Under the pieces are notes generated by a model. That model had not been told where the DNA came from and did no database searches. It was given only the letters and a program-made list of their open reading frames with translations. This document shows, piece after piece, positions 1 to 64,000 of a stretch of 64,000 bases of DNA (positions are counted from its first letter, which is position 1; the number at the start of each line of letters is the position of its first letter). The stretch lies in the sequence record MN563784.1, one strand, 5' to 3'. Position numbers and translations under genes: made by a program.

Positions 1-1010
1 TTTTCAATGACGTACGCAATTAACCCAAAGCGATGTTGGACAATATCTAATCCTTTCTGTGTCTCTTTTCCAAATGCTTTCTTAAAACGTTCTTCAACCT
101 CATTGGTGAAGAGATCGTCTAATACTCTTAATGCACTTACTAATTCAGAACCAAGTGCTTTAACAGGGGTACCTGACGCTAATAATCTGTTATTAGAGTT
201 AGACATAAAACATATTTGCTGGAACTTAAGAGATTGTGCAGAATTAGGATCGTTCATATTGTGTGATTCATCCAGAATCACCGTAATGTTCTTACCTTTG
301 AATATACCGCTTCTTAATAGATCAATTATTTTATCTTGCGCCTGGTAATGGGATATAAGTATTCTTTGACCGTTGTAGGCTTTATCATCAATGGTCGACC
401 ATACTTTTTGTCTTTCCTTATACATCTCAATAATAGATGGCTTCCATATTAGATCAATAGACTTCTTTTCACAAACAACTATAATGATATCCGACTCAAC
501 CATTTCAGCAATAGCCATCGTCATGAATGTCTTACCAGTACCAGGTTTACCTGCAACAATATCACCACGTAAACCATACTGGTCAATTCGATAATTATAA
601 TTTTCAAAATAAGCTTTTTGAGACTCATCTGGTGTAAATGTCAATTTGTCTAACATCTTGAAATTGAGTCTACCTGGTACAGAGTTGGTATCTACAGGAC
701 GAGTATTTTTTAACCAGGTATATTGAAGCATTGCTTCACGGATGGCATTAACAGTTTTAATAGAGATGTATCTACTTCTATAATTCTTTACTGCTTCTAG
801 CATGTAATATATTTCAGGAGCAAAGAATTTATAAAATGAAATACTACGACGACTAACCGTGTTAAATAACTGCGTAGCTAATTTAGTGGTTCGCCAATAC
901 TTGTTAATATCTCTAATGAATGCAGCACCATCAAAACCACTGATGATAATTTCTTGATCAGTTTCAGTAATTGATAGCGAGCCCATTAGCTTCCTAAATG
1001 AGTCTATCAT
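1..1010 (-). CDS. SF2 (SNF2/DEAD-like) helicase, N-terminal part; runs off window edge
   Basis: Hand translation from ATG at 1010 (MIDSFRKLMGSLS...): Walker A GKPGTGKT, Walker B ILDESH, motif III SGT; open to position 3; missing from ORF track because truncated. Confidence 0.88.
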   Translation of the reverse strand, partial: MIDSFRKLMGSLSITETDQEIIISGFDGAAFIRDINKYWRTTKLATQLFNTVSRRSISFYKFFAPEIYYMLEAVKNYRSRYISIKTVNAIREAMLQYTWLKNTRPVDTNSVPGRLNFKMLDKLTFTPDESQKAYFENYNYRIDQYGLRGDIVAGKPGTGKTFMTMAIAEMVESDIIIVVCEKKSIDLIWKPSIIEMYKERQKVWSTIDDKAYNGQRILISHYQAQDKIIDLLRSGIFKGKNITVILDESHNMNDPNSAQSLKFQQICFMSNSNNRLLASGTPVKALGSELVSALRVLDDLFTNEVEERFKKAFGKETQKGLDIVQHRFGLIAYVIE

Positions 1011-1032
1011 TGCATTTTTCCTTAAGGGGTAT

Positions 1033-1285
1033 GTAAATATAACTCTAAGTCATAAGATTAGCTAACGAATAAAAATACGCACAGTGCAATGATATAGAGC
1101 AAGGCAGTTTGCGTAAAACGCACTGTACTTTAAGGGGGTGATCCAGTCGTAAATAAACCGGGGTACTAAAGTATCGTCAGGAACGACACGAACCCCAACT
1201 ACGGTGCCTTGCTACTCACCGACCTCTAGATAGGGGTCGGACCTATTACATTAAAGGAGCCCACCAGGGGCTCCTTTATGCCATT
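1033..1285 (+). ncRNA. candidate structured ncRNA with pseudoknot potential
   Basis: TATGTA at 1030, no ORF, helices 1081-87/1120-26, 1098-1106/1205-13, 1160-64/1192-96, 1219-27/1232-40, terminator 1252-1278. Confidence 0.6.
1252..1278. terminator. intrinsic terminator hairpin
   Basis: taaaggagccc/gggctccttta 11-bp stem. Confidence 0.8.
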
Positions 1286-1289
1286 CATT

Positions 1290-1314
1290 ATAAATTAATT
1301 TAAATCTATATTAC
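1290..1314 (+). promoter_or_regulatory. early (virion RNAP-type) promoter
   Basis: aaatcTATATTAC at 1307-1314 with upstream A/T tract; matches the phiKZ early consensus. Confidence 0.75.
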
Positions 1315-1360
1315 AGGATTACCATAAAGATATTTATCCTTTTATAATGAGGAAAAGATT

Positions 1361-1756
1361 ATGTCCGATATTAATAGCACCAATGTAACAGATGAATTAG
1401 TACCTTATTTTCCATCGGCGGATGCCATTACTAGTTCTACTATTAGGGATGAAGTAATTCCTAATATTTTGTTATTCTACAAGAATGCTTTTAGTGACTT
1501 CCAACACGTTAGTAATATCACAGGTACTAACCAGATTGCATCAGGTTATTTACCAGGTGTAGGTTATTATTTCGAGTATAGTGTTACCGGTAATGCTAAT
1601 CTTATTCCACCTGAAGCAATTAAAGTATTACGTAATGTAATCACTAAAAATGGATATAAAGATGACATTACCATCACACCAAAAGGTTTTGGCCTAATCA
1701 ATTGGTTCATTGTGAGAGTATACGTAGATGAGCAAATTAAGAAGACTACTCAATAA
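1361..1756 (+). CDS. hypothetical protein, paralog of 1921 and 35095 ORFs
   Basis: GAGG RBS; shared FPS/IPT N-terminal motif and C-terminal helix-G(Y/W)-strand pattern. Confidence 0.8.
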   Translation: MSDINSTNVTDELVPYFPSADAITSSTIRDEVIPNILLFYKNAFSDFQHVSNITGTNQIASGYLPGVGYYFEYSVTGNANLIPPEAIKVLRNVITKNGYKDDITITPKGFGLINWFIVRVYVDEQIKKTTQ

Positions 1757-1920
1757 AGAATTAGAAAAAGAGTTAGTTAAAAAACTAGATTTTCTAGAAC
1801 GTGATTTTAGAGCTATAAAAGAAGTTATCAAAACTGGAAAATATCCTGATCCTGTTAATCCGAATCGCAGACAAAGTGATTATGATTTATCTTTTAATAA
1901 TTAACCTATAAGAGGATGCT

Positions 1921-2322
1921 ATGGAAATCACATTTCCATCTGTAAAAGAAGTAATGACAACTGATCCAGCATTTATTGATTTGGTTCTGAAAAGTAAATT
2001 ACTTACTATCCGTAAAGCAATGATTGATGTTATTCGAAATATTGAGAATACATCACTAGCATCTAGTAGGCTTGTTAAACAGAAAAGCTATCCATATCAA
2101 ACTACTTTCGAACTTGTATTTAACCCAAAGGTTTTTAAATGGTTTGATAAAACAGATGCTATCAATATTAAAAATATTCTTCATGCTGAAGTAGTTAACC
2201 AGGATTGGGAGAGTATTGATATTTCTTATAATGGTAGGGATATACATGGTTTTGAAAAAGTGACTATTGTATTAACTCCTATGAAAGATGAAGCTATTAA
2301 ATATGATCTTTCAAAAGCATGA
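1921..2322 (+). CDS. hypothetical protein, paralog of 1361 ORF
   Basis: GAGG RBS; followed by terminator. Confidence 0.8.
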   Translation: MEITFPSVKEVMTTDPAFIDLVLKSKLLTIRKAMIDVIRNIENTSLASSRLVKQKSYPYQTTFELVFNPKVFKWFDKTDAINIKNILHAEVVNQDWESIDISYNGRDIHGFEKVTIVLTPMKDEAIKYDLSKA

Positions 2323-2564
2323 ATTAAGATAACATATACCCTCCCCTTTATTGGGGAGGGATTATTTACTTATATGTTTAATAGAATAAGGACTCTACCT
2401 TGGAATAATGCTAATGCTCTTCACCAGAGAAAAGAGATATATAGATAGACGTATTACACATTATCAGGTTGAGTAGTAAATTAAAACAACCAATAATACG
2501 TTATTCAATATTGAAATAGTTGTTATAAAACATTTATATTAATCTAATACAGGAAATAAAGAAA

Positions 2565-3275
2565 ATGGGTGATTATGTATATTTAGAAACTCAAGCTAAA
2601 GTAAATAATGAATGGATTGGTATCGAAGATATTGAACTAACACAGAATTATGATCTTTATGCATATCTACTTGATATTCGCAATTATTGGGATGTAAAAC
2701 CATTTGCTTACCATAATGGTGTTCCTGATGATCTGAAAAAGAAACCAGAATGGTGGAGTAGTTATGATGATGATCCACGCTGTGATGCATGGATTAGTGG
2801 TGAAGCTATTCTAAAAGGTATGAGTGAGCTTAAACCAGTTACTAAAACAGTATATATGAGTCTATATACTTATATGTCCTGGGATCGTATGTCAGAACCA
2901 GATTGCTATTCACGGTATAGCCCACGTCTTGTAACAGATGAACCAAAAATTAATAAAATCTCTCAAAAACAATTACAGTATTATAAGAATTTAACTGAAA
3001 GTTTTTATTCTCTAAACCTTAAAGCTAATTATGATTGGAAGGTTATCGACGGTCGGTTACAACGAGTCGGGCCTAAATGTGGTAAGAATCACCTACGTAA
3101 TCTACGTCGAGTATCGCGTTATCTATCTTTCTGCAATGTTCCTAATGAACCTATCAAAGTAACTTATACACTCACGGCTGATCAACAGCGAAAAGAATTT
3201 AAACCTTTTATTTATCAAGTCCGAAATGCCGTTCTTAAGTACGGTGATATCCGTCTTCTAATGAGGGTTAGATAA
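2565..3275 (+). CDS. conserved phage protein (MG-D-I/V...RNY...G+P-D family)
   Basis: AGGA RBS; NYDLYAYLLDIRN...GVPDDL pattern common in phage hypotheticals. Confidence 0.75.
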   Translation: MGDYVYLETQAKVNNEWIGIEDIELTQNYDLYAYLLDIRNYWDVKPFAYHNGVPDDLKKKPEWWSSYDDDPRCDAWISGEAILKGMSELKPVTKTVYMSLYTYMSWDRMSEPDCYSRYSPRLVTDEPKINKISQKQLQYYKNLTESFYSLNLKANYDWKVIDGRLQRVGPKCGKNHLRNLRRVSRYLSFCNVPNEPIKVTYTLTADQQRKEFKPFIYQVRNAVLKYGDIRLLMRVR

Positions 3276-3928
3276 TGGCAATGACAGCTATTGTCGGTAG
3301 TCGCTATGCCCCTACATGGGCCCTAGAATTGATGATACGCGCAGGAAGAACATTTGTTGATCTAGGTATAGGTATTTCATCAGGCGATGCATATGGATCA
3401 GATAGAGCTGGTTGGTATGGTGCAATTCAGTCTGATAAATGGGATACAGTAGAAAGTCGTATTTACATTATTCGAAATGGATTTCTTGGAAGACGAATTG
3501 AGAATCTAGCGTGGTTTCATGATGCCTCCGTATATACTGATACCATTCCCACAGCTATGGCAATGGCCTGTGCAGCTCGGGGAAGTTTCAATGGTTTAGG
3601 TAGAACAGGTATTGAACTACATACTCGTAATGTATTTCAAATTCATGGCCATACTTTACGTGAACCTGTTTCAACTATTATTGCATACGGTGAACAAAAG
3701 ACACCAACCTCTGTAATTAGTGGTGGTACTAATACAGCGTGGCAGTTGGCATTAGATGCAAATGTGCCAACTATGTATAACCTATACTGGTCCGATGATG
3801 TAAAGAGACTAGAAGAATGGTTAAATAAAAATGAATCTGATGAGCCATATATGCCAATTGATTGGTCTGAAATCTTAGATCCTAGAGATAGCCGTCTACC
3901 TGAATTGATGGATGAATATAATAATTAA
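3275..3928 (+). CDS. DprA/SLOG-like Rossmann-fold protein
   Basis: IVGSR, ISSGDAYGSD, GGT..AWQLA, VPTMYNL motifs. Confidence 0.75.
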   Translation: MAMTAIVGSRYAPTWALELMIRAGRTFVDLGIGISSGDAYGSDRAGWYGAIQSDKWDTVESRIYIIRNGFLGRRIENLAWFHDASVYTDTIPTAMAMACAARGSFNGLGRTGIELHTRNVFQIHGHTLREPVSTIIAYGEQKTPTSVISGGTNTAWQLALDANVPTMYNLYWSDDVKRLEEWLNKNESDEPYMPIDWSEILDPRDSRLPELMDEYNN

Positions 3929-4031
3929 TTTTCTCAAATGAATTAGTTATAATAGCCAAAATAAACCCTCCTCTTAGTAGGAGGGTTTATATCGTCTCAA
4001 ATTAGATTATCAATTAGAAAAGGAACATCAA

Positions 4032-5132
4032 ATGAATTATCGTAATAGCAAACTTACGTTAGTCCAGCAGAAGTGGATTGATCGTTTTATCTCCATTGCT
4101 ATGGAGGTTGATAATGGCCGTGCAATTTCCAATGCATATCGCTATACTCTTAATGAACAGGGAATTAGTTCAGATAGTGAAGATCTACGTATTCACTATC
4201 CTTTTGGAGTTGATAGAAAAGAATTCATCAAAGAACAAATTTACAAACTATGTGATGAAGTTATAAGCCCTTTAAATCTGAAAGCATTCAGAATTAGTGG
4301 TGGTTTTGCATTACTAGATGATGAAGGAATCATTGGTTTCCTAATGAATGGAATGGAAGGTACCACTAGTCAGAACTTTAGATTATACTCCAATGAAGAA
4401 CTGATCAAAGTATTTAAATTACGTTTTGAAGAAGTATTTGATCAGACTCGTCCACCTAGTATTAAAAGAATTCGGGTTAACTATCAAAATAATGAACTAT
4501 ATAGCTTTAGTGAAGTTATTTCTGTTCGTAACTACAATCCAAATATGATGGAAATGTATCCATTCCTAGATCGATCTCCAGCTGAAATCTGGACTGAATT
4601 CGCTGCATCTGAATCTAATGTTCTACTATTGATTGGTCCTCCTGGTACTGGTAAGTCTAATTATATCAATGAGATTATTCGGGCTCGTGGTTATAATGAT
4701 CGTAATGTGTATCTAGCTGATCAAGATGATGTACTTGGCCACGCCGGTTTGACTAATTTTATTCGTGGTGTTGAGGATAATTCACTCATTATTACAGAAG
4801 ACTCTGATAAAATGGTGGCTAAACGTGTAGATGGTAATAGTAATATGTCAGGGCTATTAAATGCTACAGCTGGTCTAGTATCTACTAAGACCAAGATTAT
4901 CATTTCTACTAATCTTCCGACTCTTCGTGATGTTGATGAAGCTTTAGTTCGACCTGGCCGTGCTTTCGATATTCTTACCTTCAAAACACTTACTGCTGAA
5001 CAAGCGAATGCAGCTCGTTTAGCTAATGGTCTAGATCCAGTTGAGTTTGTCGGTAATAATCTTACTTTAGCTGAAGCATTGAATACTAGTTCTTGCAGTA
5101 GCCCACGCAAAGCAAGTCGTGTAGGTTTCTAA
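4032..5132 (+). CDS. AAA+ ATPase
   Basis: Walker A GPPGTGKS, Walker B IITED, MSGLLN, STN, arginine finger ALVRPGRAFD. Confidence 0.92.
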   Translation: MNYRNSKLTLVQQKWIDRFISIAMEVDNGRAISNAYRYTLNEQGISSDSEDLRIHYPFGVDRKEFIKEQIYKLCDEVISPLNLKAFRISGGFALLDDEGIIGFLMNGMEGTTSQNFRLYSNEELIKVFKLRFEEVFDQTRPPSIKRIRVNYQNNELYSFSEVISVRNYNPNMMEMYPFLDRSPAEIWTEFAASESNVLLLIGPPGTGKSNYINEIIRARGYNDRNVYLADQDDVLGHAGLTNFIRGVEDNSLIITEDSDKMVAKRVDGNSNMSGLLNATAGLVSTKTKIIISTNLPTLRDVDEALVRPGRAFDILTFKTLTAEQANAARLANGLDPVEFVGNNLTLAEALNTSSCSSPRKASRVGF

Positions 5133-5239
5133 GGAAAAGTAAGCTGCTTTTAAACTAGCGAAGAAACATGAATTCCAACGTGTTATTTATAATCCTGATG
5201 ACCTTAAAGTAAAGCATTATTTCACATACGGAGATCAGC

Positions 5240-5842
5240 ATGCAGCGCAATAATGACCCGCAGCAAGTAATCATGTCGATTGAGATGTACAATAGCCTAC
5301 TGGCTATGGCTAATGATTCACCTCATTACACGACAAAACTTATCCAACGTCACGTGCGAAAGATGAATCCTTTTTTACAACCTGCACATCTAAAGAATGT
5401 CAGAACTAAGGAAGCTATTCGGTCCCAACGTATTCGTGAAGCTCGGGCTTTCTTCGAAGCCAATCATAGAAAAATTCTGTACGCAAAGGTTGATATGGGT
5501 AACTGTAAAAAAGGAGATGATCCGGTTTACTTCCCATGCATATCTGAACGTATTGCCAAGAATAGACAACTAATCCAAGTTCGTCATGCCAATGAAGTTG
5601 GTTATGGACGGTGCATCCGGTTGGTAGAGGCTAAATATCTCACAACCATTATTCCTGATGGATATATCCAAGGAACTGGGCCGTATAAAAAATATCTTGT
5701 TAAAGAGAATGGTCCTTACGATATCCGTGAACAAGAAGAAAAACGTAAACAAGCTTTTTCGAGTGAGATAGCTAAGAAGTTTGAGTTCAAACATGATTCT
5801 TACGATATGGATAATCTCAAAAAGAATTATTATACACAATGA
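5240..5842 (+). CDS. hypothetical protein, paralog of 30204 ORF
   Basis: Aligns by eye: V.M.+E.Y..L, I.RH.RK.N, IR.A..FF..N..KI. Confidence 0.8.
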   Translation: MQRNNDPQQVIMSIEMYNSLLAMANDSPHYTTKLIQRHVRKMNPFLQPAHLKNVRTKEAIRSQRIREARAFFEANHRKILYAKVDMGNCKKGDDPVYFPCISERIAKNRQLIQVRHANEVGYGRCIRLVEAKYLTTIIPDGYIQGTGPYKKYLVKENGPYDIREQEEKRKQAFSSEIAKKFEFKHDSYDMDNLKKNYYTQ

Positions 5843-5969
5843 GATTAGTATAAATGGACATTAGTTTATCTCCAGTATGAGTATTCCAACTTCTTAAATA
5901 TTACTAAAGAGCAGACTATGAATATATCAGTGTTTGCTCTTTGGAGGTAATTACTCTGGAGCATCTAAT

Positions 5970-6302
5970 ATGTGTGCAATTCCTGTAATACCTGTATCAA
6001 ATGACATCACTGTTATTAAGCCAGGTGATACAGTTTGGTCAACAGGTGTTCTCGGTATGAAAGCATCCTGTGAGCATCCACCAGCGCTATTCTGTATACG
6101 GGGTGATGAACTTGAAGTTCTAGAAATTAGCCCTCCCACGGAATATGAGAAAAAAGCAATGTATAAGTGCCGCTTAAAAAGAGGCACTGGTCATTTCTGG
6201 ATCTATCGTAGTGGGTTTACTAAAATAAAGCCATTTAATCACAATATGACTGGTTATGAGTTTTGGGATGGTGAGAAAATTAGAGAATATGGTGGGCATT
6301 AG
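5970..6302 (+). CDS. SH3-like small beta-barrel protein
   Basis: KPGDTV...GDELEVLEI pattern; GGAG RBS favours start 5970 over 5934. Confidence 0.65.
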   Translation: MCAIPVIPVSNDITVIKPGDTVWSTGVLGMKASCEHPPALFCIRGDELEVLEISPPTEYEKKAMYKCRLKRGTGHFWIYRSGFTKIKPFNHNMTGYEFWDGEKIREYGGH

Positions 6303-6313
6303 AGTAAAAGAAA

Positions 6314-6439
6314 ATGGCTAGCGAAAATAATAAATCAGACATGCAACATGAACAAGAAGAACCACCCATATTCAAAATGCTTTTTCTAAGTGCAGTTATA
6401 GGTGGATCATTATGGGAAATAATTAGACAGTGGTTTTAG
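6314..6439 (+). CDS. 41-aa predicted membrane peptide (not in ORF track)
   Basis: MASENNKSDMQHEQEEPPIFKMLFLSAVIGGSLWEIIRQWF; fits operon spacing. Confidence 0.55.
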   Translation: MASENNKSDMQHEQEEPPIFKMLFLSAVIGGSLWEIIRQWF

Positions 6440-6564
6440 CCACTGTCTTTATAATGTATTTTGAGTTATAAAAATGTCCATAGAAAAAGCCTATTCCAAT
6501 TTAATAGCTTCAATTAAAACAGTTAGAAAACATTTTCCTAAATTAATTCAAGAGAAGAATTTAG

Positions 6565-6822
6565 ATGAGGAATTACGACGGGAGTTTACGACTCCTATTC
6601 AATTCGACCCGACTAAGAAATCGGGAAACTCCTTTTGATAACGAACAGTCAGAAATGGATAAGTTAAAACCAATCGATGACTTTTGGAAAACTAAAACAA
6701 TTAAACCATCAGATGCTTATTTAGAAAGAAAGAATGAGCAACTAAAGATGATTAATCCGCATAAAGTTTATAATCCATTCAATGAAAAAGATACGGTATT
6801 AAAACCTATTTCTAAATTATAA
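6565..6822 (+). CDS. hypothetical protein (start uncertain)
   Basis: ORF collinear with operon. Confidence 0.5.
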   Translation: MRNYDGSLRLLFNSTRLRNRETPFDNEQSEMDKLKPIDDFWKTKTIKPSDAYLERKNEQLKMINPHKVYNPFNEKDTVLKPISKL

Positions 6823-6834
6823 AAAGGATTTACT

Positions 6835-7254
6835 ATGAAACAAGATCATCAATTCTGGCATGATAAACCATTTTCAGAAAATGAAGTTAGGAAGAAACTT
6901 GGCGGATCGTCATTATCCAAACTAAGTACAGAACAGATTTTAGAAGAGTGGCGAACAGAACATATTGAACGTAATACTCCTTTAAGTAAAAGGCTATATG
7001 ACATTCGTAATAAAGCCATCAATGATTACTCACTTACTGATAATCAACAAGTTAATAATTTGTTGCAATGTGCAGTGGATCAAGTCTTAGCAGATGTGAT
7101 CATTATGTTAGATGGTTCAGTGCCACATAAGCAATTTCAAATTTCTGAATATGAAATTGAAATGGACAGTAAGGAATTATCGATTAAAGAACATACTCGT
7201 CCAATAACTGAAGATCTACTAAAAAATTATTTTGAATTGGTGAATGGCAAATGA
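6835..7254 (+). CDS. hypothetical protein, possibly related to 33015/33746 family
   Basis: AAGGA RBS; IIMLDGS motif. Confidence 0.7.
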   Translation: MKQDHQFWHDKPFSENEVRKKLGGSSLSKLSTEQILEEWRTEHIERNTPLSKRLYDIRNKAINDYSLTDNQQVNNLLQCAVDQVLADVIIMLDGSVPHKQFQISEYEIEMDSKELSIKEHTRPITEDLLKNYFELVNGK

Positions 7255-7595
7255 CTGAACGTATTCATTACTCAGATCGTAAGTTACCGCTGTGTTTTAA
7301 AGGTGTTTATGACATTCCAGTTGTAACCATCGAAAACTATTGTAAGTGGTATGGTCTTAATATTGTCTATCCAGATGGGCGTGTTGAATGGGTTGACACT
7401 GATTTACTTGCTGAAATAGAACGGGAAAGCAAGTTCGCAGTAATGGGTGATCACAACTATCATCCAATTCTGCTGGACAAAGTAGCTGAGAAGATTGGCG
7501 GGGCGGCATGTGATGTTGCACGTGAGTTGATGACTGGCCGTTGGGTACTAGAGGTTATGGACGGTGAAATCCCTGGTCAAGAAAAATTCTGTTAA
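7251..7595 (+). CDS. hypothetical protein
   Basis: Overlapping start/stop coupling. Confidence 0.75.
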   Translation: MTERIHYSDRKLPLCFKGVYDIPVVTIENYCKWYGLNIVYPDGRVEWVDTDLLAEIERESKFAVMGDHNYHPILLDKVAEKIGGAACDVARELMTGRWVLEVMDGEIPGQEKFC

Positions 7596-7608
7596 ATGGA
7601 TGATTAAA

Positions 7609-8148
7609 ATGGGTATTGATGTTTTCCCTGTAGTTACCAAACGTTCCACACGTTCTTCAGATGGTGCACGTGTACTTAAATTCATTGACATGCATACATG
7701 CGAGGCTCTTAACTTTAGCCGTTGCTATTATCTTTGGGATTGGTTAACCGATAATAATGAGTATACCAACCGATTCTGTCGACCGACTCTTAAAGGCTGT
7801 GGATTTGGTACACTCGTCAGTGATGACTCGCATCCAGTATGGAACAACTTTGAAGGTCGCCTTTCACAAATTGTCAATTCCAAACAGGACAATCTAACAC
7901 CGTACGCCTATTATAGTGAAGATGGTTGGTACCCACTTACAATGATCTTCAATATGGAAGACCTCTGGAACTTCGATTATGATCAGAAGCCAACGATGTT
8001 CGATCAAGATGTTAATGGTGAAGTCATTTCGGAAAAAACCTATCGCCAGCTATTTTTGAGCAATGGTGTGGATGATGGTTATTTCAAGTTCCTGGAAGAA
8101 ACTAAAAAGATGGAGTGTGTTCACTTCATCGCCCGATTCTGGGGATGA
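7609..8148 (+). CDS. hypothetical protein (MGIDV start)
   Basis: In-frame ATG at 7609 preferred over 7564. Confidence 0.7.
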   Translation: MGIDVFPVVTKRSTRSSDGARVLKFIDMHTCEALNFSRCYYLWDWLTDNNEYTNRFCRPTLKGCGFGTLVSDDSHPVWNNFEGRLSQIVNSKQDNLTPYAYYSEDGWYPLTMIFNMEDLWNFDYDQKPTMFDQDVNGEVISEKTYRQLFLSNGVDDGYFKFLEETKKMECVHFIARFWG

Positions 8149-8171
8149 TTACTTAACAGGAAAAGTTAAAA

Positions 8172-8741
8172 ATGGCTATTCTATCTGATAAAACAATCAC
8201 TGACTTATCTAAAGGTCGTGAACCAATGATTACGGATTTCATTGGTCACCAGGTCCGTGAAAAAGATGGTAAAAAGATTATTAGTTATGGGCTTAGTTCA
8301 TATGGGTACGATGTAAGGCTAGCCCGTAATTTTAAGATCTTTTCTAATGTAACAAGTGCAGTTATTGACCCATTAGACCCTAGTGATGGATTCTTAGTAG
8401 ATTGGACTGGTGATTATTGTATTATTCCACCTAACAGTTATATTCTTGGTCATACTGTAGAATCGTTTAATATTCCAGATGATGTCCTAGCTATTTGCAC
8501 AGGTAAATCAACCTATGCACGACTAGGTGCAATTGTTAATGTCACTCCTATTGAACCAGGTTTCAAAGGACAAGTCGTTATTGAGATTGCAAACTGCACT
8601 ACACTACCTCTAAAAATTTATGCTGATATGGGTATTGCTCAGTTTATGTTCTTTAGAGGTGATGCCCCATGTGAAGTTAGTTATGCAAAACGTAATGGTA
8701 AATATCAAAATCAAATTGGTATCACAACAGCGAGACTTTAA
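8172..8741 (+). CDS. dcd: dCTP deaminase
   Basis: ISYGLSSYGYD, GKSTYAR, TPIEPGFKG, GIAQFMFF, YAKRNGKYQNQ.G motifs. Confidence 0.95.
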   Translation: MAILSDKTITDLSKGREPMITDFIGHQVREKDGKKIISYGLSSYGYDVRLARNFKIFSNVTSAVIDPLDPSDGFLVDWTGDYCIIPPNSYILGHTVESFNIPDDVLAICTGKSTYARLGAIVNVTPIEPGFKGQVVIEIANCTTLPLKIYADMGIAQFMFFRGDAPCEVSYAKRNGKYQNQIGITTARL

Positions 8742-8743
8742 TA

Positions 8744-8980
8744 ATGCTTAGTCCTAACCAAGAAAAGTTTGTCAGTCGGCTAACTGAAATTACAAAGGCA
8801 TCTGATTCAGAACTTTGTGCAGTTAATGATACAATCTCATTTGATATTTCAACTGATAACATGCATGCTGAATTCTTTAATTTGGTTGCTGAACTGCATT
8901 TTAAGATTGTTCATATGTTTCCAATTAACCAATATAACACTCGTTATCGGGTTGTTATTCATGAACCATTCTATCTATGA
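8744..8980 (+). CDS. hypothetical protein
   Basis: Coupled to dcd. Confidence 0.65.
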   Translation: MLSPNQEKFVSRLTEITKASDSELCAVNDTISFDISTDNMHAEFFNLVAELHFKIVHMFPINQYNTRYRVVIHEPFYL

Positions 8981-9000
8981 TTGACCAACATAGTGGTTTA

Positions 9001-9043
9001 TACATTCAAAGCATTTTAAACAGTATATCACAAATGTGATATA
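9001..9043 (+). promoter_or_regulatory. early promoter with perfect 9-bp inverted repeat
   Basis: aaagcattttaaacag-TATATCAC; tatatcaca/tgtgatata at 9024-32/9035-43. Confidence 0.7.
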
Positions 9044-9070
9044 ATCAACATATATAGGAGATTCTAATAC

Positions 9071-9547
9071 ATGTCACGCAATACTATTTCTTCCTGGAGT
9101 GAACTTGGTTCAATGCTGGGTGTACAGCCGAAGCCGGTTCAGAAGAAACAGAAAAATCGAGCTAAAAAGAATCATGAAGCTGCGGTTCGTAAAAATTCTA
9201 GGGAAACCTTTATGGACATTGCTGCAAAACAAACTAAATCAAGTCCTAACTTCCGTAAGAACAAACAAAAAGATGTTCGTCATTGCAGTGTATGTGATAA
9301 TATTAAACTAAAAGAAAATGGCATCGAAGAAGGGCGGGCCAAACCAATTGGTATGACCGAATTAGCTAAGTTCAAAGTTGAGCTAGCAAAAAATGGTCTT
9401 GAGCTATTCGGTTGTGAAGTACGTAAGCAAGAATCTTTTGCAGATGCATTTTATGGTAATAATACCATTTGTGAAGAAACTGCAAAGCTGATTAAAGCAT
9501 ACCAGGAAGAGTTTGATTCAGTCTTCCGCCGCGCTATTACTGCCTAA
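9071..9547 (+). CDS. basic hypothetical protein, monocistronic early gene
   Basis: AGGAG RBS, K/R-rich N-half, CxxC; own promoter and terminator (9554-9573). Confidence 0.85.
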   Translation: MSRNTISSWSELGSMLGVQPKPVQKKQKNRAKKNHEAAVRKNSRETFMDIAAKQTKSSPNFRKNKQKDVRHCSVCDNIKLKENGIEEGRAKPIGMTELAKFKVELAKNGLELFGCEVRKQESFADAFYGNNTICEETAKLIKAYQEEFDSVFRRAITA

Positions 9548-9603
9548 CGATATAGGGGACCTTCTGGTCCCCTTAGTCATTATTATTTTTTTGGATTTTA
9601 GCT

Positions 9604-9795
9604 ATGGATGATATTGAAAAGAAAATAGCCAAAATGGAAGCTCTATTTAGGTACCATGGTATTACCGTTGATATTAACCATAAGTTGAAACCTAATGCTA
9701 AGACAAAATTAACTCGTGCGGAAATTAACCGATTACAAATACAATATGATAAGCTTTTAGCTGAACGCGAAGAAGCTTTAAAAGCAATTCCTTAA
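9604..9795 (+). CDS. hypothetical protein
   Basis: GGA RBS; collinear. Confidence 0.6.
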   Translation: MDDIEKKIAKMEALFRYHGITVDINHKLKPNAKTKLTRAEINRLQIQYDKLLAEREEALKAIP

Positions 9796-9799
9796 ATTA

Positions 9800-10030
9800 T
9801 TGAGGATTTATAAAATGTTCAAGCGCGTTATGAGATATATTCGTGTTTTGAAATTAATTGTTATTTTCTATGTTAGGCGACAACTGGGTTTACACGATTA
9901 TTGTACACGAAAAAATACAATTGCATTAGATCGTGAAAATAATAAACGTGTTCAAATAAATGCTATTTCTCGTAAAGTCGAAGAAGCATTATTTAAAGTT
10001 GAACTAGCTGCGATAATGAGTAAGCGGTAA
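9800..10030 (+). CDS. hypothetical protein
   Basis: GAGGA RBS suggests a later ATG near 9814; ends before terminator. Confidence 0.55.
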   Translation: MRIYKMFKRVMRYIRVLKLIVIFYVRRQLGLHDYCTRKNTIALDRENNKRVQINAISRKVEEALFKVELAAIMSKR

Positions 10031-10042
10031 TGTTGTCATAAA

Positions 10043-10087
10043 GCCCTCCCTTCGGGGAGGGCTATTGCACTAAATTTTATTTGAGAT
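10043..10087 (+). repeat. 45-bp terminator+promoter cassette, identical copy at 25162-25206
   Basis: gccctcccttcggggagggctattgcactaaattttatttgagat read at both sites. Confidence 0.92.
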
Positions 10088-10140
10088 CTACATTATAGAT
10101 TAGCATATACTAATGGAAACATCTACATGAGGTAATTATC

Positions 10141-10440
10141 GTGAACGAAGCTATTATTTCACTGGACCGCAGAGGAGCCCATCATTTAGGATCTCGCGGT
10201 TATCCAATTAGATCAATTGGAGATGTTACAGTATTTGATTTGAATCATAATCAACTATATCCCAAAATCCATTCTCTTAAAGATCAAAATCATGATGGAT
10301 GGCACTCCATTAGTGTTGATGATGAAAATGGAGTAACAGCATATACGTTTGTTTTGAATATGGATCTTAATCTAGGATGGCTAAGACCTAAGCAGCCTAA
10401 TGTTGGTGGTGGATATATCAAAATCAAATTTGAACAATAA
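10141..10440 (+). CDS. hypothetical protein
   Basis: GAGGT RBS, GTG start. Confidence 0.7.
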   Translation: MNEAIISLDRRGAHHLGSRGYPIRSIGDVTVFDLNHNQLYPKIHSLKDQNHDGWHSISVDDENGVTAYTFVLNMDLNLGWLRPKQPNVGGGYIKIKFEQ

Positions 10441-10489
10441 GCGGTGTGTACACCGCTTTTATTCCGTGTTTATACTCAAAAGGTAATTT

Positions 10490-11623
10490 ATGATTATGTT
10501 TAAGTACTTAAAAAATGTTATTGATATTTTTAACAAACCAAAAAAGGTAGATACATTAGAACAAAAGATAGCTAATCTAAATGATAAATACATCAGAGAA
10601 AATGTAGATGTTGATCAAATTGATATTCTGTCAGGTTATTTCACAGGAATGCTATCTGGGAAATTACATGATCGAAGTTTAGTATGGGGTTATTATACCA
10701 AAGAAACTAAGACATGGATGATTTATTTTGTTGAACAAAATTTTGATTCATTCATGTATAAAGTAACTAATAATTCATTAGATATTATTAATCTAACTGA
10801 TATAGAAGATCTTAAATTATTCTATTTCTCTAATGAACAATACATACCTGTAAATACACCAATCAATAGTGATCTAAATGTGGCTGTAATTTTCACATCA
10901 AAACCACTCACTAAGGATTTCATTGATCCATCTTTAATAGATCAAGTTAAATCAGTTAATAGTAATTACAAGATTGTGATGGGTGGGTTATCTAATAATT
11001 CCAAATTTGATAGTAACCCAATAACTCTAATTGTAGAGTCTTATGAAGCAGATGGTGATATCGTCGTAGTTGAACTAACTAATGGTACAACTGTGGCCAT
11101 CAATAGAAAACTACTTAATATGTTTATGTATCAGTCAAGAATAGTTGATACATGTAATAACTCAAAAGTGCTTATAGATTTCAATGGACGGCTAAAGTTC
11201 ACACCTATGGAGAATCATTTAGGTGGTATAAATAGTGCAATGCATTATTGGTCAAGTAATGGAATTATCAAAATTAGGTGTGACTATAGTATCATATTAG
11301 ATCTAGATAAGTTTCCAGAGATTGCTAATCATATTGGAAACTGGATACATATTGAAGCTAAGACAATTGCAAAAGTAATTGACTCGGTTGTAGTACCATA
11401 CTTAACAAATGGGGAGCTTAGTACGCTCATTGTTGATTTAGATAATATCGATATTCAGTATCGTGGTTTAACATTATCTGGTAATATCAGCTTGCGTGAT
11501 CGTTTAGATAAATGCAAAATCAAACTGATAAATCCATCAACTGATCCATATGAGATACCTAGTCTAAATGGTAAACGTGATGTCCATGGTTTTTATAGAG
11601 TAGATGGAAGTTTATTAAAATGA
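10490..11623 (+). CDS. hypothetical protein
   Basis: 377-aa ORF, AAGGT RBS. Confidence 0.85.
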   Translation: MIMFKYLKNVIDIFNKPKKVDTLEQKIANLNDKYIRENVDVDQIDILSGYFTGMLSGKLHDRSLVWGYYTKETKTWMIYFVEQNFDSFMYKVTNNSLDIINLTDIEDLKLFYFSNEQYIPVNTPINSDLNVAVIFTSKPLTKDFIDPSLIDQVKSVNSNYKIVMGGLSNNSKFDSNPITLIVESYEADGDIVVVELTNGTTVAINRKLLNMFMYQSRIVDTCNNSKVLIDFNGRLKFTPMENHLGGINSAMHYWSSNGIIKIRCDYSIILDLDKFPEIANHIGNWIHIEAKTIAKVIDSVVVPYLTNGELSTLIVDLDNIDIQYRGLTLSGNISLRDRLDKCKIKLINPSTDPYEIPSLNGKRDVHGFYRVDGSLLK

Positions 11624-12090
11624 TTAAATTAGTGATTAGTCTTTTTTATAAAATAGTTAATGAAAAGATGTCTCCCACATATAAGAAATTAGTTACATTA
11701 GATAGAAATGGATACATTTTCAATAATAAACAAGATCTGTATTCGATTAATCTTTCACTCTATCTTGAACTCATTCATTCAGTGACGAATGACTATATTG
11801 TTCAAGAAATTATAATGTGTCTAAGTTCTAAGCCACAAGCAGTGAAAGAACTATTCCTTGAAGACCTAAGTACTAATAATCAACTACATTATTCATTGTT
11901 AGCTTGTAAAATAATGAATGAGAGGAAAATCATTAATAAGAATATTAATAAAGCGTGTGCTAAAAATATGGCTACTTTTTTAAAGGGTTATTTCCCAAGA
12001 GACTACTTCACTTGGTATAGTTGTCTCTATTTAGCCCTATCGGCTAAAAATAAAGCTGAGAATAACAAAGTATCTGTTATTAATGAGTAA
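11620..12090 (+). CDS. hypothetical protein
   Basis: ATGA overlap with previous ORF. Confidence 0.75.
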   Translation: MIKLVISLFYKIVNEKMSPTYKKLVTLDRNGYIFNNKQDLYSINLSLYLELIHSVTNDYIVQEIIMCLSSKPQAVKELFLEDLSTNNQLHYSLLACKIMNERKIINKNINKACAKNMATFLKGYFPRDYFTWYSCLYLALSAKNKAENNKVSVINE

Positions 12091-12192
12091 ATACAATACT
12101 ATGTAGTAGTATTTCTATTACGTACCTTTCGAGGCATATACTCCATGACTTATGTTGTGGGGTATATGTGTTATAATGTTTAAGAGGTTAAA

Positions 12193-12540
12193 ATGCAAAA
12201 GCAACTAAATTCTGATGATCTAGATGTTCTTGACTCCTTTAATGCAGCATGGGAAATTGTTAAGGAAGAACATACTGATCTATTCTCACGTATAGCAATG
12301 ATGGCTATTAATAAGTTAACTGATGATGATATCTCAGTCAATGATACTAAAGTAAGTATTCAACAAGTAGTTAATTTCCATGAGCGAATTCGAGATATCA
12401 TTCCTAGCTCTGAGATTGTTAATCTTACGATTGTTAAAACTATCTTAGGTGAAATGAATGGTTGGTTAGAATTTGATGAACTTAATGAAGAACTATTTAC
12501 AGCTTTAGGCAAAGCTTATAGCACTGTTAACTTTAATTGA
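12193..12540 (+). CDS. hypothetical protein, probably late
   Basis: GAGGT RBS; TATGTAG at 12100 upstream. Confidence 0.8.
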   Translation: MQKQLNSDDLDVLDSFNAAWEIVKEEHTDLFSRIAMMAINKLTDDDISVNDTKVSIQQVVNFHERIRDIIPSSEIVNLTIVKTILGEMNGWLEFDELNEELFTALGKAYSTVNFN

Positions 12541-12608
12541 TCATTAATATGAAAATTAAAACAATATAAGTGAGGCATGTGCCTCACTACATAGTAGAGG
12601 ACTAACAC

Positions 12609-12941
12609 ATGCAGATTCAATTAGATCCATTAATGGTTTACCATGGTAGCACTAGATCTTTATTTAATGAAGATTCTAGTTTAAATGTTGTTGATGTAAG
12701 GGGCATTCAATTAAATGCTGAAGGGATAGCTGATAACAAAAATTACTATTTTGATTATGGACGTAAGAAAGATGATGATGGTGAAATACTCACTATTTAC
12801 GTACATGATCGAAATGTAGCTAAAGATTTTATTGTACTGTACGTTGAATTCCATTTAGGCACACATAAATTTCATACGTATGTACATCCACAATATCGGC
12901 ATAAATTTCCAGTATTAGTACTGGAGTTATTATTCGTTTAA
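12609..12941 (+). CDS. hypothetical protein
   Basis: GAGG RBS. Confidence 0.75.
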   Translation: MQIQLDPLMVYHGSTRSLFNEDSSLNVVDVRGIQLNAEGIADNKNYYFDYGRKKDDDGEILTIYVHDRNVAKDFIVLYVEFHLGTHKFHTYVHPQYRHKFPVLVLELLFV

Positions 12942-13129
12942 TATTAAGGGACTCTTAATGAGAGTCCCTATTTATTTTGCGTAAGTGTATATATGAAAAA
13001 GAAAGCATTTATTGAAACTAGTCTAAAATATTCAAACACCAAATATAACAAAGCGATCATCTGTAATGAAATAAAATTCAAACGGTACTAAACATACTAA
13101 CCCTATGAATTAAAACGCACGGTGGTTGT

Positions 13130-13528
13130 ATGAAAATCTATGGTTCTTCTTTTCATGAGGTCACACTAGAATATGGAAAACCCTTTATACGCAATGGGGT
13201 TTTAAAACATTTACCTGATCTAGGTACACCAGACTTAGGATGGACTGATTTTAATATCCTTGAAATTATTCCAGGACCAGGTTATATCGATAAGAATACT
13301 CTAAACTTTTATAAAGAAAGAGATTGCTTATTTCCAGCAATCGTCAGGTTTACTGTATTTGAAGAAGAGCGTAATCGTATTATATCAACAATTAATGTTG
13401 ATCTGGCGAAAAAGGAATTAGAGTGGAATAAGACTGATCGTTTTTGGGAAATCGAAAACTTTGCAATTAGATTCCAATTAACTCAAAATCCTTATTCAGT
13501 TTTATGGGCATCCAATGGATCACTATAG
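13130..13528 (+). CDS. hypothetical protein
   Basis: GGTGG RBS; TATG motif at ~13104. Confidence 0.75.
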   Translation: MKIYGSSFHEVTLEYGKPFIRNGVLKHLPDLGTPDLGWTDFNILEIIPGPGYIDKNTLNFYKERDCLFPAIVRFTVFEEERNRIISTINVDLAKKELEWNKTDRFWEIENFAIRFQLTQNPYSVLWASNGSL

Positions 13529-13949
13529 GTGTCATATGCTTACAATGGTTCCGTTATACCCTGGTGTGAGAGGATATCTTGAAGACTCGGTATTTTCAAA
13601 GAATGGGATTAATGATATTGGTTATCATAAATGGCTATCCCCTAAACGAGTGGTAGGTCCAGATGGGCTAATCATTAGTGAGGTAAAGATAACTCCACGT
13701 ATAGCCAGAATGGAAGGCGAAGTAATTCTTAAAGTATGGGATAAATGGCGAAGAGCCCAGCCTAAGCTAGTTGCTACTGTGTATATTGATCCTAAAGATA
13801 ATTCATACAGGGTAGAAGTAGAGCCTTTTTATGCATGTCGTCGGATATTACTTGAAGTGGATTTATGGGCTCAAGTAATACCTGGTGACCGTGCACCATT
13901 TGTAAATGACTCTGTAGATGGTACATGGGCATCAAGAGATATTATTTAA
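13515..13949 (+). CDS. hypothetical protein
   Basis: Overlaps previous ORF. Confidence 0.75.
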   Translation: MDHYRCHMLTMVPLYPGVRGYLEDSVFSKNGINDIGYHKWLSPKRVVGPDGLIISEVKITPRIARMEGEVILKVWDKWRRAQPKLVATVYIDPKDNSYRVEVEPFYACRRILLEVDLWAQVIPGDRAPFVNDSVDGTWASRDII

Positions 13950-14248
13950 TGCTTATACCAATTAAACTTCGTAAGACATTTAAAAGACTGGGCAAAAGAC
14001 ATTCTAAAAGAGTGTTGGCTGCCCAGTCATCTTTTCTGCCGTTTGGTGAATTAACGTTGAGGAAGCAAAGAATGCCTAAGAAAAATAAAGAATATATTCT
14101 TGATGTTATTGATACTAATACTAAAGAACTACAGGCACAGATTAATACGTTAAGTGAACTTGTATGTGAACAACAGAAACAAATTAGTTTATTAAACAGA
14201 ACACTAGTTGAGTTACAAGATAATTTGAAAAAAAAAGATAGGGATTAA
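13925..14248 (+). CDS. coiled-coil protein (true start probably later, MPKKNKEY)
   Basis: C-terminal heptad repeat; GAGG upstream of internal ATG. Confidence 0.65.
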   Translation: MGIKRYYLMLIPIKLRKTFKRLGKRHSKRVLAAQSSFLPFGELTLRKQRMPKKNKEYILDVIDTNTKELQAQINTLSELVCEQQKQISLLNRTLVELQDNLKKKDRD

Positions 14249-14250
14249 AA

Positions 14251-14580
14251 ATGAATGTAGTTGATGAGTACCTACTTTTGACCTTATTCTGGATAGTTGT
14301 TTTATTTTCATTTATCCATGTATCGCAACGTTATAAACGAATTAAAGAAAAACGAAGAGTTGATTTTCTAGTTAAAAGAGAATTAGTATATAATTATTTC
14401 AAAGTAACAGATCCTTCTGAATTAACTAATGATTCTATAGAAAGTATTATACTTAAATTAATTGGTGATAATTATAGAAAATTAACAGATATGCAGAAAT
14501 TAGTAATTAGGGCAGCAGCAGGTCGTGGTTATATGTATAACCCTAACAGACCAATTGGCAAACATTTGAAATATATGTGA
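14251..14580 (+). CDS. N-terminal TM-anchored protein
   Basis: LLLTLFWIVVLFSFIHV followed by basic residues. Confidence 0.75.
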   Translation: MNVVDEYLLLTLFWIVVLFSFIHVSQRYKRIKEKRRVDFLVKRELVYNYFKVTDPSELTNDSIESIILKLIGDNYRKLTDMQKLVIRAAAGRGYMYNPNRPIGKHLKYM

Positions 14581-14589
14581 GTTATAAAA

Positions 14590-15105
14590 ATGTCAGAAAA
14601 CCGCCCGTTATATATAGCTGCTATTAAAAAAGATCTTTTAAAAACAACAGGTTTGTATAAACCTTATAATGATTCACCAATAGCTGTGGTTAGTAATGAA
14701 ACCAGTAAGTGGCATGTAATGCTAAATATATTACGACATGGTTGGGAATGGATTGAAATACCTGAAGGTGAGATTAAACAACCGGAAAGTTACCATGACT
14801 ATGTTATTCTAGCATTAACCACTGTATTAACTGATACTTTAGATTATAAAAATGATCCAAACTCTGATAAATATATCAAGCAAATAATCTGTACTGATAT
14901 AGCACTAAAAGTTGAATATGATAAATTAATCAATGTGCTAGAGACAAGTAACGAGTTAGATTTAGCTGATGAATACACCTTTACTAAACAAGGTAATCTC
15001 AGAGGATATTTCCATTATGATGAGTATTATGGTTTAGATGTACTGGCATGTGCATCTTATGTGATCTGTTCACATATCGAACTAACACCTAGAAATGTTA
15101 AATAA
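14590..15105 (+). CDS. hypothetical protein
   Basis: Collinear ORF. Confidence 0.8.
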   Translation: MSENRPLYIAAIKKDLLKTTGLYKPYNDSPIAVVSNETSKWHVMLNILRHGWEWIEIPEGEIKQPESYHDYVILALTTVLTDTLDYKNDPNSDKYIKQIICTDIALKVEYDKLINVLETSNELDLADEYTFTKQGNLRGYFHYDEYYGLDVLACASYVICSHIELTPRNVK

Positions 15106-15117
15106 TAGGAACTACTG

Positions 15118-15717
15118 ATGAAAAAACGTACCGCTTATATCGATCGTGCTAAATTCCGAGATTTTCTAGCCGAGAAAAAAATTAGCGTAAGTAGCCGACA
15201 GTGGATTGAAAAGAGCCACCCAGATCATAAAGAATATTACAAGGCAATCCTAGATTACGTCGTATCTAATGTAAAATTCAAAGAAGAACGTTATATTGAA
15301 AAGGCAAATGAGGTTATTATTAATGGGTGTATTCGATATCATCTGCCCATTCACGCTCAACGTGCACTAACTGTAGTTGAAGAAGAATTCATTAATAATG
15401 CTAGTCTTCAATTTACTTATCTGAATGATAATGATACTAATATTGCCAATATTAACTTTGAAGAAGTTCTTGATGCACAAGTAACTGAGAATGAAACTGA
15501 ACTAAGACAAAGTTGGGAATATGTCAATTGTGATATCAACCCATCAGAATACTTTATTGATGTTGTTGATGTACCAGAAGAACTAATTCTTCGTCTATCT
15601 GTATTCCGTTTTGTACACAGTATCAAGAAACTGGAAGTAAAGGATAAGTTAGATCTTGCCGATGTTGTAGGTAAAGATCTAGTTATTGAAGATGGTAACG
15701 TTAAGGTTGTAGAATGA
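15118..15717 (+). CDS. hypothetical protein
   Basis: AGGA RBS. Confidence 0.85.
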   Translation: MKKRTAYIDRAKFRDFLAEKKISVSSRQWIEKSHPDHKEYYKAILDYVVSNVKFKEERYIEKANEVIINGCIRYHLPIHAQRALTVVEEEFINNASLQFTYLNDNDTNIANINFEEVLDAQVTENETELRQSWEYVNCDINPSEYFIDVVDVPEELILRLSVFRFVHSIKKLEVKDKLDLADVVGKDLVIEDGNVKVVE

Positions 15718-15770
15718 TTTAAGGCTATTTTAGTAGCTTTATATTCTGATCTTAGCAACCTAGGTACAAC

Positions 15771-16139
15771 GTGATGCAATGTTTAACACACGTAATGAAG
15801 TTAGTGGCCGTATTAAGTACGTTGTTATACGTATCAAACCCACTAGCTGCATCGTTGGTAGTTGACGAGAATTACTGTAATGGTGTTGCACTTATAGCAC
15901 ATGCCACAGCAGAAGCACGTCAGCGTAAAACACCCATTTTACAATGGGAAGAAAACCTACGATCCCTAAAAGGGTACGGCGTGAAGAACAAAGATAACGT
16001 TCTTTACAATGTTCTCCCAGCAGCAATTAAAGAGGTGCACGTTGTGTATTCACGTAGACAAAGCCCACGTGATGCATACGTTACATCATTTAAAACCTGT
16101 ATGGATAACAACTACGGTAAAGCTGTGGTTGTAAAATAA
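15771..16139 (+). CDS. predicted exported two-cysteine helical protein
   Basis: Signal-like KLVAVLSTLLYVSNPLAA; Cys near both ends of mature region. Confidence 0.7.
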   Translation: MMQCLTHVMKLVAVLSTLLYVSNPLAASLVVDENYCNGVALIAHATAEARQRKTPILQWEENLRSLKGYGVKNKDNVLYNVLPAAIKEVHVVYSRRQSPRDAYVTSFKTCMDNNYGKAVVVK

Positions 16140-16174
16140 ATACCAGCCCTTCGGGGCTGGTTTATTTCATCTAG

Positions 16175-16492
16175 ATGAGAATCTGTGGGTTGCAAATGTA
16201 TAAAGTATTTGTTATATCAATGATAACACTAACGGCTATATCAACATGTGTAACTTTCATTATTAATATAAAAAATCATTATATTCACTGGATGGGTGTT
16301 TATAAGGTTAGATATGTATTAGATAAAATGCCCAATGGCATAAGTTATTTTTTCTATCAAAATGCTGTCCAAGACATTATAGATAAAGAATCATCTAAAA
16401 TAACAAATCAACATATTTTTACATCTTTTATTTACGATATCAACTCATTGATTATATTAAAATGTAATAATAGGGAAACAGCAAATGAATGA
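16175..16492 (+). CDS. TM-anchored protein, paralog of 16485 ORF
   Basis: DKMPNGISYFFYQNAV vs DNMSDGLSEYQYTVAI. Confidence 0.7.
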   Translation: MRICGLQMYKVFVISMITLTAISTCVTFIINIKNHYIHWMGVYKVRYVLDKMPNGISYFFYQNAVQDIIDKESSKITNQHIFTSFIYDINSLIILKCNNRETANE

Positions 16493-16775
16493 TATCATGA
16501 CAGTAATTATAGGTATTTTGTTTCTGATTATAATGATGGCTTTAATTAACTGGGGTTATTATGCCATCAAACACACGATAAAGTGTAACAGGCTTTATAA
16601 AGAAGCACTATCAATTATTGACAATATGAGTGATGGTTTATCTGAATACCAGTATACAGTAGCTATTGGACGTTTACGTAAAAAGGCATACTCTATCGAC
16701 CATTTAACTGCTGTTAAAATGTTTGAAGCATTAGACTTAGTTATTAAAGATAAGTCAAGAAAGAAAAATAAATAA
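16485..16775 (+). CDS. TM-anchored protein
   Basis: IIGILFLIIMMALINWGYY. Confidence 0.75.
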   Translation: MNDIMTVIIGILFLIIMMALINWGYYAIKHTIKCNRLYKEALSIIDNMSDGLSEYQYTVAIGRLRKKAYSIDHLTAVKMFEALDLVIKDKSRKKNK

Positions 16776-16808
16776 GCATAAATAGGAGAGCTATTTAGCT
16801 CTCCTTTA

Positions 16809-16841
16809 TTACATTAAATTTTTTTTGAAATCTATATTACA
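16809..16841 (+). promoter_or_regulatory. early promoter, 33-bp identical copy at 31922-31954
   Basis: ttacattaaattttttttgaaatcTATATTACa. Confidence 0.85.
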
Positions 16842-16876
16842 TATTTGGTCAAGTCATATCAAAATAGGTAGTTATA

Positions 16877-17050
16877 ATGCTAGCATTACATTCACTACTA
16901 TTATTAGTTATAGTGATTTGTTATATAATTCATAAGTGGTTGTGGTATACTTTCAATATGTTTAAACTAAAAGACATTATTAAAAATAAAGACAATTTAA
17001 CTAATGATGAACTATTAAAATTACTCATTGATAAAATAAAGGCAACCTAA
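16877..17050 (+). CDS. 57-aa TM-anchored early protein (not in ORF track)
   Basis: MLALHSLLLLVIVICYIIHKWLWY...; AGGT RBS; TAATG coupling to next ORF. Confidence 0.65.
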   Translation: MLALHSLLLLVIVICYIIHKWLWYTFNMFKLKDIIKNKDNLTNDELLKLLIDKIKAT

Positions 17051-17517
17051 TGTATCCATTCTTTACAGGTAATGAGAAAGTTACTGTAGATGTTCTTGAT
17101 GATAAACATAATCTACATAGAAGTTGGACTGATTATAAACATCCCATCACGACGCGTGTGGACGGTAAACTAACCAATGTGTGGTATAAAGTTGAACCAC
17201 CGATGAGTGCTAAGGATATTGAAAATAACTTTACAATTGACAAAGATAAAGTTAAATTATCTAATCGTTTGCACCAAGCTTTAGATGCAACGTTGATTAA
17301 AAATGAATTAGAAGAGTTTAACAAATTAATTGATCTATGCGTAAAACATGTTAATTCAGTTAGTATTCATCTAGGTCTTACTATTTGGAAATTAGCAGAT
17401 ACTGTAAAATATGAAAAAGCAGATTTAAAGAAACTATTTAATGCACATTATACCAAATCTACTGAACTTGTAAAAGAAAAGAATATAGTGCCCTCAGTAG
17501 AAGATATCTTCCTATAA
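17050..17517 (+). CDS. hypothetical protein
   Basis: Coupled ORF. Confidence 0.75.
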   Translation: MYPFFTGNEKVTVDVLDDKHNLHRSWTDYKHPITTRVDGKLTNVWYKVEPPMSAKDIENNFTIDKDKVKLSNRLHQALDATLIKNELEEFNKLIDLCVKHVNSVSIHLGLTIWKLADTVKYEKADLKKLFNAHYTKSTELVKEKNIVPSVEDIFL

Positions 17518-17539
17518 TTTATTTAAAGGTAATACAAAT

Positions 17540-18448
17540 ATGCTAAAGGTAAAATCATTACTTACTGGCCATATTCTTCGAGCTACCTATGATTGGTTTC
17601 TTGAGAATAACTTCAGAGATATTCTAATTGTAGCACATACTCAATTAGTACCTGATTTATCTGAGGTAGCTCTAAAGCATGCGAAAGAAGATCACACTAT
17701 CACTTTCAATATCCATCCACGCTGTGCAAAGAATTTTTATATCAGTGACGAATATATCTCTTTCAATGTAACAGTAAATGGAGTTGGGGTCAGTATTAAA
17801 CTTCCTCTTTATGCAGTATTGGGTGTAGTTACACCTATTGATGATAATTCTAACGCATTCTTTGAAATGCCGCTAGTGGATAGATATCTCAATGCAGATA
17901 CTATTCGTGCAACATTAGAAGGAACTGTTAATAATGTAGTTGACAAAAACCCAGTATTAACTACCGTAGGTAATGTCACTGAGGTTAATTTTAAAAATAA
18001 AGCCGATACCACTAATGGTAAGTTAGTTGTAAGGAATACATCTGAGAATGAGCATGATCAGATGATTGAAAGCGCCATTAACAGAGTAACTGAATTTAGT
18101 AATCCAGAATTAGATGCACATATTAGAGTAGCGGTAACTGCAATTAAACAGAATGCACCAGAATTAATTATGGATTGGTGTGAGCGGGTTATTAATTGTA
18201 CACGTAATGAAAACTATCAGGATAACATCAATGTACTTATGATGGAACTCCTCAGTTACCCTATTTCAAATGTGGTTAGTGAATCAACTGTGGACTCGGG
18301 TGATAATACATCTAATTCATTTGACAATGATGTAAATAAGATGGTTGAGGATTTCAATAATTCTTCCAATTCGCAGATTATTATTAATAAACCTTCTCGT
18401 CCTACTGGTCCACCAAAACTCACTGTTATTAAAGGTGGTAAGAAATGA
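17540..18448 (+). CDS. sspB: SspB-like ClpXP adaptor with extra central domain
   Basis: RATYDWFLEN, ITFNIHPR, ISFNVTVNG, LPLYAVLGV and C-terminal PKLTVIK resembling the ClpX-binding LRVVK. Confidence 0.85.
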   Translation: MLKVKSLLTGHILRATYDWFLENNFRDILIVAHTQLVPDLSEVALKHAKEDHTITFNIHPRCAKNFYISDEYISFNVTVNGVGVSIKLPLYAVLGVVTPIDDNSNAFFEMPLVDRYLNADTIRATLEGTVNNVVDKNPVLTTVGNVTEVNFKNKADTTNGKLVVRNTSENEHDQMIESAINRVTEFSNPELDAHIRVAVTAIKQNAPELIMDWCERVINCTRNENYQDNINVLMMELLSYPISNVVSESTVDSGDNTSNSFDNDVNKMVEDFNNSSNSQIIINKPSRPTGPPKLTVIKGGKK

Positions 18449-18702
18449 ATGCAACTTTAGCAATTCTTTTTAGTAGTATCAGTATCGCTGGTTATCAAGC
18501 CAATGGTGCATCGCAGTCAACCACTGAGTTCTCTGACATGACTACTTGTTTTAGCGCGATTGAGCGTATTCAAAAACTAGCTAAAGCAAGTGCTATTCGT
18601 AATAATGTAGAGACTGTAAAAATCAGCGATGGTGTTCTATTACGTTATTTTTCTTCTAGTACCAGTAAAGTAGAACATACTCTAATCTGTGTAAATAAAT
18701 AG
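18445..18702 (+). CDS. small exported two-Cys protein, paralog of 60275 ORF
   Basis: Signal-like N-terminus; F-x5-C ... C-terminal C. Confidence 0.7.
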   Translation: MNATLAILFSSISIAGYQANGASQSTTEFSDMTTCFSAIERIQKLAKASAIRNNVETVKISDGVLLRYFSSSTSKVEHTLICVNK

Positions 18703-18710
18703 GTACGGAT

Positions 18711-19418
18711 ATGTCTGAGAAAATGTATTTATCTTTTTCTGGAATTGGACACAATGACGTAATCAAACAAGATCTTAATGGATTCATTCCAATGGATGTA
18801 TCAACTATTGATACTGAAGTGGCTGATCGATTATTTTATACTCCATTCAATAGTTCTGAACCAGATACGTCATTACCTAATGTTGCTAATGTGGTATTCA
18901 AGGTATTACCTATCCATATCGAGGATAACACTATCTGTGTTTTAGATAGTTGTTCTAGTACCGAATACTCATTGAATGACTTAGTTGATACCAGTGTCTC
19001 ATCATTAGAAACATATGGTCCATTAATAGATTTACGTAGTAGTGATCCAATTGAGACATATGCTAATCAGGCAGTGTATACTTGGTTAAATAAGAATATC
19101 TGTGATATCGAATTCGAAGTACATGGCGGGCTGCAAGTACAACTAACTGCTGACCAAGTGCGTTCCAATGTTAATGCATTTGTAGCAGGTATTGATCTTG
19201 ACATCGACGATAAATTGATGGTATATGTGGTGATTAAAATCAATGATCGTTTATACGATGCTTGGTCTAGTCAACATGTGGTGGAACCATTAACAATGTA
19301 TCATGTACAAGGTGGTCATGAGCCTATTGTCTATAGTGAAACCCATATTGAAAATAGCCTATTGCGATATGCTAAAGAGAAAGGTTGGGCTGAAATTTTG
19401 ACTCGTATTGGTCTGTAA
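18711..19418 (+). CDS. hypothetical protein
   Basis: 235-aa ORF; weak NUDIX-fold-like pattern only. Confidence 0.75.
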   Translation: MSEKMYLSFSGIGHNDVIKQDLNGFIPMDVSTIDTEVADRLFYTPFNSSEPDTSLPNVANVVFKVLPIHIEDNTICVLDSCSSTEYSLNDLVDTSVSSLETYGPLIDLRSSDPIETYANQAVYTWLNKNICDIEFEVHGGLQVQLTADQVRSNVNAFVAGIDLDIDDKLMVYVVIKINDRLYDAWSSQHVVEPLTMYHVQGGHEPIVYSETHIENSLLRYAKEKGWAEILTRIGL

Positions 19419-19523
19419 TAAAAATACTTTTAATAGACTAATATTATAGGCAAAATACTGGCCGATTGGTTAGTTGCGCTTAGGGGGTCCTTCGGGACTC
19501 CCGTATGCCGTCTAGGAGGTTTT

Positions 19524-19817
19524 ATGTATACAGTTACACTTGAACAAGTAGGACACCGTATACAGTCTAGTTTAAGTGCTTTTGTAATTAGACCGTTTGA
19601 AAATACCATTACGCATAATGATACGTCTTATTACTTGATTATGGGTAAAGATGATTTCGATAACATGCACATGGAATGGCGAGATGTAGCTGTAGCTGAT
19701 AGTCAAGCCGTTATAATTGCTACATACACTCCATCAAAAAACTCATTTAATCTTGTAAAAAATGAATTAGGTATTCCGGTTGAAATCAAATACAAACGGA
19801 TAGAGGTTGATCTGTGA
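19524..19817 (+). CDS. hypothetical protein
   Basis: AGGAGG RBS. Confidence 0.8.
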   Translation: MYTVTLEQVGHRIQSSLSAFVIRPFENTITHNDTSYYLIMGKDDFDNMHMEWRDVAVADSQAVIIATYTPSKNSFNLVKNELGIPVEIKYKRIEVDL

Positions 19818-19844
19818 TTATTAGTAAGACTAGAGGAATAAAGT

Positions 19845-20045
19845 ATGGATCGTCTTGATGAAAGAATCGCATTCAGTGTAAAGTCGTACAAAATTTTCAA
19901 TGCTCTCACCCATGGTCGAGTTCGGGCATTGATTATTAACTTTAAAGATGGTAAGGGTACGATCGTATCTATTAGTGATGAGCGCCGCCATGATAAACAT
20001 CTCTGGTTCAACTGTGGACTAGTAGACAATCCGAGGATCAAGTAA
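19845..20045 (+). CDS. hypothetical protein
   Basis: GAGG RBS; TAATG coupling to thyA. Confidence 0.7.
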   Translation: MDRLDERIAFSVKSYKIFNALTHGRVRALIINFKDGKGTIVSISDERRHDKHLWFNCGLVDNPRIK

Positions 20046-21511
20046 TGGAACAATATCTTAATTCAATCCGTTTAGTTAAAGAACACGGTGTACATAAAGG
20101 TGACCGTACTGGTACTGGTACTCAGAGCATGTTTGGTCAACAAGAACGTTATAGTCTGCGTAATAATCAGCTACCAGTTGTAACCACCAAGAAGATTCAT
20201 CTAGCTTCTGTAATTCATGAATTGTTCTGGATGCTGTCAGGTGATACTAAGGTGGATTACCTGATCGCTAATGGTGTACGCATCTGGAACGAGTGGGTTA
20301 AACCTGAAACCGCAGTATATGAGCCGATGACCGATGAGGCCGTTCTTAAAGCAGTAACTGCCCTCATTGGTGCCCCATTCGTAATGTACTTACATTGTAT
20401 GAACGATGACTCTACTCCATTCATTGAGACTGTAGCGGAATTCGAGTCGGGTATGACTCCAGAGACTATTCAGGCCTTCTGGGATGAATATCCAGTTAAC
20501 CGTGAGGAAATCCAATACATCATTGGAGTTAGCGTAACGTCGTGGAATAGGTTCGCTACTGAAGGGTTCGATGAAGCCAAAAATCCTGAAGGTATTCGTG
20601 CTGAATATAACAAGCGACTGTATCGTGCTTTGATGCATAAAGAACCAGAGCGTCTGGTCGGCGGCGATCTAGGTGCTGTTTACGGTAAGACATGGCGTAA
20701 TCTTGAAGACACTCGTGTAATCCCTAAATATGAGTGGTTTGATTATGAGAAGCGTGGTTTTGACTTCGTGGCGGATATCCCAGGTACAACCATGGAAACC
20801 GATAGATGCGTGGTTACTCGACGTATCGACCAAATCCAAGACATCATCGATCAACTTCGCACCAACCCGGATTCTCGTCGGATCATTGTTTGTGCATGGG
20901 CGCCACATCTTATTGATGAGCAGGCACTCCCACCTTGCCACGCATTTATTCAGTTCTGGACCCGTGAACTGACCGTAGATGAACGAGTGCAAGCTCTAGA
21001 CCAAACCCAGTTCGAAGCTGATGCTTATCATGATAAGATTAGTGGTGAGATTACTCGTGGTCAACCTCCATTCGATAGTGCTGAGCAGGTTAAAGCACTT
21101 CTGCGTGTCTGTCGTGGTTATGAAAAGGCTACAGATGAAGCAGTAGTAGAATGGCTGGATCAACATGGTGCTCCGAAACGAGCCATCAGTTGTCAACTCT
21201 ATCAAAGATCTTGTGATACTTTCTTAGGAAAACCCTTTAACATCACATTCTATAGTCTGCTGACTCACATGTTAGCTAACCAAATGAATATGATTGCTGA
21301 AGAGTTTATCTGGACTGGTGGTGATGTACATATTTACTCTAATCACCAAGAACAGACTGATCTTCAATTAACTCGTGAACCGAAGGTTCTACCAACTATT
21401 CGTTTCAAACAAGAAGCTATTGGTAAAGATATTCGGGAAATTGGTGTAGATGATTTTGTTATCGAAAACTACGAATATCATTCACACATTGCTGGTAAAG
21501 TTGCTGTCTAA
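20045..21511 (+). CDS. thyA: thymidylate synthase with three in-frame insertions
   Basis: DRTGTGT, VTTKK, ELFWMLSG, IWNEW, GDLGAVYG, DSRR, LPPCH, YQRSCD, GDVHIYSNH. Confidence 0.97.
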   Translation: MEQYLNSIRLVKEHGVHKGDRTGTGTQSMFGQQERYSLRNNQLPVVTTKKIHLASVIHELFWMLSGDTKVDYLIANGVRIWNEWVKPETAVYEPMTDEAVLKAVTALIGAPFVMYLHCMNDDSTPFIETVAEFESGMTPETIQAFWDEYPVNREEIQYIIGVSVTSWNRFATEGFDEAKNPEGIRAEYNKRLYRALMHKEPERLVGGDLGAVYGKTWRNLEDTRVIPKYEWFDYEKRGFDFVADIPGTTMETDRCVVTRRIDQIQDIIDQLRTNPDSRRIIVCAWAPHLIDEQALPPCHAFIQFWTRELTVDERVQALDQTQFEADAYHDKISGEITRGQPPFDSAEQVKALLRVCRGYEKATDEAVVEWLDQHGAPKRAISCQLYQRSCDTFLGKPFNITFYSLLTHMLANQMNMIAEEFIWTGGDVHIYSNHQEQTDLQLTREPKVLPTIRFKQEAIGKDIREIGVDDFVIENYEYHSHIAGKVAV

Positions 21512-21644
21512 CATAAATGCCTCCCTTTGGGGAGGCTTTATTTCCCTATGGTTCATTTGGGATATTCAGCGAATACTACTATGCACAGACTCCTGCCTAG
21601 TGGACCGATGTAGTACGTAAATACAATACAAAGGAATTTGTCCT

Positions 21645-22052
21645 ATGAACAACACTGAACTGAAGCGTCAACTTGAAATGGTTATTGAACTGATGGGGGT
21701 CTTTCCTGATCCTCTCACGATCGGTATCGCCGGTAATAGAGTAACCAAAGAAACTCGCTGTAGCCTTTTTAACGGAAAAGATCCAGGTGAAGAGTTTAGT
21801 ATTGGTCTTGGTATCAGTAGTCGCAAGCAATGGTTGAAGCTTGCAGATCATGCACTGATTCTTACTAAGCCCGAGAAAGAGCCTATTGTCATCCCGTACG
21901 AGGCTATATGCGAACTATCGGCACCACTGAAATTCGAAGAGGAACTTGTGAGCAAAGGTTGGTTTGTATACAACTTGCTGGGTACATCGATGTTCATGTA
22001 TCTGGACACAGGTAAAGAAGAAAAACTCAAATTTGAAAAGGTTGGTGGATAA
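21645..22052 (+). CDS. hypothetical protein
   Basis: AAGGA RBS. Confidence 0.8.
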   Translation: MNNTELKRQLEMVIELMGVFPDPLTIGIAGNRVTKETRCSLFNGKDPGEEFSIGLGISSRKQWLKLADHALILTKPEKEPIVIPYEAICELSAPLKFEEELVSKGWFVYNLLGTSMFMYLDTGKEEKLKFEKVGG

Positions 22053-22885
22053 TGGATCAACGTCATCCAGTTAACGATGAGATGCGGGTAACGATTAATG
22101 TAGAACTAGACCGTATCGAAAAGAAATATGGTGTAAAGATTATTTATGCTTGTGAGTCCGGTAGTCGTGGATGGGGCTTTGCTTCAACTAATAGTGACTA
22201 TGACGTTCGTTTCATTTACGTTAACCATCCGAGTCATTATGTTCGTGTGGATAATGAAGCACGTGATACTATTGAAGAGATGGTGTCTAAAGAACTAGAC
22301 CTAGCTGGTTGGAGTATCACTAAGACTCTTCAGCTTGCTTACAAGTCTAACCCCACTCTCTTGGAATGGCTAAACTCCCCAATCGTTTACCGTAAGGTTG
22401 ATCGGGACTACAAGTTAATCCGTGATGCTGCGCTAAAGCACTTCATCCCTGAATCGAGTTACATGCACTATATCTCGATGGCCAAACAAACCAAAATGCG
22501 TTGGTTGTCAGATGAGAAGATCCGGATGAAGAAATACTTCTATTCTCTTCGTCCTCTGTTGGCTGCAATGTGGGTCCGTGAAAGTCTGGAACATCCGCCG
22601 ATGGTATTCCATGACCTACTGCCTCTTCTGTCAGATCCTATCCTTTATAAACGTATCCAAGAACTGGTTAATGATAAGGTTGGGTCTATTGAACAGGATC
22701 TGATAGATCGTTGCCCTATATTAGATCAGTTCATCGATTTTCAATTGAGTCGTGAGAAACCAGACTTCGGTAAATACGAACGTCCGGACATCTATACACT
22801 TACCGATCTAGCCTGGCATTTTGTTGACCAATACAAGCTCGACACATTCGCGAAACTACAGGATATCGAACGAAGAAAATATTAG
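22052..22885 (+). CDS. Pol-beta nucleotidyltransferase, YcgL/RlaP type
   Basis: YACESGSRGWGFASTNSDYDVRFIY, DLAGW, KSNPTLLEWLNSPIVY, KKYFY.LRPLLA. Confidence 0.9.
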   Translation: MDQRHPVNDEMRVTINVELDRIEKKYGVKIIYACESGSRGWGFASTNSDYDVRFIYVNHPSHYVRVDNEARDTIEEMVSKELDLAGWSITKTLQLAYKSNPTLLEWLNSPIVYRKVDRDYKLIRDAALKHFIPESSYMHYISMAKQTKMRWLSDEKIRMKKYFYSLRPLLAAMWVRESLEHPPMVFHDLLPLLSDPILYKRIQELVNDKVGSIEQDLIDRCPILDQFIDFQLSREKPDFGKYERPDIYTLTDLAWHFVDQYKLDTFAKLQDIERRKY

Positions 22886-22934
22886 TCAATAAAGAAAAAA
22901 GTTTAATACCATCTTATTAAAAGGAAAATATTTT

Positions 22935-23435
22935 ATGCTATTTAAAGATGAACTATGCATCGAAAATATCTTAGTAAAAGAAAAACTATATCTAGTTAGA
23001 AATATTGGTAGGAATCGTGAGGTATATCCTAATCCAAAAGTAACATATAAAGATATTAAGGAATTCACTAAAATGTATGGTGTGATTCCAATGCAATTCT
23101 TAGGGCCGCTACTTCATGAAATCGTTGAACGAGAAGATTTCGCCTTAAAAGGAAAAGAAGCACAGAAATTCATTGATGATAATCCTTATACTTTAATTGA
23201 ATATGGTAGCAGTTTTCATATTTACTACATTATTCGTAATTATATTATCCCAACTACTACTGATCCAGATTGTAATAAATTCACTATTAATCTTTATAAG
23301 TATAAAGAATTTCTAGAAGAGGTTACTAATAGGTTAAACATGCCACCTTTTTTGGACACCAGTGAACCTTATCGTAATTTCTTACTGACAATGCAAGAAA
23401 GTCTACGTACCATCCAGGATATTGTGGAAAATTAA
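22935..23435 (+). CDS. hypothetical protein
   Basis: AAGGA RBS. Confidence 0.8.
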   Translation: MLFKDELCIENILVKEKLYLVRNIGRNREVYPNPKVTYKDIKEFTKMYGVIPMQFLGPLLHEIVEREDFALKGKEAQKFIDDNPYTLIEYGSSFHIYYIIRNYIIPTTTDPDCNKFTINLYKYKEFLEEVTNRLNMPPFLDTSEPYRNFLLTMQESLRTIQDIVEN

Positions 23436-23534
23436 TGAAGTTTAGAATGTTAAAAGTTAATGTATTAAATTTACTCTACTACATACTTTACCCTACTCCA
23501 TATTGGGGTAGGGGTATTAAGGTGGAGTATAAAT

Positions 23535-23828
23535 ATGTCAAGCAACAAACTATCTGCACAACTTAATCGTCATCACAATACTCGTATAGTTAATTATTAT
23601 GTTTCACTAGCCGAGAGTCGTTATAATGACACTAATCCTTCAGCAAAGGCTAAAGGTAAATGGCGTAAACATAATCCGTTTAACTGCGGTAGGTCTCGTT
23701 GTATGCTATGTGGTAATCCGCGTAAACATTGGAATAGGATTACTCTTAATGAATTAAAAATAAATATTTCATTAAAAGAGCAACTCAATGATCTTTATGT
23801 AGATTATACTACGCTGACTGAGGATTAA
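23535..23828 (+). CDS. basic protein with Cys cluster (C-x4-C-x2-C-x-NPRK)
   Basis: GGAG RBS; CGRSRCMLCGNPRKH. Confidence 0.75.
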   Translation: MSSNKLSAQLNRHHNTRIVNYYVSLAESRYNDTNPSAKAKGKWRKHNPFNCGRSRCMLCGNPRKHWNRITLNELKINISLKEQLNDLYVDYTTLTED

Positions 23829-23899
23829 ATTATGCATGAAGAATATGAAGCAATTTAATAGTTTAGATTAACCATTTGAAATAAATTTGGAATTAGCAA

Positions 23900-24022
23900 A
23901 TGAAAGTTAAAAATAAGCAACAGCCTAAGTTTGTCAATCTAGCTACTATGCAAGCTGCTTGGCGGCTTAATAATGCAGAACTCAAAGCTAAACGTGAAGC
24001 TAAAGAAAAGCAAAAAGAATAA
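23900..24022 (+). CDS. 40-aa basic peptide (not in ORF track)
   Basis: MKVKNKQQPKFVNLATMQAAWRLNNAELKAKREAKEKQKE, ends before terminator. Confidence 0.5.
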   Translation: MKVKNKQQPKFVNLATMQAAWRLNNAELKAKREAKEKQKE

Positions 24023-24163
24023 AACTATTTAGTTGCATAAAGAGAGAGGAATTTATCCTCTCTCTTTTTATGTTGTTTTATAATTTGTATACTACAGGTA
24101 TATTTCAATATGGAATCTTACTTACACGTACCATTCTAGATAGAAATATCCTAACTGATATGT

Positions 24164-24691
24164 TTGTTCTTTATTCTCGGATCACTGAACCTAAAGAGGA
24201 TTTTTAAGATGGTTGAGCATTTAAATAAAGATAACTTCTTTTCATGGGGTGCTGTAGTAGGTGGTGCGCTATTACAGTATTTTGAAAATGGTAAACTTGA
24301 AGGTGGGTATGATATATTTAAATTCAGTGATGATGTCAACGGCCTAGTTATTACAGGTGGTATAACGCATCGAAAAAATATCGGGATCCTGAATGGTCAA
24401 GGTGATGATGAAGATCTGTTTTTAGTATTTGTCATAAGTAATACCAATAATCCATATGTCGTATGGTATTATGATATTTATAAAGATAATGAAGGTATTT
24501 GTTTTACGAATGCTTCACCTACCAGTGGTCGTATTTTTAAATCAGATACTGATGAAAATAATGACCTGTCGATAAGTCAATTACTTAAAGTAGTTAAATA
24601 CCTAGTAGATGAACGAGTTCGTTTAAATAAAAATATAGTTAATTTACCAGGTTATGAAATCATTGAAGAAGATAAAGACTTTCAACTATAA
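24164..24691 (+). CDS. hypothetical protein (start uncertain)
   Basis: GAGG upstream of internal ATG (MVEHL). Confidence 0.75.
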   Translation: MFFILGSLNLKRIFKMVEHLNKDNFFSWGAVVGGALLQYFENGKLEGGYDIFKFSDDVNGLVITGGITHRKNIGILNGQGDDEDLFLVFVISNTNNPYVVWYYDIYKDNEGICFTNASPTSGRIFKSDTDENNDLSISQLLKVVKYLVDERVRLNKNIVNLPGYEIIEEDKDFQL

Positions 24692-24747
24692 TAAGTCTTT
24701 TACAAAGTCACCATAAAGTCCTCCCTTCGGGGAGGCTTTATATTTTA

Positions 24748-24790
24748 TTTTTTGTATTCAAACATATTTTAACAGTATATTACTAATGTG
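24748..24790 (+). promoter_or_regulatory. early promoter
   Basis: ttttttgtattcaaacatattttaacag-TATATTAC (24776-83). Confidence 0.8.
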
Positions 24791-24819
24791 AATTCAATCT
24801 TGAAAAAAGGAGATATGTC

Positions 24820-25149
24820 ATGAATATGTCAACTATTTCCACTGGTGTTCTGGTGCTTGGTGGTATTGCATTTGGTTACCATCTCTTTGATGGGGCACGT
24901 TCCATTTATAAAGAATGGTCGATGGAATACATTTACAAAAAGCAAATGGCTAAGGTAAAGGAGCAGCTTACCGAATATGAAAACAAGTATGTTGAGATTC
25001 CATCAATAGCTGAAATAAATATCTATATCGAACCAGTTCTAACTGAAGCTTTAAATAAACTTGATCGGTATAGTTACAACTGCTTCTTACATGATGTCGA
25101 ACAGTACATCGAGTTTATTATTGATAATTATCGTGTAGTTAATCGATAA
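24820..25149 (+). CDS. monocistronic early TM-anchored protein
   Basis: AGGAG RBS; VLVLGGIAFGYHLF then coiled coil; own promoter and terminator. Confidence 0.85.
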   Translation: MNMSTISTGVLVLGGIAFGYHLFDGARSIYKEWSMEYIYKKQMAKVKEQLTEYENKYVEIPSIAEINIYIEPVLTEALNKLDRYSYNCFLHDVEQYIEFIIDNYRVVNR

Positions 25150-25161
25150 TAAGAGCATATG

Positions 25162-25206
25162 GCCCTCCCTTCGGGGAGGGCTATTGCACTAAATTTTATT
25201 TGAGAT
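25162..25206 (+). repeat. 45-bp terminator+promoter cassette, second copy; TATATTAC at 25208
   Basis: Identical to 10043-10087. Confidence 0.92.
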
Positions 25207-25260
25207 ATATATTACATGTGTGTATTACAAAATCAAATTAATGTGTCGAGGTTTTAATAG

Positions 25261-25698
25261 ATGGACGTAGTTACTAACATTTGGGAGGACGTTCTTACGA
25301 ACGTGCATCACAAACTAAAGGTAATGGCCACTACTGCTGGCGATGTCATTCATATAGTGGAACCCAAATTAAATGAAATGATTAAATCGAATATTAATCA
25401 ACTACAGACAGAAAGGTATAGTCTTAGTTTAAACAAAACTAAAGACAATAAATACTACGCAAAATACCATGATAATCATCATGGCTGGGATGTTTATTTA
25501 TTTGTTGAACAAACTAGGTATGGGGCTATTGTTGGTAGTGGATTACGCCATCGTGCTAAAGAAGCTTGGGGTCTTAATAAATTCAGAGAATATAATCTTA
25601 TCAAAGTAAGGTGTACTCGACAAAATAGTGTTGTTGATAGTATTGTCTTCTTCGACGATCCATCTGAATATTTTCTTAGAACTGTAAATAAATTTTAA
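25261..25698 (+). CDS. hypothetical protein
   Basis: GAGGT RBS. Confidence 0.75.
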   Translation: MDVVTNIWEDVLTNVHHKLKVMATTAGDVIHIVEPKLNEMIKSNINQLQTERYSLSLNKTKDNKYYAKYHDNHHGWDVYLFVEQTRYGAIVGSGLRHRAKEAWGLNKFREYNLIKVRCTRQNSVVDSIVFFDDPSEYFLRTVNKF

Positions 25699-25718
25699 AT
25701 TAACTAAAAGGTAAAAAA

Positions 25719-26618
25719 ATGAATAATCTACAAGTTAATACCACTATTAAAGAATTACATAAACTTCTAATCTGTAATATTATTGATGGTAAACTAATTG
25801 AATATAATGACATTGTGAAAGAACTGAAAATTACTAATGATGAATTAGATAATCTACTAATAGCTATTTCAAAGCTATCTGATACACCAATTAATAATAT
25901 CTTTAAATCACTTTCACTAGCAATTGATCTACGTACAATTACATCCGTCATTGAAAAACTTAGTAATTCTACGAAACTATCTAAAAAAGAAATCCAGCTA
26001 GATCTGTTAACTAGGTTAGGAATAAAAGATAATTATTTTTCGAATAGTTTTACTAATGTGTATCATGAACTAAGTGATATTATCAAAAAGCTTGAATATA
26101 GTGATAAACTATATCAATCAGATTATCAAAACTTTATTATTGATAAAGTAACTAGTCATTTTAAAGATGTATTATATTCAGCTGGTTATGCAATCAATGA
26201 TATTTATAAGTACACTGATTCTAAAGTAGTTAATGTAGATAAAAATGGACTATTGGTAGGTATGAGTATTACCAATTATAGCTTCCATAATAAGGATGAA
26301 CCAATTAGGACTATTGGTTTTTCATTAATTGATAAAACCGAGCGTTGTGTTGGAAAATCTGAAACTATTAAAAAGTTTGATGTTGAAGATTTTCTTAATA
26401 CAATGGATACTATCAATATTAATCATAATGATATTATGTTTTTCTCAAAGCAGTATCGAGAAAAAGACTTAGCCATTCATAATGCGATCATGAATGAATT
26501 TAAGGTGAACAAGATTTCAAATGATACACGTGATAATATAATATCTTATCATATTGCCATGATGGGACATAACTGTATTATCTCATTTAATCACAGTGGG
26601 CTCCTATTAAAAATTTAA
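25719..26618 (+). CDS. hypothetical protein
   Basis: 299-aa ORF, AAGGT RBS. Confidence 0.8.
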
Positions 26619-26675
26619 TAGAATATTAATTAAAAATCATCTTATGTAGTCAATCTAATTAAGGAAACAAAAAGA

Positions 26676-27032
26676 ATGCCAACTTATATTGAATTAATCA
26701 ATATTGTCAATGACGATACTCCTGAAGATGATGCAGTTATTAGTGATCTGATGAGCCAAATGAATGATAAACAAACTGTTCTTGACAGTTGTCGTATCAA
26801 TCATAAAGGCTATGCTTATTTTAAGTTCCATGTTAAGGGATCAATTAGTAAGGATAAACTTAAGGCTCTAAATGAAACTTTAAAAGATTCTAATCTTGTT
26901 GTGACTGATGCTAGTACACAACGTGGTTTCATGCCACCTAATAAGTTTGATGATATCACTTATACTGAAGAGAGTGTTGGTTATAGGGCAATGGTCTGGA
27001 CAAGCTTCACTATTGAAAAGCTACTTGTATAA
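26676..27032 (+). CDS. late monocistronic gene, possible virion protein
   Basis: TATGTAG at 26643 and terminator 27034-27053. Confidence 0.75.
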   Translation: MPTYIELINIVNDDTPEDDAVISDLMSQMNDKQTVLDSCRINHKGYAYFKFHVKGSISKDKLKALNETLKDSNLVVTDASTQRGFMPPNKFDDITYTEESVGYRAMVWTSFTIEKLLV

Positions 27033-27082
27033 TAAGAGCCCTTCGGGGCTCTTTCTATTTCGCAATTAGGTATCTGTATTAA

Positions 27083-27517
27083 ATGGATAAGTATCCTATT
27101 CTACAAGCTATGTCTAAAGAAGAGGCATTTAGACTTTTAGACATACAAGGTGAGTTTAGAAAAACTCAAATGAAAGAAAGGTATTGGAATGAGGAAACTG
27201 GTCTATGGTGGTGGGAACAACATCCCGATGTGAAATTAAGGATAGTTGCCGCCTGCAATAGATGGAAGGATGTTTATTTCATTGCAGCGAGGCATTCATC
27301 AATCATAATGACTCAACAACAGCTAATGTATGGTGGTCTTAAGGTATTGCATGAATATGCAGGAGATGATCATGAACAAGGTTTTATTGATCAGTATGAA
27401 AACTTCCACTCTAGGGAAGAAGCAGTAATTATCGCTAAGAATAATAATCAGTTATATCGAGCTGAATTAGAAAATAGATTAGTAACTAAATATTTATTTA
27501 GTGAAGACCTATATTAG
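27083..27517 (+). CDS. conserved phage protein (RH...QGF...REEA...LFSEDLY family)
   Basis: Recognisable widespread phage hypothetical motif. Confidence 0.8.
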   Translation: MDKYPILQAMSKEEAFRLLDIQGEFRKTQMKERYWNEETGLWWWEQHPDVKLRIVAACNRWKDVYFIAARHSSIIMTQQQLMYGGLKVLHEYAGDDHEQGFIDQYENFHSREEAVIIAKNNNQLYRAELENRLVTKYLFSEDLY

Positions 27518-27547
27518 GTTTCCAATAATTTAAATAGGAATATAGCT

Positions 27548-28204
27548 ATGCTAATGAATGAAATTATCGATATTCTAGAAGGAGGGAAAGAGAATATTCT
27601 CTTAACTAACCATCTAGGTAATGGCAAATATTCCAATGCGGGTAATGCAATGGCTGCATCATATGCCATTGCGGCACATACTGCTGTTGGTCAATTGCGA
27701 GATGGTTCAGGAAAACCTTACTGGCATCATTTATTACAAGTAGCTGAGATGGCGCAATTATTCGACCTATCTCACGCTGCTTATAAAGCAGCATGGTTAC
27801 ATGATGTAATTGAGGATACTGCTGTAACTGCTTCTGATCTAACTAAACTATTCTCAATCCCTGTTGTTAATTTAGTAACTGAACTAACAAATGTAACTTA
27901 CGAAGGTAATCGTAAAACTAGGATTAGTTTACAACATGAAAGACTTTCTCGCATTTCATGGAGTGGTCAATCTCTTAAGTTACTAGATTCCATTTCAAAC
28001 ATGTGGTCGATTGTTAATGATAAGCCTGATTTTGCTGAACTGTATCTGACTGAGAAAGCTCAACTAATCAGTAAGTTAAATAATTGTCACCCCGCTATTA
28101 AAGATCTGGCTATATCTGTTCTCTATGGCAGGTGTACTATGGTTGGTGGGGATGCACTAAAAGAATATAATAAACTATTTTCTGATAATGAAATTGTATG
28201 TTAA
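27548..28204 (+). CDS. RelA/SpoT-type HD hydrolase (small alarmone hydrolase/Mesh1-like)
   Basis: H...GQLRDGSGKPYWHH, AAWLHDVIEDT, LKLLDSISN. Confidence 0.85.
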   Translation: MLMNEIIDILEGGKENILLTNHLGNGKYSNAGNAMAASYAIAAHTAVGQLRDGSGKPYWHHLLQVAEMAQLFDLSHAAYKAAWLHDVIEDTAVTASDLTKLFSIPVVNLVTELTNVTYEGNRKTRISLQHERLSRISWSGQSLKLLDSISNMWSIVNDKPDFAELYLTEKAQLISKLNNCHPAIKDLAISVLYGRCTMVGGDALKEYNKLFSDNEIVC

Positions 28205-28252
28205 AATAATTACTTAATATACACCCTCCCTTCGGGGAGGGTTTTATTTATC

Positions 28253-28300
28253 TTTTTTTGTATTTAAACTATTTAAAAAGCTATATTACAAATATGAATT
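28253..28300 (+). promoter_or_regulatory. early promoter
   Basis: tttttttgtatttaaactatttaaaaagc-TATATTAC (28282-89) after terminator 28223-42. Confidence 0.8.
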
Positions 28301-28322
28301 TAATAACCAAGAGGGCAATACA

Positions 28323-28586
28323 ATGACTGAACGTTTGAAATCCGTATGGTGCGCTTGCAGCTTACTGCGTGAACGCTGGAGACACATCCAAGACATTGCT
28401 GTCGGGGATGAACATCATGTCATAGTAAAAAACGATATGCTGATGGTGTTTCGTGGTCAAGTACCGGTAGGTAGCATGTACCGGGGTGACAGTGACCCAC
28501 TCATCTACGAGGGTGGTGCACTGGAAGAATTTACTAAAGTTGTATTGGATTTAGAATTCAATACTCGTGGTGAAACCAATAGTTAA
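28323..28586 (+). CDS. hypothetical early protein
   Basis: GAGG RBS. Confidence 0.75.
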   Translation: MTERLKSVWCACSLLRERWRHIQDIAVGDEHHVIVKNDMLMVFRGQVPVGSMYRGDSDPLIYEGGALEEFTKVVLDLEFNTRGETNS

Positions 28587-28612
28587 TAAAATTAATTTTG
28601 AGGTAATTCATT

Positions 28613-29020
28613 ATGAAATATGTAATTGTATTTATGTTGTCTATTGTAACTATCACTGCTAACTCGGCTGTCATGTACACTAATCGTGATTCATGCATCG
28701 AGTTTGTAAAACAGGCAGATGAATTGTTTGTAAAAGGTGCATCTGTAACTGAAGTGCAAATGAAGACTTATGAAAGGATTCATTATATCCTTAATAACAC
28801 TAAAGATCTAAAGACCAACCAGTCTAAAGTTGAAGAACTCACTGGTCTATTTTACCTATGGTCTAAGGTAGATAAAATGGCAATTGAGGCAAGTTTGCCA
28901 CGTGCAACAAATGCTGCTAAAGTCTATAAGACCACTCCTGAGAAATTCATCATTGATGGTTATTTCCAGCGTTGTGTAGCGGCAGGTGCGTTTGAAGCAA
29001 AACCACTTACTCTAAAATAA
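28613..29020 (+). CDS. predicted exported two-Cys helical protein
   Basis: MKYVIVFMLSIVTITANS-A; DSC...QRC. Confidence 0.8.
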   Translation: MKYVIVFMLSIVTITANSAVMYTNRDSCIEFVKQADELFVKGASVTEVQMKTYERIHYILNNTKDLKTNQSKVEELTGLFYLWSKVDKMAIEASLPRATNAAKVYKTTPEKFIIDGYFQRCVAAGAFEAKPLTLK

Positions 29021-29032
29021 TGGAGGTACAAC

Positions 29033-29392
29033 ATGCTTAAGAATTGGCTATTATTCCTTTTCCTGCCAATCCTGTCCATTGCATGTCAGCCTGCCCACGC
29101 TGTAGAAGTGGGTATTACTAAGAAATCATGTAATGTGGCAGTAAATCTTTCACAAAAAGCAACTGAGCTTTATGATAAGAACCTATCCCAATTTGAGATA
29201 ATGATGCAGTTAGATATGATCTCTCGTAAGGATATGGATGACTTAGAGTTCTATGCAGGTACCGTATATGCTAAATTAAACTTAGTTGATATTCGCGTAA
29301 ATAAACGAAAAGGATTTACCAATGGAGCTATTCTAGATAGGCTAGCTGAAAACTGTGTTGAAGCAATTGGTACTAAATTTAACTTGGAGTAG
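29033..29392 (+). CDS. predicted exported two-Cys helical protein
   Basis: Signal ending AHA; KSC...ENC. Confidence 0.8.
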   Translation: MLKNWLLFLFLPILSIACQPAHAVEVGITKKSCNVAVNLSQKATELYDKNLSQFEIMMQLDMISRKDMDDLEFYAGTVYAKLNLVDIRVNKRKGFTNGAILDRLAENCVEAIGTKFNLE

Positions 29393-29395
29393 AAT

Positions 29396-30190
29396 ATGGT
29401 TAGTATTTATATTGTCATTATACTCATGGCTATGCTAGCTGCATTGACATGTGGTAATTTGGTAGATAGCTGGGTAAGGCCAGCTATTCTAAAGTGGTTA
29501 AATGATGATGTCGCTATTCATTTCACCAATGCTACCTGGATGGTTGGGGGGATCCCTAATAGTGTTCCAATGCAACTAGGTAAAGCTGTTTGGTTACCCA
29601 AATACGTGGGTGACGGAATACGTCTTTATATCACGGCTGATGAAATAAAATTTGGATGGAATGGTAAAGAAAAAGATGCTTTAGCACGAGCCATTGTTGA
29701 AGTTATCTTTATTGGTAAAAATCCAAATAGTAAACTTCTTGAAGTAAGTATTAAACCTATTTGGTTACACCCTTCTATCCAAAAAGAAAGTTTCTATTTA
29801 ATGTTTGATTGGGAAAAGCTTTATACAAAAAATGAAGAGATGCGTATTTGTTGGAAGACAATACGTCACACTTTTTTCTATGGATTCCTAGGTTTGCTAT
29901 TTGGCGGTAGTGCCAATGCAGATAACCTTGTATTAACTGAACGTGGATGTGACCAATATGAAGCAATGGTGAGAACTATTGCATCTAAAGCTTATATTGG
30001 ATTAGATCCAGTTATGGGTAGGGAATTCATTATTAATGATCCTGATATGTTAAATGCCCGTGAGAAAGCACAACGTAATACCCGTATCATTATCGATATG
30101 GTGGAAACTGGACAAGAACCCAAAGACATTGCATTATGGATGAATACTCAATGTAAACAAGAAGCAGTGTCAAATTTAATCAAACAGTAA
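29396..30190 (+). CDS. TM-anchored protein fused to a second signal-like segment and two-Cys domain
   Basis: N-terminal TM; internal FFYGFLGLLFGGSANA then RGC...TQC. Confidence 0.75.
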   Translation: MVSIYIVIILMAMLAALTCGNLVDSWVRPAILKWLNDDVAIHFTNATWMVGGIPNSVPMQLGKAVWLPKYVGDGIRLYITADEIKFGWNGKEKDALARAIVEVIFIGKNPNSKLLEVSIKPIWLHPSIQKESFYLMFDWEKLYTKNEEMRICWKTIRHTFFYGFLGLLFGGSANADNLVLTERGCDQYEAMVRTIASKAYIGLDPVMGREFIINDPDMLNAREKAQRNTRIIIDMVETGQEPKDIALWMNTQCKQEAVSNLIKQ

Positions 30191-30203
30191 AAAAGGCATA
30201 GAT

Positions 30204-30587
30204 ATGAAAAGAAATTTTGAAGATGATCACGTGGTAATGGCAGTGGAAGTATATGAGAAACTGAAAGAAGCTGCTGCTTATTCATTACACTCTTCTGAAA
30301 TTAGTAAGATCGAACGACATATGCGTAAGTTTAATCGTGTTCAACGCGATAAACATATTGAAAATATGCATATGGAAATGCTTGAGAAACGCGAGGCTAT
30401 TAGAAAAGCAAAATCTTTCTTTTCTCAAAATGCCGGTAAAATTGGTTGCGTAGTAGATAGGCTTGTCAAAGTATGTGAAGTGTATAAAATGGATAAGTCT
30501 ATGGTGGTTGTTGAGTTTCTCCAACATAAATCTAAAATTAAAGTTCCAGTAAATCCTGAAAAAATTACTATTCTTACCATTAAATAA
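30204..30587 (+). CDS. hypothetical protein, paralog of 5240 ORF
   Basis: See 5240. Confidence 0.8.
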   Translation: MKRNFEDDHVVMAVEVYEKLKEAAAYSLHSSEISKIERHMRKFNRVQRDKHIENMHMEMLEKREAIRKAKSFFSQNAGKIGCVVDRLVKVCEVYKMDKSMVVVEFLQHKSKIKVPVNPEKITILTIK

Positions 30588-30604
30588 ATGAAGAAGGATT
30601 TAAA

Positions 30605-31060
30605 ATGAAAAATGTAATTGCAGCAGCTTTCGCTGGTCTCATTGCCATTACCGGTATCATGTTCAATACCGCAATGGCTGAAATCAAGATTGGTAAAAAA
30701 GATGCTCAACTCACTGTGCAGTCGTGTGCAATGGTTGAAACCATTACTAAACAAGCTGTATTTCGAATGAGTGAAGGTCATAGCGCAGATGAAGTTGGTG
30801 TGCTTATGCTCAACAACTCTGCTAAACTCAAAGATGAGTTGGATACCAATAATTGGATTGCGTTAACATTCGTATTCAATAGTCTTAATAAAATCAATAA
30901 TGACCTTAACAGTAAAGAGATCCATGATTATATCCGTAGTCAAGGTTACAATGTGACTACTCCTAATCTGGCAGCTTTTATCAGCGGGTATTATGGCAAT
31001 TACTGCATGAAGCATATTGGTGAGAAATTCACTCACATGGTAATTGTTGAACTCATTTAA
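30605..31060 (+). CDS. predicted exported two-Cys helical protein
   Basis: Signal ending AMA; QSC...NYC. Confidence 0.8.
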   Translation: MKNVIAAAFAGLIAITGIMFNTAMAEIKIGKKDAQLTVQSCAMVETITKQAVFRMSEGHSADEVGVLMLNNSAKLKDELDTNNWIALTFVFNSLNKINNDLNSKEIHDYIRSQGYNVTTPNLAAFISGYYGNYCMKHIGEKFTHMVIVELI

Positions 31061-31092
31061 TTCATATCGAATACTTTCAAAAGGAAAATAGG

Positions 31093-31470
31093 ATGAAATA
31101 CGTCTTCTCGCTCATTATCACTATGGTAGCAATGTCGGTTAATGCACAACCCGTAACCGTGTCATCTTGCTACGTGCTGCACAGCTTGGCAAAGAATATG
31201 GTTCAATTCTACACTAATGGCGGTGAGCCATTGGAGATGTATGCAATACTGCAAGATGAACTATCCATTGCCATAGATAAAAACCAGAGTGATAAGGCAC
31301 TCGCTATTAATATCGCATTGGATAATGTCGATGTAATATACCAAAATCTCACTGATCCCGCACTTAAGCTTTTGGCAAAGAGCGAGGGAAGTGATCTTGG
31401 TGAGATGCTGACTGAAAAACTCAGTAATGGGTGTTTCAATATAGTCGGCGAGGAGTTGTATGATAACTAG
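31093..31470 (+). CDS. predicted exported two-Cys helical protein
   Basis: Signal ending VNA; SSC...NGC. Confidence 0.8.
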   Translation: MKYVFSLIITMVAMSVNAQPVTVSSCYVLHSLAKNMVQFYTNGGEPLEMYAILQDELSIAIDKNQSDKALAINIALDNVDVIYQNLTDPALKLLAKSEGSDLGEMLTEKLSNGCFNIVGEELYDN

Positions 31471-31699
31471 AATCATCCTAATTGTTGCATGGGTATGGGT
31501 AATCTCTCTTATGGGAATGATTACGTATGTTCTTTATGATACGTATCAATTTCGTAAGAAATTAGAAATGCCTGTTGTAGAATGGGAAGATAAGGCGAAG
31601 GACACTCCTGTTAAGAAGTGTCCAGATGAAGTATTATTCGCTGAAGACCCAAAGGATGGCAAACTCAAAATGGGATGCCCTGAGAGTTATAAGAAATAA
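31460..31699 (+). CDS. TM-anchored small protein with two Cys
   Basis: IILIVAWVWVISLMGMITYVLY; GAGGAG RBS. Confidence 0.75.
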   Translation: MITRIILIVAWVWVISLMGMITYVLYDTYQFRKKLEMPVVEWEDKAKDTPVKKCPDEVLFAEDPKDGKLKMGCPESYKK

Positions 31700-31781
31700 T
31701 TAGAGGACCTTCGGGTCCTCTTTTTAACCGACTGGACGGTTAAAACTAGGTGGGATAAATTAAACTATTTGAGGAAATCTA

Positions 31782-31889
31782 ATGCAACTTAGTAATGAAC
31801 TTTTCTATGTGGGTATGGTAGCTGTATCAATGTCAATCGGTATGCTATTTAGCTATATTTATCACACTCATAAGAAAAAATATAAATAA
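31782..31889 (+). CDS. 35-aa membrane peptide (not in ORF track)
   Basis: [35 protein letters not shown]; GAGG RBS; terminator follows. Confidence 0.6.
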
Positions 31890-31992
31890 AGTCATAAACC
31901 CTCTCCCAAAGGAGAGGGCTTTTACATTAAATTTTTTTTGAAATCTATATTACACTAATACAACATTAAACTATTAAATAGGTAATTAAAAA

Positions 31993-32367
31993 ATGAATGA
32001 AAATATTAAACGCTCATTTATTGGTATGCCACTGTCTATCAATATTGGTAAAGATATTGATTTATCAATGTATGAACGAATTGTATTTGTATCACAAGTA
32101 GATAAAAATGATATAAAATACTTTGTTTATAAATTAAATAAATCCAAATTTAAACATGAACCAAATGTAGTTAATTACGCCGAAACAGATAAGGATATTA
32201 TTATTTATCCCCCGCTTGATTTCATTCAGACAATTAATGAATATTATCGAGTATCATTGGAAAATGAATTTATGTGTCATCCTGTTATTCTAAAAGCAGA
32301 TGATAGTAATAATCAAGAAGTATTTTTGAAAACTATTAAAATGGTACATGAGTATGTCGATGAATAA
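31993..32367 (+). CDS. hypothetical early protein
   Basis: After TATATTAC at 31946. Confidence 0.75.
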   Translation: MNENIKRSFIGMPLSINIGKDIDLSMYERIVFVSQVDKNDIKYFVYKLNKSKFKHEPNVVNYAETDKDIIIYPPLDFIQTINEYYRVSLENEFMCHPVILKADDSNNQEVFLKTIKMVHEYVDE

Positions 32368-32815
32368 CTGCGCATTTATTAATTTAAGGCAACGTTTAGT
32401 TAATGATAAACTAACCTATGTGATTCATCCCATAGTGAAGGTTTATGATTTCACTAGAAAGGCTATTAGACAATTAACTGATTTTGCTATTTTAGATAGT
32501 TATAACTTCCCAGAGGAAACTTCCAATATTAGTGTTCAGCCAACTATCACAGATGATACTAATAATAGAAATTCTTTGATACATCTTGGGGTTATAGAAG
32601 AGCCTGATTTTGGACCAACTAGATTATACGCCATCTTAGATAGAGAAATCAAAGATGATTCTAATCTAATTGAAACAACTGATGATGGCTGGTATACATT
32701 GGATGAGTTAATTCTAGTTGAAGACGATATGGATGAATTCGCGCGACTTATTGTTCAGTACTTGCGAACTATTCCGAGGAAGCCACAATGGTTAACTTCG
32801 ACAAAAGATGTTTAG
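32348..32815 (+). CDS. hypothetical protein
   Basis: Overlapping ORF; weak NUDIX-like C-terminus. Confidence 0.7.
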   Translation: MSMSMNNCAFINLRQRLVNDKLTYVIHPIVKVYDFTRKAIRQLTDFAILDSYNFPEETSNISVQPTITDDTNNRNSLIHLGVIEEPDFGPTRLYAILDREIKDDSNLIETTDDGWYTLDELILVEDDMDEFARLIVQYLRTIPRKPQWLTSTKDV

Positions 32816-33018
32816 AAATAGAGCCTAATCAGTTAGGTTATGTATTTACAAAGATCGGTTGGGAAATATGTGTTACTATTGGCATACGACATATATGTGC
32901 TAAAACCTATTATACAGTGTATTCACTTAATGATAAATGCATTTATTACATTGAGCATTCAGCGCAATTTACTAAACGCATAAAACCAAACTATATACAA
33001 AGGTTTCATGTTCTATGA
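32788..33018 (+). CDS. hypothetical protein
   Basis: GAGG RBS. Confidence 0.6.
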   Translation: MVNFDKRCLEIEPNQLGYVFTKIGWEICVTIGIRHICAKTYYTVYSLNDKCIYYIEHSAQFTKRIKPNYIQRFHVL

Positions 33019-33701
33019 TCAATACAACCGATAAAACTATAGTTGGTATAGGATTTGAAACAAAGGTTTCAGATTCACCGATTGAACAACCTGTAAAGAA
33101 AACTAAGACTCCTAAGATAAATAAACAAAAAGAATGGGAGAAAGTAGATGATCCGAGAGAATATACAAAAGAGGAACAAACTTCTCTCTTTGTAAATTGG
33201 CTTCAAAGCACACGTAATTACTGGCATAAACAGTATACCGATACTCAAAATACAGATAAGGCACTATCTATCAGAGATATGCTTGATGGATTTATATATA
33301 GCATCGCAGCTGGCCTAGATGGCAATGATCCAAATATACCCGGATTCAAACTTATACCTAATGTTACTCAAGAGGATATTGACTACCTAATAAGTATTGG
33401 TGAGAATTATTGGCCAGTAAACCCAGTTGAAAATTTAAAAGATAATATCCGTGCAAAGTGTGATGCAGTTGATATTTCTGGTAATCTACGTTATCAAGTT
33501 TCTAAGACATTTACGGAACCTTTCAAAGGACCACATGCACTATTGAACCATTTCCTTAGTTTAGCAGGTGAGAAACCTGTTAAGTATTACTCGGGTAATT
33601 TTACGCAAGAGCAACTTGCTATGTTAGTAGAAAAAGCTAAAGAAAAAGCGGAAAAGATACAATCACAAATAGCTGATGATATCAGTCGAATAATGCGTTA
33701 A
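33015..33701 (+). CDS. hypothetical protein, tandem paralog of 33746
   Basis: LDGNDPNIPGFKLIP vs LDGNNDDCPAFHLIP. Confidence 0.85.
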   Translation: MINTTDKTIVGIGFETKVSDSPIEQPVKKTKTPKINKQKEWEKVDDPREYTKEEQTSLFVNWLQSTRNYWHKQYTDTQNTDKALSIRDMLDGFIYSIAAGLDGNDPNIPGFKLIPNVTQEDIDYLISIGENYWPVNPVENLKDNIRAKCDAVDISGNLRYQVSKTFTEPFKGPHALLNHFLSLAGEKPVKYYSGNFTQEQLAMLVEKAKEKAEKIQSQIADDISRIMR

Positions 33702-33745
33702 TGAACTAATAAATTTATAAGCTACTGATAACAAGGTATGTAATT

Positions 33746-34120
33746 ATGATCTATTTTGAAGGCGATGGTAATGTTAAACCTGTAACACAGGAACAAGTTA
33801 AAGAACTATTTATTAGTAGTGTTGTCAATATGCGTGATAATGCTATCAATAACTCTAAACTTGATCAATTTACAGAGCCAGCTGATCGGGACAGGGCTGT
33901 AGCAGATAGTGTCATTACAGGCATGCTAGATATACTAGATGGCAATAATGACGATTGCCCAGCGTTTCATTTAATTCCAGCAGTTGGTGAGGAAGAATAT
34001 TTAGCGGCTGTAGAAGCAGGTGCTGATTATATCCCTTATGATGATGGTAGTGATAATTATCAACCATTAGATTTAGCTGGTGAACTACGAGATTATTTTA
34101 TCTTTGTTAATAGGGGTTAA
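33746..34120 (+). CDS. hypothetical protein, tandem paralog of 33015
   Basis: As above. Confidence 0.85.
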   Translation: MIYFEGDGNVKPVTQEQVKELFISSVVNMRDNAINNSKLDQFTEPADRDRAVADSVITGMLDILDGNNDDCPAFHLIPAVGEEEYLAAVEAGADYIPYDDGSDNYQPLDLAGELRDYFIFVNRG

Positions 34121-34122
34121 TA

Positions 34123-34557
34123 ATGGCTGATATAGTAATTGCACTAATCCTGTCAGCAATTATTGTTTATCTAATTAATATTTTTAAACACCCAAAAATA
34201 ATTTATGCCAATAGTGTAAATGATAATGTCTTCATTGTTACTGGTTGCTCTTATATATCTGAAAATAATGAAGATGGTACATTAACAACTTTTTCACCTA
34301 AATTAAATAATAGGTTAATAATTGATTTAACTAAAGGTCAACCCAATAAAGACTTTTATATTTCAGTATTAGATAACACACTTAAATTCCATCACACTGT
34401 TGATGAAATCATCACAGCTAATAAATGGGAAGCTTTATTTAAAATTAGCATAACCAAAGAGGATGTGTGTATCTCAGGAATGTCTCTTAAAAATAAACAC
34501 ATTAAATGTAATTTACACTGGGTTATAGTACCAGGTAAAATGGCGAATAAATTGTAA
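34123..34557 (+). CDS. TM-anchored beta-rich protein
   Basis: IVIALILSAIIVYLINIF. Confidence 0.75.
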   Translation: MADIVIALILSAIIVYLINIFKHPKIIYANSVNDNVFIVTGCSYISENNEDGTLTTFSPKLNNRLIIDLTKGQPNKDFYISVLDNTLKFHHTVDEIITANKWEALFKISITKEDVCISGMSLKNKHIKCNLHWVIVPGKMANKL

Positions 34558-34601
34558 TAGTTATTATATTGCCCTCCCATTGCGGGAGGGCTTATATTTT
34601 A

Positions 34602-34648
34602 TTTTTTTGTATTTAAAGCATTTTAAACAGTATATTACAAATGTGATA
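34602..34648 (+). promoter_or_regulatory. early promoter
   Basis: ttttttgtatttaaagcattttaaacag-TATATTAC (34631-38)-aaatgtgata. Confidence 0.8.
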
Positions 34649-34681
34649 AAACTATCTAAATTTCAAATAGGTAAATCAATT

Positions 34682-35041
34682 ATGTTGGATTATGCTTTGG
34701 AAAAGTGTCGCGAGATCCCTTATGTAAAACATCGTCAACGTGTTTATTCAGTCATTACTGATAAGCGTGGCAGGATTATTAGTGAAAGCCAAAATATGTA
34801 TGGTAAAACACATCCTGTTCAGAAACGTTATTCTCTAAAAGCAGGATTGTCTGATCTACGTTGTGAGATGCATAGTGAGTTGCGTTCTATCATCCTCTCC
34901 AAAGGAAAAGGATATAGGATCTATGTTGCGCGGGTCGGTGCTGATGGCAGGCCATTGGATGCGTATCCGTGCCCCACTTGTCAGATGGCGATTAATGACC
35001 ATGGTAAATTAAAAGAGGTAATTGTATCTATTGGTAAATAA
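34682..35041 (+). CDS. Zn-dependent cytidine/dCMP deaminase-fold protein
   Basis: HSE and PCPTC; start moved to 34682 because 34580 lies upstream of the promoter. Confidence 0.8.
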   Translation: MLDYALEKCREIPYVKHRQRVYSVITDKRGRIISESQNMYGKTHPVQKRYSLKAGLSDLRCEMHSELRSIILSKGKGYRIYVARVGADGRPLDAYPCPTCQMAINDHGKLKEVIVSIGK

Positions 35042-35094
35042 TAAACCATCAAAACGCGTATTAAAATTTATTTAACTCACGGGGAACTGATACG

Positions 35095-35439
35095 ATGACT
35101 CTTGGTATTTCAAAATCTCTTTTGGAAAATGCAATCAAAACTCTTCAAATAGAAACTGGCAATTGCTCTATTCCGACCAAAAATGAAATTCATGCAATGT
35201 TGGTTGAACGGCAAGCCAATGAAGTCTGTGCGGGTATTCGGAGAAAGATGCTTGAAGACCTACCTGGTTTCAACAACTTCCATTTTATTCGCAGTTATGA
35301 AATTGTTGTCGAACATAAGGATGAAATTGCTCCATCTGTAATGAAGGTTGTTAAAGCACGATTGCGTGAAGCGGGCTGGAGAAAAGTCGAGTTCGGTGAG
35401 CACGATTGCGGTATTACAAAGATTAGGATTAAGCTATGA
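35095..35439 (+). CDS. hypothetical protein, 1361/1921 family
   Basis: IPTKNEI...VVKARLREAGWRKVEF...KIRIKL. Confidence 0.75.
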   Translation: MTLGISKSLLENAIKTLQIETGNCSIPTKNEIHAMLVERQANEVCAGIRRKMLEDLPGFNNFHFIRSYEIVVEHKDEIAPSVMKVVKARLREAGWRKVEFGEHDCGITKIRIKL

Positions 35440-35858
35440 AAAATACACGCTTAGTTGAAGTTGCTGAACATGCATATTGCCTGATTGGTGGACTTCCTAA
35501 ACCAGAAGAAATGGATGAAGCAGAAAAAGAGTATTGGGCATCTGTACCAAGTGAGGATATTAAATTAGCTTCATATTGGAAAATGGTTCAACCACCACTA
35601 TATGCCCTAGTGATGAAATATAGTGGAATTGATTACGAAAGATTTTATCCTTATCCTGGTGGTCCTTCTCTTAACACTGACGAGCTAAAGACTTTCAGGC
35701 TCAATGATATCGATGAAGGTGCGCTTATTTGGCGTGATGTCTGCATTACTTGGTATAAACGACCAGGACGGTGTATGTGTGTTTCACGCGACATCGCAGA
35801 TGATGAACTCGTGCAACTTGAACAGGAACTCATTAAAGCTATCGCAAAACCGAAATAA
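35436..35858 (+). CDS. conserved phage hypothetical protein
   Basis: ITWYKRPGR motif; ATGA overlap. Confidence 0.8.
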   Translation: MKNTRLVEVAEHAYCLIGGLPKPEEMDEAEKEYWASVPSEDIKLASYWKMVQPPLYALVMKYSGIDYERFYPYPGGPSLNTDELKTFRLNDIDEGALIWRDVCITWYKRPGRCMCVSRDIADDELVQLEQELIKAIAKPK

Positions 35859-35909
35859 CTTATAAAAGAAGTTTAACAGATTTTTAATCCAACTAAAAGG
35901 AAATTGTAA

Positions 35910-36143
35910 ATGCAACATGTAACTGTAAAAACTATGAACTCTGGACTGAAAGTCATTGATCTGGATGGTATCCGACTCAAAGACAAAAATATTATCCAGC
36001 TACGTTCTATTATGAATCACGATGCAGCAAAGCAATCGTCAGCTTTTATGCATCACGATAGCCAGTTCAATAATGTACGTATTGAATTTTGGCGCGAACC
36101 ATCAGCGCGAATTATCTCGCTGATTAAAGATGCGGTCGCATGA
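35910..36143 (+). CDS. hypothetical protein
   Basis: AAGGA RBS. Confidence 0.7.
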   Translation: MQHVTVKTMNSGLKVIDLDGIRLKDKNIIQLRSIMNHDAAKQSSAFMHHDSQFNNVRIEFWREPSARIISLIKDAVA

Positions 36144-36170
36144 CCGCTTTCTTTTAAGAAGGTAACTAAT

Positions 36171-36449
36171 ATGTCTATCTCTGATGTAGTATATGAAGCC
36201 GCTGTCAAAAGTGGTGTTAGTCTTGAACACCTTGGTAAAGAAGAGCCTATTCTAAAAATTCGCTCTGTTAAAGAAAGTGATGGATGGGATATCATCCTCT
36301 ATTATCCTGGTAAGATTACCAAGACTGTGAAACTACTATCAAGCGATGTAGCTGGGTCAGATGCATCAAAGTTTATTGAACATGTATTTGGAGATGTTCA
36401 ATTTGCTAAAGAAGCAGTACGCAATGCTGAAGGCATTGTAATAAAATAA
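36171..36449 (+). CDS. hypothetical protein
   Basis: AAGGT RBS. Confidence 0.75.
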   Translation: MSISDVVYEAAVKSGVSLEHLGKEEPILKIRSVKESDGWDIILYYPGKITKTVKLLSSDVAGSDASKFIEHVFGDVQFAKEAVRNAEGIVIK

Positions 36450-36475
36450 TCAATCTGGAAAAAAAGGAAATATAA

Positions 36476-36895
36476 ATGTATATTGATGAAAAGTACTGGG
36501 CTCATTCTGTAAAAGCTATGGATAACAAACATCCAGTTTTGATGAATGTGCATGGTCTTCATTGGTGTTCACCGTCTTTGGTTAATTGGAGCCTAACTGC
36601 CGTCAAACGCGATGGATCACTTTCATCAAAAGAAGTGTTTGATATCACTAGCAAATATGCCAGCCATCTCATTGATCATGAAGTTAAAATCGTTAATGAT
36701 CAATTGGTCTACCTGATCAAAAATAATCTGATTAGTGGCATTACTGAGCTTGATGATGGTTTCTTTGTATTTGCAAATATTGATGGCGAGTCATGGTCCA
36801 TGCATGTTGTAATTGAATGCTTGATGGAACATGAAGAAAATTGGGAAAAACTCGCTGCCGTTAAGTGCAATGAGTTGACCATTTCTGCATTCTAA
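36476..36895 (+). CDS. hypothetical protein
   Basis: AAGGA RBS; terminator follows. Confidence 0.8.
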   Translation: MYIDEKYWAHSVKAMDNKHPVLMNVHGLHWCSPSLVNWSLTAVKRDGSLSSKEVFDITSKYASHLIDHEVKIVNDQLVYLIKNNLISGITELDDGFFVFANIDGESWSMHVVIECLMEHEENWEKLAAVKCNELTISAF

Positions 36896-36973
36896 TTAAT
36901 TATGAAAATGGGGGTCTAAAGACCCCCTATCTATTTAATAGAATGAAACTAATCTTAATAATGGTGAATACTA

Positions 36974-37270
36974 ATGAATAAATATTACCATTTGAAGAAA
37001 CAGAAGGATGCTACATGGACAATTGAATTTCTAGGAAAGATGCGTAATTTTAAATTCAACCATGTAACTAAACAGAATAATAGCTGGGTTAGCATGGGTA
37101 TTGAAGGTTATCCAGCACTTAAATTTAACTGTGATGGATTTGGTAGATTAGAAAGTATTCAACCCATTGATGATGATTTAACCATCGATGAAATATTTAT
37201 TCCACGTAAACATTCTGTTTCACAGTGTATCGATATAACAACACTTTACATAGGTGGTCAATGTGACTGA
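36974..37270 (+). CDS. hypothetical protein
   Basis: GGTG RBS. Confidence 0.7.
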   Translation: MNKYYHLKKQKDATWTIEFLGKMRNFKFNHVTKQNNSWVSMGIEGYPALKFNCDGFGRLESIQPIDDDLTIDEIFIPRKHSVSQCIDITTLYIGGQCD

Positions 37271-37700
37271 GATAATATTAGTTATTTTATCATTGTTTGT
37301 TCTTTCAGTCATAACCGGCTATTGTATAACCCGGTTAGAGAAAACCGAAGATATAGCCTATTATGTTAAATCAATTACGTATTACTTAGGTGAATCCGGT
37401 GATACATTTTTTAATAGTGAACCCAAAGTAATACAGCTGGATAACCCTGTAAAACTAGTTTTCACTAATGAACCAGTTCAAATAAAAACACTTTATTTAG
37501 ACCTAGATAAGAAAGAATTATATCTTAATCATCCCGAACATGCTTGTATTGTAATGCGTGTTATTTTCTTTTTAAATTATCATAACCAGAAAAAACTCAT
37601 CGGTTATTCAGATGAGTACTATCATGACAATGAGTATGTTGATAGTGAGTTTGATATGGTCATAAAGAAAATTAGTGTAGAATGCTATAAAGGTTTATAA
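37254..37700 (+). CDS. TM-anchored beta-rich protein
   Basis: IILVILSLFVLSVITGYCI; AGGTGG RBS. Confidence 0.75.
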   Translation: MVNVTEIILVILSLFVLSVITGYCITRLEKTEDIAYYVKSITYYLGESGDTFFNSEPKVIQLDNPVKLVFTNEPVQIKTLYLDLDKKELYLNHPEHACIVMRVIFFLNYHNQKKLIGYSDEYYHDNEYVDSEFDMVIKKISVECYKGL

Positions 37701-37736
37701 TGGTCAATTTTATAGACCATCAATCAGGAGTTAATA

Positions 37737-38168
37737 ATGAGTGTTCTACAACAGCTAGGAAGTTTCCCAGTATATAAGAAAACTAATGGTGAAACTCGAT
37801 TTCTATTAGACCATGATGTTGCTATCAGCATGGTTACAACTGAGCAAGGTAGTTTTATGACTGCCCCACTAAAAACAGATGGGGTAAAGTTCAATCTATC
37901 TGAAGTCTTTGGTGATTATAAAAAATTCGATAATGTGATTGTAGATAAACTCTACTATCGTGATTTATCTGGTAAAATGCAGTCTAAAAAAGTACCAACT
38001 ATCCCACAGCTTTATAAAGACATGACTGTATTTAAAAGTGGGTATACCACTAAAATAAATAACCTTCGCTGGGGTTATTGTGTAACTATTAAAAATGATG
38101 GTACAGCTAAAATTTGGACAGATTCTAATAGTCCTATTTGTGGTGTGTCAATTCGTTTCACAATGTAA
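37737..38168 (+). CDS. hypothetical protein
   Basis: AGGAG RBS; terminator 38179-96. Confidence 0.8.
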   Translation: MSVLQQLGSFPVYKKTNGETRFLLDHDVAISMVTTEQGSFMTAPLKTDGVKFNLSEVFGDYKKFDNVIVDKLYYRDLSGKMQSKKVPTIPQLYKDMTVFKSGYTTKINNLRWGYCVTIKNDGTAKIWTDSNSPICGVSIRFTM

Positions 38169-38230
38169 CGTCATAATGGCCTCCCTTCGGGGAGGCTTTT
38201 ATATCCCTTTATATAAACAGGTATATTCAA

Positions 38231-38533
38231 ATGAAAATGAATAATAAGGTAATTGACTCGGCGTCGTATATGTTGGCTAATACCGATAAGTTCATTAGTA
38301 CTGTATTCGCTGGTGAAGACCGGTATATTGAGTCCTGTACTGGGCTCATTAGCGCACATGGTGATAAGGTGGAGCAGTACCGTAATGGTTGGGAAGAGGC
38401 TGGATTAGACTTTAATAAAGCACAAATAATCTATCTTCTAACCTATACTAAACTACTAGGTGATACTCCTAAGTATATGTCTAATCAATGGGTGATTGAC
38501 AACTATTCTAAATACAGTGAACTATTGCCATAA
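38231..38533 (+). CDS. conserved phage hypothetical protein
   Basis: LLTYTKLLGDTPK motif. Confidence 0.75.
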   Translation: MKMNNKVIDSASYMLANTDKFISTVFAGEDRYIESCTGLISAHGDKVEQYRNGWEEAGLDFNKAQIIYLLTYTKLLGDTPKYMSNQWVIDNYSKYSELLP

Positions 38534-38616
38534 TGCATAAATGGTTTATTATAAGTAAATTTAAAAATATATAATAACCATGCTAAGTTAGATAATCATT
38601 ATTTGAGGTACTCAAA

Positions 38617-38769
38617 ATGGAAGGAATCAAATATGTAGCACTGTTTTTGATTATAGCTATTTTAAGTAGTACATTAGTTGGTATTAATAAAATTATTAGT
38701 ATAGGTGATATCGATGGATATAGATCAGAAAAAGAAAGAATCACCGAAATTCAATCCCATCATAAATAG
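38617..38769 (+). CDS. 50-aa TM/exported peptide (not in ORF track)
   Basis: MEGIKYVALFLIIAILSSTLVGINK...; GAGGT RBS. Confidence 0.6.
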   Translation: MEGIKYVALFLIIAILSSTLVGINKIISIGDIDGYRSEKERITEIQSHHK

Positions 38770-38825
38770 TATCTTTAACAAGTCATGGTTAACTGAAGAT
38801 AAAAGTGGTAAAGAGGTAAAAAGAA

Positions 38826-39128
38826 ATGAGTACAACAGTGAGCTGTCTAGCAAACGTGCTAGCTAATGGTATTAGTCTTATCGCTAAGAATAAAGTTCAA
38901 GTAGGTATGATTCTACAAGCAACACAGGATATTTGGATCATGCGTACTTGTAAAAAGAATGGTTATTTAGAATGGAAGTTTGCTAATGAAGGTGATGACC
39001 TAACCGTATTAGGTGTTGATGAGGGTAATCCCGAAGGCGGCTTTAGAGTTTTAAATGCCGACAATTATAATCAAATTGAAACTGTACAATGTACAGATAT
39101 GGATGATATTCTTCACGCCTATAACTGA
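38826..39128 (+). CDS. SH3-like protein
   Basis: VQVGMIL...GDDLTVLGV. Confidence 0.7.
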   Translation: MSTTVSCLANVLANGISLIAKNKVQVGMILQATQDIWIMRTCKKNGYLEWKFANEGDDLTVLGVDEGNPEGGFRVLNADNYNQIETVQCTDMDDILHAYN

Positions 39129-39136
39129 GGTGATAT

Positions 39137-39349
39137 ATGTCAAATTCATTTAAAGCCGGTGACAAAGTTGTAGTCAACACAGATATTATTAATAGCACTG
39201 GTGAATGCGGCTATGATCTTACACTATGCAAAGCTGGTACTGTAGTTATAATCGAATCTGTTAATGGAGACCATCTGTTAGTATATCCATCTAATAGCGG
39301 TCCTAGTAATGGATTTTATGTTCATCTACATCAGGTTAATGCACAATGA
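39137..39349 (+). CDS. SH3-like protein
   Basis: FKAGDKVVV...GTVVIIESV. Confidence 0.7.
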   Translation: MSNSFKAGDKVVVNTDIINSTGECGYDLTLCKAGTVVIIESVNGDHLLVYPSNSGPSNGFYVHLHQVNAQ

Positions 39350-39723
39350 AACTTGAATGCGTAAGAGATACTGCACAGATCCTCTACAGTAAAAGAGCTT
39401 TTATAAAAGGTAATTATATTGGTAGCGAATATCATATTTACCAATTACTAACCCATCTTCATCATCGTATCGTTAATGCGCTTATTGAAATATATGATGA
39501 TGATTCACTAGCTGATGTGCTAAATAAAAGTCCTGATGATATTATTATCTTATTCTCTAAACATGCGACTAATGCGTATCAGCATTACAAAGTTCTTCGC
39601 CAAAATATAAATGCTAAGATTGAAGAAGTAAATGCATCACGAAATAGGTATACTCTATGGTCTAACTTAGTAGAGGATATTCTTAAGTTTAGACTATATT
39701 GCAGTAAACTAAAGGTGGGTTGA
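39346..39723 (+). CDS. hypothetical protein
   Basis: ATGA overlap. Confidence 0.75.
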   Translation: MKLECVRDTAQILYSKRAFIKGNYIGSEYHIYQLLTHLHHRIVNALIEIYDDDSLADVLNKSPDDIIILFSKHATNAYQHYKVLRQNINAKIEEVNASRNRYTLWSNLVEDILKFRLYCSKLKVG

Positions 39724-39724
39724 G

Positions 39725-40090
39725 ATGATCGAAATTAATTCTGCTGAAGTGGAAATGCTTGTTAAAACAATTACTGGCGATTTACTCTACTCTATCCACG
39801 ATGGTACATATCCAGCTGAAGTTCATTGGATGTTTAAAGCAGATGTTGCAATGCTGGATGCATGGTTTGCTAAAATTTATCAGTTTGGTATGTCAAAGCA
39901 AATCCCATATGCCAGTATTCCATTTGCCAATCTAGTGGATGTATCAACTGAGTGGCTATTCCAATATATGGCCAATCTGTCAGCTAATCTAGGTGATTTT
40001 GAAGAGGTCCAAGAACCTATTTTCAATATCATCAATAAGATCCATTCAATGTGGTCAGTTTATGATAAGTATTCATGGACTGGTAGCTAA
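39725..40090 (+). CDS. hypothetical protein
   Basis: Collinear ORF. Confidence 0.75.
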   Translation: MIEINSAEVEMLVKTITGDLLYSIHDGTYPAEVHWMFKADVAMLDAWFAKIYQFGMSKQIPYASIPFANLVDVSTEWLFQYMANLSANLGDFEEVQEPIFNIINKIHSMWSVYDKYSWTGS

Positions 40091-40133
40091 TACTTGACCG
40101 TCCAATTAGATAGTTATAGGACGGGAATTAGCC

Positions 40134-40469
40134 ATGTTTATAGTTGATGATAAGTGTTATAGTTGGTCAAGTACTTCGCACGGTCGTGGGAAAAGAAGCG
40201 AAATAGTTGGAGCAGGTGTTTACGTTATTGAACACATTGCAACTGGGAAGTATTTGGTAGGACTTTCAAAGACTGTTAGTAATGAAGTTGATAAACATAT
40301 CGCTGCATTACGTAATAATAGTCATCAAAATAAGGCGATGTTAGGTTTAGTACATCGGGATATGGATTTACGTTTATTAGAATATCCCATTAGTAAGGTT
40401 AGTGATCAGAAAGCTCTTATTGCCAAGATCCGAGCCACTACTGAACCTAAATATCTAATGCTTAACTAG
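40134..40469 (+). CDS. stand-alone degenerate GIY-YIG domain protein
   Basis: GVYVI...GKYLVGLS...H...L....H.N pattern; usual Arg appears absent. Confidence 0.65.
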   Translation: MFIVDDKCYSWSSTSHGRGKRSEIVGAGVYVIEHIATGKYLVGLSKTVSNEVDKHIAALRNNSHQNKAMLGLVHRDMDLRLLEYPISKVSDQKALIAKIRATTEPKYLMLN

Positions 40470-40514
40470 GGAGGGTAATACCTCCCTTTCTTATATAAGA
40501 AAAGGAAATATACA

Positions 40515-41201
40515 ATGAGTAATCCGTTAGTTATCAAATCGGCAAGTGATTTAGTAGAGCCGAAAGGAACAGACTATAAAGCACCTATTTTTAAGACTAG
40601 TTATGAATATTCAGCTATTCGTGAAAATAGTCGAAAGCAAATCGAAGAACAAATGAAGCGGTCCAAACAACCATTCGTTGTGCTTGAACGAGATGGTGAT
40701 ATTGGTTCGAATGTTGTATATTACACGTGCGGATGTAATAAAGAAGATCCTCTGTTTCCTGAACTAGTAATCACTGCCTGTATTACTAAGGAATCAGCCA
40801 TCAACACTATCTATGCTATTTTTGAAAAATTAAAAGAAGTTAAGCAAATTACAGGCGGCGTAGAAATTGCAGATCTTCTAAGTGCATTCGAAGAAGATCA
40901 ACGAATGGGTCGGCAACCGAAGTTTGGTATTCGTCCAATTGATGCGCATCAATTTGTTTATGGCTTTGGTGGTAAACTACATGCGTATTACAATATGGAT
41001 GACTATTATAACCAATTACCAATTTGGCAAATTCTCATTAGCGATATTGAAGGATTCCTACCTACCGACAGTGGTTACCTGCAAACAGTTTGCCCACAAT
41101 TTCTTTTAGCGGATAAACCATTTGGACAGGCTGGTAATATCTATCCGACAGATATTTTCAAAACTATGACATGTCGTCCTTCTACTGCAATTATTCATTA
41201 A
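40515..41201 (+). CDS. DUF4262-like protein
   Basis: YTCG...PELVI, WQILISDIEGFLP, PQFL pattern. Confidence 0.6.
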   Translation: MSNPLVIKSASDLVEPKGTDYKAPIFKTSYEYSAIRENSRKQIEEQMKRSKQPFVVLERDGDIGSNVVYYTCGCNKEDPLFPELVITACITKESAINTIYAIFEKLKEVKQITGGVEIADLLSAFEEDQRMGRQPKFGIRPIDAHQFVYGFGGKLHAYYNMDDYYNQLPIWQILISDIEGFLPTDSGYLQTVCPQFLLADKPFGQAGNIYPTDIFKTMTCRPSTAIIH

Positions 41202-41213
41202 GAGGTTAATATA

Positions 41214-41453
41214 ATGCGTGAGTTTCGTACTGGTCAATATTGTATTACTAAAATTGATATCCCTCACCCAAAACCCAATGCATTAACTGGTCCAACTTAT
41301 TTAACAGCTGGGCAGCAGTGTCAGATCATCGTCTATGATCCATCGAAAACACCTTCTACTGGTATTCGTAAAGAAGGTGAAAACTTTGCAATGGTTTATG
41401 TAGATGAATCTGCATTAATTGCTGATCCATCAAAACCGGTTCCAACTCTATGA
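41214..41453 (+). CDS. SH3-like protein
   Basis: FRTGQYC...AGQQCQII. Confidence 0.65.
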   Translation: MREFRTGQYCITKIDIPHPKPNALTGPTYLTAGQQCQIIVYDPSKTPSTGIRKEGENFAMVYVDESALIADPSKPVPTL

Positions 41454-41809
41454 TATTTAAATTCTTTGATGTTAATGGAGAATATGATCCACGTAACTTA
41501 TGGTTACCCGCTGCACGTCAGCTATACATCTCTATTATTAATCCAGAGGGCCATGATGTACTCTGGTATGCTAGAAAGCCAGGCACCAATGTTGCCATTT
41601 GGACACCAAAGCGAGATGATTATGAGTTAGTTAATTGCTCAGAAATCATAAAAGCTAGACAGGTGCTATTAGCCAATCATGAGGCAGGTTCAGTAGAAAA
41701 GGCATTACATGAATATGACTTACCTGTTAAAGGTAAATATAAATTAGCAAGTCGTACATGGGAATGTAGTGAACTATTCACTCTCCAATTTATTGAATAT
41801 AATTTTTAA
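41450..41809 (+). CDS. hypothetical protein
   Basis: ATGA overlap. Confidence 0.75.
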   Translation: MIFKFFDVNGEYDPRNLWLPAARQLYISIINPEGHDVLWYARKPGTNVAIWTPKRDDYELVNCSEIIKARQVLLANHEAGSVEKALHEYDLPVKGKYKLASRTWECSELFTLQFIEYNF

Positions 41810-41823
41810 ACAGGTAATTATAA

Positions 41824-42345
41824 ATGGCTCTTATTTGTGGATATGGTGAAAATGCCGTACTATTCGGCGGTGATGTTGATGTAGTCGATTATGCAATGTC
41901 TCAAAGAAAATATACCTTAGATAATAAATTCATTATCCGTGGTATCGCTGTTATGAGTGCTGATAAAGAAGCACGACATAGTTTCTGCCGAGCTAATAGA
42001 GAGCTATTTCTTAGTCATCGCACAAAAGACTATAATGTAATCACACAACAATTCCAAGAATCGGTTAATAATTATAAAGTGATGGTTTATATTGTATTCG
42101 ATGATGAGTTAGCTGTCTTTGTACCGAATACACCAATCACTGTACTGAATTATAAAAATAACCCGGATGGAGTTACTGTGATTAATAAAGGTTTCCGCTA
42201 TAAACAGAGGGAGAGGCTTAAAGTTCTCATTAAAACATATCACAATGATCTACTGCTATTGGCTAAGAATATTGCAGATAATTCATTGAAAGATGTTAAT
42301 CAACTAACTGTCTTTAAAGACGGAACTACCCAACGGTTTATTTAA
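41824..42345 (+). CDS. hypothetical protein
   Basis: AGGT RBS. Confidence 0.8.
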   Translation: MALICGYGENAVLFGGDVDVVDYAMSQRKYTLDNKFIIRGIAVMSADKEARHSFCRANRELFLSHRTKDYNVITQQFQESVNNYKVMVYIVFDDELAVFVPNTPITVLNYKNNPDGVTVINKGFRYKQRERLKVLIKTYHNDLLLLAKNIADNSLKDVNQLTVFKDGTTQRFI

Positions 42346-42356
42346 GGTATCTTTAC

Positions 42357-42656
42357 ATGACCACTAAACAACAGCGCATTACCTATCACTACCACTGTAA
42401 AGGTCTTAAACAGACATATCACCCAGTCATTGGTAAAGATGGGGAATTGAAACTGTCTGTACTTACACCTGATAATATTTATAGTCAATATCCATTATAC
42501 GAGGATGTAGAAGATGAAGCTATCGATAAATTATGCGATCAGGTAGAACTACTACTGAGAAAAGAACTTGTGGGTGTAATTGCTATTAAATATAATGTCG
42601 ATTATCTAGCTACCCCTGGTGAGAAATTAAAAGAAGTATATAGACTCGTAATTTAA
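42357..42656 (+). CDS. hypothetical protein
   Basis: AAGGT RBS; terminator follows. Confidence 0.75.
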   Translation: MTTKQQRITYHYHCKGLKQTYHPVIGKDGELKLSVLTPDNIYSQYPLYEDVEDEAIDKLCDQVELLLRKELVGVIAIKYNVDYLATPGEKLKEVYRLVI

Positions 42657-42714
42657 TAATGGTATAATTGCCCTCCTTCGGGAGGGCTTCTATTTCGTAA
42701 AAAGGAAAATACAA

Positions 42715-43155
42715 ATGAAAGCGTTCATCCCAAAATGGCGCCAAGACCCAAATAACGTTGACCATAAGTATGGTTATGAACTGAATGCATACACCTCTGT
42801 TTCTGGTACTCGCGTCTTCATCGAACGTCGTGTTGAATACTACAATAAGAAAAAGAAACAATGGTGCGATGAAACAATTCAAGTAATTCATCTTGGTAAA
42901 CTGAATTGTTATATTTGGAAACACTATCCAGTTATCAGTTTCAGAGATGTTGGTGTAATCTACGGTCGGTTAGAATTTGATGAACTAAAGAAAGTAAATA
43001 AACTTATTCAGAGTTCAAATTCCGTATCTATTGAACTGATGGAATCTATTTCAAAAGAATATCAGGTTTATATCACAGCTGTAATTAATAACATCAAATA
43101 TGTGTTCAGCCCTGAACGTACTTATGTATCTGATGAGGGTTACGTAGATGACTAA
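42715..43155 (+). CDS. hypothetical protein
   Basis: AAGGA RBS. Confidence 0.8.
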   Translation: MKAFIPKWRQDPNNVDHKYGYELNAYTSVSGTRVFIERRVEYYNKKKKQWCDETIQVIHLGKLNCYIWKHYPVISFRDVGVIYGRLEFDELKKVNKLIQSSNSVSIELMESISKEYQVYITAVINNIKYVFSPERTYVSDEGYVDD

Positions 43156-43609
43156 AGCAACTACTAATATCGTAATACAAGAGAAGCTTAAAGAACTCCG
43201 TCATAATAGTGATTGGATGTATTACATGACTTCCCAGTTCACTAACTGGATGTCAATGACTCCAGGTGCACTGAATTATAAAAACAACATGACACCAGAT
43301 GAGTATTACGAGCATCTGGTAACTTGGCGGGTGATGACTGAGGATCTAATCCGAGTTCGTAAATCAATTGGTATCAGTATGTCAGGTATGATTAGTGATA
43401 CACTAACACATCTTGATGTAAATGAAGTAATGTGTGAGTTCAGTGTATCAGCTAAACTACGTGTTCATCGCAATCATTGGAAAACCAATATGCTTTACTT
43501 GGGTCTTGACTGCGGTGATCATCTATGGCGTCCTAAAGAACGAGTATTCGTAGTTGGTCAAACGGAATGGTCTCGTTTCCGCGATGCTATTGTCAATGGT
43601 GTTTACTAA
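43148..43609 (+). CDS. hypothetical protein
   Basis: GAGG RBS. Confidence 0.8.
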   Translation: MTKATTNIVIQEKLKELRHNSDWMYYMTSQFTNWMSMTPGALNYKNNMTPDEYYEHLVTWRVMTEDLIRVRKSIGISMSGMISDTLTHLDVNEVMCEFSVSAKLRVHRNHWKTNMLYLGLDCGDHLWRPKERVFVVGQTEWSRFRDAIVNGVY

Positions 43610-43641
43610 GTGATTCCTTTATGTATTTAGGATAATTAAAA

Positions 43642-44154
43642 ATGGCAAAAACACTCCGTGTAGTACGTGTCCGTGATGGGATCGTTGATAGTCTTAATAA
43701 CGATGGTCTATGGGTTAACAAACATACCTTTTGTATGGAAGAGGTATGGGAAGCCCACAAACAAACAACCCAATTCCAGTCTTACAACTGGGGGACTATG
43801 TACTTCGTTAGTGAAAATGATGTAGCATGTAATCCATATCCTCATCATCAATACCGTGAAGTATGGATCTGTCAACGAGGTGTGCAACAAAAACTAGAAC
43901 TATGTGAGGATTTAGAATCCGGTATAGTTGGGGATGATCATGTTGTAGTTATTATGACTACCACGGATGGATTAGATTATAGTTTTGTGAGTGGTGTGTA
44001 TGGCGACCGTATTAACTACAGTCCTTACTATGGTGATGCCATTTCTATACCTTGTACCAATAATCAAGAAGCAGACGATGTCTATCATATTCTAGCTAAA
44101 ATGGCTAATGGCATAAGTCTATCTGTTCCTCTAGTAATGAAGCTGATTAAATAA
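43642..44154 (+). CDS. hypothetical protein
   Basis: AGGA RBS. Confidence 0.8.
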   Translation: MAKTLRVVRVRDGIVDSLNNDGLWVNKHTFCMEEVWEAHKQTTQFQSYNWGTMYFVSENDVACNPYPHHQYREVWICQRGVQQKLELCEDLESGIVGDDHVVVIMTTTDGLDYSFVSGVYGDRINYSPYYGDAISIPCTNNQEADDVYHILAKMANGISLSVPLVMKLIK

Positions 44155-44161
44155 AGGAGTA

Positions 44162-44527
44162 ATGATTATGGATTATAAATGGCATGATAAGTTCATTATA
44201 GAAATTATTAGTAAAAGTTGTAAAAAAGATGGAATTGGTAAAAGTTACTTAGTGCGTAAAGATTGGAGAGATGTTAATCAGCGTGATTACGCCATTCTAT
44301 CACGTATTGGTTTCCATGATGCTCTTTTGCTTGATGAACATGAAGTCGAATACTATTTGAACAATGTAGCATTTGATATCGCAAAGGCCGTATGGGAGTC
44401 TGAAGGTAAACCAAAAGATACTGATATGCATATTCGGGCATTGCGCGTAGATATGGATAGCCTATCTAATAGATTCAAGATATATACTGATATAAAACTA
44501 GATATGGATAAGCACCGGAAATCGTAA
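44162..44527 (+). CDS. hypothetical protein
   Basis: AAGGAG RBS. Confidence 0.8.
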   Translation: MIMDYKWHDKFIIEIISKSCKKDGIGKSYLVRKDWRDVNQRDYAILSRIGFHDALLLDEHEVEYYLNNVAFDIAKAVWESEGKPKDTDMHIRALRVDMDSLSNRFKIYTDIKLDMDKHRKS

Positions 44528-44567
44528 AAGATATCCATCGTATACATTTATTAATAGGAACCTACAA

Positions 44568-44924
44568 ATGCAACTAGATAAAGACAAATTGAAAGAATTG
44601 GTAAATATCATTGAAGAGAATACACGCCTTAAAGGTAAAGTATTCCACCAGGAAACCTACTCCAGTATTCATGGTGAAATAGAGGTTCGCAGTTACGCTG
44701 GTAATTTCATTTTCTATAAAAATCATACTACTGAACAATATGCAATGTTCAATGTAGAGTTTGACACACATGGTAAGGTAGTTAGATTCATAGCACCTGC
44801 ACTATTACGTGCGACTATTATTTGGGAATTGAACGAAGAACCAGAATACTACAAAATCAACATCGAGCAAATGCTGATCGAAGCAGTAACCAATCACTTC
44901 AATACTGCCACACTACTACCTTGA
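44568..44924 (+). CDS. hypothetical protein
   Basis: AGGA RBS. Confidence 0.8.
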   Translation: MQLDKDKLKELVNIIEENTRLKGKVFHQETYSSIHGEIEVRSYAGNFIFYKNHTTEQYAMFNVEFDTHGKVVRFIAPALLRATIIWELNEEPEYYKINIEQMLIEAVTNHFNTATLLP

Positions 44925-44970
44925 AGTTAATTGATAACCATAACTCTTATAAAGCATAGTGGATTTTATT

Positions 44971-45486
44971 ATGAATAAACCAGAATTACTTTACCATGGT
45001 TCTCTTTATAAACAAGATGAATTAATGCCAGGATTTAAAAGATCTGGTGAACTTGTTATGTGGGATGGTATTGAGTCTAACCAATACCTATATGCAACGT
45101 CATCTGAAAAAGATGCATCTTATTTAGGTATTGGTAGCGCTATCGAAAAGTTATTTGATAGTGATAGATATGCTACTGTTGATAGGGATATTACAATCTA
45201 TTGTCAAAATAATATCGATAAAAGTGATATTTTAAAAATGGTTGTGTATGTTTATACCATTCCATTTAGGGACTCTGACAAATGGATTAAGAATAATAAT
45301 CCTCACAATAGCATTGATACTGAGTGGATTACGAAAAACACTATCCATGATGTTACTGTAAGGAAATTAGATATTGGTGAATTTTTAAAAGGTGCTCGCT
45401 TAACTGTCACTAAAGCACCAGTGGATGTTGATCCATTAAACATCATGTCACAATATCGTTCAGTAACAGAGCGTTATCTGTTTTAA
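44971..45486 (+). CDS. ADP-ribosyltransferase-fold protein (H-Y-E pattern)
   Basis: LYHGS, YLYATS, YVY, TEWIT. Confidence 0.55.
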   Translation: MNKPELLYHGSLYKQDELMPGFKRSGELVMWDGIESNQYLYATSSEKDASYLGIGSAIEKLFDSDRYATVDRDITIYCQNNIDKSDILKMVVYVYTIPFRDSDKWIKNNNPHNSIDTEWITKNTIHDVTVRKLDIGEFLKGARLTVTKAPVDVDPLNIMSQYRSVTERYLF

Positions 45487-45501
45487 TTAAATAGGTTAAT
45501 T

Positions 45502-45966
45502 ATGTATCACATATCGACAGTATACCTTGGGGATTATGTTTTATTAAGGCCATATATTCCAAGTAATAGAGCTGATGGCGAAGACAGTGTAACCAACCGT
45601 ATATGTGTGGCCCCATCAGTTATTGAATGTATTGCAGCTAAAAGCGGGAGTTATGATATCGATCTTAATTTACTTGGTTCTAAATCAACTATTTACGCAT
45701 ACCGAAGTAATTCTACTGACTACATTATAGGAAATGTACCTGATCAAAAACAATATAGGGAACACTGGTATTTAAAACCAACTTTATTTGCGTATGTTGG
45801 CTCTCTGCAATTATTAGAGACTGGGGTGATTAAGGTAAGTAGTGAAGTCGATATGCATTCTAAATTAATGGTATCACATCGGTTAAACTACTTCAATAAT
45901 ATTATTAGTAAAGAAGAACTAATACACCATTGGCATATAGAGGCTTTATCTATTTTAAATGGTTAG
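45502..45966 (+). CDS. second ADP-ribosyltransferase-fold-like protein
   Basis: YHIS, RICVAPS, IYAY, EHW. Confidence 0.5.
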   Translation: MYHISTVYLGDYVLLRPYIPSNRADGEDSVTNRICVAPSVIECIAAKSGSYDIDLNLLGSKSTIYAYRSNSTDYIIGNVPDQKQYREHWYLKPTLFAYVGSLQLLETGVIKVSSEVDMHSKLMVSHRLNYFNNIISKEELIHHWHIEALSILNG

Positions 45967-45969
45967 ATC

Positions 45970-46000
45970 ATAATTTATTTAAGATCTATATTACAAGTGT
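45970..46000 (+). promoter_or_regulatory. early promoter
   Basis: aatttatttaagatc-TATATTAC (45987-94). Confidence 0.75.
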
Positions 46001-46021
46001 ACTATCAATAAACTAATAGGA

Positions 46022-46384
46022 GTGATACAAGTGGATTTTATAATTGAAATTATCGATAATCCCAATAGTGATACTGCGTTGTATGTTTATGATTATTGGG
46101 GTACCCTAACTACGGTTGTGGGTAATGCAAAAACCCTGGCAGAAGCATATAGTTTTAAATATTCATCCATTGACAGCATTGAAAAATTAAAAGCTGTCAT
46201 TGGTAAAAATATCGAATGCATTTTTAAAGAAATGCATGATCAATCGAATAAGGTAATTCGTGTTAATATCGTAAAAGTAGATCTAGAGAATAAGATTATT
46301 AGTAAGCGCATCGAAATTGTAAAAAGCTATAGTGTTATCAATAGTGATGGTGAACTTATTCTAATCACAGATGTAGTACGGTAA
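46022..46384 (+). CDS. hypothetical early protein
   Basis: AGGA RBS, GTG start. Confidence 0.7.
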   Translation: MIQVDFIIEIIDNPNSDTALYVYDYWGTLTTVVGNAKTLAEAYSFKYSSIDSIEKLKAVIGKNIECIFKEMHDQSNKVIRVNIVKVDLENKIISKRIEIVKSYSVINSDGELILITDVVR

Positions 46385-46425
46385 TTGAATAAATAATTCA
46401 TTAATTTAACATAGGTGATATAACC

Positions 46426-47298
46426 ATGGCACGTCGTTCTAATAAAATTCGTATTGGTTTTAACGTATCGCTTAAAGCGCTTGAACGAAATGGATCTGAT
46501 GTAATTAAACTACATGATGACATCATATCTTGTTTTAGTGAACTATATCAAAATTACGTAAAAATTGATACAACTACTGACAAAGATGACAAATCACTAA
46601 AACAAGGCATTATTGATGTCGTGGTGTATGTCGATCTAAATACAGCGAACCAAGCCATTCGTTTTAAAGGTATTAGTGATCTGGTAAACCATCTACAGTT
46701 TAATGTAATGGCGAATGATGTTATCGTCGATACAAGTGAATATATTCAGCCTAGCCATATGTCATATATCGAAGATGGTCACCTGAATATGTTAGTGCGT
46801 CGAGAAGGTAAAGAGGTTATCAAAACCATTTTCACTGATGAATATGGTGTTGATCCACTAGTTAATAATGGATCAATAGGAGATGGATGTAGTGTTTCCG
46901 GGATCTATCTAATCGGTGAAGAAAATCGGGTTAATAAACTGGCACGTATTGTTTCTAACAACATTCGCAACGGAGAGTTTAATTTCAAGACCGAAATAGG
47001 TATCCGTAAATTCTATTGGAGTGTACTCGGAAAACCAAGTGCGCAATTTAAGTATATCCACAGTGTGGTATTTAAGTACATCCACAATGAAATATGGAAC
47101 CGTAATAGTTTCTATGTGGATACACTGATTAAGCTAACCAATGGCAAAGTTTATAGCTATGCTAAGAATGGTTTTGTTGGTGGACCTACTGAACTAGAAT
47201 TCCATTATTATGGTGTAACTGATCGAGAAAATTGGGATAATGCGTCAGACAATTTCCTATATCAGGAATTCGAGCAAAGTTGGTCTGTAAAAATCTAA
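46426..47298 (+). CDS. hypothetical protein, tandem paralog of 47355
   Basis: M.RR start; IYLIGEENRVNKL vs LTVFGERSKVNYV; KNGF/KNGY. Confidence 0.85.
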   Translation: MARRSNKIRIGFNVSLKALERNGSDVIKLHDDIISCFSELYQNYVKIDTTTDKDDKSLKQGIIDVVVYVDLNTANQAIRFKGISDLVNHLQFNVMANDVIVDTSEYIQPSHMSYIEDGHLNMLVRREGKEVIKTIFTDEYGVDPLVNNGSIGDGCSVSGIYLIGEENRVNKLARIVSNNIRNGEFNFKTEIGIRKFYWSVLGKPSAQFKYIHSVVFKYIHNEIWNRNSFYVDTLIKLTNGKVYSYAKNGFVGGPTELEFHYYGVTDRENWDNASDNFLYQEFEQSWSVKI

Positions 47299-47301
47299 TA
47301 C

Positions 47302-47327
47302 ATAAAGGGCTCTTCGGAGCCCTTTAT
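47302..47327 (+). terminator. intrinsic terminator
   Basis: 11-bp stem, TTCG loop, T tract. Confidence 0.85.
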
Positions 47328-47354
47328 TTTTTCTTTATTTGGCAGGAATATAAA

Positions 47355-48140
47355 ATGCATCGTCGAACTATGTACAGATTTAGCTTATCATATTCCAATA
47401 AACTTATTAATAATAACCCACTTGGTTTTACAGTCGAGAGTTATCTTGAAAGCTGGTTTGACAAACTCAAGTGTCGATTAACTAAAGGTTATACCAAAAG
47501 CCATGCTATTCATTTTCGTGGAAGTTGGAAATACTTTGAATTAGATCAATATAAGAACAATGCTTTCTTCAATCAATATCACATGGTGATGCAGTCACTA
47601 GAAGATCTAGAAAGAAAGATTAGTGGAGTGATTGGGTTAAGTATCAAAATCACTAAACCAGAACGACATTTATTTCATGTTCTATTTAACCATGAAAAGA
47701 TTATTCTATCCCCTAATGGCATTATCTTTGATGTACGTGTTCCAAAACACACCGTGATAGCTAATCCTGATGTTATGGGATATCGTAATTGCAATGTAGA
47801 TAAACTGACGGTATTTGGCGAGCGCTCTAAAGTTAACTATGTGGTTAAACAAGTACGTTATGCCTTAAAGCAGAAAGGGGTGACAACTGTTGCCAATAGT
47901 TCAATGACTCGTTTTTTATATGACCTATTTCATCCAAAATACAGAGACAATCAAATTTATAACTACGGCATGACTATGTCTGATGTTTATGTAATGGCCG
48001 TATTCAAAAATGGGTATACGGAAATCTATGGTAAAGATGTAGGTGAAATATTTGAAAGTCATACTCTAGATTTTCTAGAACGTGAATACATGATCTGTGG
48101 ACAATATTTTCCTAAGCTATCCAGAGGGATGCTAGTATGA
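47355..48140 (+). CDS. hypothetical protein, tandem paralog of 46426
   Basis: AGGA RBS before ATG 47355; 47280 start crosses the terminator. Confidence 0.8.
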   Translation: MHRRTMYRFSLSYSNKLINNNPLGFTVESYLESWFDKLKCRLTKGYTKSHAIHFRGSWKYFELDQYKNNAFFNQYHMVMQSLEDLERKISGVIGLSIKITKPERHLFHVLFNHEKIILSPNGIIFDVRVPKHTVIANPDVMGYRNCNVDKLTVFGERSKVNYVVKQVRYALKQKGVTTVANSSMTRFLYDLFHPKYRDNQIYNYGMTMSDVYVMAVFKNGYTEIYGKDVGEIFESHTLDFLEREYMICGQYFPKLSRGMLV

Positions 48141-49663
48141 TTATAGAAACCTTATTGCAATATTACGCCATGTTCATCGATATCTCTCAGAAGAATATGG
48201 TTATGGGTGGAGCTATCGGAATGGCAATTGGTGGTTTATTCTGGACCACTCTAAGAGGCTTACCAAGTAAACTAGCTAGGTTCGCATTAAATCAGTTTAC
48301 AGTTAGTCTACATATTACCAACATGGGTAATGGGCTGAACGAGAAGAACTTTGATTGTTTCATGGAATGGTATATTAAGCAGCCATTAGCTGGATTTAAT
48401 CGACGTTTTTCAACTAATGTTGATGAGCAAAGTTATAGTGCAACTAAACAGAAAATTGGTGTTGGTTTTGGCTTACATTTCTTTCTGTTTAAAGGTAGGT
48501 TATTCTGGTTTGTAAAAGCACGCCGGGATAGTCAAAATGCCAGTCGAGATCAAATGGATATTACTATCCGTGGATTATCTAGGAGTAGTAAACTAATTAT
48601 TGATTTAGTAGATGCTTACCATTGGCGCCCAAATGAAAGGGGTCTGACTATTTCACATTGGGATGGTAACCGTTGGGGCAATGAGATTGAAGTTACTAAA
48701 CGCGATATCAACACGGTGATTTTGCGTAAAGAGATCAAAGAAGAATTCCTTAATAAGATTGAAGAATTCTATTCTGATCGGAAATGGTACGATGATCGTG
48801 GACTACCCTATAAATTCACTTGTGTTCTAACAGGTCCTCCTGGTACTGGTAAAACCTCAATCAGTAAAGCGATTGCCTCACATTTTAATAAAAATGTTAG
48901 TGCACTGTCATTAGCCTCTATGACCAATGATAGTCTTAGGCGGGCATTTACTACACTACCTAAAGGTAATATTCTTCTAATTGAAGATTTCGATGATACC
49001 CCGGCAGTTAAAGATCGTGTTTTAAATGATCCTGTAAAACTAGATAAAGAGATAAAGGAATTAGAGAGGAAATATTCTTTTATTGATTTAATTGAAAAAT
49101 ATCCGTCTGCATGGGTTGATCTTAAAGATGACTATGAAGGATACTCTGTAGTTGGGTTTAATGACACCATCTATATCTTTGATGAAAATAGCGATGATCA
49201 AGGTTTTGGGATAAGTGCTTATGCTATGGCTGAACTGGGTGTTTCAAAATGGGCCGATGAAAAAGATCCATTATTTACCACAATTCGCCGATGGTGGAAA
49301 TTAAAGAAGTGCATGAAGAATGGAATCACGTATGAACAACCAGCTAGCGGATTAACTTTGTCAGCTCTATTAAATGGGCTAGATGGCATTGTTCCACTAG
49401 ATGAGACTATGACCATTCTAACTACAAACCATCCTGAGAATATTGATAAAGCACTTCTAAGGAAAGGTCGCGTTGATTACATGGTGGAGATTCCATATCT
49501 ACGAGATCAAGAAGTTAGGGAGTATATTAAACTAATGTTCCCTGACTTCGATATTCCTGAAGATATCAGATTTAAAGATCAGCCAGGGTGTGATGTAATG
49601 GCGGCTTTTTCAAATAACCGTTATGACCCTAATGCTTTTATCAATAGTCTATTGAAATATTAA
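48137..49663 (+). CDS. membrane-anchored BCS1-like AAA+ ATPase
   Basis: N-terminal hydrophobic helix, BCS1_N-like region, WYDDRGLPYK, GPPGTGKTS, LLIEDFD, LTLSALLNGLDG, TTNH, ALLRKGRVD. Confidence 0.85.
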   Translation: MIIETLLQYYAMFIDISQKNMVMGGAIGMAIGGLFWTTLRGLPSKLARFALNQFTVSLHITNMGNGLNEKNFDCFMEWYIKQPLAGFNRRFSTNVDEQSYSATKQKIGVGFGLHFFLFKGRLFWFVKARRDSQNASRDQMDITIRGLSRSSKLIIDLVDAYHWRPNERGLTISHWDGNRWGNEIEVTKRDINTVILRKEIKEEFLNKIEEFYSDRKWYDDRGLPYKFTCVLTGPPGTGKTSISKAIASHFNKNVSALSLASMTNDSLRRAFTTLPKGNILLIEDFDDTPAVKDRVLNDPVKLDKEIKELERKYSFIDLIEKYPSAWVDLKDDYEGYSVVGFNDTIYIFDENSDDQGFGISAYAMAELGVSKWADEKDPLFTTIRRWWKLKKCMKNGITYEQPASGLTLSALLNGLDGIVPLDETMTILTTNHPENIDKALLRKGRVDYMVEIPYLRDQEVREYIKLMFPDFDIPEDIRFKDQPGCDVMAAFSNNRYDPNAFINSLLKY

Positions 49664-49686
49664 TATACTAAAAAGGAATCTGTAAA

Positions 49687-49875
49687 ATGAGTCTACTCAA
49701 CATTCTAAATACCGTTGCGGCTGCTAATGGTAGGGAAGTAGATGATTTTAATATCACCTATTTAAACGATACGGATGTGTCATCTAGTTATACCTCATTT
49801 CGATATCGGTATGTTGATGAGGATCGTATTGCACATATTTTCATTGTTTCTGAAAAAATCGAACAGGTTCGCTAA
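49687..49875 (+). CDS. hypothetical protein
   Basis: AAGGA RBS. Confidence 0.65.
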   Translation: MSLLNILNTVAAANGREVDDFNITYLNDTDVSSSYTSFRYRYVDEDRIAHIFIVSEKIEQVR

Positions 49876-50023
49876 TTTGTATTGTTGGCAAAACTAACTG
49901 GTTACAATGTAACTGTAAATACATGTATTTAATTTTGAAAACATACTGGAGTTATTGATGTATTGAGTTGAAACTCAATAATAACTCCTACTTTAATTTA
50001 AAAAATACAAAAGGAATATTTCC

Positions 50024-50677
50024 ATGGCGTCAATCATTAGTCTACCTTTTATCAAACTAGTAATCAGCCGTAATAATAATTACACTGTTAACCATCAGTC
50101 AGGTGCTGATAATGTACCTCATCTATGTGTTAAAGTAAAACATTCTAACGGTTATGCCTGGTTCGGTATTATCATTGTTGATTATGAAAAACGTACCAGT
50201 GGTTGGACTGAAGAAGAATTCAATGCAGTTGTAACTCGTTTCCATGAAGCAATGAATTCTCAATGTGATATCCAACGATTAGAAACAGACATTAACCGAC
50301 TAATGGATTCCATCCAAGATGTTGTTACTGGTCGGAAACGACCAACCCTATTCGGCGGTGATAGTAATGACTTCATTCAAATGCATCTTCAAAATAATAT
50401 CCAACTTGATATTTATCGGAATGAAATTAACGAAGATACTCTAACCTATGGTGGGTATCGTGGTAAAGTAAGTCTTCGCCATGGTTATGATGAATACAGC
50501 TTCTTCCTGTATCATCGTGGTATTATTCTAAACCATTACATCGATGCAGAGATTGCTAAAGAGCTAATTGAAGATGCTCTTAATAAGACTTTCCCGGAGA
50601 TTACTTATCTACCGCGAGCCACTGTCGAACCTACAGCAGTGGAACGCACTCGTAATAGACATCTGGATAAAAGTTAA
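50024..50677 (+). CDS. hypothetical protein
   Basis: AAGGA RBS. Confidence 0.8.
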   Translation: MASIISLPFIKLVISRNNNYTVNHQSGADNVPHLCVKVKHSNGYAWFGIIIVDYEKRTSGWTEEEFNAVVTRFHEAMNSQCDIQRLETDINRLMDSIQDVVTGRKRPTLFGGDSNDFIQMHLQNNIQLDIYRNEINEDTLTYGGYRGKVSLRHGYDEYSFFLYHRGIILNHYIDAEIAKELIEDALNKTFPEITYLPRATVEPTAVERTRNRHLDKS

Positions 50678-50678
50678 A

Positions 50679-51092
50679 ATGACTAGTCAACTTATCGTAG
50701 TTGATTTACAAAACCCTAGAAATAAACATATATACAGTGAATTAACTCATGAACACCCTAGAACAATAACATCACATCTAGTTGAAGAATTAGATGATTT
50801 TGATGTTCATCAATATTCATACCAAGCGGAGTATAAATCTGGGATTGATCTTAGATTAATATTCTTTTGGGATGGACCATACACTGAACCAAGAGAAGAA
50901 GGTTACGAACCAACTGATCTAGAGAAAAGGTGTGTGAAGTTGTGTAGGCAATATGAGGCTGCGATTAACGGGCAATTATCTGTAGTTGATCACTCTCGGT
51001 TCCGGACGGTGTGTACCTTCAGATCAGATAATAGTTTACCAACAACTTTAGACTGGATTCATAAAGAACCCCCATCTAAAGAGGTTGTGTAA
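50679..51092 (+). CDS. hypothetical protein
   Basis: ATG at 50679 directly after previous stop preferred to 50568. Confidence 0.7.
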   Translation: MTSQLIVVDLQNPRNKHIYSELTHEHPRTITSHLVEELDDFDVHQYSYQAEYKSGIDLRLIFFWDGPYTEPREEGYEPTDLEKRCVKLCRQYEAAINGQLSVVDHSRFRTVCTFRSDNSLPTTLDWIHKEPPSKEVV

Positions 51093-51121
51093 AAAATAGT
51101 AAAAGAAATACACTATTCTAT

Positions 51122-51210
51122 GTAGTTCCTTTACGATTGCTCTTTTATCTTAGTTTCAGTTTTGCTGAAGAAGTACCAATGAGATACCCTCCCCTGATCG
51201 GGGAGGGTTT
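51122..51210 (+). ncRNA. candidate short late RNA
   Basis: TATGTAG at 51119, no ORF, terminator about 51187-51207. Confidence 0.35.
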
Positions 51211-51233
51211 TTGACATCTAAGAGGAAAATATA

Positions 51234-51614
51234 ATGTGCAAACAACATCGTGTAGTATCTATGAAAGTTACATGCACGCAAGCTCGCTATCCGATCGGTC
51301 TGTGCGATCTCGGATTTGATAATGCTGCTGATGCTCGGCAATATCTACTAGATGTCGTCGAGTACAATATGGATCGTCTCCACCCACAACATGCTAATAC
51401 ATTCCAGCTACAAAATCTACAAGACGGGTTCGTAGTATCCTACGATATCGAAAAAGATGGATCCGTTTATCTTCGGTTAACACTGGCGGCTGTAGCTTAT
51501 CAATCAATCGATCTTGAGTTGGGGGTTACCGTTAAAGAAAATGAAGGGATCAGTGTTGTAATCAAAAATTGGATCAATGGTGATTATACTGCGGGGAACA
51601 AATACTTGCAGTAA
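51234..51614 (+). CDS. hypothetical protein
   Basis: GAGGA RBS. Confidence 0.8.
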   Translation: MCKQHRVVSMKVTCTQARYPIGLCDLGFDNAADARQYLLDVVEYNMDRLHPQHANTFQLQNLQDGFVVSYDIEKDGSVYLRLTLAAVAYQSIDLELGVTVKENEGISVVIKNWINGDYTAGNKYLQ

Positions 51615-51622
51615 TACCATAT

Positions 51623-51742
51623 GTAAAGAATACCCAAATCGGGATCTCCCGGACTATCTCCCTTCAGCGTTCCCGTCCGCAAATGAAGGTGCCGCCGAGA
51701 TCCCACCTATTGATAATGCCCTCCCTTCGGGGAGGGCTTTAT
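51623..51742 (+). ncRNA. candidate GC-rich structured late ncRNA
   Basis: TATGTA at 51620; gggatctc/gagatccc and ccttca/tgaagg helices; terminator 51718-37. Confidence 0.6.
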
Positions 51743-51780
51743 TTCGCTTAAGCCTATTTATTTTATTATAAGGGGTGAAA

Positions 51781-52512
51781 ATGACATATATCGTAAATGA
51801 TGGTAAAGTCATGATTGCAGACTGCCTATTAATTGAGCGGAATAATGCAACTGATAGCATTGGGCGACTTCCAGTATTAGATAACGGTTATATTGATCTA
51901 ACTGCTAAAGCTGAAGGTGTAGATGTATATTACAATGATTGCCACAAGATAATTTTTCATCCGACTGTTACTTGGCAAGGCAAACGTGTTAAAACTATGG
52001 CTTTTGCTGGAACTATAGATAATGTTTATGATCTATTGAATGCCCTTACCGCAGGTGTTGATTTAGCTGATTGGTTTAAAGTTGAAGTAAATATCTTGCC
52101 AGTCATAGAACGCAGGTTGTTTAATGGTAATACTTCTATGATGTTCACTATGGAGAATGGTGACATATATACAGTTATTCTTAAAGACATGGGTATCAAC
52201 ATCACCAAGAAAGATTGGGCTCATTTGGGTAGTGGTGTAGATGCAGTTAATAGTGTACTTGAGTTTATCCCTAATTGTAATGATAATGGATCAACCAAAC
52301 TAACTGCACTTGAAGCATTTGCTATTGCATGTGCACATACTACTACTGTAAGTCGTAAATTTGATTATTACATCCATGCTACAGGTGAGTACAAGCAAAA
52401 TCAAGAACTATCAACTAAACAACTAAAATGGATACTAGCGCGCATTCAAAAGCGGATGGATCTTACCCGCATTTTCAATGACCGCGAATATGCCAATAAC
52501 ATATGGGGTTGA
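51781..52512 (+). CDS. Ntn-hydrolase / proteasome-beta (HslV-like) fold protein
   Basis: M-TYIVNDGKVMIAD (Thr1), AFAG, LGSG, EAFAIA; AAGGGG RBS before ATG 51781. Confidence 0.7.
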   Translation: MTYIVNDGKVMIADCLLIERNNATDSIGRLPVLDNGYIDLTAKAEGVDVYYNDCHKIIFHPTVTWQGKRVKTMAFAGTIDNVYDLLNALTAGVDLADWFKVEVNILPVIERRLFNGNTSMMFTMENGDIYTVILKDMGINITKKDWAHLGSGVDAVNSVLEFIPNCNDNGSTKLTALEAFAIACAHTTTVSRKFDYYIHATGEYKQNQELSTKQLKWILARIQKRMDLTRIFNDREYANNIWG

Positions 52513-52517
52513 TTTGT

Positions 52518-53033
52518 ATGAGTAATTCTAATATGGATATGCTATATTACACTAATGTAAATTGGGAGCAATATTTTCATCATGTGAAACAACGTGCAGA
52601 TGATACTGTTAAAGTAATGTATAAACCTGAATATGAAGATCTTATTGATGAAGCATGTAGGCCATTAATTAAATGGTTTAATCAATTTACCAATGTTGCA
52701 ACTATTTATTGCTGTTCAGGCCATGTTGATGAAGAAACTGGTGGTAGCCCTGGATACATTAGTCTTTTATTTAAAGATACCAATGCAGAGAATTCTGCAA
52801 TGCGTTTATTGCGTGAAGCAATGTGTAAGGGGCGTGAGTGTAAGATCCCATTCGAAATTGAACTGGGGGCTTATTTCGGGCATCTACATGAGACCATTGA
52901 TCAGAATCACTGGGTCGCCAATCTAGTCATCCGCACCAATAGCTACAAACGTAAAAATACGTATGATCGCTATTGGCATCGTCTTTACAATATCATAACA
53001 ACATGTAATACTGAGGGTTTATACACCGTCTAA
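52518..53033 (+). CDS. TYW3-like fold hypothetical protein
   Basis: IDEACRPLIKWFN...TIYCCSGH. Confidence 0.5.
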   Translation: MSNSNMDMLYYTNVNWEQYFHHVKQRADDTVKVMYKPEYEDLIDEACRPLIKWFNQFTNVATIYCCSGHVDEETGGSPGYISLLFKDTNAENSAMRLLREAMCKGRECKIPFEIELGAYFGHLHETIDQNHWVANLVIRTNSYKRKNTYDRYWHRLYNIITTCNTEGLYTV

Positions 53034-53051
53034 AAAATCTGAGATAATTTA

Positions 53052-53201
53052 ATGAATGATATTAAAAATACATTATTAGTTAGATTAGAGAGGAAACAAA
53101 AAGCTAAGCGTATAGATAAATTACAAAGACTAGGTTTATGGTTTATTCTATTGCTATGTGTATCTAATCTATTTGTCCAATTAATAAAAGGTATATTCTA
53201 A
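53052..53201 (+). CDS. 49-aa C-terminal TM peptide (not in ORF track)
   Basis: ...RLGLWFILLLCVSNLFVQLIKGIF; stop abuts next ATG. Confidence 0.55.
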   Translation: MNDIKNTLLVRLERKQKAKRIDKLQRLGLWFILLLCVSNLFVQLIKGIF

Positions 53202-53882
53202 ATGGTAGAAAAGCTCAGTTTTGCTGATATATTTAAGATGGCTAAAGAGGAAAATGTTAAGCTTGAATTGCATTGTCTAATTGGTACTCGACCAGTTAGG
53301 GGTCTTATTAAAAGTTTAAACTTTAATTCAATCAGACCTGATATATGTGAATCTGTTAATTTATATGTAAATGTATTTTCTAAAGTAGTAGAGGCTAGAG
53401 TAGATCTATCAAGTACTACTGCTGATTATGGTTGCTGGAGAATGACGCCAGAAACTAAGAATTATGTAGATAGTAAATATAACTTACCAGAAAAAATTGA
53501 TATCACTAATCCAGATATCGTTAGGAGTAATATTAATTATTACCTCAGTTTACCTACTAAGGAACGCACTGAGTTATTTAATAAAATAAATAATCCTAAT
53601 GTCATTGAGGCAATAAACAAAGAATGGTCTAAAATGGTTGTAGAGTATTATCAATTTGAGATCGATTCGTTTATTGGATTAATTGATTTCGATCATGTCC
53701 TTATCAGTAAGTTCATGGTATTTAACTGGATGGATGATCTGTTTGAATATGCTTTAAATATCCCATTAAAACAAACCAATACAGTAAATGAAGGCACCTG
53801 TTGCTTACTGGTTCACAAAGATAAAAAGGCAACATATACCCATTTTACTGATATTAAAAATCTTATCAAAGTAAGTGTATAA
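53202..53882 (+). CDS. hypothetical protein, last gene of plus-strand block
   Basis: AAGGT RBS. Confidence 0.8.
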   Translation: MVEKLSFADIFKMAKEENVKLELHCLIGTRPVRGLIKSLNFNSIRPDICESVNLYVNVFSKVVEARVDLSSTTADYGCWRMTPETKNYVDSKYNLPEKIDITNPDIVRSNINYYLSLPTKERTELFNKINNPNVIEAINKEWSKMVVEYYQFEIDSFIGLIDFDHVLISKFMVFNWMDDLFEYALNIPLKQTNTVNEGTCCLLVHKDKKATYTHFTDIKNLIKVSV

Positions 53883-53894
53883 TTACGGCATAAA

Positions 53895-53916
53895 CCCCTC
53901 TCCGTATGGAGAGGGG
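53895..53916. terminator. terminator at the convergent strand switch
   Basis: cccctctcc/ggagagggg between convergent ORFs. Confidence 0.85.
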
Positions 53917-53942
53917 ATATGTCTTTATTTTTTTATTTAAAC

Positions 53943-54332
53943 TCACTTAGAAAAATCTTCTACTGGAATATCATCCAGCCAATCATTAAGTAGTTTAAAT
54001 TGATGAGGGTGTTGCATCTTAGTAACTTTACCATACTTAACACTAACTGCTTTACCAGTAGACACGGCAAGATCAACTAGTTTCTTTTCATATGCATTAA
54101 ACTCATCATACCACCGAGTATGAATAAGTTTTGCTAGGCGATCGTAAGCCGTCTTTCGATAATGATCTTCTTGTTCGCGACGCTGTTCGTCAAGTAGTTC
54201 TTTTTGACGTTGTTCTTGCTGACGCTTTTCTTCTTCCTTTTTCTCTTTCTCTAGTCGTTTCTTCTCAGCAAAATATGATAGAACCGGTAGTTTGAAAAGT
54301 AGGCTTAGAAGTAGTTGAAAGAATTGTTTCAT
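53943..54332 (-). CDS. late protein with hydrophobic N-terminus and charged coiled coil
   Basis: GAGG RBS before MKQFF at 54332; TATGTA at 54388-93. Confidence 0.8.
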   Translation of the reverse strand: MKQFFQLLLSLLFKLPVLSYFAEKKRLEKEKKEEEKRQQEQRQKELLDEQRREQEDHYRKTAYDRLAKLIHTRWYDEFNAYEKKLVDLAVSTGKAVSVKYGKVTKMQHPHQFKLLNDWLDDIPVEDFSK

Positions 54333-54412
54333 TAGTATTTCCTCAGTTTGATTAAATAGATAATTTACAAATGGCAATCCGCCTAGTTACATACTAGATA
54401 GCTGTAAGTATT

Positions 54413-54823
54413 TTAATCCGTTACAATGTCTGGATAACGTTCATCAATTAATGATTTTCTATATGCAAACTCACGCACCTCTGCTTCTAATTTTTCTTTA
54501 GTTGCATCTGTAGCACCGATCACAATAATTGAATCATTATTAATTGATAACTCTACGTCATTATCTTTTCCAAATACTAATTTAAAAACAGTATTTAATT
54601 CATCTAATTGATCTTGAACGGTTACTGTATCATCATGGATTGCCCTAGACGGTTCCTCTAATAGACCCTCTAGCACTTTATAAGACTTTATAAAAAGAGT
54701 ATCATTAAAATCTTCTTTTAACCATGTTAATTCAAGTGTATATAAATCAACCACTCTATTAAGATTTGAAGTAGTTATATCTGTTTTCCATTCATAACCT
54801 AGATAGTTAGTTTCATTACTCAT
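54413..54823 (-). CDS. late hypothetical protein
   Basis: AGGAG RBS; TATGTA at 54843-48. Confidence 0.85.
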   Translation of the reverse strand: MSNETNYLGYEWKTDITTSNLNRVVDLYTLELTWLKEDFNDTLFIKSYKVLEGLLEEPSRAIHDDTVTVQDQLDELNTVFKLVFGKDNDVELSINNDSIIVIGATDATKEKLEAEVREFAYRKSLIDERYPDIVTD

Positions 54824-54865
54824 TATAAACTCCTTTGATTAATACATATTAAATAATCTGGAGTA

Positions 54866-55042
54866 TTATTTCTTTGTAATGCGATAACCAACTGACCATA
54901 AATCTATACGGACGAAACCTTTTCCCTCATGTTGACCGTATAAACATACACGTAACATTCTATTACCTGGCTTCATATCAATTCGTGTTACCTCAAATTT
55001 ATTAGTAATGTATTCTTGGATGATAAATAATAGATGACTCAT
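54866..55042 (-). CDS. 58-aa hypothetical protein (not in ORF track)
   Basis: MSHLLFIIQEYITNKFEVTRID...; AGGA RBS. Confidence 0.55.
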   Translation of the reverse strand: MSHLLFIIQEYITNKFEVTRIDMKPGNRMLRVCLYGQHEGKGFVRIDLWSVGYRITKK

Positions 55043-55171
55043 TTTATATTTTCCTGATTAATGACAAACATAAGCCCCTCCATATGGAGGGGCAATATGA
55101 TTTACTGAGTCTTTCGCGTTCAATCCCATCCTAACTAATATATTTAAGAATAGTTTAAACCTCAGTAAATT

Positions 55172-55248
55172 TGGTGCCGCCACTCCGAATCGAACGGAGG
55201 ACCTACGCATTACAAGTGCGTTGCTCTACCTAGCTGAGCTATAGCGGC
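55172..55248 (-). tRNA. tRNA-Thr(UGU)
   Basis: Full cloverleaf, CT-TGT-AA loop, encoded CCA. Confidence 0.96.
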
Positions 55249-55309
55249 GGAATCTTCTACATATAGTGTATATGAAAGTATTATTTTATTTATTATAATA
55301 AATAAAGTT

Positions 55310-55350
55310 ATATTCAAACATATTTAAACAGTATATCATTAACTTGATAT
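55310..55350 (+). promoter_or_regulatory. early-type promoter inside the late block
   Basis: tattcaaacatatttaaacag-TATATCAT, same extended motif as 24748. Confidence 0.6.
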
Positions 55351-55395
55351 TACTAAAAGTAATATTTTCTATTAATTGTAAATAGGATACTAAAT

Positions 55396-55533
55396 ATGAA
55401 TATTGATCCAAAAACTCTTGGCATTATTATTAGCACCACTATTGGCACCGTAGGTGCTCTTATTCTTACGTATGGTATTGCGAGAGCAGTACGTTGGAAT
55501 AATAAACCTGATGTAAAAGATGTAGCAGAGTAA
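55396..55533 (+). CDS. 45-aa single-TM peptide, isolated plus-strand unit (not in ORF track)
   Basis: MNIDPKTLGIIISTTIGTVGALILTYGIARAVRWNNKPDVKDVAE; AGGA RBS; terminator 55544-66. Confidence 0.7.
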   Translation: MNIDPKTLGIIISTTIGTVGALILTYGIARAVRWNNKPDVKDVAE

Positions 55534-55590
55534 GATAACATAAAGCTAGCCCATTAGGGGCTAGCTCTTATATTTATTTTTTTATTTGTT

Positions 55591-56220
55591 TTAACTTAGA
55601 GTACTATAATAAATAAATTTAGTTAATTCATCTTGTTGCTCTTTGATTATATTATTTTTCGTTTGTTTAACATTAATGTAATATTCAATAAATAACCAAC
55701 GTCTATCATGTTTGGCTAAGTCTTTGAATTCAATTTTCTCAAATCGCCATGACTGTACAGTAGTCCTAATGAGATTACCGGATTTATTGATAATATACCC
55801 TTGCATGGTGTTAATTTGATCATCGATAGTAGGCGTTGGTAAAAATATCAAATAAACACCATCTGTATTTTTAGTGTGCATACTTTTTAATTTATACATC
55901 ATTGGGTTAAAGTATTCATCACTTTTATGATAATCGCTTAATTCTAACACAGCATCAATCATCATTTTAGCGCTTTCAGTAACACCAACATTTAGTAAAT
56001 AATCATTAAGCTCTTTTAATGAATTATCTGTAAGTGATGCATCTATGTGTTCTTCACTTATAGGTTCATTATAAACTAGTTTATTAATAGTTGAATTAAC
56101 AATATTTAGCCTATCGATATCATAAACTGCTAGTGTTTGTTTACCAACATTTATTTTTAAGTCTTTACCTGATTCATTGATAAAATCATTTAAATCTACT
56201 TCAGTAAAATGAAAAGCCAT
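55591..56220 (-). CDS. hypothetical protein
   Basis: AAGGTG RBS. Confidence 0.8.
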   Translation of the reverse strand: MAFHFTEVDLNDFINESGKDLKINVGKQTLAVYDIDRLNIVNSTINKLVYNEPISEEHIDASLTDNSLKELNDYLLNVGVTESAKMMIDAVLELSDYHKSDEYFNPMMYKLKSMHTKNTDGVYLIFLPTPTIDDQINTMQGYIINKSGNLIRTTVQSWRFEKIEFKDLAKHDRRWLFIEYYINVKQTKNNIIKEQQDELTKFIYYSTLS

Positions 56221-56691
56221 TTTTATACACCTTTATGTTTTCCGTAGTGTTAAATTTTATTAACACCCGGTTTCAAGTTGAGTTATGTGTAGAACTAATC
56301 TACAAATAATATTAACTCTATGTATAATTTTACTTATAAATAGACCACTCTATATAGAGGGGTATTAAGTCATATAAAGTTATTTTAGTGTGGGTCTAAA
56401 TACAAACATTACGTCTACTTCATCAGTTGGGTCGACATCATATTCTGTCCCAGTATTATCAATCGCAACCAACATTCTCACATTCCTCGGTAAAGGGCTT
56501 TATGTGATTTAGATAGGCAAGTGATAAAATACCTAAATGCACTGAGATATTCTCTGATAAATCCTTTACCTTTATTAAAATTATCACCTACATGGACCAT
56601 TCAATCACTTTTATGTAGCTTGATTTCAATCAATTAAAGGGTATAACGAATGTAATGTATTTATACACGAATATAGTTATCATAAGCTCAA

Positions 56692-56982
56692 CTACTTGGG
56701 GTAAAAGAGTGGACGGAGATCAGTCTCATGGTATTCATCTTTGATATGGGAAAAGTACTTATTGAAATTATCCACACTATACGAAGTTCTAAGCCCATTT
56801 GGCCAAATCACTAACATGTCACCAACTTCGAATGCCGTGATCATAGCCTCAAAGTCTTTTATGTTTACATGATCATTACCAAGTTTCACGAATCGACATG
56901 CACGGAAACCACATTCCCAGTCAGACGACATCCATTGACCAGCCTCAGTAATCAGCTTTGCACGAACTAATGTCTTAGCCAT
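56692..56982 (-). CDS. hypothetical protein
   Basis: Coupled to 56975 ORF. Confidence 0.75.
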   Translation of the reverse strand: MAKTLVRAKLITEAGQWMSSDWECGFRACRFVKLGNDHVNIKDFEAMITAFEVGDMLVIWPNGLRTSYSVDNFNKYFSHIKDEYHETDLRPLFYPK

Positions 56983-57160
56983 ACTTGGTACCCCAGTTTA
57001 TCGTTTTGTCGAGAAGAGCTTGACTAGGTCGTTTATTACGAATCTGATTCTTAATAGACTCATTTAGCTCTTCCATCGTTTTCCGAACTTTAACTAATCG
57101 TTCCTTTTGTTCATTTGTAGGAACACTACTAACTATATCTTGCAATGCTTTAAGTGACAT
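56975..57160 (-). CDS. hypothetical protein
   Basis: AGGG RBS. Confidence 0.7.
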   Translation of the reverse strand: MSLKALQDIVSSVPTNEQKERLVKVRKTMEELNESIKNQIRNKRPSQALLDKTINWGTKYG

Positions 57161-57291
57161 GTCTTTACCCTATTTGTATTCAGCTATAAGATTCAACTAC
57201 TGGGTACTTTTACAAGACGACATAAAGGCAGCATTAGCTGCCTTTATAGTTTACATAGTAGTGAAATATAACTAAATCTAAAACTATGAAT

Positions 57292-57367
<76 letters not shown>

Positions 57368-57528
57368 AGAATTATGGCGATTTTATATTAGAGATGAGTT
57401 ACTGACAACCTAATATAGATATGTAATAACTACATATTATTACAATCTGAGTATTATTTATTTCTTGTTATGACATTATGTAAATAACGTGTAGTTAATC
57501 TTATTAGAAACTATCAAAGTTACTAATT

Positions 57529-58041
57529 CTAACTAAAACGAACCACCATTACCTCTGTACCAAAAGTATCTGCAACCCACTGGTTAAATTCTTTATCAGT
57601 GATACCGCGTAGGTTCAGATTAAATGAGGCATTGTCAACAAGAATATATTTTACAGACGATATTAATTCTTCTTTAATATCTTTTTGAATAGATGATTCC
57701 TCAGGTTGATGAATATATTTACGGAGTTGGTGTGTAATTAAACAAGAAACAATATTATCTTTAGCATTCTGGAACTTAGCCAGTACAGCCTGTTTAATTT
57801 TATCCTCTACAAATACAGCTAGACATTCGCCAGGATGACGATTAGCAAACTCAATCAATGCAGTTGTACTACCACATTGCCGACCTACAAATAATCCAAC
57901 AGTCCTGTATTCACGAATAACAATATGACCAATAGAATTAGATCGATAATTAACCCAGTTCTCATTCGTTTTTTGAATTAAAGCATCTAGGATATCTTGG
58001 TACTTTACAATAGTTCTTACAAACTGATTAGAGTTAGTCAT
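57529..58041 (-). CDS. degenerate P-loop-like protein
   Basis: GRQCGST (Walker A-like) and YILVDNA (Walker B-like); AGGAG RBS. Confidence 0.6.
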   Translation of the reverse strand: MTNSNQFVRTIVKYQDILDALIQKTNENWVNYRSNSIGHIVIREYRTVGLFVGRQCGSTTALIEFANRHPGECLAVFVEDKIKQAVLAKFQNAKDNIVSCLITHQLRKYIHQPEESSIQKDIKEELISSVKYILVDNASFNLNLRGITDKEFNQWVADTFGTEVMVVRFS

Positions 58042-58069
58042 AATAGACTCCTTTATTACAATGTAGCAT

Positions 58070-58273
58070 AGATTCAGTTTTTTAACTGGAATTAAATGCC
58101 GATTTTGAAAAGGTGATAAAACCTTTTCTCATCTATAAATGAATTTATAATAGTAACAATGAATATAACCAGGGGTGGCAAACCCCTGGCATTTAGACAC
58201 ACTCTATAATAAGTTCTACCACCGAGTGTGTTTAGTGGATAGATTTAAGAATACTTTATTATAGTACTCTTAC
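58070..58273 (-). ncRNA. candidate multibranch structured ncRNA (strand tentative)
   Basis: At least six helices, no ORF, TATGTA on minus strand at 58271-76. Confidence 0.55.
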
Positions 58274-58325
58274 ATAATATCATCGTGCCAGTATAATTAT
58301 CTAAATAGTTATAAATATTATTATT

Positions 58326-59333
58326 TTAATCAATGATTAATGGCGCTAGTTTTACCTGATAGATACCTGATAACAATTGGCTTTTCAACATATATGCTCC
58401 ACCACCAACTGGCATTTTAGATCCACCTACAATGATCATGCTATTATCCGGACCTTTAGCTATAGATGAAATATTAAGGAATCCGATACCTAGTTCAAAT
58501 GGTTCAGCCCATTTCCGGCGCCTAATATTAAAACGTTGTGCAAACATTTTAGTTACACCGCCGACATCAACAGCGTTAAGGTAATTAAAATAGTCCCCAT
58601 CTACATAACCATTACCTTGCCAGATTGTTCCTTTATCAGCAGGTATAATCATCCAAGGTGTTTGCTCCCATATTAAGGTAGTTGCATTATATCGATAAAC
58701 TTCAAGATTAGGTATGTTCTTTGTATTATCCCAACCACCAAAATGGTAAAAGTAACCATTATAAAAGAATAACTGTTGACCTGAACGAGCACCACCTGAA
58801 TAATCTTGCCCACTAAGCCATGTCTTACCCGATGGTTTTAACCGCATTGCATTTACCCCAACTGGGTTAACACACATAATAAGATCATTACCATCTGATG
58901 CGGAGGCTGTGCCCCAAAGTGGTACGGGACCACTATATCGCTCAACCCTATTGCCTGTAGCTATATCAAAATGTTGTATAAAGTTAGATGTTCCCGTACC
59001 ACCATTACCAGCCGAGTTCCATCCAGTAATACCGCCATAAACAATAAAGTTATTCTTATGTAATGTCCCAAATCCTAAAGATACCCCTGGTAAGAATGTT
59101 CCAGAAGCAGTTGCACCTATATCGGCAAATGGCGATATGGTAAAACGTCTGAACACAGTTGCAGCTGTTTGTCCTTCAGTATGATGACCAGATCCAACAT
59201 ACAGTGTATTTCCATCCACATATGACATTGTACCAGCTAACGCTACAGGTAGATCACCTAATTTAATAATTTCATTAAATCCAACCAAGGGTAACTCTTC
59301 GCCTATATCTGGCGATAATAGTAATTCAAACAT
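58326..59333 (-). CDS. kelch-like beta-propeller protein, probable virion component
   Basis: Repeated YVGSG / IVYGG / YHFGGW / IIVGG blades; late TATG upstream. Confidence 0.8.
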   Translation of the reverse strand: MFELLLSPDIGEELPLVGFNEIIKLGDLPVALAGTMSYVDGNTLYVGSGHHTEGQTAATVFRRFTISPFADIGATASGTFLPGVSLGFGTLHKNNFIVYGGITGWNSAGNGGTGTSNFIQHFDIATGNRVERYSGPVPLWGTASASDGNDLIMCVNPVGVNAMRLKPSGKTWLSGQDYSGGARSGQQLFFYNGYFYHFGGWDNTKNIPNLEVYRYNATTLIWEQTPWMIIPADKGTIWQGNGYVDGDYFNYLNAVDVGGVTKMFAQRFNIRRRKWAEPFELGIGFLNISSIAKGPDNSMIIVGGSKMPVGGGAYMLKSQLLSGIYQVKLAPLIID

Positions 59334-59417
59334 GAGTGTGCTCTCAAGTAAATCATTTTAATTCATAAGATAACCCATGGCAACATAAAAGAGTAGCCGA
59401 AGCTACTCTTTAGAATA

Positions 59418-59493
<76 letters not shown>

Positions 59494-59499
59494 ATTAAA

Positions 59500-59576
59500 T
59501 GGCGCGCCCAAGGGGACTCGAACCCCTGACCACCCGCGTGACAGGCGGGTATTCTAACCAACTGAACTATGAGCGC
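59500..59576 (-). tRNA. tRNA-Asp(GUC)
   Basis: CT-GTC-AC loop, CCA. Confidence 0.97.
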
Positions 59577-59628
59577 AAACGTATGGACATGACTTCCTAC
59601 ATAGTATTACATAACCAGTAATATTTTA

Positions 59629-59976
59629 TTACGGGCGATCAGTCCAGTGCTTGAAATAGTTACCATCCTTGGGACGATCGTACTTAGCAAGAATATTTTT
59701 AAGTTCTTCGCCGGACAACTTAATACTATCGCCTACTGGGCTATCCAGTTCAGGGCAAGGTTCAGTTTTACGTGTAATGATTAAATTATCAGTCCCATCT
59801 TTGAAGATAAAGATAAACTGCGTTTCATTAGCACTAATCTTTTTCTTAACGCAATGCTTTACTTCTGGATGTTTCTTGTGGATCGCTACAAAAGATTCAA
59901 CAAGAGTTAGCTTTATAAACTCAGGGCTAATAAATGTGAAATATACAGCGCTCTGCGTTGGGGTTAGATGATCCAT
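59629..59976 (-). CDS. hypothetical protein
   Basis: GGAG RBS. Confidence 0.8.
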   Translation of the reverse strand: MDHLTPTQSAVYFTFISPEFIKLTLVESFVAIHKKHPEVKHCVKKKISANETQFIFIFKDGTDNLIITRKTEPCPELDSPVGDSIKLSGEELKNILAKYDRPKDGNYFKHWTDRP

Positions 59977-59978
59977 AT

Positions 59979-60284
59979 TTACTCCGTATGTTTGAGATAG
60001 GCTTTAACTGCTTTAAGACCTTTATTAAAGAACATAGCTTCAACATAAGTAATGTTACTTACATCCTCGCCGATAAGTTCCCATTTGATGCAACGTGTAA
60101 CAGCGTTGATTGTAATATCTAATCCGTTTGGGAATAGGGTTACTTCATCGGTCAGGTGAATCCAATCGGGAGCCTTCGCTCCATTACGTAAACGGGGACT
60201 AAAAGTAAGATTATAAAGTGTTTGTAATGGTTGTCTCAATAGTTCTTTTTGTTCTTGATGTTCCATGTATTTTCCTAGAGACAT
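59979..60284 (-). CDS. hypothetical protein
   Basis: Collinear ORF. Confidence 0.75.
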   Translation of the reverse strand: MSLGKYMEHQEQKELLRQPLQTLYNLTFSPRLRNGAKAPDWIHLTDEVTLFPNGLDITINAVTRCIKWELIGEDVSNITYVEAMFFNKGLKAVKAYLKHTE

Positions 60285-60496
60285 TTAAAAATATAAATAG
60301 AATGGTTATCTCTTTCGGTTATCTTTAGAGTATTCTCATTTCGAATAACTTCAAGAGACTTGTATTTATGTTCCAGAATATCCAGATGAGAAATACACTG
60401 TTCCCTATTTTCAAATAGGATATTACTTTCATTAGTCGAAATGAAACCAAATAATCCAACTTTGATAGATAATACCAACATTATTACTGTATTCAT
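60275..60496 (-). CDS. small exported two-Cys protein, paralog of 18445
   Basis: GAGG RBS before MNTVIML at 60496; FENREQC...IFKCL. Confidence 0.7.
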   Translation of the reverse strand: MNTVIMLVLSIKVGLFGFISTNESNILFENREQCISHLDILEHKYKSLEVIRNENTLKITERDNHSIYIFKCL

Positions 60497-60548
60497 GTTT
60501 TCCTCAATGAGACAGTATAAAACCTCCCCCAAGTGGGAGGCTAGTATA

Positions 60549-60625
60549 TGGTGGGCCCAGCAGGACTTGAACCTGCGACCAAGCGATTATGAGTCGCCTG
60601 CTCTAACCAACTGAGCTATAGGCCC
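60549..60625 (-). tRNA. tRNA with CAU anticodon, Ile2-type body
   Basis: GAGCAGGCGACTCATAATCGCTTGGTCGC core matches recalled enterobacterial ileX rather than Met tRNAs. Confidence 0.85.
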
Positions 60626-60632
60626 TTTTTAT

Positions 60633-60926
60633 TTATTCTGGTAAGAATGTTCCATCTTTTTGACGGACTAATACACCTGACCATTTGAATGTATTTGTAT
60701 CACTAGCAGGGCACTCTCTAATTACATTGGTTCTAAATGTGCCATGTGGATAGGTTACAGTGAATGTAATATGGTTATTACAAACATGTAATACAGAAGA
60801 CTTTGCTTCTGTTAGATAGTGTAAGCCTTGAGCTAATTGAATATTAGTTAATTCAGGGTCACTAAGAATAGCGTAAAGAGCTGTTCCTATAATTTGATGT
60901 TCCCATGATATCCATTTATTATCCAT
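60633..60926 (-). CDS. hypothetical protein
   Basis: AGGA RBS. Confidence 0.75.
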   Translation of the reverse strand: MDNKWISWEHQIIGTALYAILSDPELTNIQLAQGLHYLTEAKSSVLHVCNNHITFTVTYPHGTFRTNVIRECPASDTNTFKWSGVLVRQKDGTFLPE

Positions 60927-60947
60927 CCTATTTACCTATTATTAAAA

Positions 60948-61023
60948 TGGTCGGAGTGGGGAGACTCGAACTCCCGACATCCTGCTCCCAAAGCAGGCGC
61001 GCTACCAACTGCGCTACACTCCG
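60948..61023 (-). tRNA. tRNA-Pro(UGG)
   Basis: TT-TGG-GA loop, CCA. Confidence 0.97.
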
Positions 61024-61032
61024 TATTTAAAT

Positions 61033-61117
61033 TGGTGCCCGAAGTCAGATTCGAACCGACAAGACCGTAGCCGGAAGATTTTAAGTCTTCTGTGTTTACC
61101 AATTTCACCATTCGGGC
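61033..61117 (-). tRNA. tRNA-Leu(UAA)
   Basis: CT-TAA-AA loop, long variable arm, CCA. Confidence 0.96.
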
Positions 61118-61175
61118 ATTGTGCTTCAATACATAACATGTAATGCTAGGTATTTTATTACAACTTATTTTAAAT

Positions 61176-61628
61176 TCAACGTGGCCATTGTAAAGAAGTT
61201 ATCTTATTACCATTAATGTAGACATCGGTCACTTCGCACCAATCATTAATTCTGTGTTCAATAATTGGAACATCATTTCGGCCAGCCACTCCAATCATAT
61301 TCCATTTAACATAAATATTCATTAGATCAATTGTTAATTTCTCTTTTATGAGTTTAGGAGAAATTAATTTAATATTATTAATGTTAAAGAAGTAATTATT
61401 AACTTCTTCTAAATATTCATTAGTATTAGTAGTACTAACTTTGCCTTCATGTTCAAGTGAGGATGGTTTATTCTGATTTACAATATTATTCACTAGACTT
61501 CTTAAAACGGCGCTTGCCCTACCAGCTTCACGTCTTTTATATTTATCATAGTCTTTTACATTAGCTGCAATTTTATCAAATTCTTTTTGGGCATAGATTA
61601 ACCCTGGTAAAAGTTCATTCTTAATCAT
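61176..61628 (-). CDS. late hypothetical protein
   Basis: TATGTA at 61653-58. Confidence 0.8.
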   Translation of the reverse strand: MIKNELLPGLIYAQKEFDKIAANVKDYDKYKRREAGRASAVLRSLVNNIVNQNKPSSLEHEGKVSTTNTNEYLEEVNNYFFNINNIKLISPKLIKEKLTIDLMNIYVKWNMIGVAGRNDVPIIEHRINDWCEVTDVYINGNKITSLQWPR

Positions 61629-61682
61629 TTTATAATTACTCTATGTTATTTGTACATATTTTAACATACTCACGTAAAAACA

Positions 61683-61836
61683 AAATATAAAGCCTCCCCG
61701 AAGGGAGGCGATATATCGTCATTAATGCCCAGCAAAGAGTTTTACTCTCTGGGAGCCAGTTGGAAGGGGGACTGGCTCCGATTTATTATGACTAATGTAG
61801 AAACGAGGGGGAGGGATCATTTCTACATATCATTAC
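61683..61836 (-). ncRNA. candidate late sRNA with C-rich, anti-SD-like loops
   Basis: TATGTA start 61834-39, two 9-bp hairpins with loops UGAUCCCUCCCCCUCG and CCCCCUUCCA, UUCG terminator 61692-61709, no ORF. Confidence 0.7.
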
Positions 61837-61848
61837 ATACTCAGTAAG

Positions 61849-63732
61849 TTATTCTTCAATACCAATGACCGTATTGCGTTCATTGGTGTTCTCTACGGTT
61901 GAACCACTTGGGAAGCTACTGACAGATGCTTGCATTAGTTTCAACATGTCGATAGCAAATACTCGATATGTAGATTCAACCTTAGCGTCGTCGTACGATG
62001 CATGAATGTTAAGAATGGCATTATCGGCCCTTTTAGCCAGCAGATATACATCCTCAAGAGCATCTTTATCTTTAATAGTGGATAGCTTATGTTTGTAGAT
62101 ATCCCCATTGACAGATAGGTCAGGATACTGGGCTACCCAAGTGTCCGCAATAGTCTTAGTGTTGTTAGACAGAACGTCAATGATAACGTTAGCTGCTTCC
62201 ACAATACCGGTAGCATCAAGCAACTTAATCTTAGCACCAGCATTATCTGGCCATTTGGGTTCTTGGAAGTTTGTCTTTACATTGGGTTTCCATTCAGCCA
62301 GAAGAGTAGCGACTTTCTTAGGGTCTTGCCAATCATTCCCTTTGAACAGATTAACCACGGGGGCTAGTATCTTACTGTTCTCATCCAGAACTTTCTGGTT
62401 GTGACGATCAGCTTTAGCTACAGCATTAGTGATATTGGCTTTTGCGGTCTTAGGATCATTAGACGCGAACGTCTCGTAACTCGATACTTTTACTTCGCCG
62501 GTTTTAAGCTTTGCTTCTGCCACCCATTTGGCATCACCATAGGTACTTTTCAGTGTAGCAATAGCTTTCTTCTTTTTATCAAGATTGATCTCAGGGCCAG
62601 AGTCGAAGATACTCTTAATGGTGTCGATAAGACCTTCATTTGAGACTTGTATAAAACCGGGAGTATTAATGATGGACTTCTCTACATACCCGCCACGAAT
62701 AACTCGATTTATAAAACCATTAAGACCACTACCAGTTTCGGCCATATCTTTCATGATTTCTATATTTGTTTCACCAGCACTCTGGGCATTGTATAAATAA
62801 TAAGAACCATCTTTAAATTTTAGTATAATCCAGTCATCTCCAGTTAGATATGAATCAATATTACTATCATTCATACTTTGGTATTTAATGAATTCTGGAT
62901 TAGTACTTAGTACTTCTTCAATAAACTCTTCTAATGCCGCAGAATTATTAATAGCATCAACAGGTGGAATTTCACCATCAATGGGTTCAGTAGTTGGACC
63001 AGTAACAATGGCAGGTAACGGATCCTCCTCTACAATAACAGTTTCTTCCACTGGTAGAGCACCACATGAAGCATCAATTAGTTTATTAAAACTACTAATG
63101 ATCTCACCAAGTGCTACAAGAACTGCTGGCTGTTCAACTTGTTCAACTTTAGCAATACCAGTTTCTGTAAATTCTTCAGTGATTCGGTTATAAACTTCTA
63201 CTAGTTGGTTAGTAAGTTCTGCTACTTTTGGCAGAGTCTGCTTAGACAGAGGTTCAACTACAGTTGTATCTGCTTCAACAAAAATAGAATCATCTTCTTC
63301 TAAACGGCTAGTATTAGCTGAGCCAGCTGTGAAGTTATAAGGCATATCTTGAATTACTTCATTAATTTCAGATGCCTCCATATCTTCATTTAGACGACCA
63401 CTATAAGTACGCATCATACCTTCTGCTTCTTTAATAGTGGAATGCGCTAAGCGTCCCCAATCACCACGCATAATACCGCGCTCGGTAAGACCGCGTGCAG
63501 CTGAACCAAGATCAATAGGTTCTTCAATAAATGATTGTTCTTCAACCCACTCTTCATTACTGTAACATTCTTTTAGAATGGTTTTAAATTTAGTACTAAA
63601 GGGTTGTAGAATCTTTTTATCTACTTGTTCAACATTTGTTTTAAAGTGTTCTAGACTTGGTGTAGCTTTTGAAGATACTTTTTCAGTACCGCTATATAGC
63701 GTACGGTTTAGGAAGTTTAGCATTTTATTCAT
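61849..63732 (-). CDS. large head/inner-body-type virion protein with KTSC-like domain
   Basis: Acidic N-half with SLE/SNE/ALE/SNE motifs matching the S/A/G-X-E head-protease consensus; SNIDSY..GDDWIILKFKDG.YYLY segment. Confidence 0.7.
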   Translation of the reverse strand: MNKMLNFLNRTLYSGTEKVSSKATPSLEHFKTNVEQVDKKILQPFSTKFKTILKECYSNEEWVEEQSFIEEPIDLGSAARGLTERGIMRGDWGRLAHSTIKEAEGMMRTYSGRLNEDMEASEINEVIQDMPYNFTAGSANTSRLEEDDSIFVEADTTVVEPLSKQTLPKVAELTNQLVEVYNRITEEFTETGIAKVEQVEQPAVLVALGEIISSFNKLIDASCGALPVEETVIVEEDPLPAIVTGPTTEPIDGEIPPVDAINNSAALEEFIEEVLSTNPEFIKYQSMNDSNIDSYLTGDDWIILKFKDGSYYLYNAQSAGETNIEIMKDMAETGSGLNGFINRVIRGGYVEKSIINTPGFIQVSNEGLIDTIKSIFDSGPEINLDKKKKAIATLKSTYGDAKWVAEAKLKTGEVKVSSYETFASNDPKTAKANITNAVAKADRHNQKVLDENSKILAPVVNLFKGNDWQDPKKVATLLAEWKPNVKTNFQEPKWPDNAGAKIKLLDATGIVEAANVIIDVLSNNTKTIADTWVAQYPDLSVNGDIYKHKLSTIKDKDALEDVYLLAKRADNAILNIHASYDDAKVESTYRVFAIDMLKLMQASVSSFPSGSTVENTNERNTVIGIEE

Positions 63733-63787
63733 GTCTACTCTCTCGTTGATGACTGTTAATAAGAGTGCTATAGAATTGTTAGCATAA

Positions 63788-63809
63788 ACCCTCCCAATTA
63801 AGGGAGGGT
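63788..63809 (-). terminator. intrinsic terminator
   Basis: accctccc/gggagggt. Confidence 0.8.
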
Positions 63810-63817
63810 CATTATGT

Positions 63818-64000
63818 CTACATTATATCTCGTGTACCATCATTCATTTCAACAACAGTGACTTTATCACCAACCTTTGGTTTTTCATTGGTAACTGTTT
63901 GAACCATGTACTGCTTGCCATCTGTATTAACAATCAGTTTACATTGAAATGTTTCAGTAGCACTAACATTATTACCGACTGCGCCGCCTGCGGCACCACC
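63818..64000 (-). CDS. glycine-zipper (SlyB-like) membrane protein, C-terminal part
   Basis: GGAAGGAVGN...KVGDKVTVV; truncated by window edge. Confidence 0.7.
   Translation of the reverse strand, partial: GGAAGGAVGNNVSATETFQCKLIVNTDGKQYMVQTVTNEKPKVGDKVTVVEMNDGTRDIM

Follow-up and report, generated by a model that had tools for sequence, protein, structure and literature searches.

Known and probable short transcription units without ORFs in a phiKZ-type Pseudomonas jumbo phage, and a candidate cross-genus RNA complementary to the 3' end of host 16S rRNA

Small RNAs are a class of transcripts already published for phiKZ. Putzeys 2024 (PMC10914365) lists 17 '5'UTR-derived ncRNA candidates' obtained by ONT-cappable-seq and reports northern validation of a 71-nt RNA upstream of PHIKZ221 and of a 141-nt RNA upstream of PHIKZ302; full-length read-through transcripts are also seen on its northern blots. 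An RNA of about 100-111 nt, encoded between PHIKZ298 and PHIKZ297, was detected by Grad-seq and validated by northern blotting (Gerovac 2021, PMC8545117). In the published work the latter RNA and the 141-nt RNA are described as UTR-derived, by premature termination, and a function is known for neither. Conservation of a small RNA among phiKZ-like genera also has a precedent, sRNA005 of 201phi2-1 (PMC11512511).

The window analysed here, 64,000 nucleotides of record MN563784.1, is by its sequence identity (100% with vB_PA32_GUMS, about 99.7% with phiKZ NC_004629) part of a phiKZ-type Pseudomonas jumbo phage. A first-pass annotation had proposed that it carries five dispersed, structured and ORF-free elements (E1 to E5, Table 1), each starting at a TATG(TA) motif and together forming a late RNA layer overlooked by annotation. 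All five intervals fall between genes in the phiKZ annotation, all fold more stably than shuffled sequences (z between -3.1 and -7.0, the 5' half being used for E4), and all contain an intrinsic terminator. The description of E3 and E5 as GC-rich islands was accurate (54% and 47% G+C, window 34.9%), as was that of C-rich hairpin loops for E5. Rfam searches of the elements gave no match, aptamers included. We consider, with a probability of about 0.6, that the elements are short ORF-free phiKZ transcription units made of a promoter followed by an intrinsic terminator. A promoter of the phage RNA polymerase, beginning at TATG or TATAG and usually preceded by an A-rich/TACT box about 17-20 nt upstream, would be followed by a terminator within about 70-190 nt, and an abundant, stable and structured small RNA would build up. 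What stands of the proposed RNA layer is the existence of such units, E4 and E5 being proven as abundant small RNAs by published northern blots; its late timing is doubtful, the set is not homogeneous, and it had not been missed, 17 candidates having been listed before (PMC10914365).

Table 1. Positions of the elements and associated features in the window.
Feature	Position	Strand	Terminator stem	Fold z-score	Description
Earlier TATGTA start of E1	1030-1035	+			Outside the conserved unit
Conserved E1 promoter	1071-1097	+			A-rich stretch, ATACG, 13 nt, TATAG
E1, predicted RNA	about 1097-1283	+	1255-1275	-4.2	About 185 nt
E1 core	1097-1214	+			P1 closing helix, P2 hairpin, single-stranded joiner, P3 and P4 hairpins, conserved AACUACG joiner
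E1 16S-complementary block	1131-1151	+			Complements last 21 nt of Pseudomonas 16S rRNA
E1 variable 3' domain	1215-1283	+			One hairpin, then intrinsic terminator
Early-type promoter of PHIKZ204	1300-1314	+			AAATCTATATTAC after a T-rich stretch; downstream of E1 terminator
Small hydrophobic ORF in another gap	6314-6439				41 aa
Sixth element	12103-12173	+			About 71-nt RNA in 5'UTR of PHIKZ221; absent from the first-pass list
Small hydrophobic ORF in another gap	31783-31890				35 aa
E2	51122-51212	+	51186-51208	-3.1	TATG start, U-rich body, terminator, then directly RBS of PHIKZ288
E3	51602-51745	+	51718-51737	-4.7	Composite promoter 51602-51624, start G51623
Variable spacer and 5'UTR of PHIKZ297	58042-58161	-			Outside the E4 small RNA
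E4	58162-58294	-	58189-58169	-5.8 (5' half)	Composite promoter 58294-58272, start G58273, two hairpins
Separate TATGTA	61653-61658	-			27 nt upstream of PHIKZ302, past the E5 terminator
E5	61683-61847	-	61709-61692	-7.0	Tandem TATGTA promoters 61839 and 61829, upstream TTACT box

That the elements encode small peptides below ordinary ORF thresholds is very improbable. Small hydrophobic ORFs preceded by good ribosome-binding sites are indeed present in two other long stop-to-terminator gaps, but no ORF of at least 8 codons in E1 to E5 has a credible Shine-Dalgarno sequence, and the two TTG-started ORFs flagged by a loose motif screen have only 10 and 15 codons. The longest ORFs traverse the terminator hairpins or vanish in close relatives, and the phiKZ reference has AUA in place of the AUG that lies near the E5 5' end.

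The TATG and TATGTA motifs are not special by themselves, neither exceeding its expected frequency in the window: TATGTA was counted 34 times on one strand and 29 on the other, with about 42 and 39 expected. Half of the sense sites are intergenic, versus 12% of the sequence, but a third of the antisense sites are intergenic too. TATGTA does precede tRNA genes, as had been noted, 12-66 nt upstream of tRNA-Thr, Asn, Asp and Leu. The composite WTACT-N13-TATGT is found at nine sites in the window compared with 0.9 expected, a number reached in none of 100 shuffles. This composite resembles, in sequence, the published middle-promoter motif, although the latter is centred at -22 and the TACT box lies here at about -17 to -20 relative to the G of TATG. 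An A-rich/TACT upstream box is a middle-promoter feature according to dRNA-seq work; as it is carried by E3, E4, E5 and the tRNA promoters, the late timing of the elements is doubtful. The conserved E1 promoter has this box as well, whereas E2 lacks a TAC box at the right spacing. A different motif, found upstream of PHIKZ204, fits the published description of early promoters; it is present 35-54 nt before seven intergenic gene starts, and an eighth site (34631) lies inside a gene in the ORF-based map.

E4 and E5 are published small RNAs. The E4 RNA (58273-58162, about 111 nt) matches the phiKZ transcript 270595-270485(-) within 1 nt, and pairing in its hairpin 1 is kept by double changes in KTN4 and Wadjak1. 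An extension of E4 down to 58070, as initially drawn, was rejected: the terminator lies in the middle of that interval, which overshoots by about 90 non-conserved bases. The second half (58161-58070) folds weakly (z = -2.1), and the surrounding spacer diverges in KTN4 and Wadjak1, with a 25-nt insertion. E5 is the 141-nt RNA of Putzeys 2024 (PMC10914365) and runs from G61826 to about 61686, with three hairpins enclosed in a long-range helix; in the phiKZ reference the first TATGTA is lost and the second is kept. Comparison of Phikzvirus with Pawinskivirus shows compensatory changes at eight of its 48 consensus pairs. Downstream of the E5 homologue, Pawinskivirus has a tRNA-Leu gene with its own promoter-like box, and it lacks a PHIKZ302 homologue; E5 is an autonomous unit, and the next gene has a separate promoter. 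The sixth element was located by means of the phiKZ annotation and a TATGTA at 12100.

E1 had been drawn as 1033-1285, starting at TATGTA. This delimitation was rejected, as the conserved unit begins at about 1097. The TATGTA at 1030 lacks a TAC box upstream. It is deleted in the congeneric SL2 and missing from Pawinskivirus, PhiPA3, 201phi2-1 and every other genus, unlike the RNA downstream, which is conserved. A promoter box with an identical 13-nt spacing precedes that RNA in all seven lineages; its architecture matches the WTACT-N13-TATGT sites, with TATAG in place of TATG. E1 would be expressed in phiKZ from a predicted start near G1097. A terminator ends every homologue, with a different sequence each time. 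The 201phi2-1 homologue ends at termination site 229,201, a strong terminator in vivo, which PMC11512511 tested only as such.

The E1 family comprises seven lineages, four of them named genera. In PS119XW, PA1C and phiHQ the genes on either side are both encoded on the other strand, and PhiPA3 and 201phi2-1 have yet other neighbours. Because of these opposite-strand or changing neighbours, and because PHIKZ204 has its own early promoter past the E1 terminator, E1 is, as judged from gene order and sequence, an autonomous gene, with conservation across at least four jumbo-phage genera. Five of its helices are supported by compensatory changes, with double changes in 9 of the 17 manually assigned core pairs. 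In the model-based alignment 93.7% of the cells pair; with the partners slid, the proportion falls to 25-48%. The covariation score, 0.337, compares with 0.191 in shuffles, and none of 500 shuffles reaches it. P1, P2, P3 and P4 were recovered independently by RNAalifold. The G.U pairs identify the plus strand as the RNA strand.

E2 and E3 differ from these units. E2 is nearly invariant in Phikzvirus (100% identity in three genomes, 99.3% in SL2). E3, whose body is a G+C-rich branched hairpin, is found in full length only in Phikzvirus, with at least 98.8% identity, which leaves its covariation not assessable. In both cases a ribosome-binding site follows the terminator directly (that of PHIKZ289 for E3), with no promoter between; E2 and E3 are therefore most likely leader-terminator units of the attenuator type, with leaky terminators before PHIKZ288 and PHIKZ289.

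The arrangement of E2 and E3 is also an argument for regarding all these RNAs as by-products of transcriptional punctuation or as purely cis-acting leaders, with no function of their own. Strong terminators would insulate neighbouring units, with promoters upstream by chance, and read-through into PHIKZ288, 289, 297 and 302 would be the only regulated step. PHIKZ288 and PHIKZ289 indeed need read-through, and nothing in the genus-specific, essentially invariant E2 and E3 shows selection on structure. The sense-strand terminators of the window are mostly ordinary gene-end terminators, and the read-through transcripts and the term 5'UTR-derived in PMC10914365 fit as well. For the whole set this reading is possible but rather doubtful: the helices of E1 and E5 are kept across genera by compensatory changes, and in E4 it is hairpin 1, not the terminator, that covaries. 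Covariation, the observation on which the first-pass annotation had staked its proposal, is present in these three elements. Its other concern, that the elements are mere UTRs of neighbouring mRNAs, applies in part: E4 and E5 were published as UTR-derived, but the gene downstream of E1 and of E5 varies between phages, and a separate promoter follows both of these apparently autonomous units.

It was considered whether E5 and E3 could be trans-acting regulators that base-pair through their C-rich loops, either with mRNAs at G-rich Shine-Dalgarno regions or with conserved phiKZ terminators at the G-rich arm. The E5 loops UCCCUCCCCC and CCCCCUUCCA sit on covarying stems, the CCCUUCC loop is kept in Pawinskivirus, whose E5 homologue has additional CU-rich motifs in a 44-nt insertion, and UCCC and CUCC are abundant in E3 and E5. 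Terminator arms hold most of the 14 copies of GGGGAGG, the complement of E5 loop 1, that the window contains. Such a role is nonetheless improbable. A maximal Shine-Dalgarno sequence and the G-rich E1 block were both tried as partners of E5 and E3, and the predicted duplexes either do not exceed composition-matched shuffles or use the terminator stem; a scan of the window for specific targets close to start codons gave none.

The G-rich block of E1, whose invariant core is GGGGGTGATCCAG, complements the 3' end of 16S rRNA, which was verified in Pseudomonas genomes. The pairing consists of 21 contiguous pairs (18 Watson-Crick, 3 G.U) from the 3'-terminal base of 16S; elsewhere in the window, both strands considered, no run exceeds 13. 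The duplex energy is -42.6 kcal/mol, compared with -23.6 +/- 3.1 for shuffles (z about -6), which never approach it. Positions flanking the core vary, yet 17-19 pairs are kept in each lineage. The 16S tail is identical in all known hosts, and a search for an enterobacterial-type variant turned up only unrelated sequences. No conserved intramolecular partner was found for the block: single-sequence folds pair it differently from lineage to lineage, and RNAalifold gives only a weak, invariant mini-hairpin. In phiKZ itself, however, the G-run is able to pair with the ACCCC strand of P3. The E1 fold would display, single-stranded, an invariant block that complements the host 16S tail in full, anti-Shine-Dalgarno included. 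E1 may bind 30S subunits or 16S rRNA, and this binding would alter translation initiation during infection. No published report of this complementarity was found, and the available text of Putzeys 2024 (PMC10914365) and Gerovac 2021 (PMC8545117) does not describe a cross-genus E1 family, its fold or its match to 16S.

Protein binding or a tertiary contact, and not rRNA pairing, could be what keeps the block invariant, the 16S match of a functional E1 being then coincidental; the phage RNA polymerase, an RNA-export factor or a nucleus-associated RNA-binding protein would be candidate partners. The block does not vary even at positions that would tolerate G.U or other substitutions without loss of rRNA pairing, RNAalifold permits the small local hairpin, and no ribosome association is reported for phiKZ RNA at the E1 locus in the papers examined. 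We regard this explanation as unlikely, though worth keeping in mind, considering the length of a pairing that starts at the exact 3'-terminal nucleotide of 16S, its energy, and its maintenance by variable flanks. A point against an E1 that acts by pairing with 16S rRNA is that phiKZ genes use Shine-Dalgarno sequences too, so that the phage would suffer as well from simple anti-Shine-Dalgarno blocking.

Compared with known systems, the elements are closest to the RNAs of Putzeys and the two Grad-seq ncRNAs of Gerovac, which come from the same phage, have a start site and an intrinsic terminator within 250 nt and no ORF, and include E5, the 5' half of E4 and the 12.1-kb element; unlike for the E1 family, conservation within the genus only is reported for them (PMC10914365, PMC8545117). 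The sRNA005 of 201phi2-1 is likewise a start-to-terminator unit, with a proposed conserved two-dimensional structure (PMC11512511), but it lies upstream of gp277 (homologue of phiKZ gp182, tail gene family), whereas in the same phage gp304 and gp305 flank the E1 homologue. Attenuators and riboswitch leaders have a promoter-proximal terminator before a gene, which E2 and E3 fit, and phiKZ data show both short and read-through transcripts (PMC10914365). Unlike in such leaders, no Rfam aptamer was matched, and the genes after E1 and E5 are not conserved and each have their own promoter. In Firmicutes, small RNAs with C-rich loops, such as RsaE/RoxS, recognise G-rich Shine-Dalgarno regions by pairing. 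E5 and E3 share with them C-rich motifs in hairpin or internal loops, but no homology, and their predicted pairing to Shine-Dalgarno-like sequences is not above that of shuffles. Finally, the E1 block, UAAGGGGGUGAUCCAG(U/C)CG, complements the 16S tail as a maximal Shine-Dalgarno sequence of an mRNA does. It differs from an extended Shine-Dalgarno sequence in that no start codon or conserved ORF follows and in that it belongs to a non-coding RNA having its own terminator; its predicted pairing, 17-21 nt, exceeds that of every ribosome-binding site in the window and runs beyond the 16S tail into the last 16S helix.

The five ORF-free elements listed by the first-pass annotation (E1 to E5) form a heterogeneous set composed of two proven small RNAs (E4 and E5), two probable leaders (E2 and E3) and one element, E1, whose limits had been misplaced. 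The new part is E1, which, judged by comparative sequence analysis, represents an autonomous structured RNA family that is conserved among phages and extraordinarily complementary to the 3' end of 16S rRNA. The window belongs to a phiKZ-type jumbo phage of Pseudomonas aeruginosa: over the stretches compared it matches vB_PA32_GUMS at 100%, and its identity to phiKZ (NC_004629) is about 99.7%; it spans PHIKZ203 to about PHIKZ303, with the tRNA cluster within. The HNH endonuclease gene PHIKZ296, which adjoins tRNA-Asn in the phiKZ reference, is missing from the window phage, where the gap measures about 130 nt versus about 850 nt in phiKZ (268710-269556).

Positions in the window of the five elements, of a sixth published RNA and of associated sites
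Feature	First-pass interval	Refined or mapped position	Strand	Location and correspondence
E1	1033-1285	about 1097-1283	+	gap between PHIKZ203 (minus strand) and PHIKZ204 (plus strand)
E1 block complementary to 16S rRNA		1131-1151	+	P2-P3 interval of E1
E2	51122-51210		+	5' of PHIKZ288
E3	51623-51742		+	5' of PHIKZ289
E4	58070-58273	58273-58162	-	PHIKZ298/PHIKZ297 gap; published RNA 270595-270485(-) of phiKZ is 58272-58162, from the G of TATG to the terminator end
E5	61683-61836	61826-61686	-	PHIKZ303/PHIKZ302 gap; published 141-nt RNA upstream of PHIKZ302, from the second of two tandem TATGTA sites
PHIKZ221 5'UTR RNA		12103-12173	+	published 71-nt RNA
Hydrophobic ORF, 41 aa		6314-6439	+	gap at 6.4 kb
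Hydrophobic ORF, 35 aa		31783-31890	+	gap at 31.8 kb
Short TATGTA-hairpin unit		57257-57226	-	66 nt upstream of PHIKZ295.1
PHIKZ296 site		57161-57291		gene missing
Early-type motif		1307, 16833, 24776, 25208, 28282, 31946, 34631, 45987	+	T-rich stretch and (AAATC)TATATTAC
GGGGAGG (examples)		2353, 21529, 24729, 28234, 38189, 51200, 51729		14 window sites

The observation of five structured, ORF-free elements was largely right. All five are intergenic in the reference annotation, and their folds are more stable than those of dinucleotide shuffles (z from -3.1 to -7.0). Within E1 to E5, no ORF of at least 10 aa has a canonical Shine-Dalgarno sequence at the usual distance; a loose purine-motif screen, and nothing else, flagged two ORFs that start with TTG (10 and 15 codons). 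Terminators, which had been claimed for four of the elements, are present in each, as a G+C-rich hairpin followed by UUUAU, the phiKZ terminator type. No Rfam family was found for any element: at gathering score, Rfam 15 returned only seven tRNAs in the window, and permissive scans of 980-1380 and 50900-62100 gave nothing credible. The proposal, based on short shared words, that E1 is a small SRP RNA or a 6S RNA was rejected, as the permissive scan gave no match.

When all sense-strand terminators of the window were scanned, most were found 2-40 nt past a stop codon, and the elements of the first-pass annotation are in essence the cases in which the terminator lies about 100 nt or more past the upstream gene. 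The PHIKZ221 leader is a sixth promoter-to-terminator RNA, northern-validated and absent from the original list. The gaps at 6.4 and 31.8 kb were rejected as RNAs because they hold small membrane-protein ORFs, hydrophobic and with good ribosome-binding sites, each followed by a terminator. On the minus strand upstream of PHIKZ295.1, a terminator hairpin lies no more than about 15 nt past a TATGTA; a transcript from this unit would be just 35-40 nt or so in length. The sequence GGGGAGG recurs as the 3' arm of the terminator hairpin conserved in phiKZ (CCCUCCCC...GGGGAGGG), and loop 1 of E5 resembles the 5' arm of this hairpin.

Late-promoter driving, as originally proposed, is doubtful for most of the set. 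The TATG is indeed found at E2 to E5 and at position 1030, and at the sequence level all five elements combine a promoter motif with a terminator (published mapped ends concern E4 and E5 only). However, TATG(TA) is not enriched in the window, its intergenic bias is just moderately higher on the sense than on the antisense strand, and the motif alone carries little information; moreover, the 1030 site is not the conserved promoter of E1, which has TATAG instead of TATG. The phiKZ late consensus is merely (-3)TATG(+1), and the middle promoters defined by dRNA-seq have an A-rich stretch and TACT upstream of the start, in a box centred at -22. E3, E4 and E5 carry in addition to TATG such an A-rich/TACT middle-type box, which, together with the minimal late consensus, is the reason for this doubt. 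The composite WTACT-N13-TATGT occurs at nine sites in the window versus 0.9 expected: eight of these mark E3, E4, E5, the promoters of three tRNAs and, in the minus-strand cluster, two protein genes, and the ninth (5951) falls within an ORF. The tRNA-Leu promoter is a one-base variant of it (ATACC). A recurring plus-strand motif (Table) precedes seven intergenic gene starts by 35-54 nt, with an eighth match at 34631, and fits the published phiKZ early promoter, used by the virion RNA polymerase.

E4 and E5 are published RNAs. Grad-seq revealed an abundant, northern-confirmed RNA of about 100 nt in the PHIKZ298/PHIKZ297 gap (Gerovac 2021; PMC8545117). ONT-cappable-seq re-annotated this RNA with its own start site and brought northern validation of the RNAs 5' of PHIKZ302 and PHIKZ221, the phiKZ ncRNA candidates in that work totalling 17 (Putzeys 2024; PMC10914365). 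Candidates of this class have a mapped primary 5' end and, less than 250 nt further on, a termination site. Abundant short transcripts are therefore on record, by northern, for E4, E5 and the PHIKZ221 leader; a 2026 review mentions that phiKZ ncRNAs are expressed with an unknown role, and says no more. The idea of an RNA layer missed by protein-centred annotation was thus correct in part and already in print, and the small-RNA finding as originally stated repeats published phiKZ work and adds little.

Comparison with related phages refined both elements. KTN4 and Wadjak1 carry an 84%-identical version of E4 in which the promoter and the terminator are unchanged, and in which the pairing of hairpin 1 is kept by double changes (A-U to G-C, G.U to U-A). 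Past the terminator the whole sequence has diverged, with a 25-nt insertion; consequently the original E4 interval is about 90 nt too long. In these two phages the terminator is followed by a diverged spacer and a different PHIKZ297 allele (L007 9950-10095 in KTN4, L008 15177-15322 in Wadjak1), and a recombination boundary appears to lie at the E4 terminator. In the case of E5, the phiKZ reference has lost the first tandem TATGTA and retained the second, and homologues with an intact tandem promoter are present in Pawinskivirus (HPP-Temi, BRkr). RNAalifold proposed 48 consensus pairs for E5, 8 of them compensatory, which form hairpin 1, whose loop is C/U-rich, a long-range helix around hairpins 2 and 3, and the terminator. 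In the Pawinskivirus homologue (L010 1610-1660 in HPP-Temi, L011 1600-1650 in BRkr) an insertion of 44 nt brings in additional CU-rich motifs (UUCCCCUCCUUUC, UUUCUCCUUG). There, E5 is followed by a tRNA-Leu with its own promoter-like box, the PHIKZ302 homologue being absent, and in the window a separate TATGTA is found 27 nt 5' of PHIKZ302; hence E5 behaves like an autonomous unit and not like a leader tied to a single gene.

E2 and E3 are of another kind. They are 98.8-100% identical across all Phikzvirus genomes compared, and no homologue was found outside this genus, where all matches were terminators; for this reason covariation is neither shown nor excluded for these two elements, while it is present in E1, E5 and hairpin 1 of E4. 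From the terminator of E2 or E3 to the ribosome-binding site of the next gene there is no promoter motif, hence PHIKZ288 and PHIKZ289 need read-through. The most economical reading of these sequences is that E2 and E3 are probable leaders with leaky terminators.

The limits of E1 were redefined by comparing genomes drawn from an annotated phage collection. The TATGTA at 1030 is deleted in SL2, which belongs to the same genus, and missing from other lineages; the conserved core begins about 65 nt past it. This core is kept in Pawinskivirus (PS119XW, PA1C, HPP-Temi, phiHQ), Miltoncavirus (PhiPA3) and Serwervirus (201phi2-1), and two metagenomic contigs plus one from IMG/VR were recovered by pattern searches, which brings the total to seven lineages, including four named genera. 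A search of viral contigs with the neighbour proteins PHIKZ302 and PHIKZ204 yielded just a PA7 copy, and E1 is present once in the window. Upstream of the core, all seven lineages have an A-rich stretch, then WTACN, a spacer of exactly 13 nt and TATAG, an arrangement identical to that of the composite promoter except that TATAG replaces TATG. A minus-strand TATG at 1051-1054 lies 41 nt 5' of the start codon of PHIKZ203, called a virion helicase gene; therefore the segment 1033-1096, originally counted in E1, is probably the divergent promoter region of PHIKZ203.

A terminator, different in sequence, ends E1 in every lineage, and that of 201phi2-1 coincides with termination site 229,201, among the strongest terminators tested in vivo in the transcriptome study of this phage (PMC11512511). 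The surroundings of E1 vary: in PS119XW, PA1C and phiHQ the two flanking genes run opposite to E1, a gp203 homologue follows E1 on the same strand in PhiPA3, and the 201phi2-1 homologue occupies the gp304/gp305 gap. In the window, PHIKZ204 has an early-type promoter (T-rich stretch and AAATCTATATTAC) after the E1 terminator. Because of its own promoter and terminator, its varying neighbours and the separate PHIKZ204 promoter, we conclude that E1 is an autonomous gene of about 185 nt and not the 5'UTR of PHIKZ204.

The E1 RNA contains four helical regions. Manual comparison defined P1 (NCAAG/CUUGN), P2 (GCAG/CUGC, with a distal stem GCG/CGC, CGC/GCG or GUG/CGC) and P3 (GGGGU/ACCCC, GAUAC/GUAUC or GGUAC/GUACC); P4 comprises a two-pair helix, P4a, and then a hairpin, P4b, mostly with a GNRA tetraloop. 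Compensatory double changes affect 9 of the 17 pairs of P1-P3, and almost all cells of the manual alignment are standard pairs. As RNAalifold applied to a first MAFFT alignment was misled by indels, these manual helices and a model-based realignment were used instead. After covariance-model realignment 93.7% of cells pair, compared with 25-48% when the partners are slid; the covariation score is 0.337, compared with 0.191 in shuffles, none of 500 reaching 0.337; and RNAalifold, run on this alignment, found P1, P2, P3 and P4 independently. The RNA strand is the plus strand, because G.U pairs in several helices would otherwise be A.C mismatches.

The sole long invariant stretch of E1 is GGGGGUGAUCCAG, in the P2-P3 interval, which together with its flanking bases is UAAGGGGGUGAUCCAGUCGUA in the window. 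An exact search confirmed GGGGAACCTGCGGCTGGATCACCTCCTTA as the 16S rRNA 3' end in many genomes of Pseudomonas. With the final 21 nt of this rRNA the E1 block forms an unbroken run of 21 pairs (18 Watson-Crick, 3 G.U) that begins at the terminal nucleotide; the next-longest complementary run on either strand of the 64 kb is 13. The predicted duplex has an energy of -42.6 kcal/mol, compared with -23.6 +/- 3.1 for shuffles of E1, and the other E1 lineages form 17-19 pairs. Complementarity of this order is absent from E2 to E5: with E2, E3 and E5 the duplex energy was no better than with shuffles; E4 gave -27.2 kcal/mol through a gapped duplex involving its terminator stem, which 1 of 200 shuffles equalled. 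The E1 block is not an ordinary ribosome-binding site, since neither a start codon nor a conserved ORF follows it. We found no published description of the E1 family, of its 16S complement or of any association of E1 with 30S subunits or 16S rRNA.

In E5 and E3, the C-rich loops look like the anti-Shine-Dalgarno sequence and like the C-rich arm of phiKZ terminators, and could themselves be pairing elements, which is a weak lead. Predicted duplexes of these loops, whether with the E1 block or with a maximal Shine-Dalgarno sequence, were no better than those of composition-matched shuffles or went through a terminator stem, so that neither pairing with the G-rich E1 block nor mimicry of the anti-Shine-Dalgarno sequence was accepted as evidence. 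The only complements of the E5 loops in the window are terminator arms, with no mRNA target.

On the observed anatomy, conservation, covariation, strand and 16S complementarity of E1, we tentatively propose, with a probability of roughly one in three, that it acts directly on the ribosome and not on mRNAs. E1 would be transcribed from its conserved promoter, would fold into a three-way junction presenting the complementary block, and would pair with the 3' tail of 16S rRNA, either in 30S subunits or in 16S precursors. In this way E1 might compete with weak Shine-Dalgarno sequences of the host, mask the tail or disturb the maturation of the 16S 3' end, and it could bias initiation toward phage messages. 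Against ribosome binding, phiKZ genes use Shine-Dalgarno sequences themselves, and the phiKZ E1 G-run can alternatively pair with the ACCCC strand of P3. No intramolecular partner of this G-run is conserved; single-sequence folds pair part of the block with a different partner in each lineage, and RNAalifold shows a weak local hairpin there. The block might instead be a protein-binding site or a tertiary-contact element, an explanation that we consider only slightly less probable than ribosome binding.

Also counting against ribosome binding, the 16S tail is identical in all hosts, which makes co-variation of the block between phage and host uninformative, and a search for an E1 variant fitting the enterobacterial tail (CCAACC) gave three matches and no homologue. 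One of these matches, in an unrelated high-G+C viral contig (L147 1890-1960), has AAAGGGGGTGATCCAACC directly 5' of a TTG-/ATG-started ORF for a small basic peptide; it was rejected as an E1 homologue and appears to be a genuine extended Shine-Dalgarno sequence.

In jumbo phages transcription takes place inside the phage nucleus and translation on host ribosomes, and phiKZ proteins reach the ribosome within minutes of infection. If ribosome binding by E1 is true, this RNA, by docking on the anti-Shine-Dalgarno tail, would give the phage a second way of taking over ribosomes, one that relies on RNA, and the hypothesis offers a directly testable account of how phage messages gain favour. The E1 carriers of the four named genera are nucleus-forming Pseudomonas phages, and the block is 17-21 nt long across the family. 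The refined boundaries of E1, E4 and E5 (Table) provide better targets for functional genomics, and the autonomous RNA genes E1 and E5 are now told apart from the probable leaders E2 and E3. With riboswitch and attenuator leaders, E2 and E3 share a fixed downstream gene, putatively controlled in cis; E1 and E5 differ from such leaders, as their downstream genes vary among phages and have their own promoters.

What the first reader, a model, noticed from the sequence alone, without database searches (positions are those of the whole stretch)
28253..31720. Early operon of paralogous exported disulfide-clamped helical proteins
Seen: downstream of one early promoter, ORFs 28613, 29033, 29396 (C-half), 30605 and 31093, plus the outlier 15771, each have a signal-like N-terminus ending in an AxA-type site, one Cys a few residues into the mature chain, one Cys near the C-terminus, and helical sequence between. 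They are otherwise highly diverged. Inference: a diversified periplasmic array, for example superinfection exclusion, decoys against envelope-located defences, or control of envelope stress or peptidoglycan enzymes during early infection.
Basis: partly seen in the sequence, partly recalled or inferred. Interest (0 to 1): 0.68.

Follow-up and report, generated by a model that had tools for sequence, protein, structure and literature searches.

The report
Exported saposin-fold protein family, phiKZ

Summary
The window is a phiKZ-type jumbo phage; the ORFs are gp247, gp248, gp249, gp251, gp252 and gp229. The observed pattern is real in all six: a signal-like N-terminus, one Cys about 8-16 residues into the mature chain, and one Cys 11-18 residues from the C-terminus.

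- **Paralogy:** gp248, gp251 and gp252 are paralogs by profile search. gp247 and the C-terminal domain of gp249 are probable diverged members (p about 1e-4). gp229 shows no sequence relation.
- **Fold:** AlphaFold2 gives mature gp248 a confident model (pLDDT 93.6). Its best solved matches are saposins (Z 8.9, 79 of 81 residues).
- **gp248 is not a plain secreted protein:** it has a conserved lipobox cysteine and is probably a lipoprotein.
- **Distribution:** only nine cluster representatives among 1.84 billion proteins, in Pseudomonas phiKZ-like phages and unassigned metagenome contigs.
- **Operon:** it runs from a phiKZ early-promoter motif to a hairpin.
- **Published data:** the gp248 protein is present at 15 min, is non-toxic on overexpression, and every gene of the operon tolerates transposon insertions.

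Function is inferred only. The closest analogue in build is T4 Spackle, an early periplasmic helical protein with one disulfide that blocks superinfection. Lipid binding is the main rival. I found no description in the literature searched. This scan has reported the same operon before on other phiKZ-type assemblies, with concordant readings.

The parts
28223..28242 (+). Terminator hairpin closing the upstream (gp246) unit
   Evidence: 8-bp stem followed by a T-run. Conserved in L007.
28253..28289 (+). phiKZ early-promoter-type element: T/A-rich stretch plus TATATTAC at 28282-28289
   Evidence: Near-identical extended motif at 24776 and 34631, and a similar one at five other intergenic sites. 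Kept directly upstream of gp247 in L007. An RNA-library contig starts at 28305. The literature describes an AT-rich consensus centred near -10 with a T-rich element upstream.
28323..28586 (+). gp246.1, an 87-aa protein without an export signal; first gene of the operon in this strain
   Evidence: ORF. Absent from relative L007. No family hit.
28613..29020 (+). gp247, a probable diverged family member: signal peptide, Cys28 and Cys121
   Evidence: Family HMM gives 9.2 bits, p 8e-5; 1 of 1000 shuffles reach that score. It is the top non-member hit. hhalign is collinear with both Cys aligned, but E is 0.1. The BFVD model of the likely PA7 ortholog (matched by its 135-aa length only) matches weakly, TM 0.42. 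dN/dS 0.09.
29033..29392 (+). gp248, the founding family member: lipobox Cys18, Cys33 and Cys108, saposin-like fold
   Evidence: Orthologs in PhiPA3, Phabio, PA1C, Psa21, 201phi2-1 and others. AF2 pLDDT 93.6. Saposin A Z 8.9. The Churi protein, 100% identical, is detected at 15 min post-infection and is non-toxic.
29396..30190 (+). gp249: N-terminal hydrophobic helix, a domain of about 130 aa, an internal signal-like segment (residues about 149-175), then a C-terminal family-type domain (29921-30187)
   Evidence: BFVD model of a 264-aa phage protein, taken to be the gp249 ortholog by length only, matches the gp248 model over 85 columns: rmsd 1.7, TM 0.71. The C-domain scores 8.1 bits against the family HMM, p 1.7e-4, 0 of 1000 shuffles. 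Cys185 and Cys253 are kept in L007.
30204..30587 (+). gp250, a 127-aa protein without an export signal; not a family member
   Evidence: No hydrophobic N-terminus. Hits PHROG 18482 only. Fastest-evolving gene of the operon: 59% identity to L007, dN/dS 0.23.
30605..31060 (+). gp251, a family member: signal peptide, Cys41 and Cys134
   Evidence: [quoted passage not shown] PHROG 15284, the gp248 family, E 0.0026. A 151-aa BFVD model, taken to be gp251 by length only, has TM 0.75.
31093..31470 (+). gp252, a family member: signal peptide, Cys26 and Cys114; very acidic (pI 4.2)
   Evidence: HMM hit E 1.9e-3. BLASTP against gp251 gives 7.6e-5. Shared C-terminal C-x4-G motif. A viable transposon insertion has been published.
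31460..31699 (+). gp253, a 79-aa protein with one N-terminal transmembrane segment and two Cys; last gene before the hairpin
   Evidence: ORF. 96% identical in L007, the most conserved gene of the operon. Confined to phiKZ-type phages.
31702..31726 (+). Hairpin plus TTTT, the likely operon terminator
   Evidence: 8-bp stem. An RNA contig of run X4 ends at 31726, and the Nanopore run has almost no coverage from 31644 to 31931.
   Evidence: Orthologs at 39-55% identity in PhiPA3-like phages, Phabio and 201phi2-1, with both Cys invariant. No sequence relation to the family: hhalign E 0.08-0.11, HMM -1.4 bits, 973 of 1000 shuffles as good. A 121-aa PS119XW model in BFVD (TM 0.79) may be its ortholog. 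This is unproven.

Best explanation
**What it is.** This is one early transcription unit of a phiKZ-type phage. Seven of its nine small products (counting gp253.1, which lies just past the first hairpin) carry export or membrane signals. Four or five of them belong to one phage-specific family. A family member has a Sec-type signal peptide, or in gp248 a lipoprotein signal. The mature part is about 90-125 residues: a short strand, four to five helices, then a short strand. One cysteine pair ties the start of helix 1 to the end of the last helix. The fold resembles a closed saposin.

**Proposed mechanism.** Each step below is inferred, except early presence of the gp248 protein.
1. The virion RNA polymerase transcribes the operon within minutes of infection.
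2. The proteins cross the inner membrane by Sec.
3. Host DsbA closes the disulfide.
4. gp248 is acylated and sorted to the inner leaflet of the outer membrane. The others stay soluble in the periplasm or, for gp249, tethered to the inner membrane.
5. There they act as stable binding modules that alter the envelope of the already infected cell.

**Most likely role.** Excluding or blunting later-arriving phages, in the manner of T4 Spackle, with each paralog addressing a different target.

**Odds.**
- Exported single-disulfide family acting in the envelope: about 0.85.
- Saposin-like fold: about 0.75.
- Exclusion of secondary infection as the role: about 0.35.
For: - **Identity and operon:**. 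RNA-library contigs span 28305-31901 or end at 31726.
- **Homology:** the gp248-ortholog HMM, built without signal peptides, finds gp251, gp252 and Psa21 and PA1C paralogs. gp247 and the gp249 C-domain beat shuffles.
- **Conservation:** both Cys and the motifs T-x2-S-C and C-x4-G are invariant in 12 sequences. Purifying selection, dN/dS 0.03-0.16.
- **Fold:** pLDDT 93.6, pTM 0.83.
  - Foldseek's top PDB hits are saposin A, saposin C and Na-SLP-1.
  - An independent aligner puts caenopore-5 (Z 7.8) and Ac-SLP-1 (Z 6.7) on top of 48,161 chains.
  - The second look gives saposin A Z 8.9, the prophytepsin saposin insert Z 8.0 and saposin C Z 6.8, with unrelated rows at 6.4 or less.
- **Lipobox:** the Cys is invariant in six gp248 orthologs, and present in 201phi2-1.
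- **Early protein, non-toxic:**. **Dispensable:**
- **Analogue:** Spackle is early, periplasmic, 75 aa, five helices, with a Cys29-Cys81 disulfide.
Against: - No signal-peptide predictor, fractionation data or localisation data were available, so export is unproven.
- Saposin Z-scores of 7-9 are in the range the tool calls middling for helical proteins.
- The family has one disulfide, not the three of saposins, and no sequence relation to any solved protein.
- Spackle did not appear among the listed fold or sequence hits, so the resemblance is in build only.
- No target is known. The one binding test I tried could not be run.
- Dispensability fits many accessory roles.
- P0015 and P0016 lack the lipobox Cys, so lipidation is not universal in the gp248 clade.
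Confidence: 0.4

Rival explanations
1. Lipid handling, as in true saposins. The proteins bind or extract phospholipid, lipid A or lipoprotein acyl chains in the periplasm. In this way they remodel the outer membrane, for example by masking or shedding the receptor, changing vesiculation, or supplying membrane for early infection structures.
For: Saposin-like proteins are the best fold matches by two aligners. The proteins are acidic or near neutral like saposins, not cationic like lytic relatives. Overexpressed gp248 is not toxic. One member is itself membrane-anchored.
Against: Fold similarity is moderate and a shared fold shows no function. Only one of three saposin disulfides is present. 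There is no Pfam SapB match. The model is a closed bundle, and no lipid test was possible.
Confidence: 0.25
2. Shields against envelope-acting attack. The paralogs are periplasmic inhibitors of host or competitor enzymes, such as peptidoglycan hydrolases delivered by type VI secretion, pyocins or host autolysins. They keep the infected cell intact until phage lysis.
For: Several diverged copies, early timing, dispensability in pure laboratory culture, and a small stable disulfide-bonded binding-module build. Periplasmic location matches where such enzymes act.
Against: No similarity to any known immunity or inhibitor family. No partner has been identified.
Confidence: 0.15
3. Lysis timing. One or more members act as periplasmic sensors or antiholins for a lysis-inhibition response, as T4 RI does.
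For: Slower lysis at high multiplicity has been reported for phiKZ, and a lysis-inhibition system was suggested. T4 RI is also an early, secreted small protein (my knowledge).
Against: The phiKZ holin is described as having its large soluble domain in the cytoplasm, with a cytoplasmic regulator gp143. The lysis cassette gp141-144 lies far from this operon.
Confidence: 0.07
4. Not exported. The hydrophobic N-termini are membrane anchors or chance features, and the proteins act at the inner membrane or in the cytoplasm.
For: No experimental localisation exists. The gp251 hydrophobic stretch is long, about 17 residues. gp249 clearly has membrane segments.
Against: Short h-regions of 11-13 residues are followed by small-x-small sites in every member, and these are kept across orthologs whose sequence otherwise drifts. 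There are exactly two Cys, conserved and placed to bridge the bundle ends, which makes sense only in an oxidising compartment. The gp248 clade has a lipobox.
Confidence: 0.07

Closest known systems
T4 Spackle (gp61.3), the periplasmic superinfection-exclusion protein
   Same: Early phage gene. Cleaved signal peptide. Small all-helical mature protein with five helices. A single disulfide joins a Cys a few residues into the mature chain to a Cys near the C-terminus. Dispensable accessory function.
   Different: No sequence or listed fold match. The phiKZ proteins are longer, form a multi-copy family, have terminal strands, and include a lipoprotein and a membrane-fused version. No lysozyme binding has been shown.
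Saposin-like proteins (saposins A and C, caenopore-5, hookworm SLP-1, plant swaposin insert)
   Same: Compact four-to-five-helix bundle of about 80 residues, closed by a disulfide between the first and last helices. Best structural matches: Z 8.9, rmsd 2.4, 79 of 81 residues.
   Different: One disulfide instead of three. Extra N- and C-terminal strands. No sequence relation. Bacterial periplasm and phage origin. Lipid binding untested.
Phage outer-membrane lipoproteins that block reinfection (T5 Llp, Cor of T1 and phi80)
   Same: gp248 has an early-expressed lipoprotein-type signal, and its residue after the Cys (Gln) fits outer-membrane sorting (my knowledge of Lol sorting rules).
   Different: No homology was tested or known. 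Llp and Cor act by binding FhuA. The phiKZ receptor and any gp248 target are not established here.

Membership tests
Saposin-like protein (SAPLIP) superfamily | Four-to-five-helix saposin fold | tested here: met
   For the gp248 model: saposin A Z 8.9 (79 of 81 aligned, rmsd 2.4), swaposin Z 8.0, saposin C Z 6.8, caenopore-5 Z 7.8. Unrelated rows score 6.4 or less in the second look. Foldseek TM is 0.60-0.69, but E is only 0.55.
Saposin-like protein (SAPLIP) superfamily | Six conserved cysteines forming three disulfides | tested here: not met
   Only two Cys in the mature domain of every member. By the aligned ranges they lie where the outer saposin disulfide lies (inference).
Saposin-like protein (SAPLIP) superfamily | Sequence match to the Pfam saposin domains | tested here: not met
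   No Pfam hit at E up to 1. No solved relative by profile search at E up to 10.
Saposin-like protein (SAPLIP) superfamily | Lipid or membrane binding | not testable with these tools
   Needs liposome, LPS or native mass-spectrometry assays.
T4 Spackle family | Sequence or fold similarity to Spackle (6X6O) | tested here: not met
   Not among PDB profile hits, nor among the 50 best rows of three fold searches. Lower-ranked similarity is not excluded.
T4 Spackle family | Binds and inhibits the tail-associated peptidoglycan hydrolase | not testable with these tools
Bacterial lipoproteins (gp248 only) | Lipobox ending in Cys at the end of the h-region | tested here: met
   By phage: phiKZ LSIAC; PhiPA3 and Phabio FVGC; PA1C FTGC; 201phi2-1 LISC. 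The Cys is invariant in six orthologs. Psa21 (MTMC) fits poorly, and P0015 and P0016 lack it.
Bacterial lipoproteins (gp248 only) | Acylation and signal peptidase II cleavage | not testable with these tools
   Needs globomycin sensitivity or palmitate labelling.
Spanins | Adjacent inner-membrane and lipoprotein pair required for lysis, expressed late | tested here: not met
   The phiKZ spanins are gp141 and gp141.1 in the lysis cassette, shown by complementation. The present operon has an early-type promoter, and its genes tolerate insertions.
phiKZ early transcription units | AT-rich conserved element near -10 with T-rich upstream region, read by the virion RNA polymerase | tested here: met
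   The motif is at 28253-28289 and is shared with seven other intergenic sites in the window. It matches the published description. The start site itself was not mapped here: an RNA contig begins at 28305, but contigs cannot prove a start.

The most novel reading that the evidence does not exclude
Nucleus-forming jumbo phages of Pseudomonas run an unrecognised periplasmic programme. This is a diversifying set of saposin-fold proteins, one of them lipid-anchored. They bind envelope lipids or incoming phage and host envelope enzymes, and make the infected cell refractory to rivals. It would be the first saposin-type system acting in a bacterial periplasm, and a new class of superinfection-exclusion or envelope-remodelling factors.
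Probability: 0.3. Interest if true: 0.75.

Novelty: new variant of a known kind. Interest (0 to 1): 0.58.

Why it matters
Work on phiKZ-like phages has centred on the phage nucleus, transcription and cytoplasmic defence evasion. A 2025 review of nucleus-forming phages does not contain the words periplasm, receptor or envelope.

This operon shows that the phage invests one of its first transcripts largely in proteins aimed at the cell envelope. If they exclude other phages or change the outer membrane, that bears on phage-cocktail design against Pseudomonas aeruginosa. It also bears on how jumbo phages compete.

A saposin-type fold working in the bacterial periplasm would also be a new setting for that fold. 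Transposon mutants in every gene already exist, so the question can be tested directly.

Tried and rejected
- **Family libraries:** Pfam, NCBIfam, PADLOC and PDB sequence searches gave nothing for any of the nine operon proteins or gp229. PHROGs puts each protein in its own family of unknown function.
- **Word-based protein searches:** these found only near-identical proteins for gp251, and homologs at 49-96% identity for gp229.
- **ESM Atlas:** two calls gave unnamed clusters and no models.
- **IMG/VR scans:** they returned only PA7 and PhiPA3 themselves. The alignment query had no usable conserved stretch.
- **Pairwise BLASTP among the paralogs:** mostly noise, apart from gp251 against gp252.
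- **hhalign of the family against gp247, the gp249 C-domain and gp229:** not significant.
- **Spanin reading:** rejected, because the lysis cassette is gp141-144.
- **Internal start for the gp249 C-domain (ATG at 29840):** considered, but the Shine-Dalgarno-like GAAGAG abuts the ATG, so support is weak.
- **Complex prediction of gp248 with the gp181 hydrolase domain:** I did not pursue it by other means.
- **Second structure prediction (gp247, then gp229):** The folds of gp247, gp229, gp251 and gp252 were therefore not modelled here.
- **Whole genome:** not held.
- **RNA runs:** kept only as contigs, so timing and exact transcript ends could not be read.
- **Record annotations:** phage U5 labels gp247-249 as MazF, DNA methylase and methyltransferase. 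No search supports these names, and I disregard them.
Full report
**Identity of the locus.** The flagged stretch is 100% identical to Pseudomonas phage vB_PA32_GUMS and essentially identical to phiKZ and 45 other phiKZ-type records. In phiKZ numbering the ORFs are:

| ORF start | Gene |
|---|---|
| 28323 | gp246.1 |
| 28613 | gp247 |
| 29033 | gp248 |
| 29396 | gp249 |
| 30204 | gp250 |
| 30605 | gp251 |
| 31093 | gp252 |
| 31460 | gp253 |

All are annotated as hypothetical. The outlier at 15771 is PHIKZ229.

**The observation.** Translations and a simple signal-peptide heuristic confirm the pattern. Each of gp247, gp248, gp251, gp252, gp229 and the C-half of gp249 has four features:
- a short positively charged start;
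- an 11-17-residue hydrophobic stretch;
- a small-x-small site;
- one Cys 8-16 residues further on, and one Cys 11-18 residues from the C-terminus.

Two refinements:
- **gp248 has a third Cys.** Cys18 lies at the end of the hydrophobic stretch in a lipobox-like context. It is invariant in six orthologs from phiKZ to Psa21, and 201phi2-1 has a canonical LISC.
- **gp249 is a composite.** It has an N-terminal hydrophobic helix and a domain of about 130 residues. Then comes an internal segment that looks like a complete signal peptide, with basic residues, a hydrophobic core and ANA|D, followed by the family-type domain.

By the positive-inside rule (inference), the C-domain would face the periplasm.

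**Are they paralogs?** Pairwise BLASTP is nearly blank, and each protein sits in its own PHROG. Profiles settle part of the question.
- **First profile.** I built an HMM from six gp248 orthologs with the signal peptides removed, and searched 482 ORFs. It finds:
  - gp251, E 4.6e-4, matching both the N-terminal and the C-terminal motif;
  - gp252, E 1.9e-3;
  - their orthologs in a relative with about 80% identity;
  - a second Psa21 protein.
- **Twelve-sequence alignment.** The invariant positions are T-x2-S-C at the start and C-x4-G near the end.
- **Fifteen-member profile**:

| Protein | Score (bits) | HMMER p | Shuffles reaching the score |
|---|---|---|---|
| gp247 | 9.2 | 8e-5 | 1 of 1000 |
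| gp249 C-domain | 8.1 | 1.7e-4 | 0 of 1000 |
| Four neighbouring non-family proteins | -1.4 to 1.8 | 0.016-0.16 | 90-428 of 1000 |
| gp229 | -1.4 | 0.17 | 973 of 1000 |

hhalign is non-significant for gp247, the gp249 C-domain and gp229.

I therefore count gp248, gp251 and gp252 as shown paralogs. gp247 and the gp249 C-domain are probable members. gp229 is a separate family with a convergent or very remote layout. gp229 is more widely conserved, at 39-55% identity in PhiPA3-like phages, Phabio and 201phi2-1, with both Cys invariant.

**Real genes.** Against the relative L007, the family genes show dN/dS of 0.03-0.16 with saturated synonymous change. All Cys are kept.

**Distribution.** A profile search of 1.84 billion representative proteins returned nine hits. 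These are the three phiKZ paralogs, one fragment, and five more distant proteins. One of the five lies on a 62-kb metagenomic contig that carries phiKZ-type capsid genes. tblastn and whole-record scans find:
- one gp248-type gene in PhiPA3, Phabio and 201phi2-1;
- two to three family genes in PA1C, phiHQ, PS119XW and Psa21;
- the largest set in phiKZ itself.

The gp248-type gene keeps its place just downstream of the HD-domain gene gp246 in most of these phages.

**Fold.** AlphaFold2 on the mature gp248 domain with the 12-row alignment gave pLDDT 93.6 and pTM 0.83. The model has a strand at residues 2-4, helices at 7-25, 30-43, 48-59, 61-69 and 74-87, and a strand at 92-94. The two Cys sit in the first and the last helix.

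Matches to solved structures:
- Foldseek's best hits are saposin A, Na-SLP-1 and saposin C (TM 0.5-0.69, E about 0.6).
- An independent all-against-48,161-chain alignment puts caenopore-5 first (Z 7.8, 75 of 81 residues, rmsd 2.5) and Ac-SLP-1 third.
- The second look gives saposin A Z 8.9 (79 of 81, rmsd 2.4), the saposin insert of prophytepsin Z 8.0, saposin A again Z 7.9, and saposin C Z 6.8. Unrelated rows follow at 6.4 or less.

These Z-values are moderate for helical proteins. But three searches agree, the matches cover whole domains, and the disulfide lies where the outer saposin disulfide lies. That last point is an inference from the aligned ranges.

Matches to predicted viral structures:
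- The model matches the family members of PhiPA3, Psa21, 201phi2-1 and Phabio.
- It matches a 151-aa protein, taken to be gp251 by length only.
- It matches a 264-aa protein, taken to be gp249 by length only, over 85 columns at rmsd 1.7. This is the structural support for the gp249 C-domain.
- The model of the likely PA7 gp247 ortholog (135 aa, matched by length only) matches poorly, with TM 0.42.
- A 121-aa PS119XW model with TM 0.79 may be the gp229 ortholog, which has that length. I could not confirm this.

**Operon and timing.**
- A terminator hairpin at 28223-28242 closes the gp246 unit.
- It is followed by a T/A-rich stretch and TATATTAC at 28282-28289.
- Eight of the twelve plus-strand copies of this octamer in the window are intergenic, follow a hairpin or T-run, and share flanks. 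Those at 24776, 28282 and 34631 are almost identical over about 40 bases.
- This matches the published description of phiKZ early promoters.
- L007 keeps the element but lacks gp246.1.
- After gp253 comes a hairpin at 31702-31721 with TTTT. Next is a 35-codon membrane peptide, gp253.1, then a second terminator at 31899-31918, then the next TATATTAC at 31946.
- In RNA libraries, one contig spans 28305-31901 and another ends at 31726. The Nanopore run has almost no coverage from 31644 to 31931 and a new contig from 31960. Contigs cannot prove starts, ends or timing.

**Published experiments.**
- **Early and abundant:** the Churi protein identical to gp248 was one of 19 non-virion proteins detected at 15 min in both infection formats.
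- **Not toxic:** its overexpression did not inhibit PAO1.
- **Dispensable:** a transposon-sequencing preprint lists 4-33 independent insertions in every gene from PHIKZ246.1 to PHIKZ253.1. It isolated a viable orf252 insertion mutant, and it places the region in a large block of non-essential genes.

**What it does.** Shown or well supported:
- an early unit;
- a phage-specific family under purifying selection;
- export-type signals;
- one conserved Cys pair;
- a saposin-like bundle;
- early presence, lack of toxicity and dispensability.

Inferred: Sec export, DsbA oxidation, lipidation and outer-membrane sorting of gp248, and action in the envelope.

The closest known analogue in build and timing is T4 Spackle. 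It is an early periplasmic protein of 75 residues with five helices and a Cys29-Cys81 disulfide. It inhibits the tail lysozyme of superinfecting phages. It shares no detectable sequence or listed fold similarity with this family.

I rank the readings as follows:

| Reading | Probability |
|---|---|
| Spackle-like exclusion or blunting of later-arriving phages | about 0.35 |
| Saposin-like lipid handling | 0.25 |
| Protection against envelope-acting enzymes of the host or competitors | 0.15 |
| Lysis timing | 0.07 |
| Non-export | 0.07 |

Spanin function is excluded by the published lysis cassette gp141-144.

**Novelty.** I found no paper describing these proteins beyond table entries. A recent review of nucleus-forming phages does not mention the periplasm or the envelope.

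Within this scan the same operon has been reported at least seven times on other phiKZ-type assemblies. The follow-up readings there were saposin-like fold, Spackle-like build, early and dispensable. These agree with what I reached independently before looking. One further note reports a similar four-copy array in an Aeromonas nucleus-forming phage, which I did not test.

Noticed in passing
window 29840-29920 (gp249 residues about 149-175): Inside gp249 an in-frame ATG opens a stretch that reads like a complete signal peptide (MRICWKTIRH, hydrophobic core, ANA|D), just before the family-type domain. It is conserved in L007. This suggests that an exported paralog became fused to an upstream membrane protein, or that an internal start is used. 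The Shine-Dalgarno-like GAAGAG abuts the ATG, so the internal start is weakly supported.
   Followed up: partly
window 28323-28586; L007 1861-1994: gp246.1 is absent from the roughly 80%-identical relative, where the early promoter sits directly before gp247. It is a strain-variable first gene of the operon.
   Followed up: partly
window 31460-31699: gp253 has one transmembrane segment and two Cys in a charged tail. It is 96% identical between the window and L007, whereas its neighbours are 59-85% identical. It is the most constrained gene of the operon and is confined to phiKZ-type phages.
   Followed up: partly
window 31783-31890: A 35-codon ORF (gp253.1) encoding a single hydrophobic helix with a basic tail sits between two terminators. 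RNA contigs of one run read through to it. It carries many transposon insertions in the published screen.
   Followed up: no
window 24731-24783, 28237-28289, 34586-34638: Three early-promoter-type elements are nearly identical over about 40 bases (T-run, GTATTTAAA, then TATATTAC and AAATGTG-like). This is a tighter subclass than the other TATATTAC sites in the window.
   Followed up: no
window 27548-28204 with L003, L006, L022, L023: The HD-domain phosphohydrolase gp246 and the gp248-type lipoprotein gene stay neighbours, directly or one gene apart, in PhiPA3, PA1C, phiHQ and 201phi2-1. In phiKZ a terminator and a promoter lie between them.
   Followed up: no
window 15771-15860 (gp229 N-terminus): The residues before the hydrophobic core of gp229 (MQCLTHVM) are almost invariant across orthologs that are only 40-55% identical overall. 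This is unusual for the n-region of a signal peptide.
   Followed up: no
L002 (phage U5 record) 1361-2938: The GenBank record of phage U5 names the gp247, gp248 and gp249 orthologs MazF toxin, DNA methylase and methyltransferase. No family search supports any of these names.
   Followed up: yes
window 30189: All four RNA runs read G where the window has A. The change lies in the gp249 stop codon (TAA to TGA), so it is a silent strain difference.
   Followed up: no

Follow-up and report, generated by a model that had tools for sequence, protein, structure and literature searches.

Do two neighbouring genes of a jumbo phage encode ADP-ribosyltransferases (ARTs), and do they belong together? The question is raised by a locus in a stretch of 64,000 nucleotides from sequence record MN563784.1 (hereafter the window, in whose coordinates positions are given). 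Its initial annotation had proposed a tandem pair of ART-fold genes of the H-Y-E class, the second possibly a regulatory partner of the first. The 3 kb around the gene pair match several phiKZ-like jumbo phages of Pseudomonas aeruginosa at 100% identity and, judged by sequence, the source of the window is itself a phiKZ-like jumbo phage. PhiKZ serves as the model for nucleus-forming jumbo phages, and the majority of its roughly 370 genes have so far no known function. Two candidate NAD-dependent enzymes would offer testable handles on how it manipulates its host or evades defences, the more so as phiKZ can dispense with the host RNA polymerase, on which phage ARTs classically act.

The two genes and their annotation

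As Table 1 shows, the genes are orthologues of PHIKZ282 and PHIKZ283, here called gp282 and gp283. Their open reading frames had been placed exactly by the initial annotation and the motifs that it quoted are all present: LLYHGS (residues 6-11), YLYATS (39-44), VYVY (92-95) and TEW (117-119) in gp282, and MYHIS (1-5), RICVAPS (33-39), IYAY (64-67) and EHW (87-89) in gp283. These motifs are not chance strings, since the key residues are kept within each protein's own family (see below).

Current databases give little guide to function. Among the records listed, PHIKZ282 and PHIKZ283 are annotated as hypothetical or are mislabelled, and the PHROGs to which they belong, phrog_13483 for gp282 and phrog_25542 for gp283, are both functionless. 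Scans with Pfam, NCBIfam and PADLOC produced no model matching either protein or the family members scanned, while comparison with PDB sequences by phmmer and by profile yielded chance matches only. Searches of the genome in the nearest phage record with PF01885 (PTS_2-RNA), PF12120 (Arr-ms), PF18760 and PF21820 matched neither gp282 nor gp283.

The start of gp282 deserves attention. In RefSeq NC_004629 the PHIKZ282 product (NP_803848.2) begins at Met19, record position 256608. The segment dropped by this choice, 44971-45024 of the window or 256554-256607 of NC_004629.1, includes the conserved LYHGS strand, and the metagenomic homologues P0041 and P0042 have likewise been called from the equivalent MPGF start. 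The 18 residues upstream of Met19, LYHGS among them, show conservation at the protein level in homologues that are only 40-65% identical, which argues that the ATG at 44971 is the real start. As annotated, the RefSeq product is without the strand-1 His, its H-G-S motif having been cut off, and clones built from that annotation would express a dead fragment from which the predicted catalytic His motif had been removed.

Table 1. Features of the gp282/gp283 locus and of the promoter-like elements along the window.
Feature	Coordinates	Strand	Remarks
gp282 (PHIKZ282 orthologue)	44971-45486	+	171 aa from ATG; 100% identity to PHIKZ282 (tblastn)
gp282 strand-1 motif L-Y-H-G-S (residues 7-11)	44989-45003	+	H9 codon 44995-44997; matches NAD-binding His-Gly-Ser/Thr signature of H-type ARTs
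gp282 Y41 (strand-2 L-Y-A-T-S)	45091-45093	+	Candidate triad 'Y'; 31/31
gp282 E118 (T-E-W, strand start)	45322-45324	+	Candidate catalytic Glu; 31/31
gp283 (PHIKZ283 orthologue)	45502-45966	+	154 aa; 99.4% identity to PHIKZ283 (tblastn)
gp283 H3 (M-Y-H-I-S)	45508-45510	+	Strand-1 His at the extreme N-terminus; 60/62
gp283 strand-2 R-I-C-V-A-P-S (R33, C35)	45598-45618	+	Model strand 33-37
gp283 D81...E87-H-W89	45742-45768	+	E87 is the candidate catalytic Glu, just before strand 88-90
TATATTAC with AT-rich upstream	45987-45994	+	Early-promoter-like; directly after gp283 stop, downstream boundary of the pair
TATATTAC with AT-rich context	1307, 16833, 24776, 25208, 28282, 31946, 34631, 45987	+	Exact match
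TATATTAC without AT-rich context	14727, 40717, 51926, 52543	+	Exact match
Intrinsic-terminator-like hairpin, strong	47302-47327	+	Predicted

Predicted folds

For gp282, AlphaFold2 produced from a 31-sequence alignment a model with a pLDDT of 93.5 and a pTM of 0.86. Foldseek comparison of this model with the PDB gave no significant match; the weak matches were mainly to KptA/Tpt1, Arr, pertussis toxin, ParT, cholera toxin, TreX/TreTu, pierisin and RES. Matches among the predicted viral structures of BFVD included proteins named Arr, DarT, PolyVal ART and RNA 2'-phosphotransferase.

The gp283 model, built from a 62-sequence alignment, has an overall pLDDT of 79.4, with residues 1-115 at about 90 and the C-terminal 40 poor. 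The protein is predicted to be a minimal ART-fold domain comprising the N-terminal 110-115 or so residues, counted from Met1, followed by about 40 residues specific to phiKZ. In a second structural comparison 32 of the 33 matches listed were ARTs. In the ESM Atlas gp283 lies near an Arr-ms cluster (0.95) and, by structure, near DUF3990 and clusters with GNAT or ankyrin-repeat fusions. One gp283-like domain sits in a protein of 1083 residues alongside a GNAT acetyltransferase domain, an arrangement reminiscent of phage polyvalent proteins.

The structure match lists of both models consist almost entirely of ARTs, and the split β-sheet core of the superfamily superposes on solved ARTs in each case. 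The ART fold of gp282 and gp283 is therefore, at the level of predicted structures, well supported. Catalytic residues in the two proteins were assigned from strand positions and alignment offsets only.

Conserved residues and class assignment

A word-indexed search returned 46 gp282 homologues, the majority from metagenomic contigs, which reach 309 kb, and 31 were aligned. The Pseudomonas phages that carry relatives are of the phiKZ, PhiPA3, 201phi2-1, Phabio and Noxifer types, and two Erwinia phage records contain relatives as well. Each of the 29 sequences covering the region has H9 and G10, and 28 of them have S11, while W31, D32, E35, N37, Y41, S56, E59, Y95, N108, N110, N113 and E118 are invariant in all 31 homologues. 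In the model, the motifs are held by strands 6-11, 40-43 and 118-121. E118 would be the catalytic acid, judging from its position in the topology of the fold, where ARTs carry an acidic residue. The residues expected of the H-Y-E clade, H9-G10-S11, Y41 and E118, are hence invariant or nearly so and lie on the expected strands. The architecture is that of a stand-alone ART fold bearing H9-Y41-E118, to which a C-terminal β/α extension (approximately residues 125-171) is added.

When gp283 was used in the same word-indexed search only the protein itself was retrieved. An exhaustive HMMER search yielded 179 cluster representatives at E ≤ 1e-3, nearly all of them covering residues 1 to about 105, with relatives in P. 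putida phages of around 200 kb, a gut phage fragment and many metagenomic phages. Among the 62 members aligned for conservation counts, D81 and E87 are invariant (62/62 each) and the other key positions nearly so: R33 and Y67 (61 each), H3, S/T5 and W89 (60 each) and C35 (59), with C43 in 59-62 of the 62. The family therefore departs in part from the H-Y-E pattern: H3 and E87 are retained, yet R33-x-C35 occupies strand 2 and no Gly follows the His. On these residues gp283 is a variant, H...R-x-C...Y...D...E, and not a textbook H-Y-E protein; with Gly missing after the His and Cys at the usual Tyr slot, its chemistry could differ. Structural alignments place model residue 1 on residue 5 of the cholera/LT A1 chains and on residue 7 of pertussis S1. 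By these offsets H3 would fall at the slot of the strand-1 Arg of the cholera/LT and pertussis toxins, presumably R7 and R9, respectively.

The original preference for the H-Y-E over the R-S-E class consequently holds in so far as both proteins have His rather than Arg on strand 1 and the gp282 triad is invariant; the Cys at the Tyr slot of gp283 does not conform to it. The hallmarks of T4 Alt/Mod-type enzymes, Arg on strand 1, S-T-S on strand 2 and E-x-E on strand 5, are absent from both proteins, which have His and a single Glu.

Comparison with known ART families

In the model, the N-terminal 130 or so residues of gp282 most resemble the NAD+-binding lobe of the RNA 2'-phosphotransferase Tpt1/KptA. 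The structural match starts from model residue 1 and takes in only residues 88-181, approximately, of the Tpt1/KptA chain. A sequence link, weak on its own, is in accord with this structural ranking. BLASTP aligns residues 4-53 of gp282 with residues 100-141 of E. coli KptA (pairwise E 0.039), and hhalign, comparing the gp282 family with a KptA profile of 94 sequences, finds a block matching that of BLASTP (pairwise E 9e-4, probability 23%). In both alignments LYHGS and YLYATSSEKDASYLG of gp282 lie opposite LYHGT and YVHLSADEATARKVG of KptA, pairing H9 with the His of LYHGT and Y41 with the second KptA His (V-H-L-S). The gp283 sequence gave no match to the KptA profile with hhalign.

Membership of the Tpt1/KptA family can nevertheless be rejected for gp282, which neither matches the PF01885 HMM nor has the two-lobe architecture. 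The N-terminal RNA-binding lobe of Tpt1/KptA, which carries the catalytic Arg-His-Arg-Arg tetrad, is missing from gp282. Triad positions 2 and 3 are Tyr and Glu, whereas Tpt1 has His and a hydrophobic residue, and the C-terminal extension of about 45 residues is a further difference.

Other candidate families were similarly discarded. Neither protein matches the Arr HMM (PF12120), the likeness being confined to fold and embedding. Arr modifies a small molecule and its acidic residue is Asp, while nothing points to an antibiotic substrate for the phage proteins. Neither reaches ART-PolyVal (PF18760, cut-off 31.2 bits), one gp282 homologue matching with an E-value of 0.072. An ESM Atlas hint of DUF6886 for gp282 was not matched by a genome search with that family.

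Among toxins, gp283 shares 8-17% identity with TreX/TreTu, the Rhs C-terminal toxins, and with the A subunits of the pertussis and cholera types. The latter are R-S-E enzymes with Arg on strand 1, in contrast to the His of gp283. Compact bacterial ART toxins differ too, in that gp283, a phage-encoded and presumably cytoplasmic protein, lacks a partner for immunity or delivery. A parallel can be drawn with AcrIF11 and ART-PolyVal, small ART domains of phages and mobile elements that are used in host conflicts. The functional precedent is set by T4 Alt, ModA and ModB, phage-encoded mono-ARTs that reprogramme the host (PMC7824862). These, however, are of the R-S-E class and appear neither in sequence comparisons nor among the top structural matches of the two proteins; phiKZ, moreover, differs from T4 in being independent of host RNA polymerase.

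ARTs are encoded by jumbo phages of all groups, and more than 40% of jumbo phages carry one (PMC7824862, PMC9503650). Literature searches found no paper naming PHIKZ282, PHIKZ283 or their orthologues (PhiPA3 gp341 included) as ARTs, an earlier listing in the supplements of Iyer/Aravind surveys being possible, and no published activity assay for gp282 or gp283. On sequence criteria, they are two new families of a known kind of enzyme, neither falling into a curated ART family. The gp283 family comprises at least 179 clusters at 50% identity, so that recognition of its ART fold would annotate many phage genes.

A further open reading frame of the window, at 12609-12941 (+), is the orthologue of PHIKZ222. 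Its product of 110 residues starts ...LMVYHGST and is the only one in the phage genome to match PF18760, below threshold (13.4 bits, with E-values of 0.017 when the genome was searched and 0.056 when Pfam was scanned). It has no similarity to gp282 beyond the YHGS motif. The match may point to a third ART-like protein, one of very small size, or be due to chance.

Probably neighbours rather than a pair

The order of motifs is common to gp282 and gp283 despite undetectable sequence similarity: BLASTP between the two gave an E-value of 12 and hhalign a probability of 1%. If they formed a two-gene module, of toxin and regulator or of enzyme and partner, conserved co-occurrence would be expected, and none is seen. 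At the loci of gp282 homologues in PhiPA3 and in two metagenomic jumbo-phage contigs, the gp283-family profile found no adjoining gp283-like open reading frame. The neighbours of gp282 homologues in those three loci have no BLAST-level similarity to the phiKZ neighbours. Conversely, gp282 is absent from the other phages that carry gp283 relatives, whose genomic contexts contain no recurring partner gene, and the two genes adjoin only in phiKZ-like phages.

The suggestion that gp283 is a regulatory partner of gp282 is thus left unsupported, the genes being adjacent only in phiKZ-like phages and having no detectable relationship. It finds no support, either, in the conserved polar residues of gp283's own, in its membership of a separate and much wider family or in the lack of co-occurrence in the three loci. 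In the family alignment, the conservation pattern of gp283 is an enzyme's and not that of a degenerate partner. The two proteins are probably not a functional pair.

Possible activities and targets

The interpretation that we favour, with moderate confidence, is that gp282 and gp283 are evolutionarily separate stand-alone ART-fold enzymes, neighbours by chance in phiKZ-like phages and not a toxin/regulator pair. gp282 would be an ART of the H-Y-E type and gp283 a minimal ART of around 110 residues, from a large and mostly phage-borne family characterized by H, R-x-C, Y, D and E-x-W. Each protein would hold NAD+ in the cleft of strand 1, with its His, and strand 2, and the invariant Glu would stabilise the oxocarbenium intermediate. 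A single ADP-ribose would then be moved to a host or defence macromolecule inside the infected cell, in parallel with T4 Alt/ModA/ModB and the anti-CRISPR AcrIF11. NAD+ binding, the transfer of a single ADP-ribose with the help of the Glu and the kind of target are all inferred; through gp282 and gp283 the phage probably modifies host molecules chemically. The proposal of the initial annotation that host proteins, RNA or defence factors are ADP-ribosylated is a reasonable hypothesis.

Protein targets appear more likely than DNA. The phiKZ macrodomain protein gp104 (AdfM) strips DarT2-made ADP-ribose from phage DNA, and published blots show no ADP-ribose signal on the DNA of phiKZ-infected cells without DarTG2 (PMC13309987). 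The lack of ADP-ribose on infected-cell DNA disfavours DNA as target and indicates protein, RNA or small molecules. The mild acidity of the two proteins (pI 5.4 for gp282, in a family with a median of 6.3, and 6.1 for gp283) fits protein over nucleic-acid targets only weakly. Transcription of phiKZ relies on RNA polymerases of the phage itself (PMC10914365), which makes the host enzyme, the classic T4-style target, less compelling, and plausible targets are instead host translation or metabolism factors or, as with AcrIF11, defence proteins.

In a Pfam Macro search of the nearest phage record, the sole match was at positions 199140-199493 of that record (30.4 bits), outside the window; this is probably gp104 (AdfM), the DarG2-like anti-DarT factor. 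A NADAR domain was not found in that record.

Several other explanations can be considered. The strongest, which we nonetheless think rather unlikely, is that one or both proteins are anti-defence ARTs that disable a specific immune complex, as AcrIF11 does with type I-F CRISPR, and are not general takeover factors. The gp283 family is patchy, lying in accessory regions of diverse phages and being present in phiKZ but not in PhiPA3, the usual pattern of counter-defence genes. AcrIF11 (6kyf) is among the structure matches of gp283, and the phage already has, in AdfM (gp104), another counter-defence gene concerned with NAD/ADP-ribose.

It seems improbable that the proteins have an ART fold and no transferase activity, being instead glycohydrolases or phosphorylases of NAD+, in the manner of RES, MbcT or NatT, or proteins that bind and so sequester immune signals derived from NAD or ADP-ribose. 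Structures of RES, MbcT and NatT are found among the matches of both models, the two proteins are of small size and show no evident domain for target recognition, and phage sponges for nucleotide signals are an established strategy. The top matches, however, are to transferases (Tpt1, Arr, TreX and pertussis- or cholera-type toxins), and an invariant Glu together with a His is typical of catalysis and not of mere binding. NAD+ depletion would, in addition, also hurt a phage reliant on host metabolism.

The resemblance of gp282 to Tpt1/KptA raises the slim prospect that it ADP-ribosylates RNA or DNA at 5'- or 2'-phosphates, with phage transcripts being marked or protected, for instance, or the repair of host RNA being blocked. 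Against this, gp282 has no counterpart to the N-terminal RNA-binding lobe of Tpt1, has Y and E in place of the H and hydrophobic residue of Tpt1 and leaves the PF01885 HMM unmatched. The protein and its family are also on the acidic side, as given above, and the DNA in phiKZ infection is free of ADP-ribose signal (PMC13309987).

Little credence, equally, can be given to a bolder proposal in which gp282 is a stand-alone Tpt1-type NAD lobe with a regained catalytic Glu, ADP-ribosylating, in the cytoplasm, the phosphate ends of nucleic acids or a component of translation, and gp283 represents a minimal phage ART family with an H/R-x-C/E site and a chemistry of its own. Were it true, gp282, found in part of the nucleus-forming lineage, would stand for a new ADP-ribosylation pathway that is specific to phages and controls the fate of RNA or the ribosomes where, as in phiKZ, transcription and translation are kept apart, while the minimal phage ARTs related to gp283 would form a large and hitherto unrecognised family.

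Finally, it is very unlikely that the two are small α/β proteins only superficially like ARTs, with coincidental motifs, given that ARTs, which make up very little of the PDB, nearly fill the match lists of two independent models, that the conserved residues sit on the strands where ARTs hold catalytic residues and that an independent embedding search also leads to Arr for gp283.

Genomic neighbourhood and transcription

None of the neighbours from gp279 to gp285 has an assigned function and none is conserved at BLAST level. The two genes lie inside a long block on the + strand that is dotted with TATATTAC elements, which we take to be the core of the phiKZ early promoter. Of the 12 sites on the + strand, eight share the same AT-rich upstream context (for example aaatttttttt-gaaatc) and suggest early-type promoters arrayed along the window. 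AT-richness is a property of phiKZ early promoters (PMC10914365).

A Nanopore cDNA contig, 44760-47293, spans both genes, and its A-tailed end is nine bases before the hairpin at 47302 (Table 1). Contigs covering the two genes are present in 14 RNA libraries from six studies, coverage that proves no start, level or timing of transcription.

The gene downstream of gp283, the orthologue of PHIKZ284 (46426-47298, +, 290 residues), matches Pfam SidC_N below threshold over residues 32-220 (E 0.0013; 18.2 bits compared with a cut-off of 25), SidC_N being the ubiquitin-ligase domain at the N-terminus of a Legionella effector.

Upstream of the pair, 494 bp of the window (43154-43647) are skipped by phiKZ contigs in all four RNA runs compared, with the joint at 43153/43648. 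This stretch, which makes up most of an open reading frame of 153 residues (43148-43609; phrog_22402, function unassigned), has been inserted or deleted in a strain-specific manner among phiKZ-like phages. Another indel of the window, a small one, is located at 47049-47086.

Follow-up and report, generated by a model that had tools for sequence, protein, structure and literature searches.

A stretch of 166 nucleotides between two genes of a jumbo bacteriophage gives rise to a real and very abundant non-coding RNA of ~120 bases, the fold of which is conserved among related phages as a structured RNA family whose base pairs have been kept by compensatory substitution. Within the 64,000-nucleotide stretch of record MN563784.1 analysed here (hereafter the window), it lies directly upstream of an Ntn-hydrolase-like gene, has its own start site and canonical terminator in the published transcript map, and is the smallest version of an RNA that reaches several hundred nucleotides elsewhere. 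It is a conserved RNA gene of phiKZ-like jumbo phages and the most compact representative of a larger family; on the full explanation, in which it also has a gating role, we place a little under even weight.

The window belongs to the phiKZ species group of Pseudomonas aeruginosa jumbo phages. The 1.5 kb surrounding the RNA locus are 99.5-100% identical to those of PA02, KTN4, OMKO1, PA7 and others, and the locus is 99.6% identical to that of phiKZ itself, whose coordinates are obtained here by adding 211548 to the window position. The gap that holds the RNA separates PHIKZ288 from PHIKZ289, both on the + strand (Table 1). PHIKZ289 matches an HslV-family PHROG at 5e-5, the N-terminal Met-Thr of its homologues is invariant except for Met-Ser in PhiPA3, and its Atlas look-alikes carry Proteasome, CBAH or AAT families; a PDB sequence-profile search with the protein returned no matches. 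In its Shine-Dalgarno region, window position 51774 is a G (AAGGGGTG) where phiKZ has an A (AAGGAGTG), and the A is also found in all three RNA runs that contain the phage. A BCS1-like AAA+ ATPase gene (window 48137-49663) sits ~2 kb upstream of this HslV-like gene. On the other side, PHIKZ290 (window 52518-53033) yields a weak, sub-threshold match (E 0.0015) to the tRNA methyltransferase family TYW3, which recurs in only two of five homologues and was set aside. The whole block can be lost: in phage kmuB (MW057919.1) ~10 kb are absent (window ~47324-57331), including the AAA+ ATPase gene, the RNA, PHIKZ289-290 and one tRNA gene (tRNA-Thr), so the region of the RNA and PHIKZ289 is dispensable for laboratory growth.

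Folding with RNAfold returns a rod followed by an 8-bp terminator hairpin with a UUCG loop, just as the initial annotation had drawn it from the letters; its helices, loops, terminator and TATG start all fall where it had placed them. The abrupt GC enrichment that it described is likewise present, at 0.49-0.56 over 51600-51749 against ~0.37 in the flanks. The minimum free energy of -45.2 kcal/mol compares with -31.1 +/- 3.5 in 200 dinucleotide shuffles, none of which was as stable (z = -4.05). The fold matched no Rfam family: a search of the 64-kb window against Rfam 15 recovered only tRNAs elsewhere at the gathering threshold (the best local match had E >1), Rfam found nothing at the RNA locus of the related isolate KEN49, and neither ARAGORN nor RF00005 reported a tRNA or tmRNA at the locus. 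Members of the family were also inspected by eye for an alternative terminator/antiterminator pairing, and none consistent was seen; a similarity of the loop and P3 to the terminator in phiKZ and one contig is inconsistent across members and reflects the generic phiKZ terminator motif. Hairpins of that kind are reported for more than 70% of predicted terminators. A 241-nt query spanning window 51560-51800 finds ~11-13 matching places per whole phiKZ-type genome, which are probably copies of this terminator hairpin family (CCYCCC-loop-GGGRGG-TTTAT).

Table 1. Features of the RNA locus, its neighbours and related elements. Positions refer to the window unless they carry an L number, which denotes another phage sequence.
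Feature	Position	Strand	Details
PHIKZ288	51234..51614	+	upstream gene; stop codon 51612-14
Promoter P130	51600..51623	+	AAATACTT box 51600-07, TATG 51620-23; overlaps PHIKZ288 stop codon
Start site and single-stranded 5' leader, 17 nt	51624..51640	+	published TSS; nanopore adaptor abuts 51623
Rod-shaped hairpin, 64 nt	51641..51704	+	RNAfold, covariance models R1/R2, covariation counts
P1	51641-48/51697-704	+	GGGATCTC/GAGATCCC
P2, 3 bp	51650-52/51692-94	+	RNAfold
C-rich 5' internal loop	51653-60	+	ACTATCTC as DNA, ACUAUCUC as RNA; faces UG
P3	51661-66/51684-89	+	CCTTCA/TGAAGG
P4, apical stem	51667-69/51678-80	+	GCG/CGC
Apical loop	51670-77	+	TTCCCGTC as DNA, UUCCCGUC as RNA
3' internal loop UG	51690-91	+	invariant
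Tail ACCUAUU and A/U-rich linker	51705..51717	+	second 3' end at 51708/9
Intrinsic terminator T119	51718..51745	+	stem 51718-51737, 8-bp, UUCG loop, then UUUAUUU; TTS 51744; poly(A) or adaptor behind 51743-51745 in runs X15 and X6
PHIKZ289	51781..52512	+	HslV/Ntn-hydrolase-like protein, 243 aa
PHIKZ302 5'UTR RNA	~61690-61830	-	terminator ~61690-61715
Membrane-like ORF	L005:1271-1504, L006:1334-1504, L007:1286-1504		stop overlaps next start (ATGA)
Long forms	L125:2607-2992, L155:2295-2670, L150:1440-1895, L154:2060-2545		PhiPA3, PA1C, Viktualia and 201phi2-1, respectively
Further long forms			contigs L163, L169, L173, L176

Evidence for a discrete transcript comes from the map of Putzeys et al. 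2024 (microLife uqae002), whose tables were taken from the supplement of the bioRxiv version. There, promoter P130 initiates at 263172(+), the nucleotide immediately 3' of TATG (window 51624); the intrinsic terminator T119 ends transcripts at 263292 (window 51744); and the intervening transcription unit TU198, 120 nt long and with no gene inside, is called a '5'UTR-derived ncRNA candidate'. Table S7 of that study enters it as '5'UTR-derived, PHIKZ289, 120 nt, -46.6 kcal/mol' and leaves the validation column blank, so that the locus is already known, as an unvalidated candidate. Table S3 classes P130 as a 'middle promoter', which corrects the 'late' timing proposed in the initial annotation. 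T119 is shared, as PHIKZ288 transcripts (TU195, TU197) also end there, and it is not absolute, as the longest read from P130 reaches 264292, through PHIKZ289. With no mapped promoter between T119 and PHIKZ289, read-through of this terminator is the only mapped route into that gene.

These ends were re-checked in assembler contigs from public nanopore cDNA and Illumina runs, where they differ from the published positions by no more than 1 nt. Position 51623 borders directly on the nanopore strand-switch adaptor, in-vitro poly(A) tails follow 51744/51745 in nanopore cDNA contigs of run X15, and in an Illumina run the adaptor follows 51743; a raw-read run, X24, held no phage reads. Two further nanopore contigs of run X15 carry poly(A) behind 51709, a position inside the conserved tail (ACCU|AUU). 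This 51708/9 end may be a product of processing; the site resembles one for RNase E. Contig depth is 1935-2566 over 51630-51719 as against 59.7 for PHIKZ288 and 26.3 for PHIKZ289, an excess of ~40-100 times over the flanking genes that is only semi-quantitative, since it comes from assembler contigs, whose word depth is a poor measure of expression. The locus has the properties by which such candidates were defined in the published map: a mapped start with a promoter motif and an end less than 250 nt downstream within a 5'UTR, a short form that outweighs read-through (contig depth ~1900-2570 against 26, again semi-quantitative), and no ORF of at least 10 aa with a canonical Shine-Dalgarno sequence. 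It has the layout of an Hfq-type sRNA too, with its own promoter, a U-rich stretch and a terminator hairpin with a U tail, the latter (UUUAUUU) with a single A among its U residues.

A second published 5'UTR-derived candidate, the 89-nt leader of PHIKZ288 (window 51123-51212, + strand; terminator CCCTCCCC-TGAT-CGGGGAGGG), lies only ~400 nt upstream, and thus two units of promoter, short RNA and terminator stand in tandem. The initial annotation had also likened the RNA to an element at 61.7 kb, which corresponds to the northern-validated PHIKZ302 5'UTR RNA of Putzeys et al. 2024. The likeness holds for the layout of promoter, short RNA and terminator and fails for sequence and structure, of which the two have none in common: our covariance model has a single match within the 64-kb window. 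Table S7 prints the PHIKZ302 5'UTR RNA sequence as plus strand. The phiKZ coordinate offset at the PHIKZ302 element differs by ~900 nt from that at the RNA locus, from which it follows that the window phage carries indels relative to phiKZ between the two.

The RNA is preserved well beyond phiKZ. Examination of the region upstream of PHIKZ289 homologues in other genera revealed the hairpin in RVTF4, Psa21 and D6; a covariance model (R1) combined with a specific DNA pattern then added uncultivated viral contigs and PhiPA3, and the covariance model also recovered PA1C, HPP-Temi, Viktualia, 201phi2-1 and further contigs. Together with phiKZ and T2P, the family comprises 16 distinct members, each genome holding one copy in the same place and each copy preceded by the promoter box AAATACTT...GTAAT...TATG. 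A loose DNA pattern gave ~110 chance matches, and of the four metagenome matches to the tight one two were likewise due to chance. A scan of 185,000 bacterial genomes with the pattern yielded no true match, the sole hit lying inside a dehydrogenase-like ORF and being rejected by the covariance model. A second model, R2, matched nothing in EL, OBP, SPN3US, Ea35-70 or Lu11, an absence that depends on the search filters.

Selection on the fold is evident across these sequences; the initial annotation had proposed covariation as a check. Of the two outcomes that it had named as refuting, the lack of a discrete transcript and the lack of structural conservation, neither was obtained. Over the 16 distinct sequences, pairing is intact in 93.0% of helix cells, compared with 34-48% when the partners are slid; 17 of the 21 pairs have changed on both sides, and none of 500 shuffles reached the observed values. 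When 13 members were aligned by hand on their structure and verified against the DNA, 270 of 275 helix positions proved to be paired, with 10, 5, 8 and 7 different strand pairs for P1, P2, P3 and P4, respectively. While the four helices covary over at least nine phage lineages, the loops and tail do not change: AUCUC of the 5' internal loop (N-N-Y-AUCUC), CCCGUC of the apical loop (U-N-CCCGUC) and the opposing UG are fixed in phages of P. aeruginosa, P. syringae and P. chlororaphis, and the tail ACCUAUU is invariant in all short-form members. Such invariant loops point to a contact surface for a conserved partner. The same constraint is visible over a shorter distance within Phikzvirus, between phiKZ and the divergent T2P group, where leader, hairpin and tail are 96.6% identical as against 82% for PHIKZ288, 79% for PHIKZ289 and 73% for the linker and terminator; the terminator stem of T2P shows compensatory changes of its own.

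The family comes in two sizes. In the short form (phiKZ, T2P, RVTF4, Psa21-like and D6-like phages) the terminator begins ~13 nt after the hairpin. The long form of PhiPA3, PA1C/HPP-Temi, Viktualia, 201phi2-1 and several contigs has the same promoter and the same hairpin as its 5' domain, followed by ~270-330 nt of further conserved, GC-rich sequence full of stop codons, so that the RNA measures ~380-470 nt and the hairpin stands more than 300 nt from the terminator. Blocks common to the long forms include CUUUCGGURU, AACCGAAGC, GAAGUUA, AGUGGCG and CUGGCCAG. A structure sketch of nine long forms with RNAalifold predicts 50 pairs, of which 24 have compensatory changes, and the fold of the PhiPA3 RNA has z = -3.0; none of the long forms matches Rfam at E <=1, and together they would appear to represent a large structured RNA, not described before, of Pseudomonas chimalliviruses. 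A further case is offered by KEN49 (PP456877.1), an isolate of the phiKZ species itself, in which a structured non-coding insertion of ~290 nt (L003:1645-1945) separates hairpin and terminator exactly. By BLAST the insertion has no match in any other phage record, and block by block it resembles a divergent long-form 3' domain; its record annotates two small CDS over it. As the long forms add a 3' domain to the same hairpin, the phiKZ RNA is the minimal form, and the hairpin is what all members retain.

In all members, promoter, RNA and terminator are succeeded directly by the ribosome-binding site of the next ORF, leaving no space for another promoter. That ORF is PHIKZ289-like in phiKZ, T2P, PhiPA3 and PA1C/HPP-Temi. 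In RVTF4, Psa21 and D6 the terminator is followed first by a hydrophobic, membrane-like ORF of 56-77 aa and then by the PHIKZ289 homologue, and in Viktualia three small ORFs intervene. The same kind of membrane-like ORF follows the RNA in contig L092 (~2018-2203, - strand); phiKZ is without it. In L092, from an uncultivated phage of 310 kb, the RNA is not followed by any PHIKZ289 homologue, and none was detected in 201phi2-1. Strict linkage to PHIKZ289 is thus broken in the former and probably in the latter, and, the RNA being kept in both, the association is not absolute. Upstream neighbours are not homologous between genera, which disposes of a conserved protein partner encoded on that side.

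How might such an RNA work? The phage's own RNA polymerase starts at the middle-class promoter at window 51624 and transcribes the 17-nt leader, the 64-nt hairpin and the ACCUAUU tail. Nearly all transcription then stops at the terminator at 51744, generating the very abundant ~120-nt RNA and the shorter species ending at 51708/9, and a small fraction of transcripts continues into PHIKZ289-290. We tentatively favour, at somewhat less than even confidence, the idea that the hairpin, close to the promoter, serves as a recognition element within the nascent transcript and sets read-through into the Ntn-hydrolase operon. With or without a factor, it would act on the polymerase during transcription, through factor-dependent attenuation or through processive antitermination at a distance in the manner of nut and put sites, and the abundant short RNA would be the terminated product. 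This preference rests on the conserved order of promoter, RNA, terminator and promoterless ORF, on the >300 nt between hairpin and terminator in long forms, and on the lack, on inspection, of an alternative pairing with the terminator; the recorded read-through from P130 into PHIKZ289 (published TU table) is a further point in its favour. Against it stand the single copy per genome, unlike nut or put sites, and downstream genes that do not resemble RNA-binding autoregulators. Furthermore, short transcripts in ~100:1 excess are what would be expected if the short RNA itself were the purpose of transcription, which counts against gating. No mutually exclusive terminator/antiterminator pairing was seen by eye, the link to PHIKZ289 is incomplete and the region has been lost in kmuB, all of which weigh on the same side. 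A more specific version of the idea, which we consider possible though rather doubtful, would have the hairpin as the universally retained core of a hitherto undescribed structured RNA family of Pseudomonas nucleus-forming jumbo phages, ranging from ~120 nt (phiKZ-type) to 380-470 nt (PhiPA3-, PA1C-, 201phi2-1- and Viktualia-type, and KEN49), its loops docking a conserved partner, e.g. the phage's own non-virion RNA polymerase, so that the RNA would serve in antitermination or regulation.

Gating and a separate role of the released RNA in trans are not mutually exclusive, and the latter is nearly as likely. It may be that the 120-nt or ~85-nt RNA is a stand-alone trans-acting sRNA, or a component of a ribonucleoprotein, and that any gating of PHIKZ289 is incidental; this we regard as a serious contender, if one that falls well short of even probability. 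To a similar degree it is conceivable that the C-rich loops or the 5' leader bind a conserved host or phage partner, candidates being G-rich or Shine-Dalgarno-like RNA, Hfq, RNase E or the ribosome. The ~100-fold excess of the short form (from semi-quantitative contig depth) is what such an RNA would be expected to show, as is its classical sRNA build of own promoter, stem-loop, U-rich linker and terminator hairpin with U tail. Its loops are invariant across phages of three Pseudomonas species, it is kept where a PHIKZ289 homologue does not follow or is not detected, and the 380-470 nt long forms are more like scaffold RNAs than leaders. Target sites speak less favourably: sites complementary to the two loops in five phage genomes are only the antisense of the RNA genes themselves, and loop-complementary sites are not enriched in the 64-kb window. 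That the next ORF always follows without a promoter of its own is also more typical of leaders.

A humbler reading is that the RNA is a functionless by-product, arising because the terminator of the preceding operon happens to have a promoter in front of it, with a GC-rich hairpin that stabilises or insulates transcripts. T119 does serve PHIKZ288 as well, phiKZ has 17 such short 5'UTR transcripts, and the region is dispensable in kmuB; we nonetheless consider it improbable because the loops are invariant, and a mere stabiliser would not keep loop sequences of eight and six bases unchanged across genera while four helices covary, nor would it explain an RNA 96.6% identical between phiKZ and T2P where its flanks are 73-82%. 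Less probable still is a role as structural mimic or decoy, directed against a host enzyme or defence system and imitating either a tRNA-like minihelix or the 3' region of 16S rRNA. P1 and P2 together make 11-14 bp before an ACC that follows P1 in all short forms, and the loops contain CCCGUC and an anti-SD-like CUCC (AUC-CUCC), sequences that we assume to resemble the 16S rRNA 3' region. Several points speak against this: neither ARAGORN nor the Rfam tRNA models give a match, processing is seen to leave a 3' end of ACCU(A) rather than ACC or ACCA, and chance alone should produce six-base identities with an rRNA of 1.5 kb. Finally, the notion that a small protein is encoded here can be dismissed: ORFs of 40-68 aa do overlap the RNA, and one is annotated as KEN49_CDS0069, but no reading frame is conserved among homologues (the initial annotation had judged these ORFs spurious), indels do not come in threes, substitutions are compensatory for RNA pairing, and Putzeys et al. 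2024 had screened their candidates for ORFs of at least 10 aa with a canonical Shine-Dalgarno sequence. Several GenBank records of phiKZ-type phages annotate a hypothetical protein over the RNA (e.g. KEN49_CDS0069 at L003:1518-1700), which is probably an annotation artefact.

Nucleus-forming jumbo phages use their own polymerases, and termination, read-through and RNA-based regulation are almost undescribed in this setting. Strong purifying selection, a fold proven by covariation and loops invariant across genera now allow this RNA to be ranked as a priority among the many unvalidated entries of a supplementary table. Nature has already performed a domain-deletion experiment in the shape of the short and long forms, and the partner could be sought directly through mutants of the loops, compensatory changes in the helices and the deletion that kmuB carries naturally. 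The family also merits an Rfam entry, which would stop spurious CDS calls over the RNA.

Among known systems, the closest relatives in design are the other 5'UTR-derived candidates of phiKZ, 17 of which, this RNA included, are listed in Table S7 of Putzeys et al. 2024 and share the order of promoter, short structured RNA, phiKZ-type terminator and gene. Several have been validated by northern blot (e.g. those upstream of PHIKZ221, PHIKZ234, PHIKZ297 and PHIKZ302), unlike the entry for this RNA, with which they have no sequence or structure in common given the one model match in the window; for such candidates that study reports only within-genus conservation. The sRNA005 of 201phi2-1, known in phiKZ as the sRNA upstream of gp182 (Microb Biotechnol 2024, e70037), is likewise 5'UTR-derived and conserved in position and fold in 201phi2-1, phiKZ, EL and PhiPA3, but it is a different RNA at a different locus (upstream of gp182/gp277), and the RNA described here was not found in EL. 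The nut/boxB sites of lambda and put sites of HK022 are also promoter-proximal structured RNAs with conserved loops that lie upstream of terminators and act on polymerase at a distance. The likeness is one of layout only, as there is no sequence similarity, and the phage RNA is single copy, is made by a non-virion multisubunit phage polymerase and, in the data at hand, is subject to near-complete termination at the next terminator. Riboswitch and attenuator leaders similarly place a conserved structured 5'UTR element before an intrinsic terminator and an ORF, and their terminated leader accumulates; they differ in that here no antiterminator pairing is seen, no Rfam family matches, and the long-form hairpin lies more than 300 nt from the terminator. 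The long forms are of the same general kind as ROOL and GOLLD, being 380-470 nt long, GC-rich, non-coding, phage-borne and equipped with their own promoter and terminator, although they match nothing in Rfam and the phiKZ form amounts to the 5' hairpin domain only. Further literature searches found nothing on this RNA. Relative to both Putzeys et al. 2024 and the 201phi2-1 study, the cross-genus family, its covariation, its invariant loops and its long form are new.
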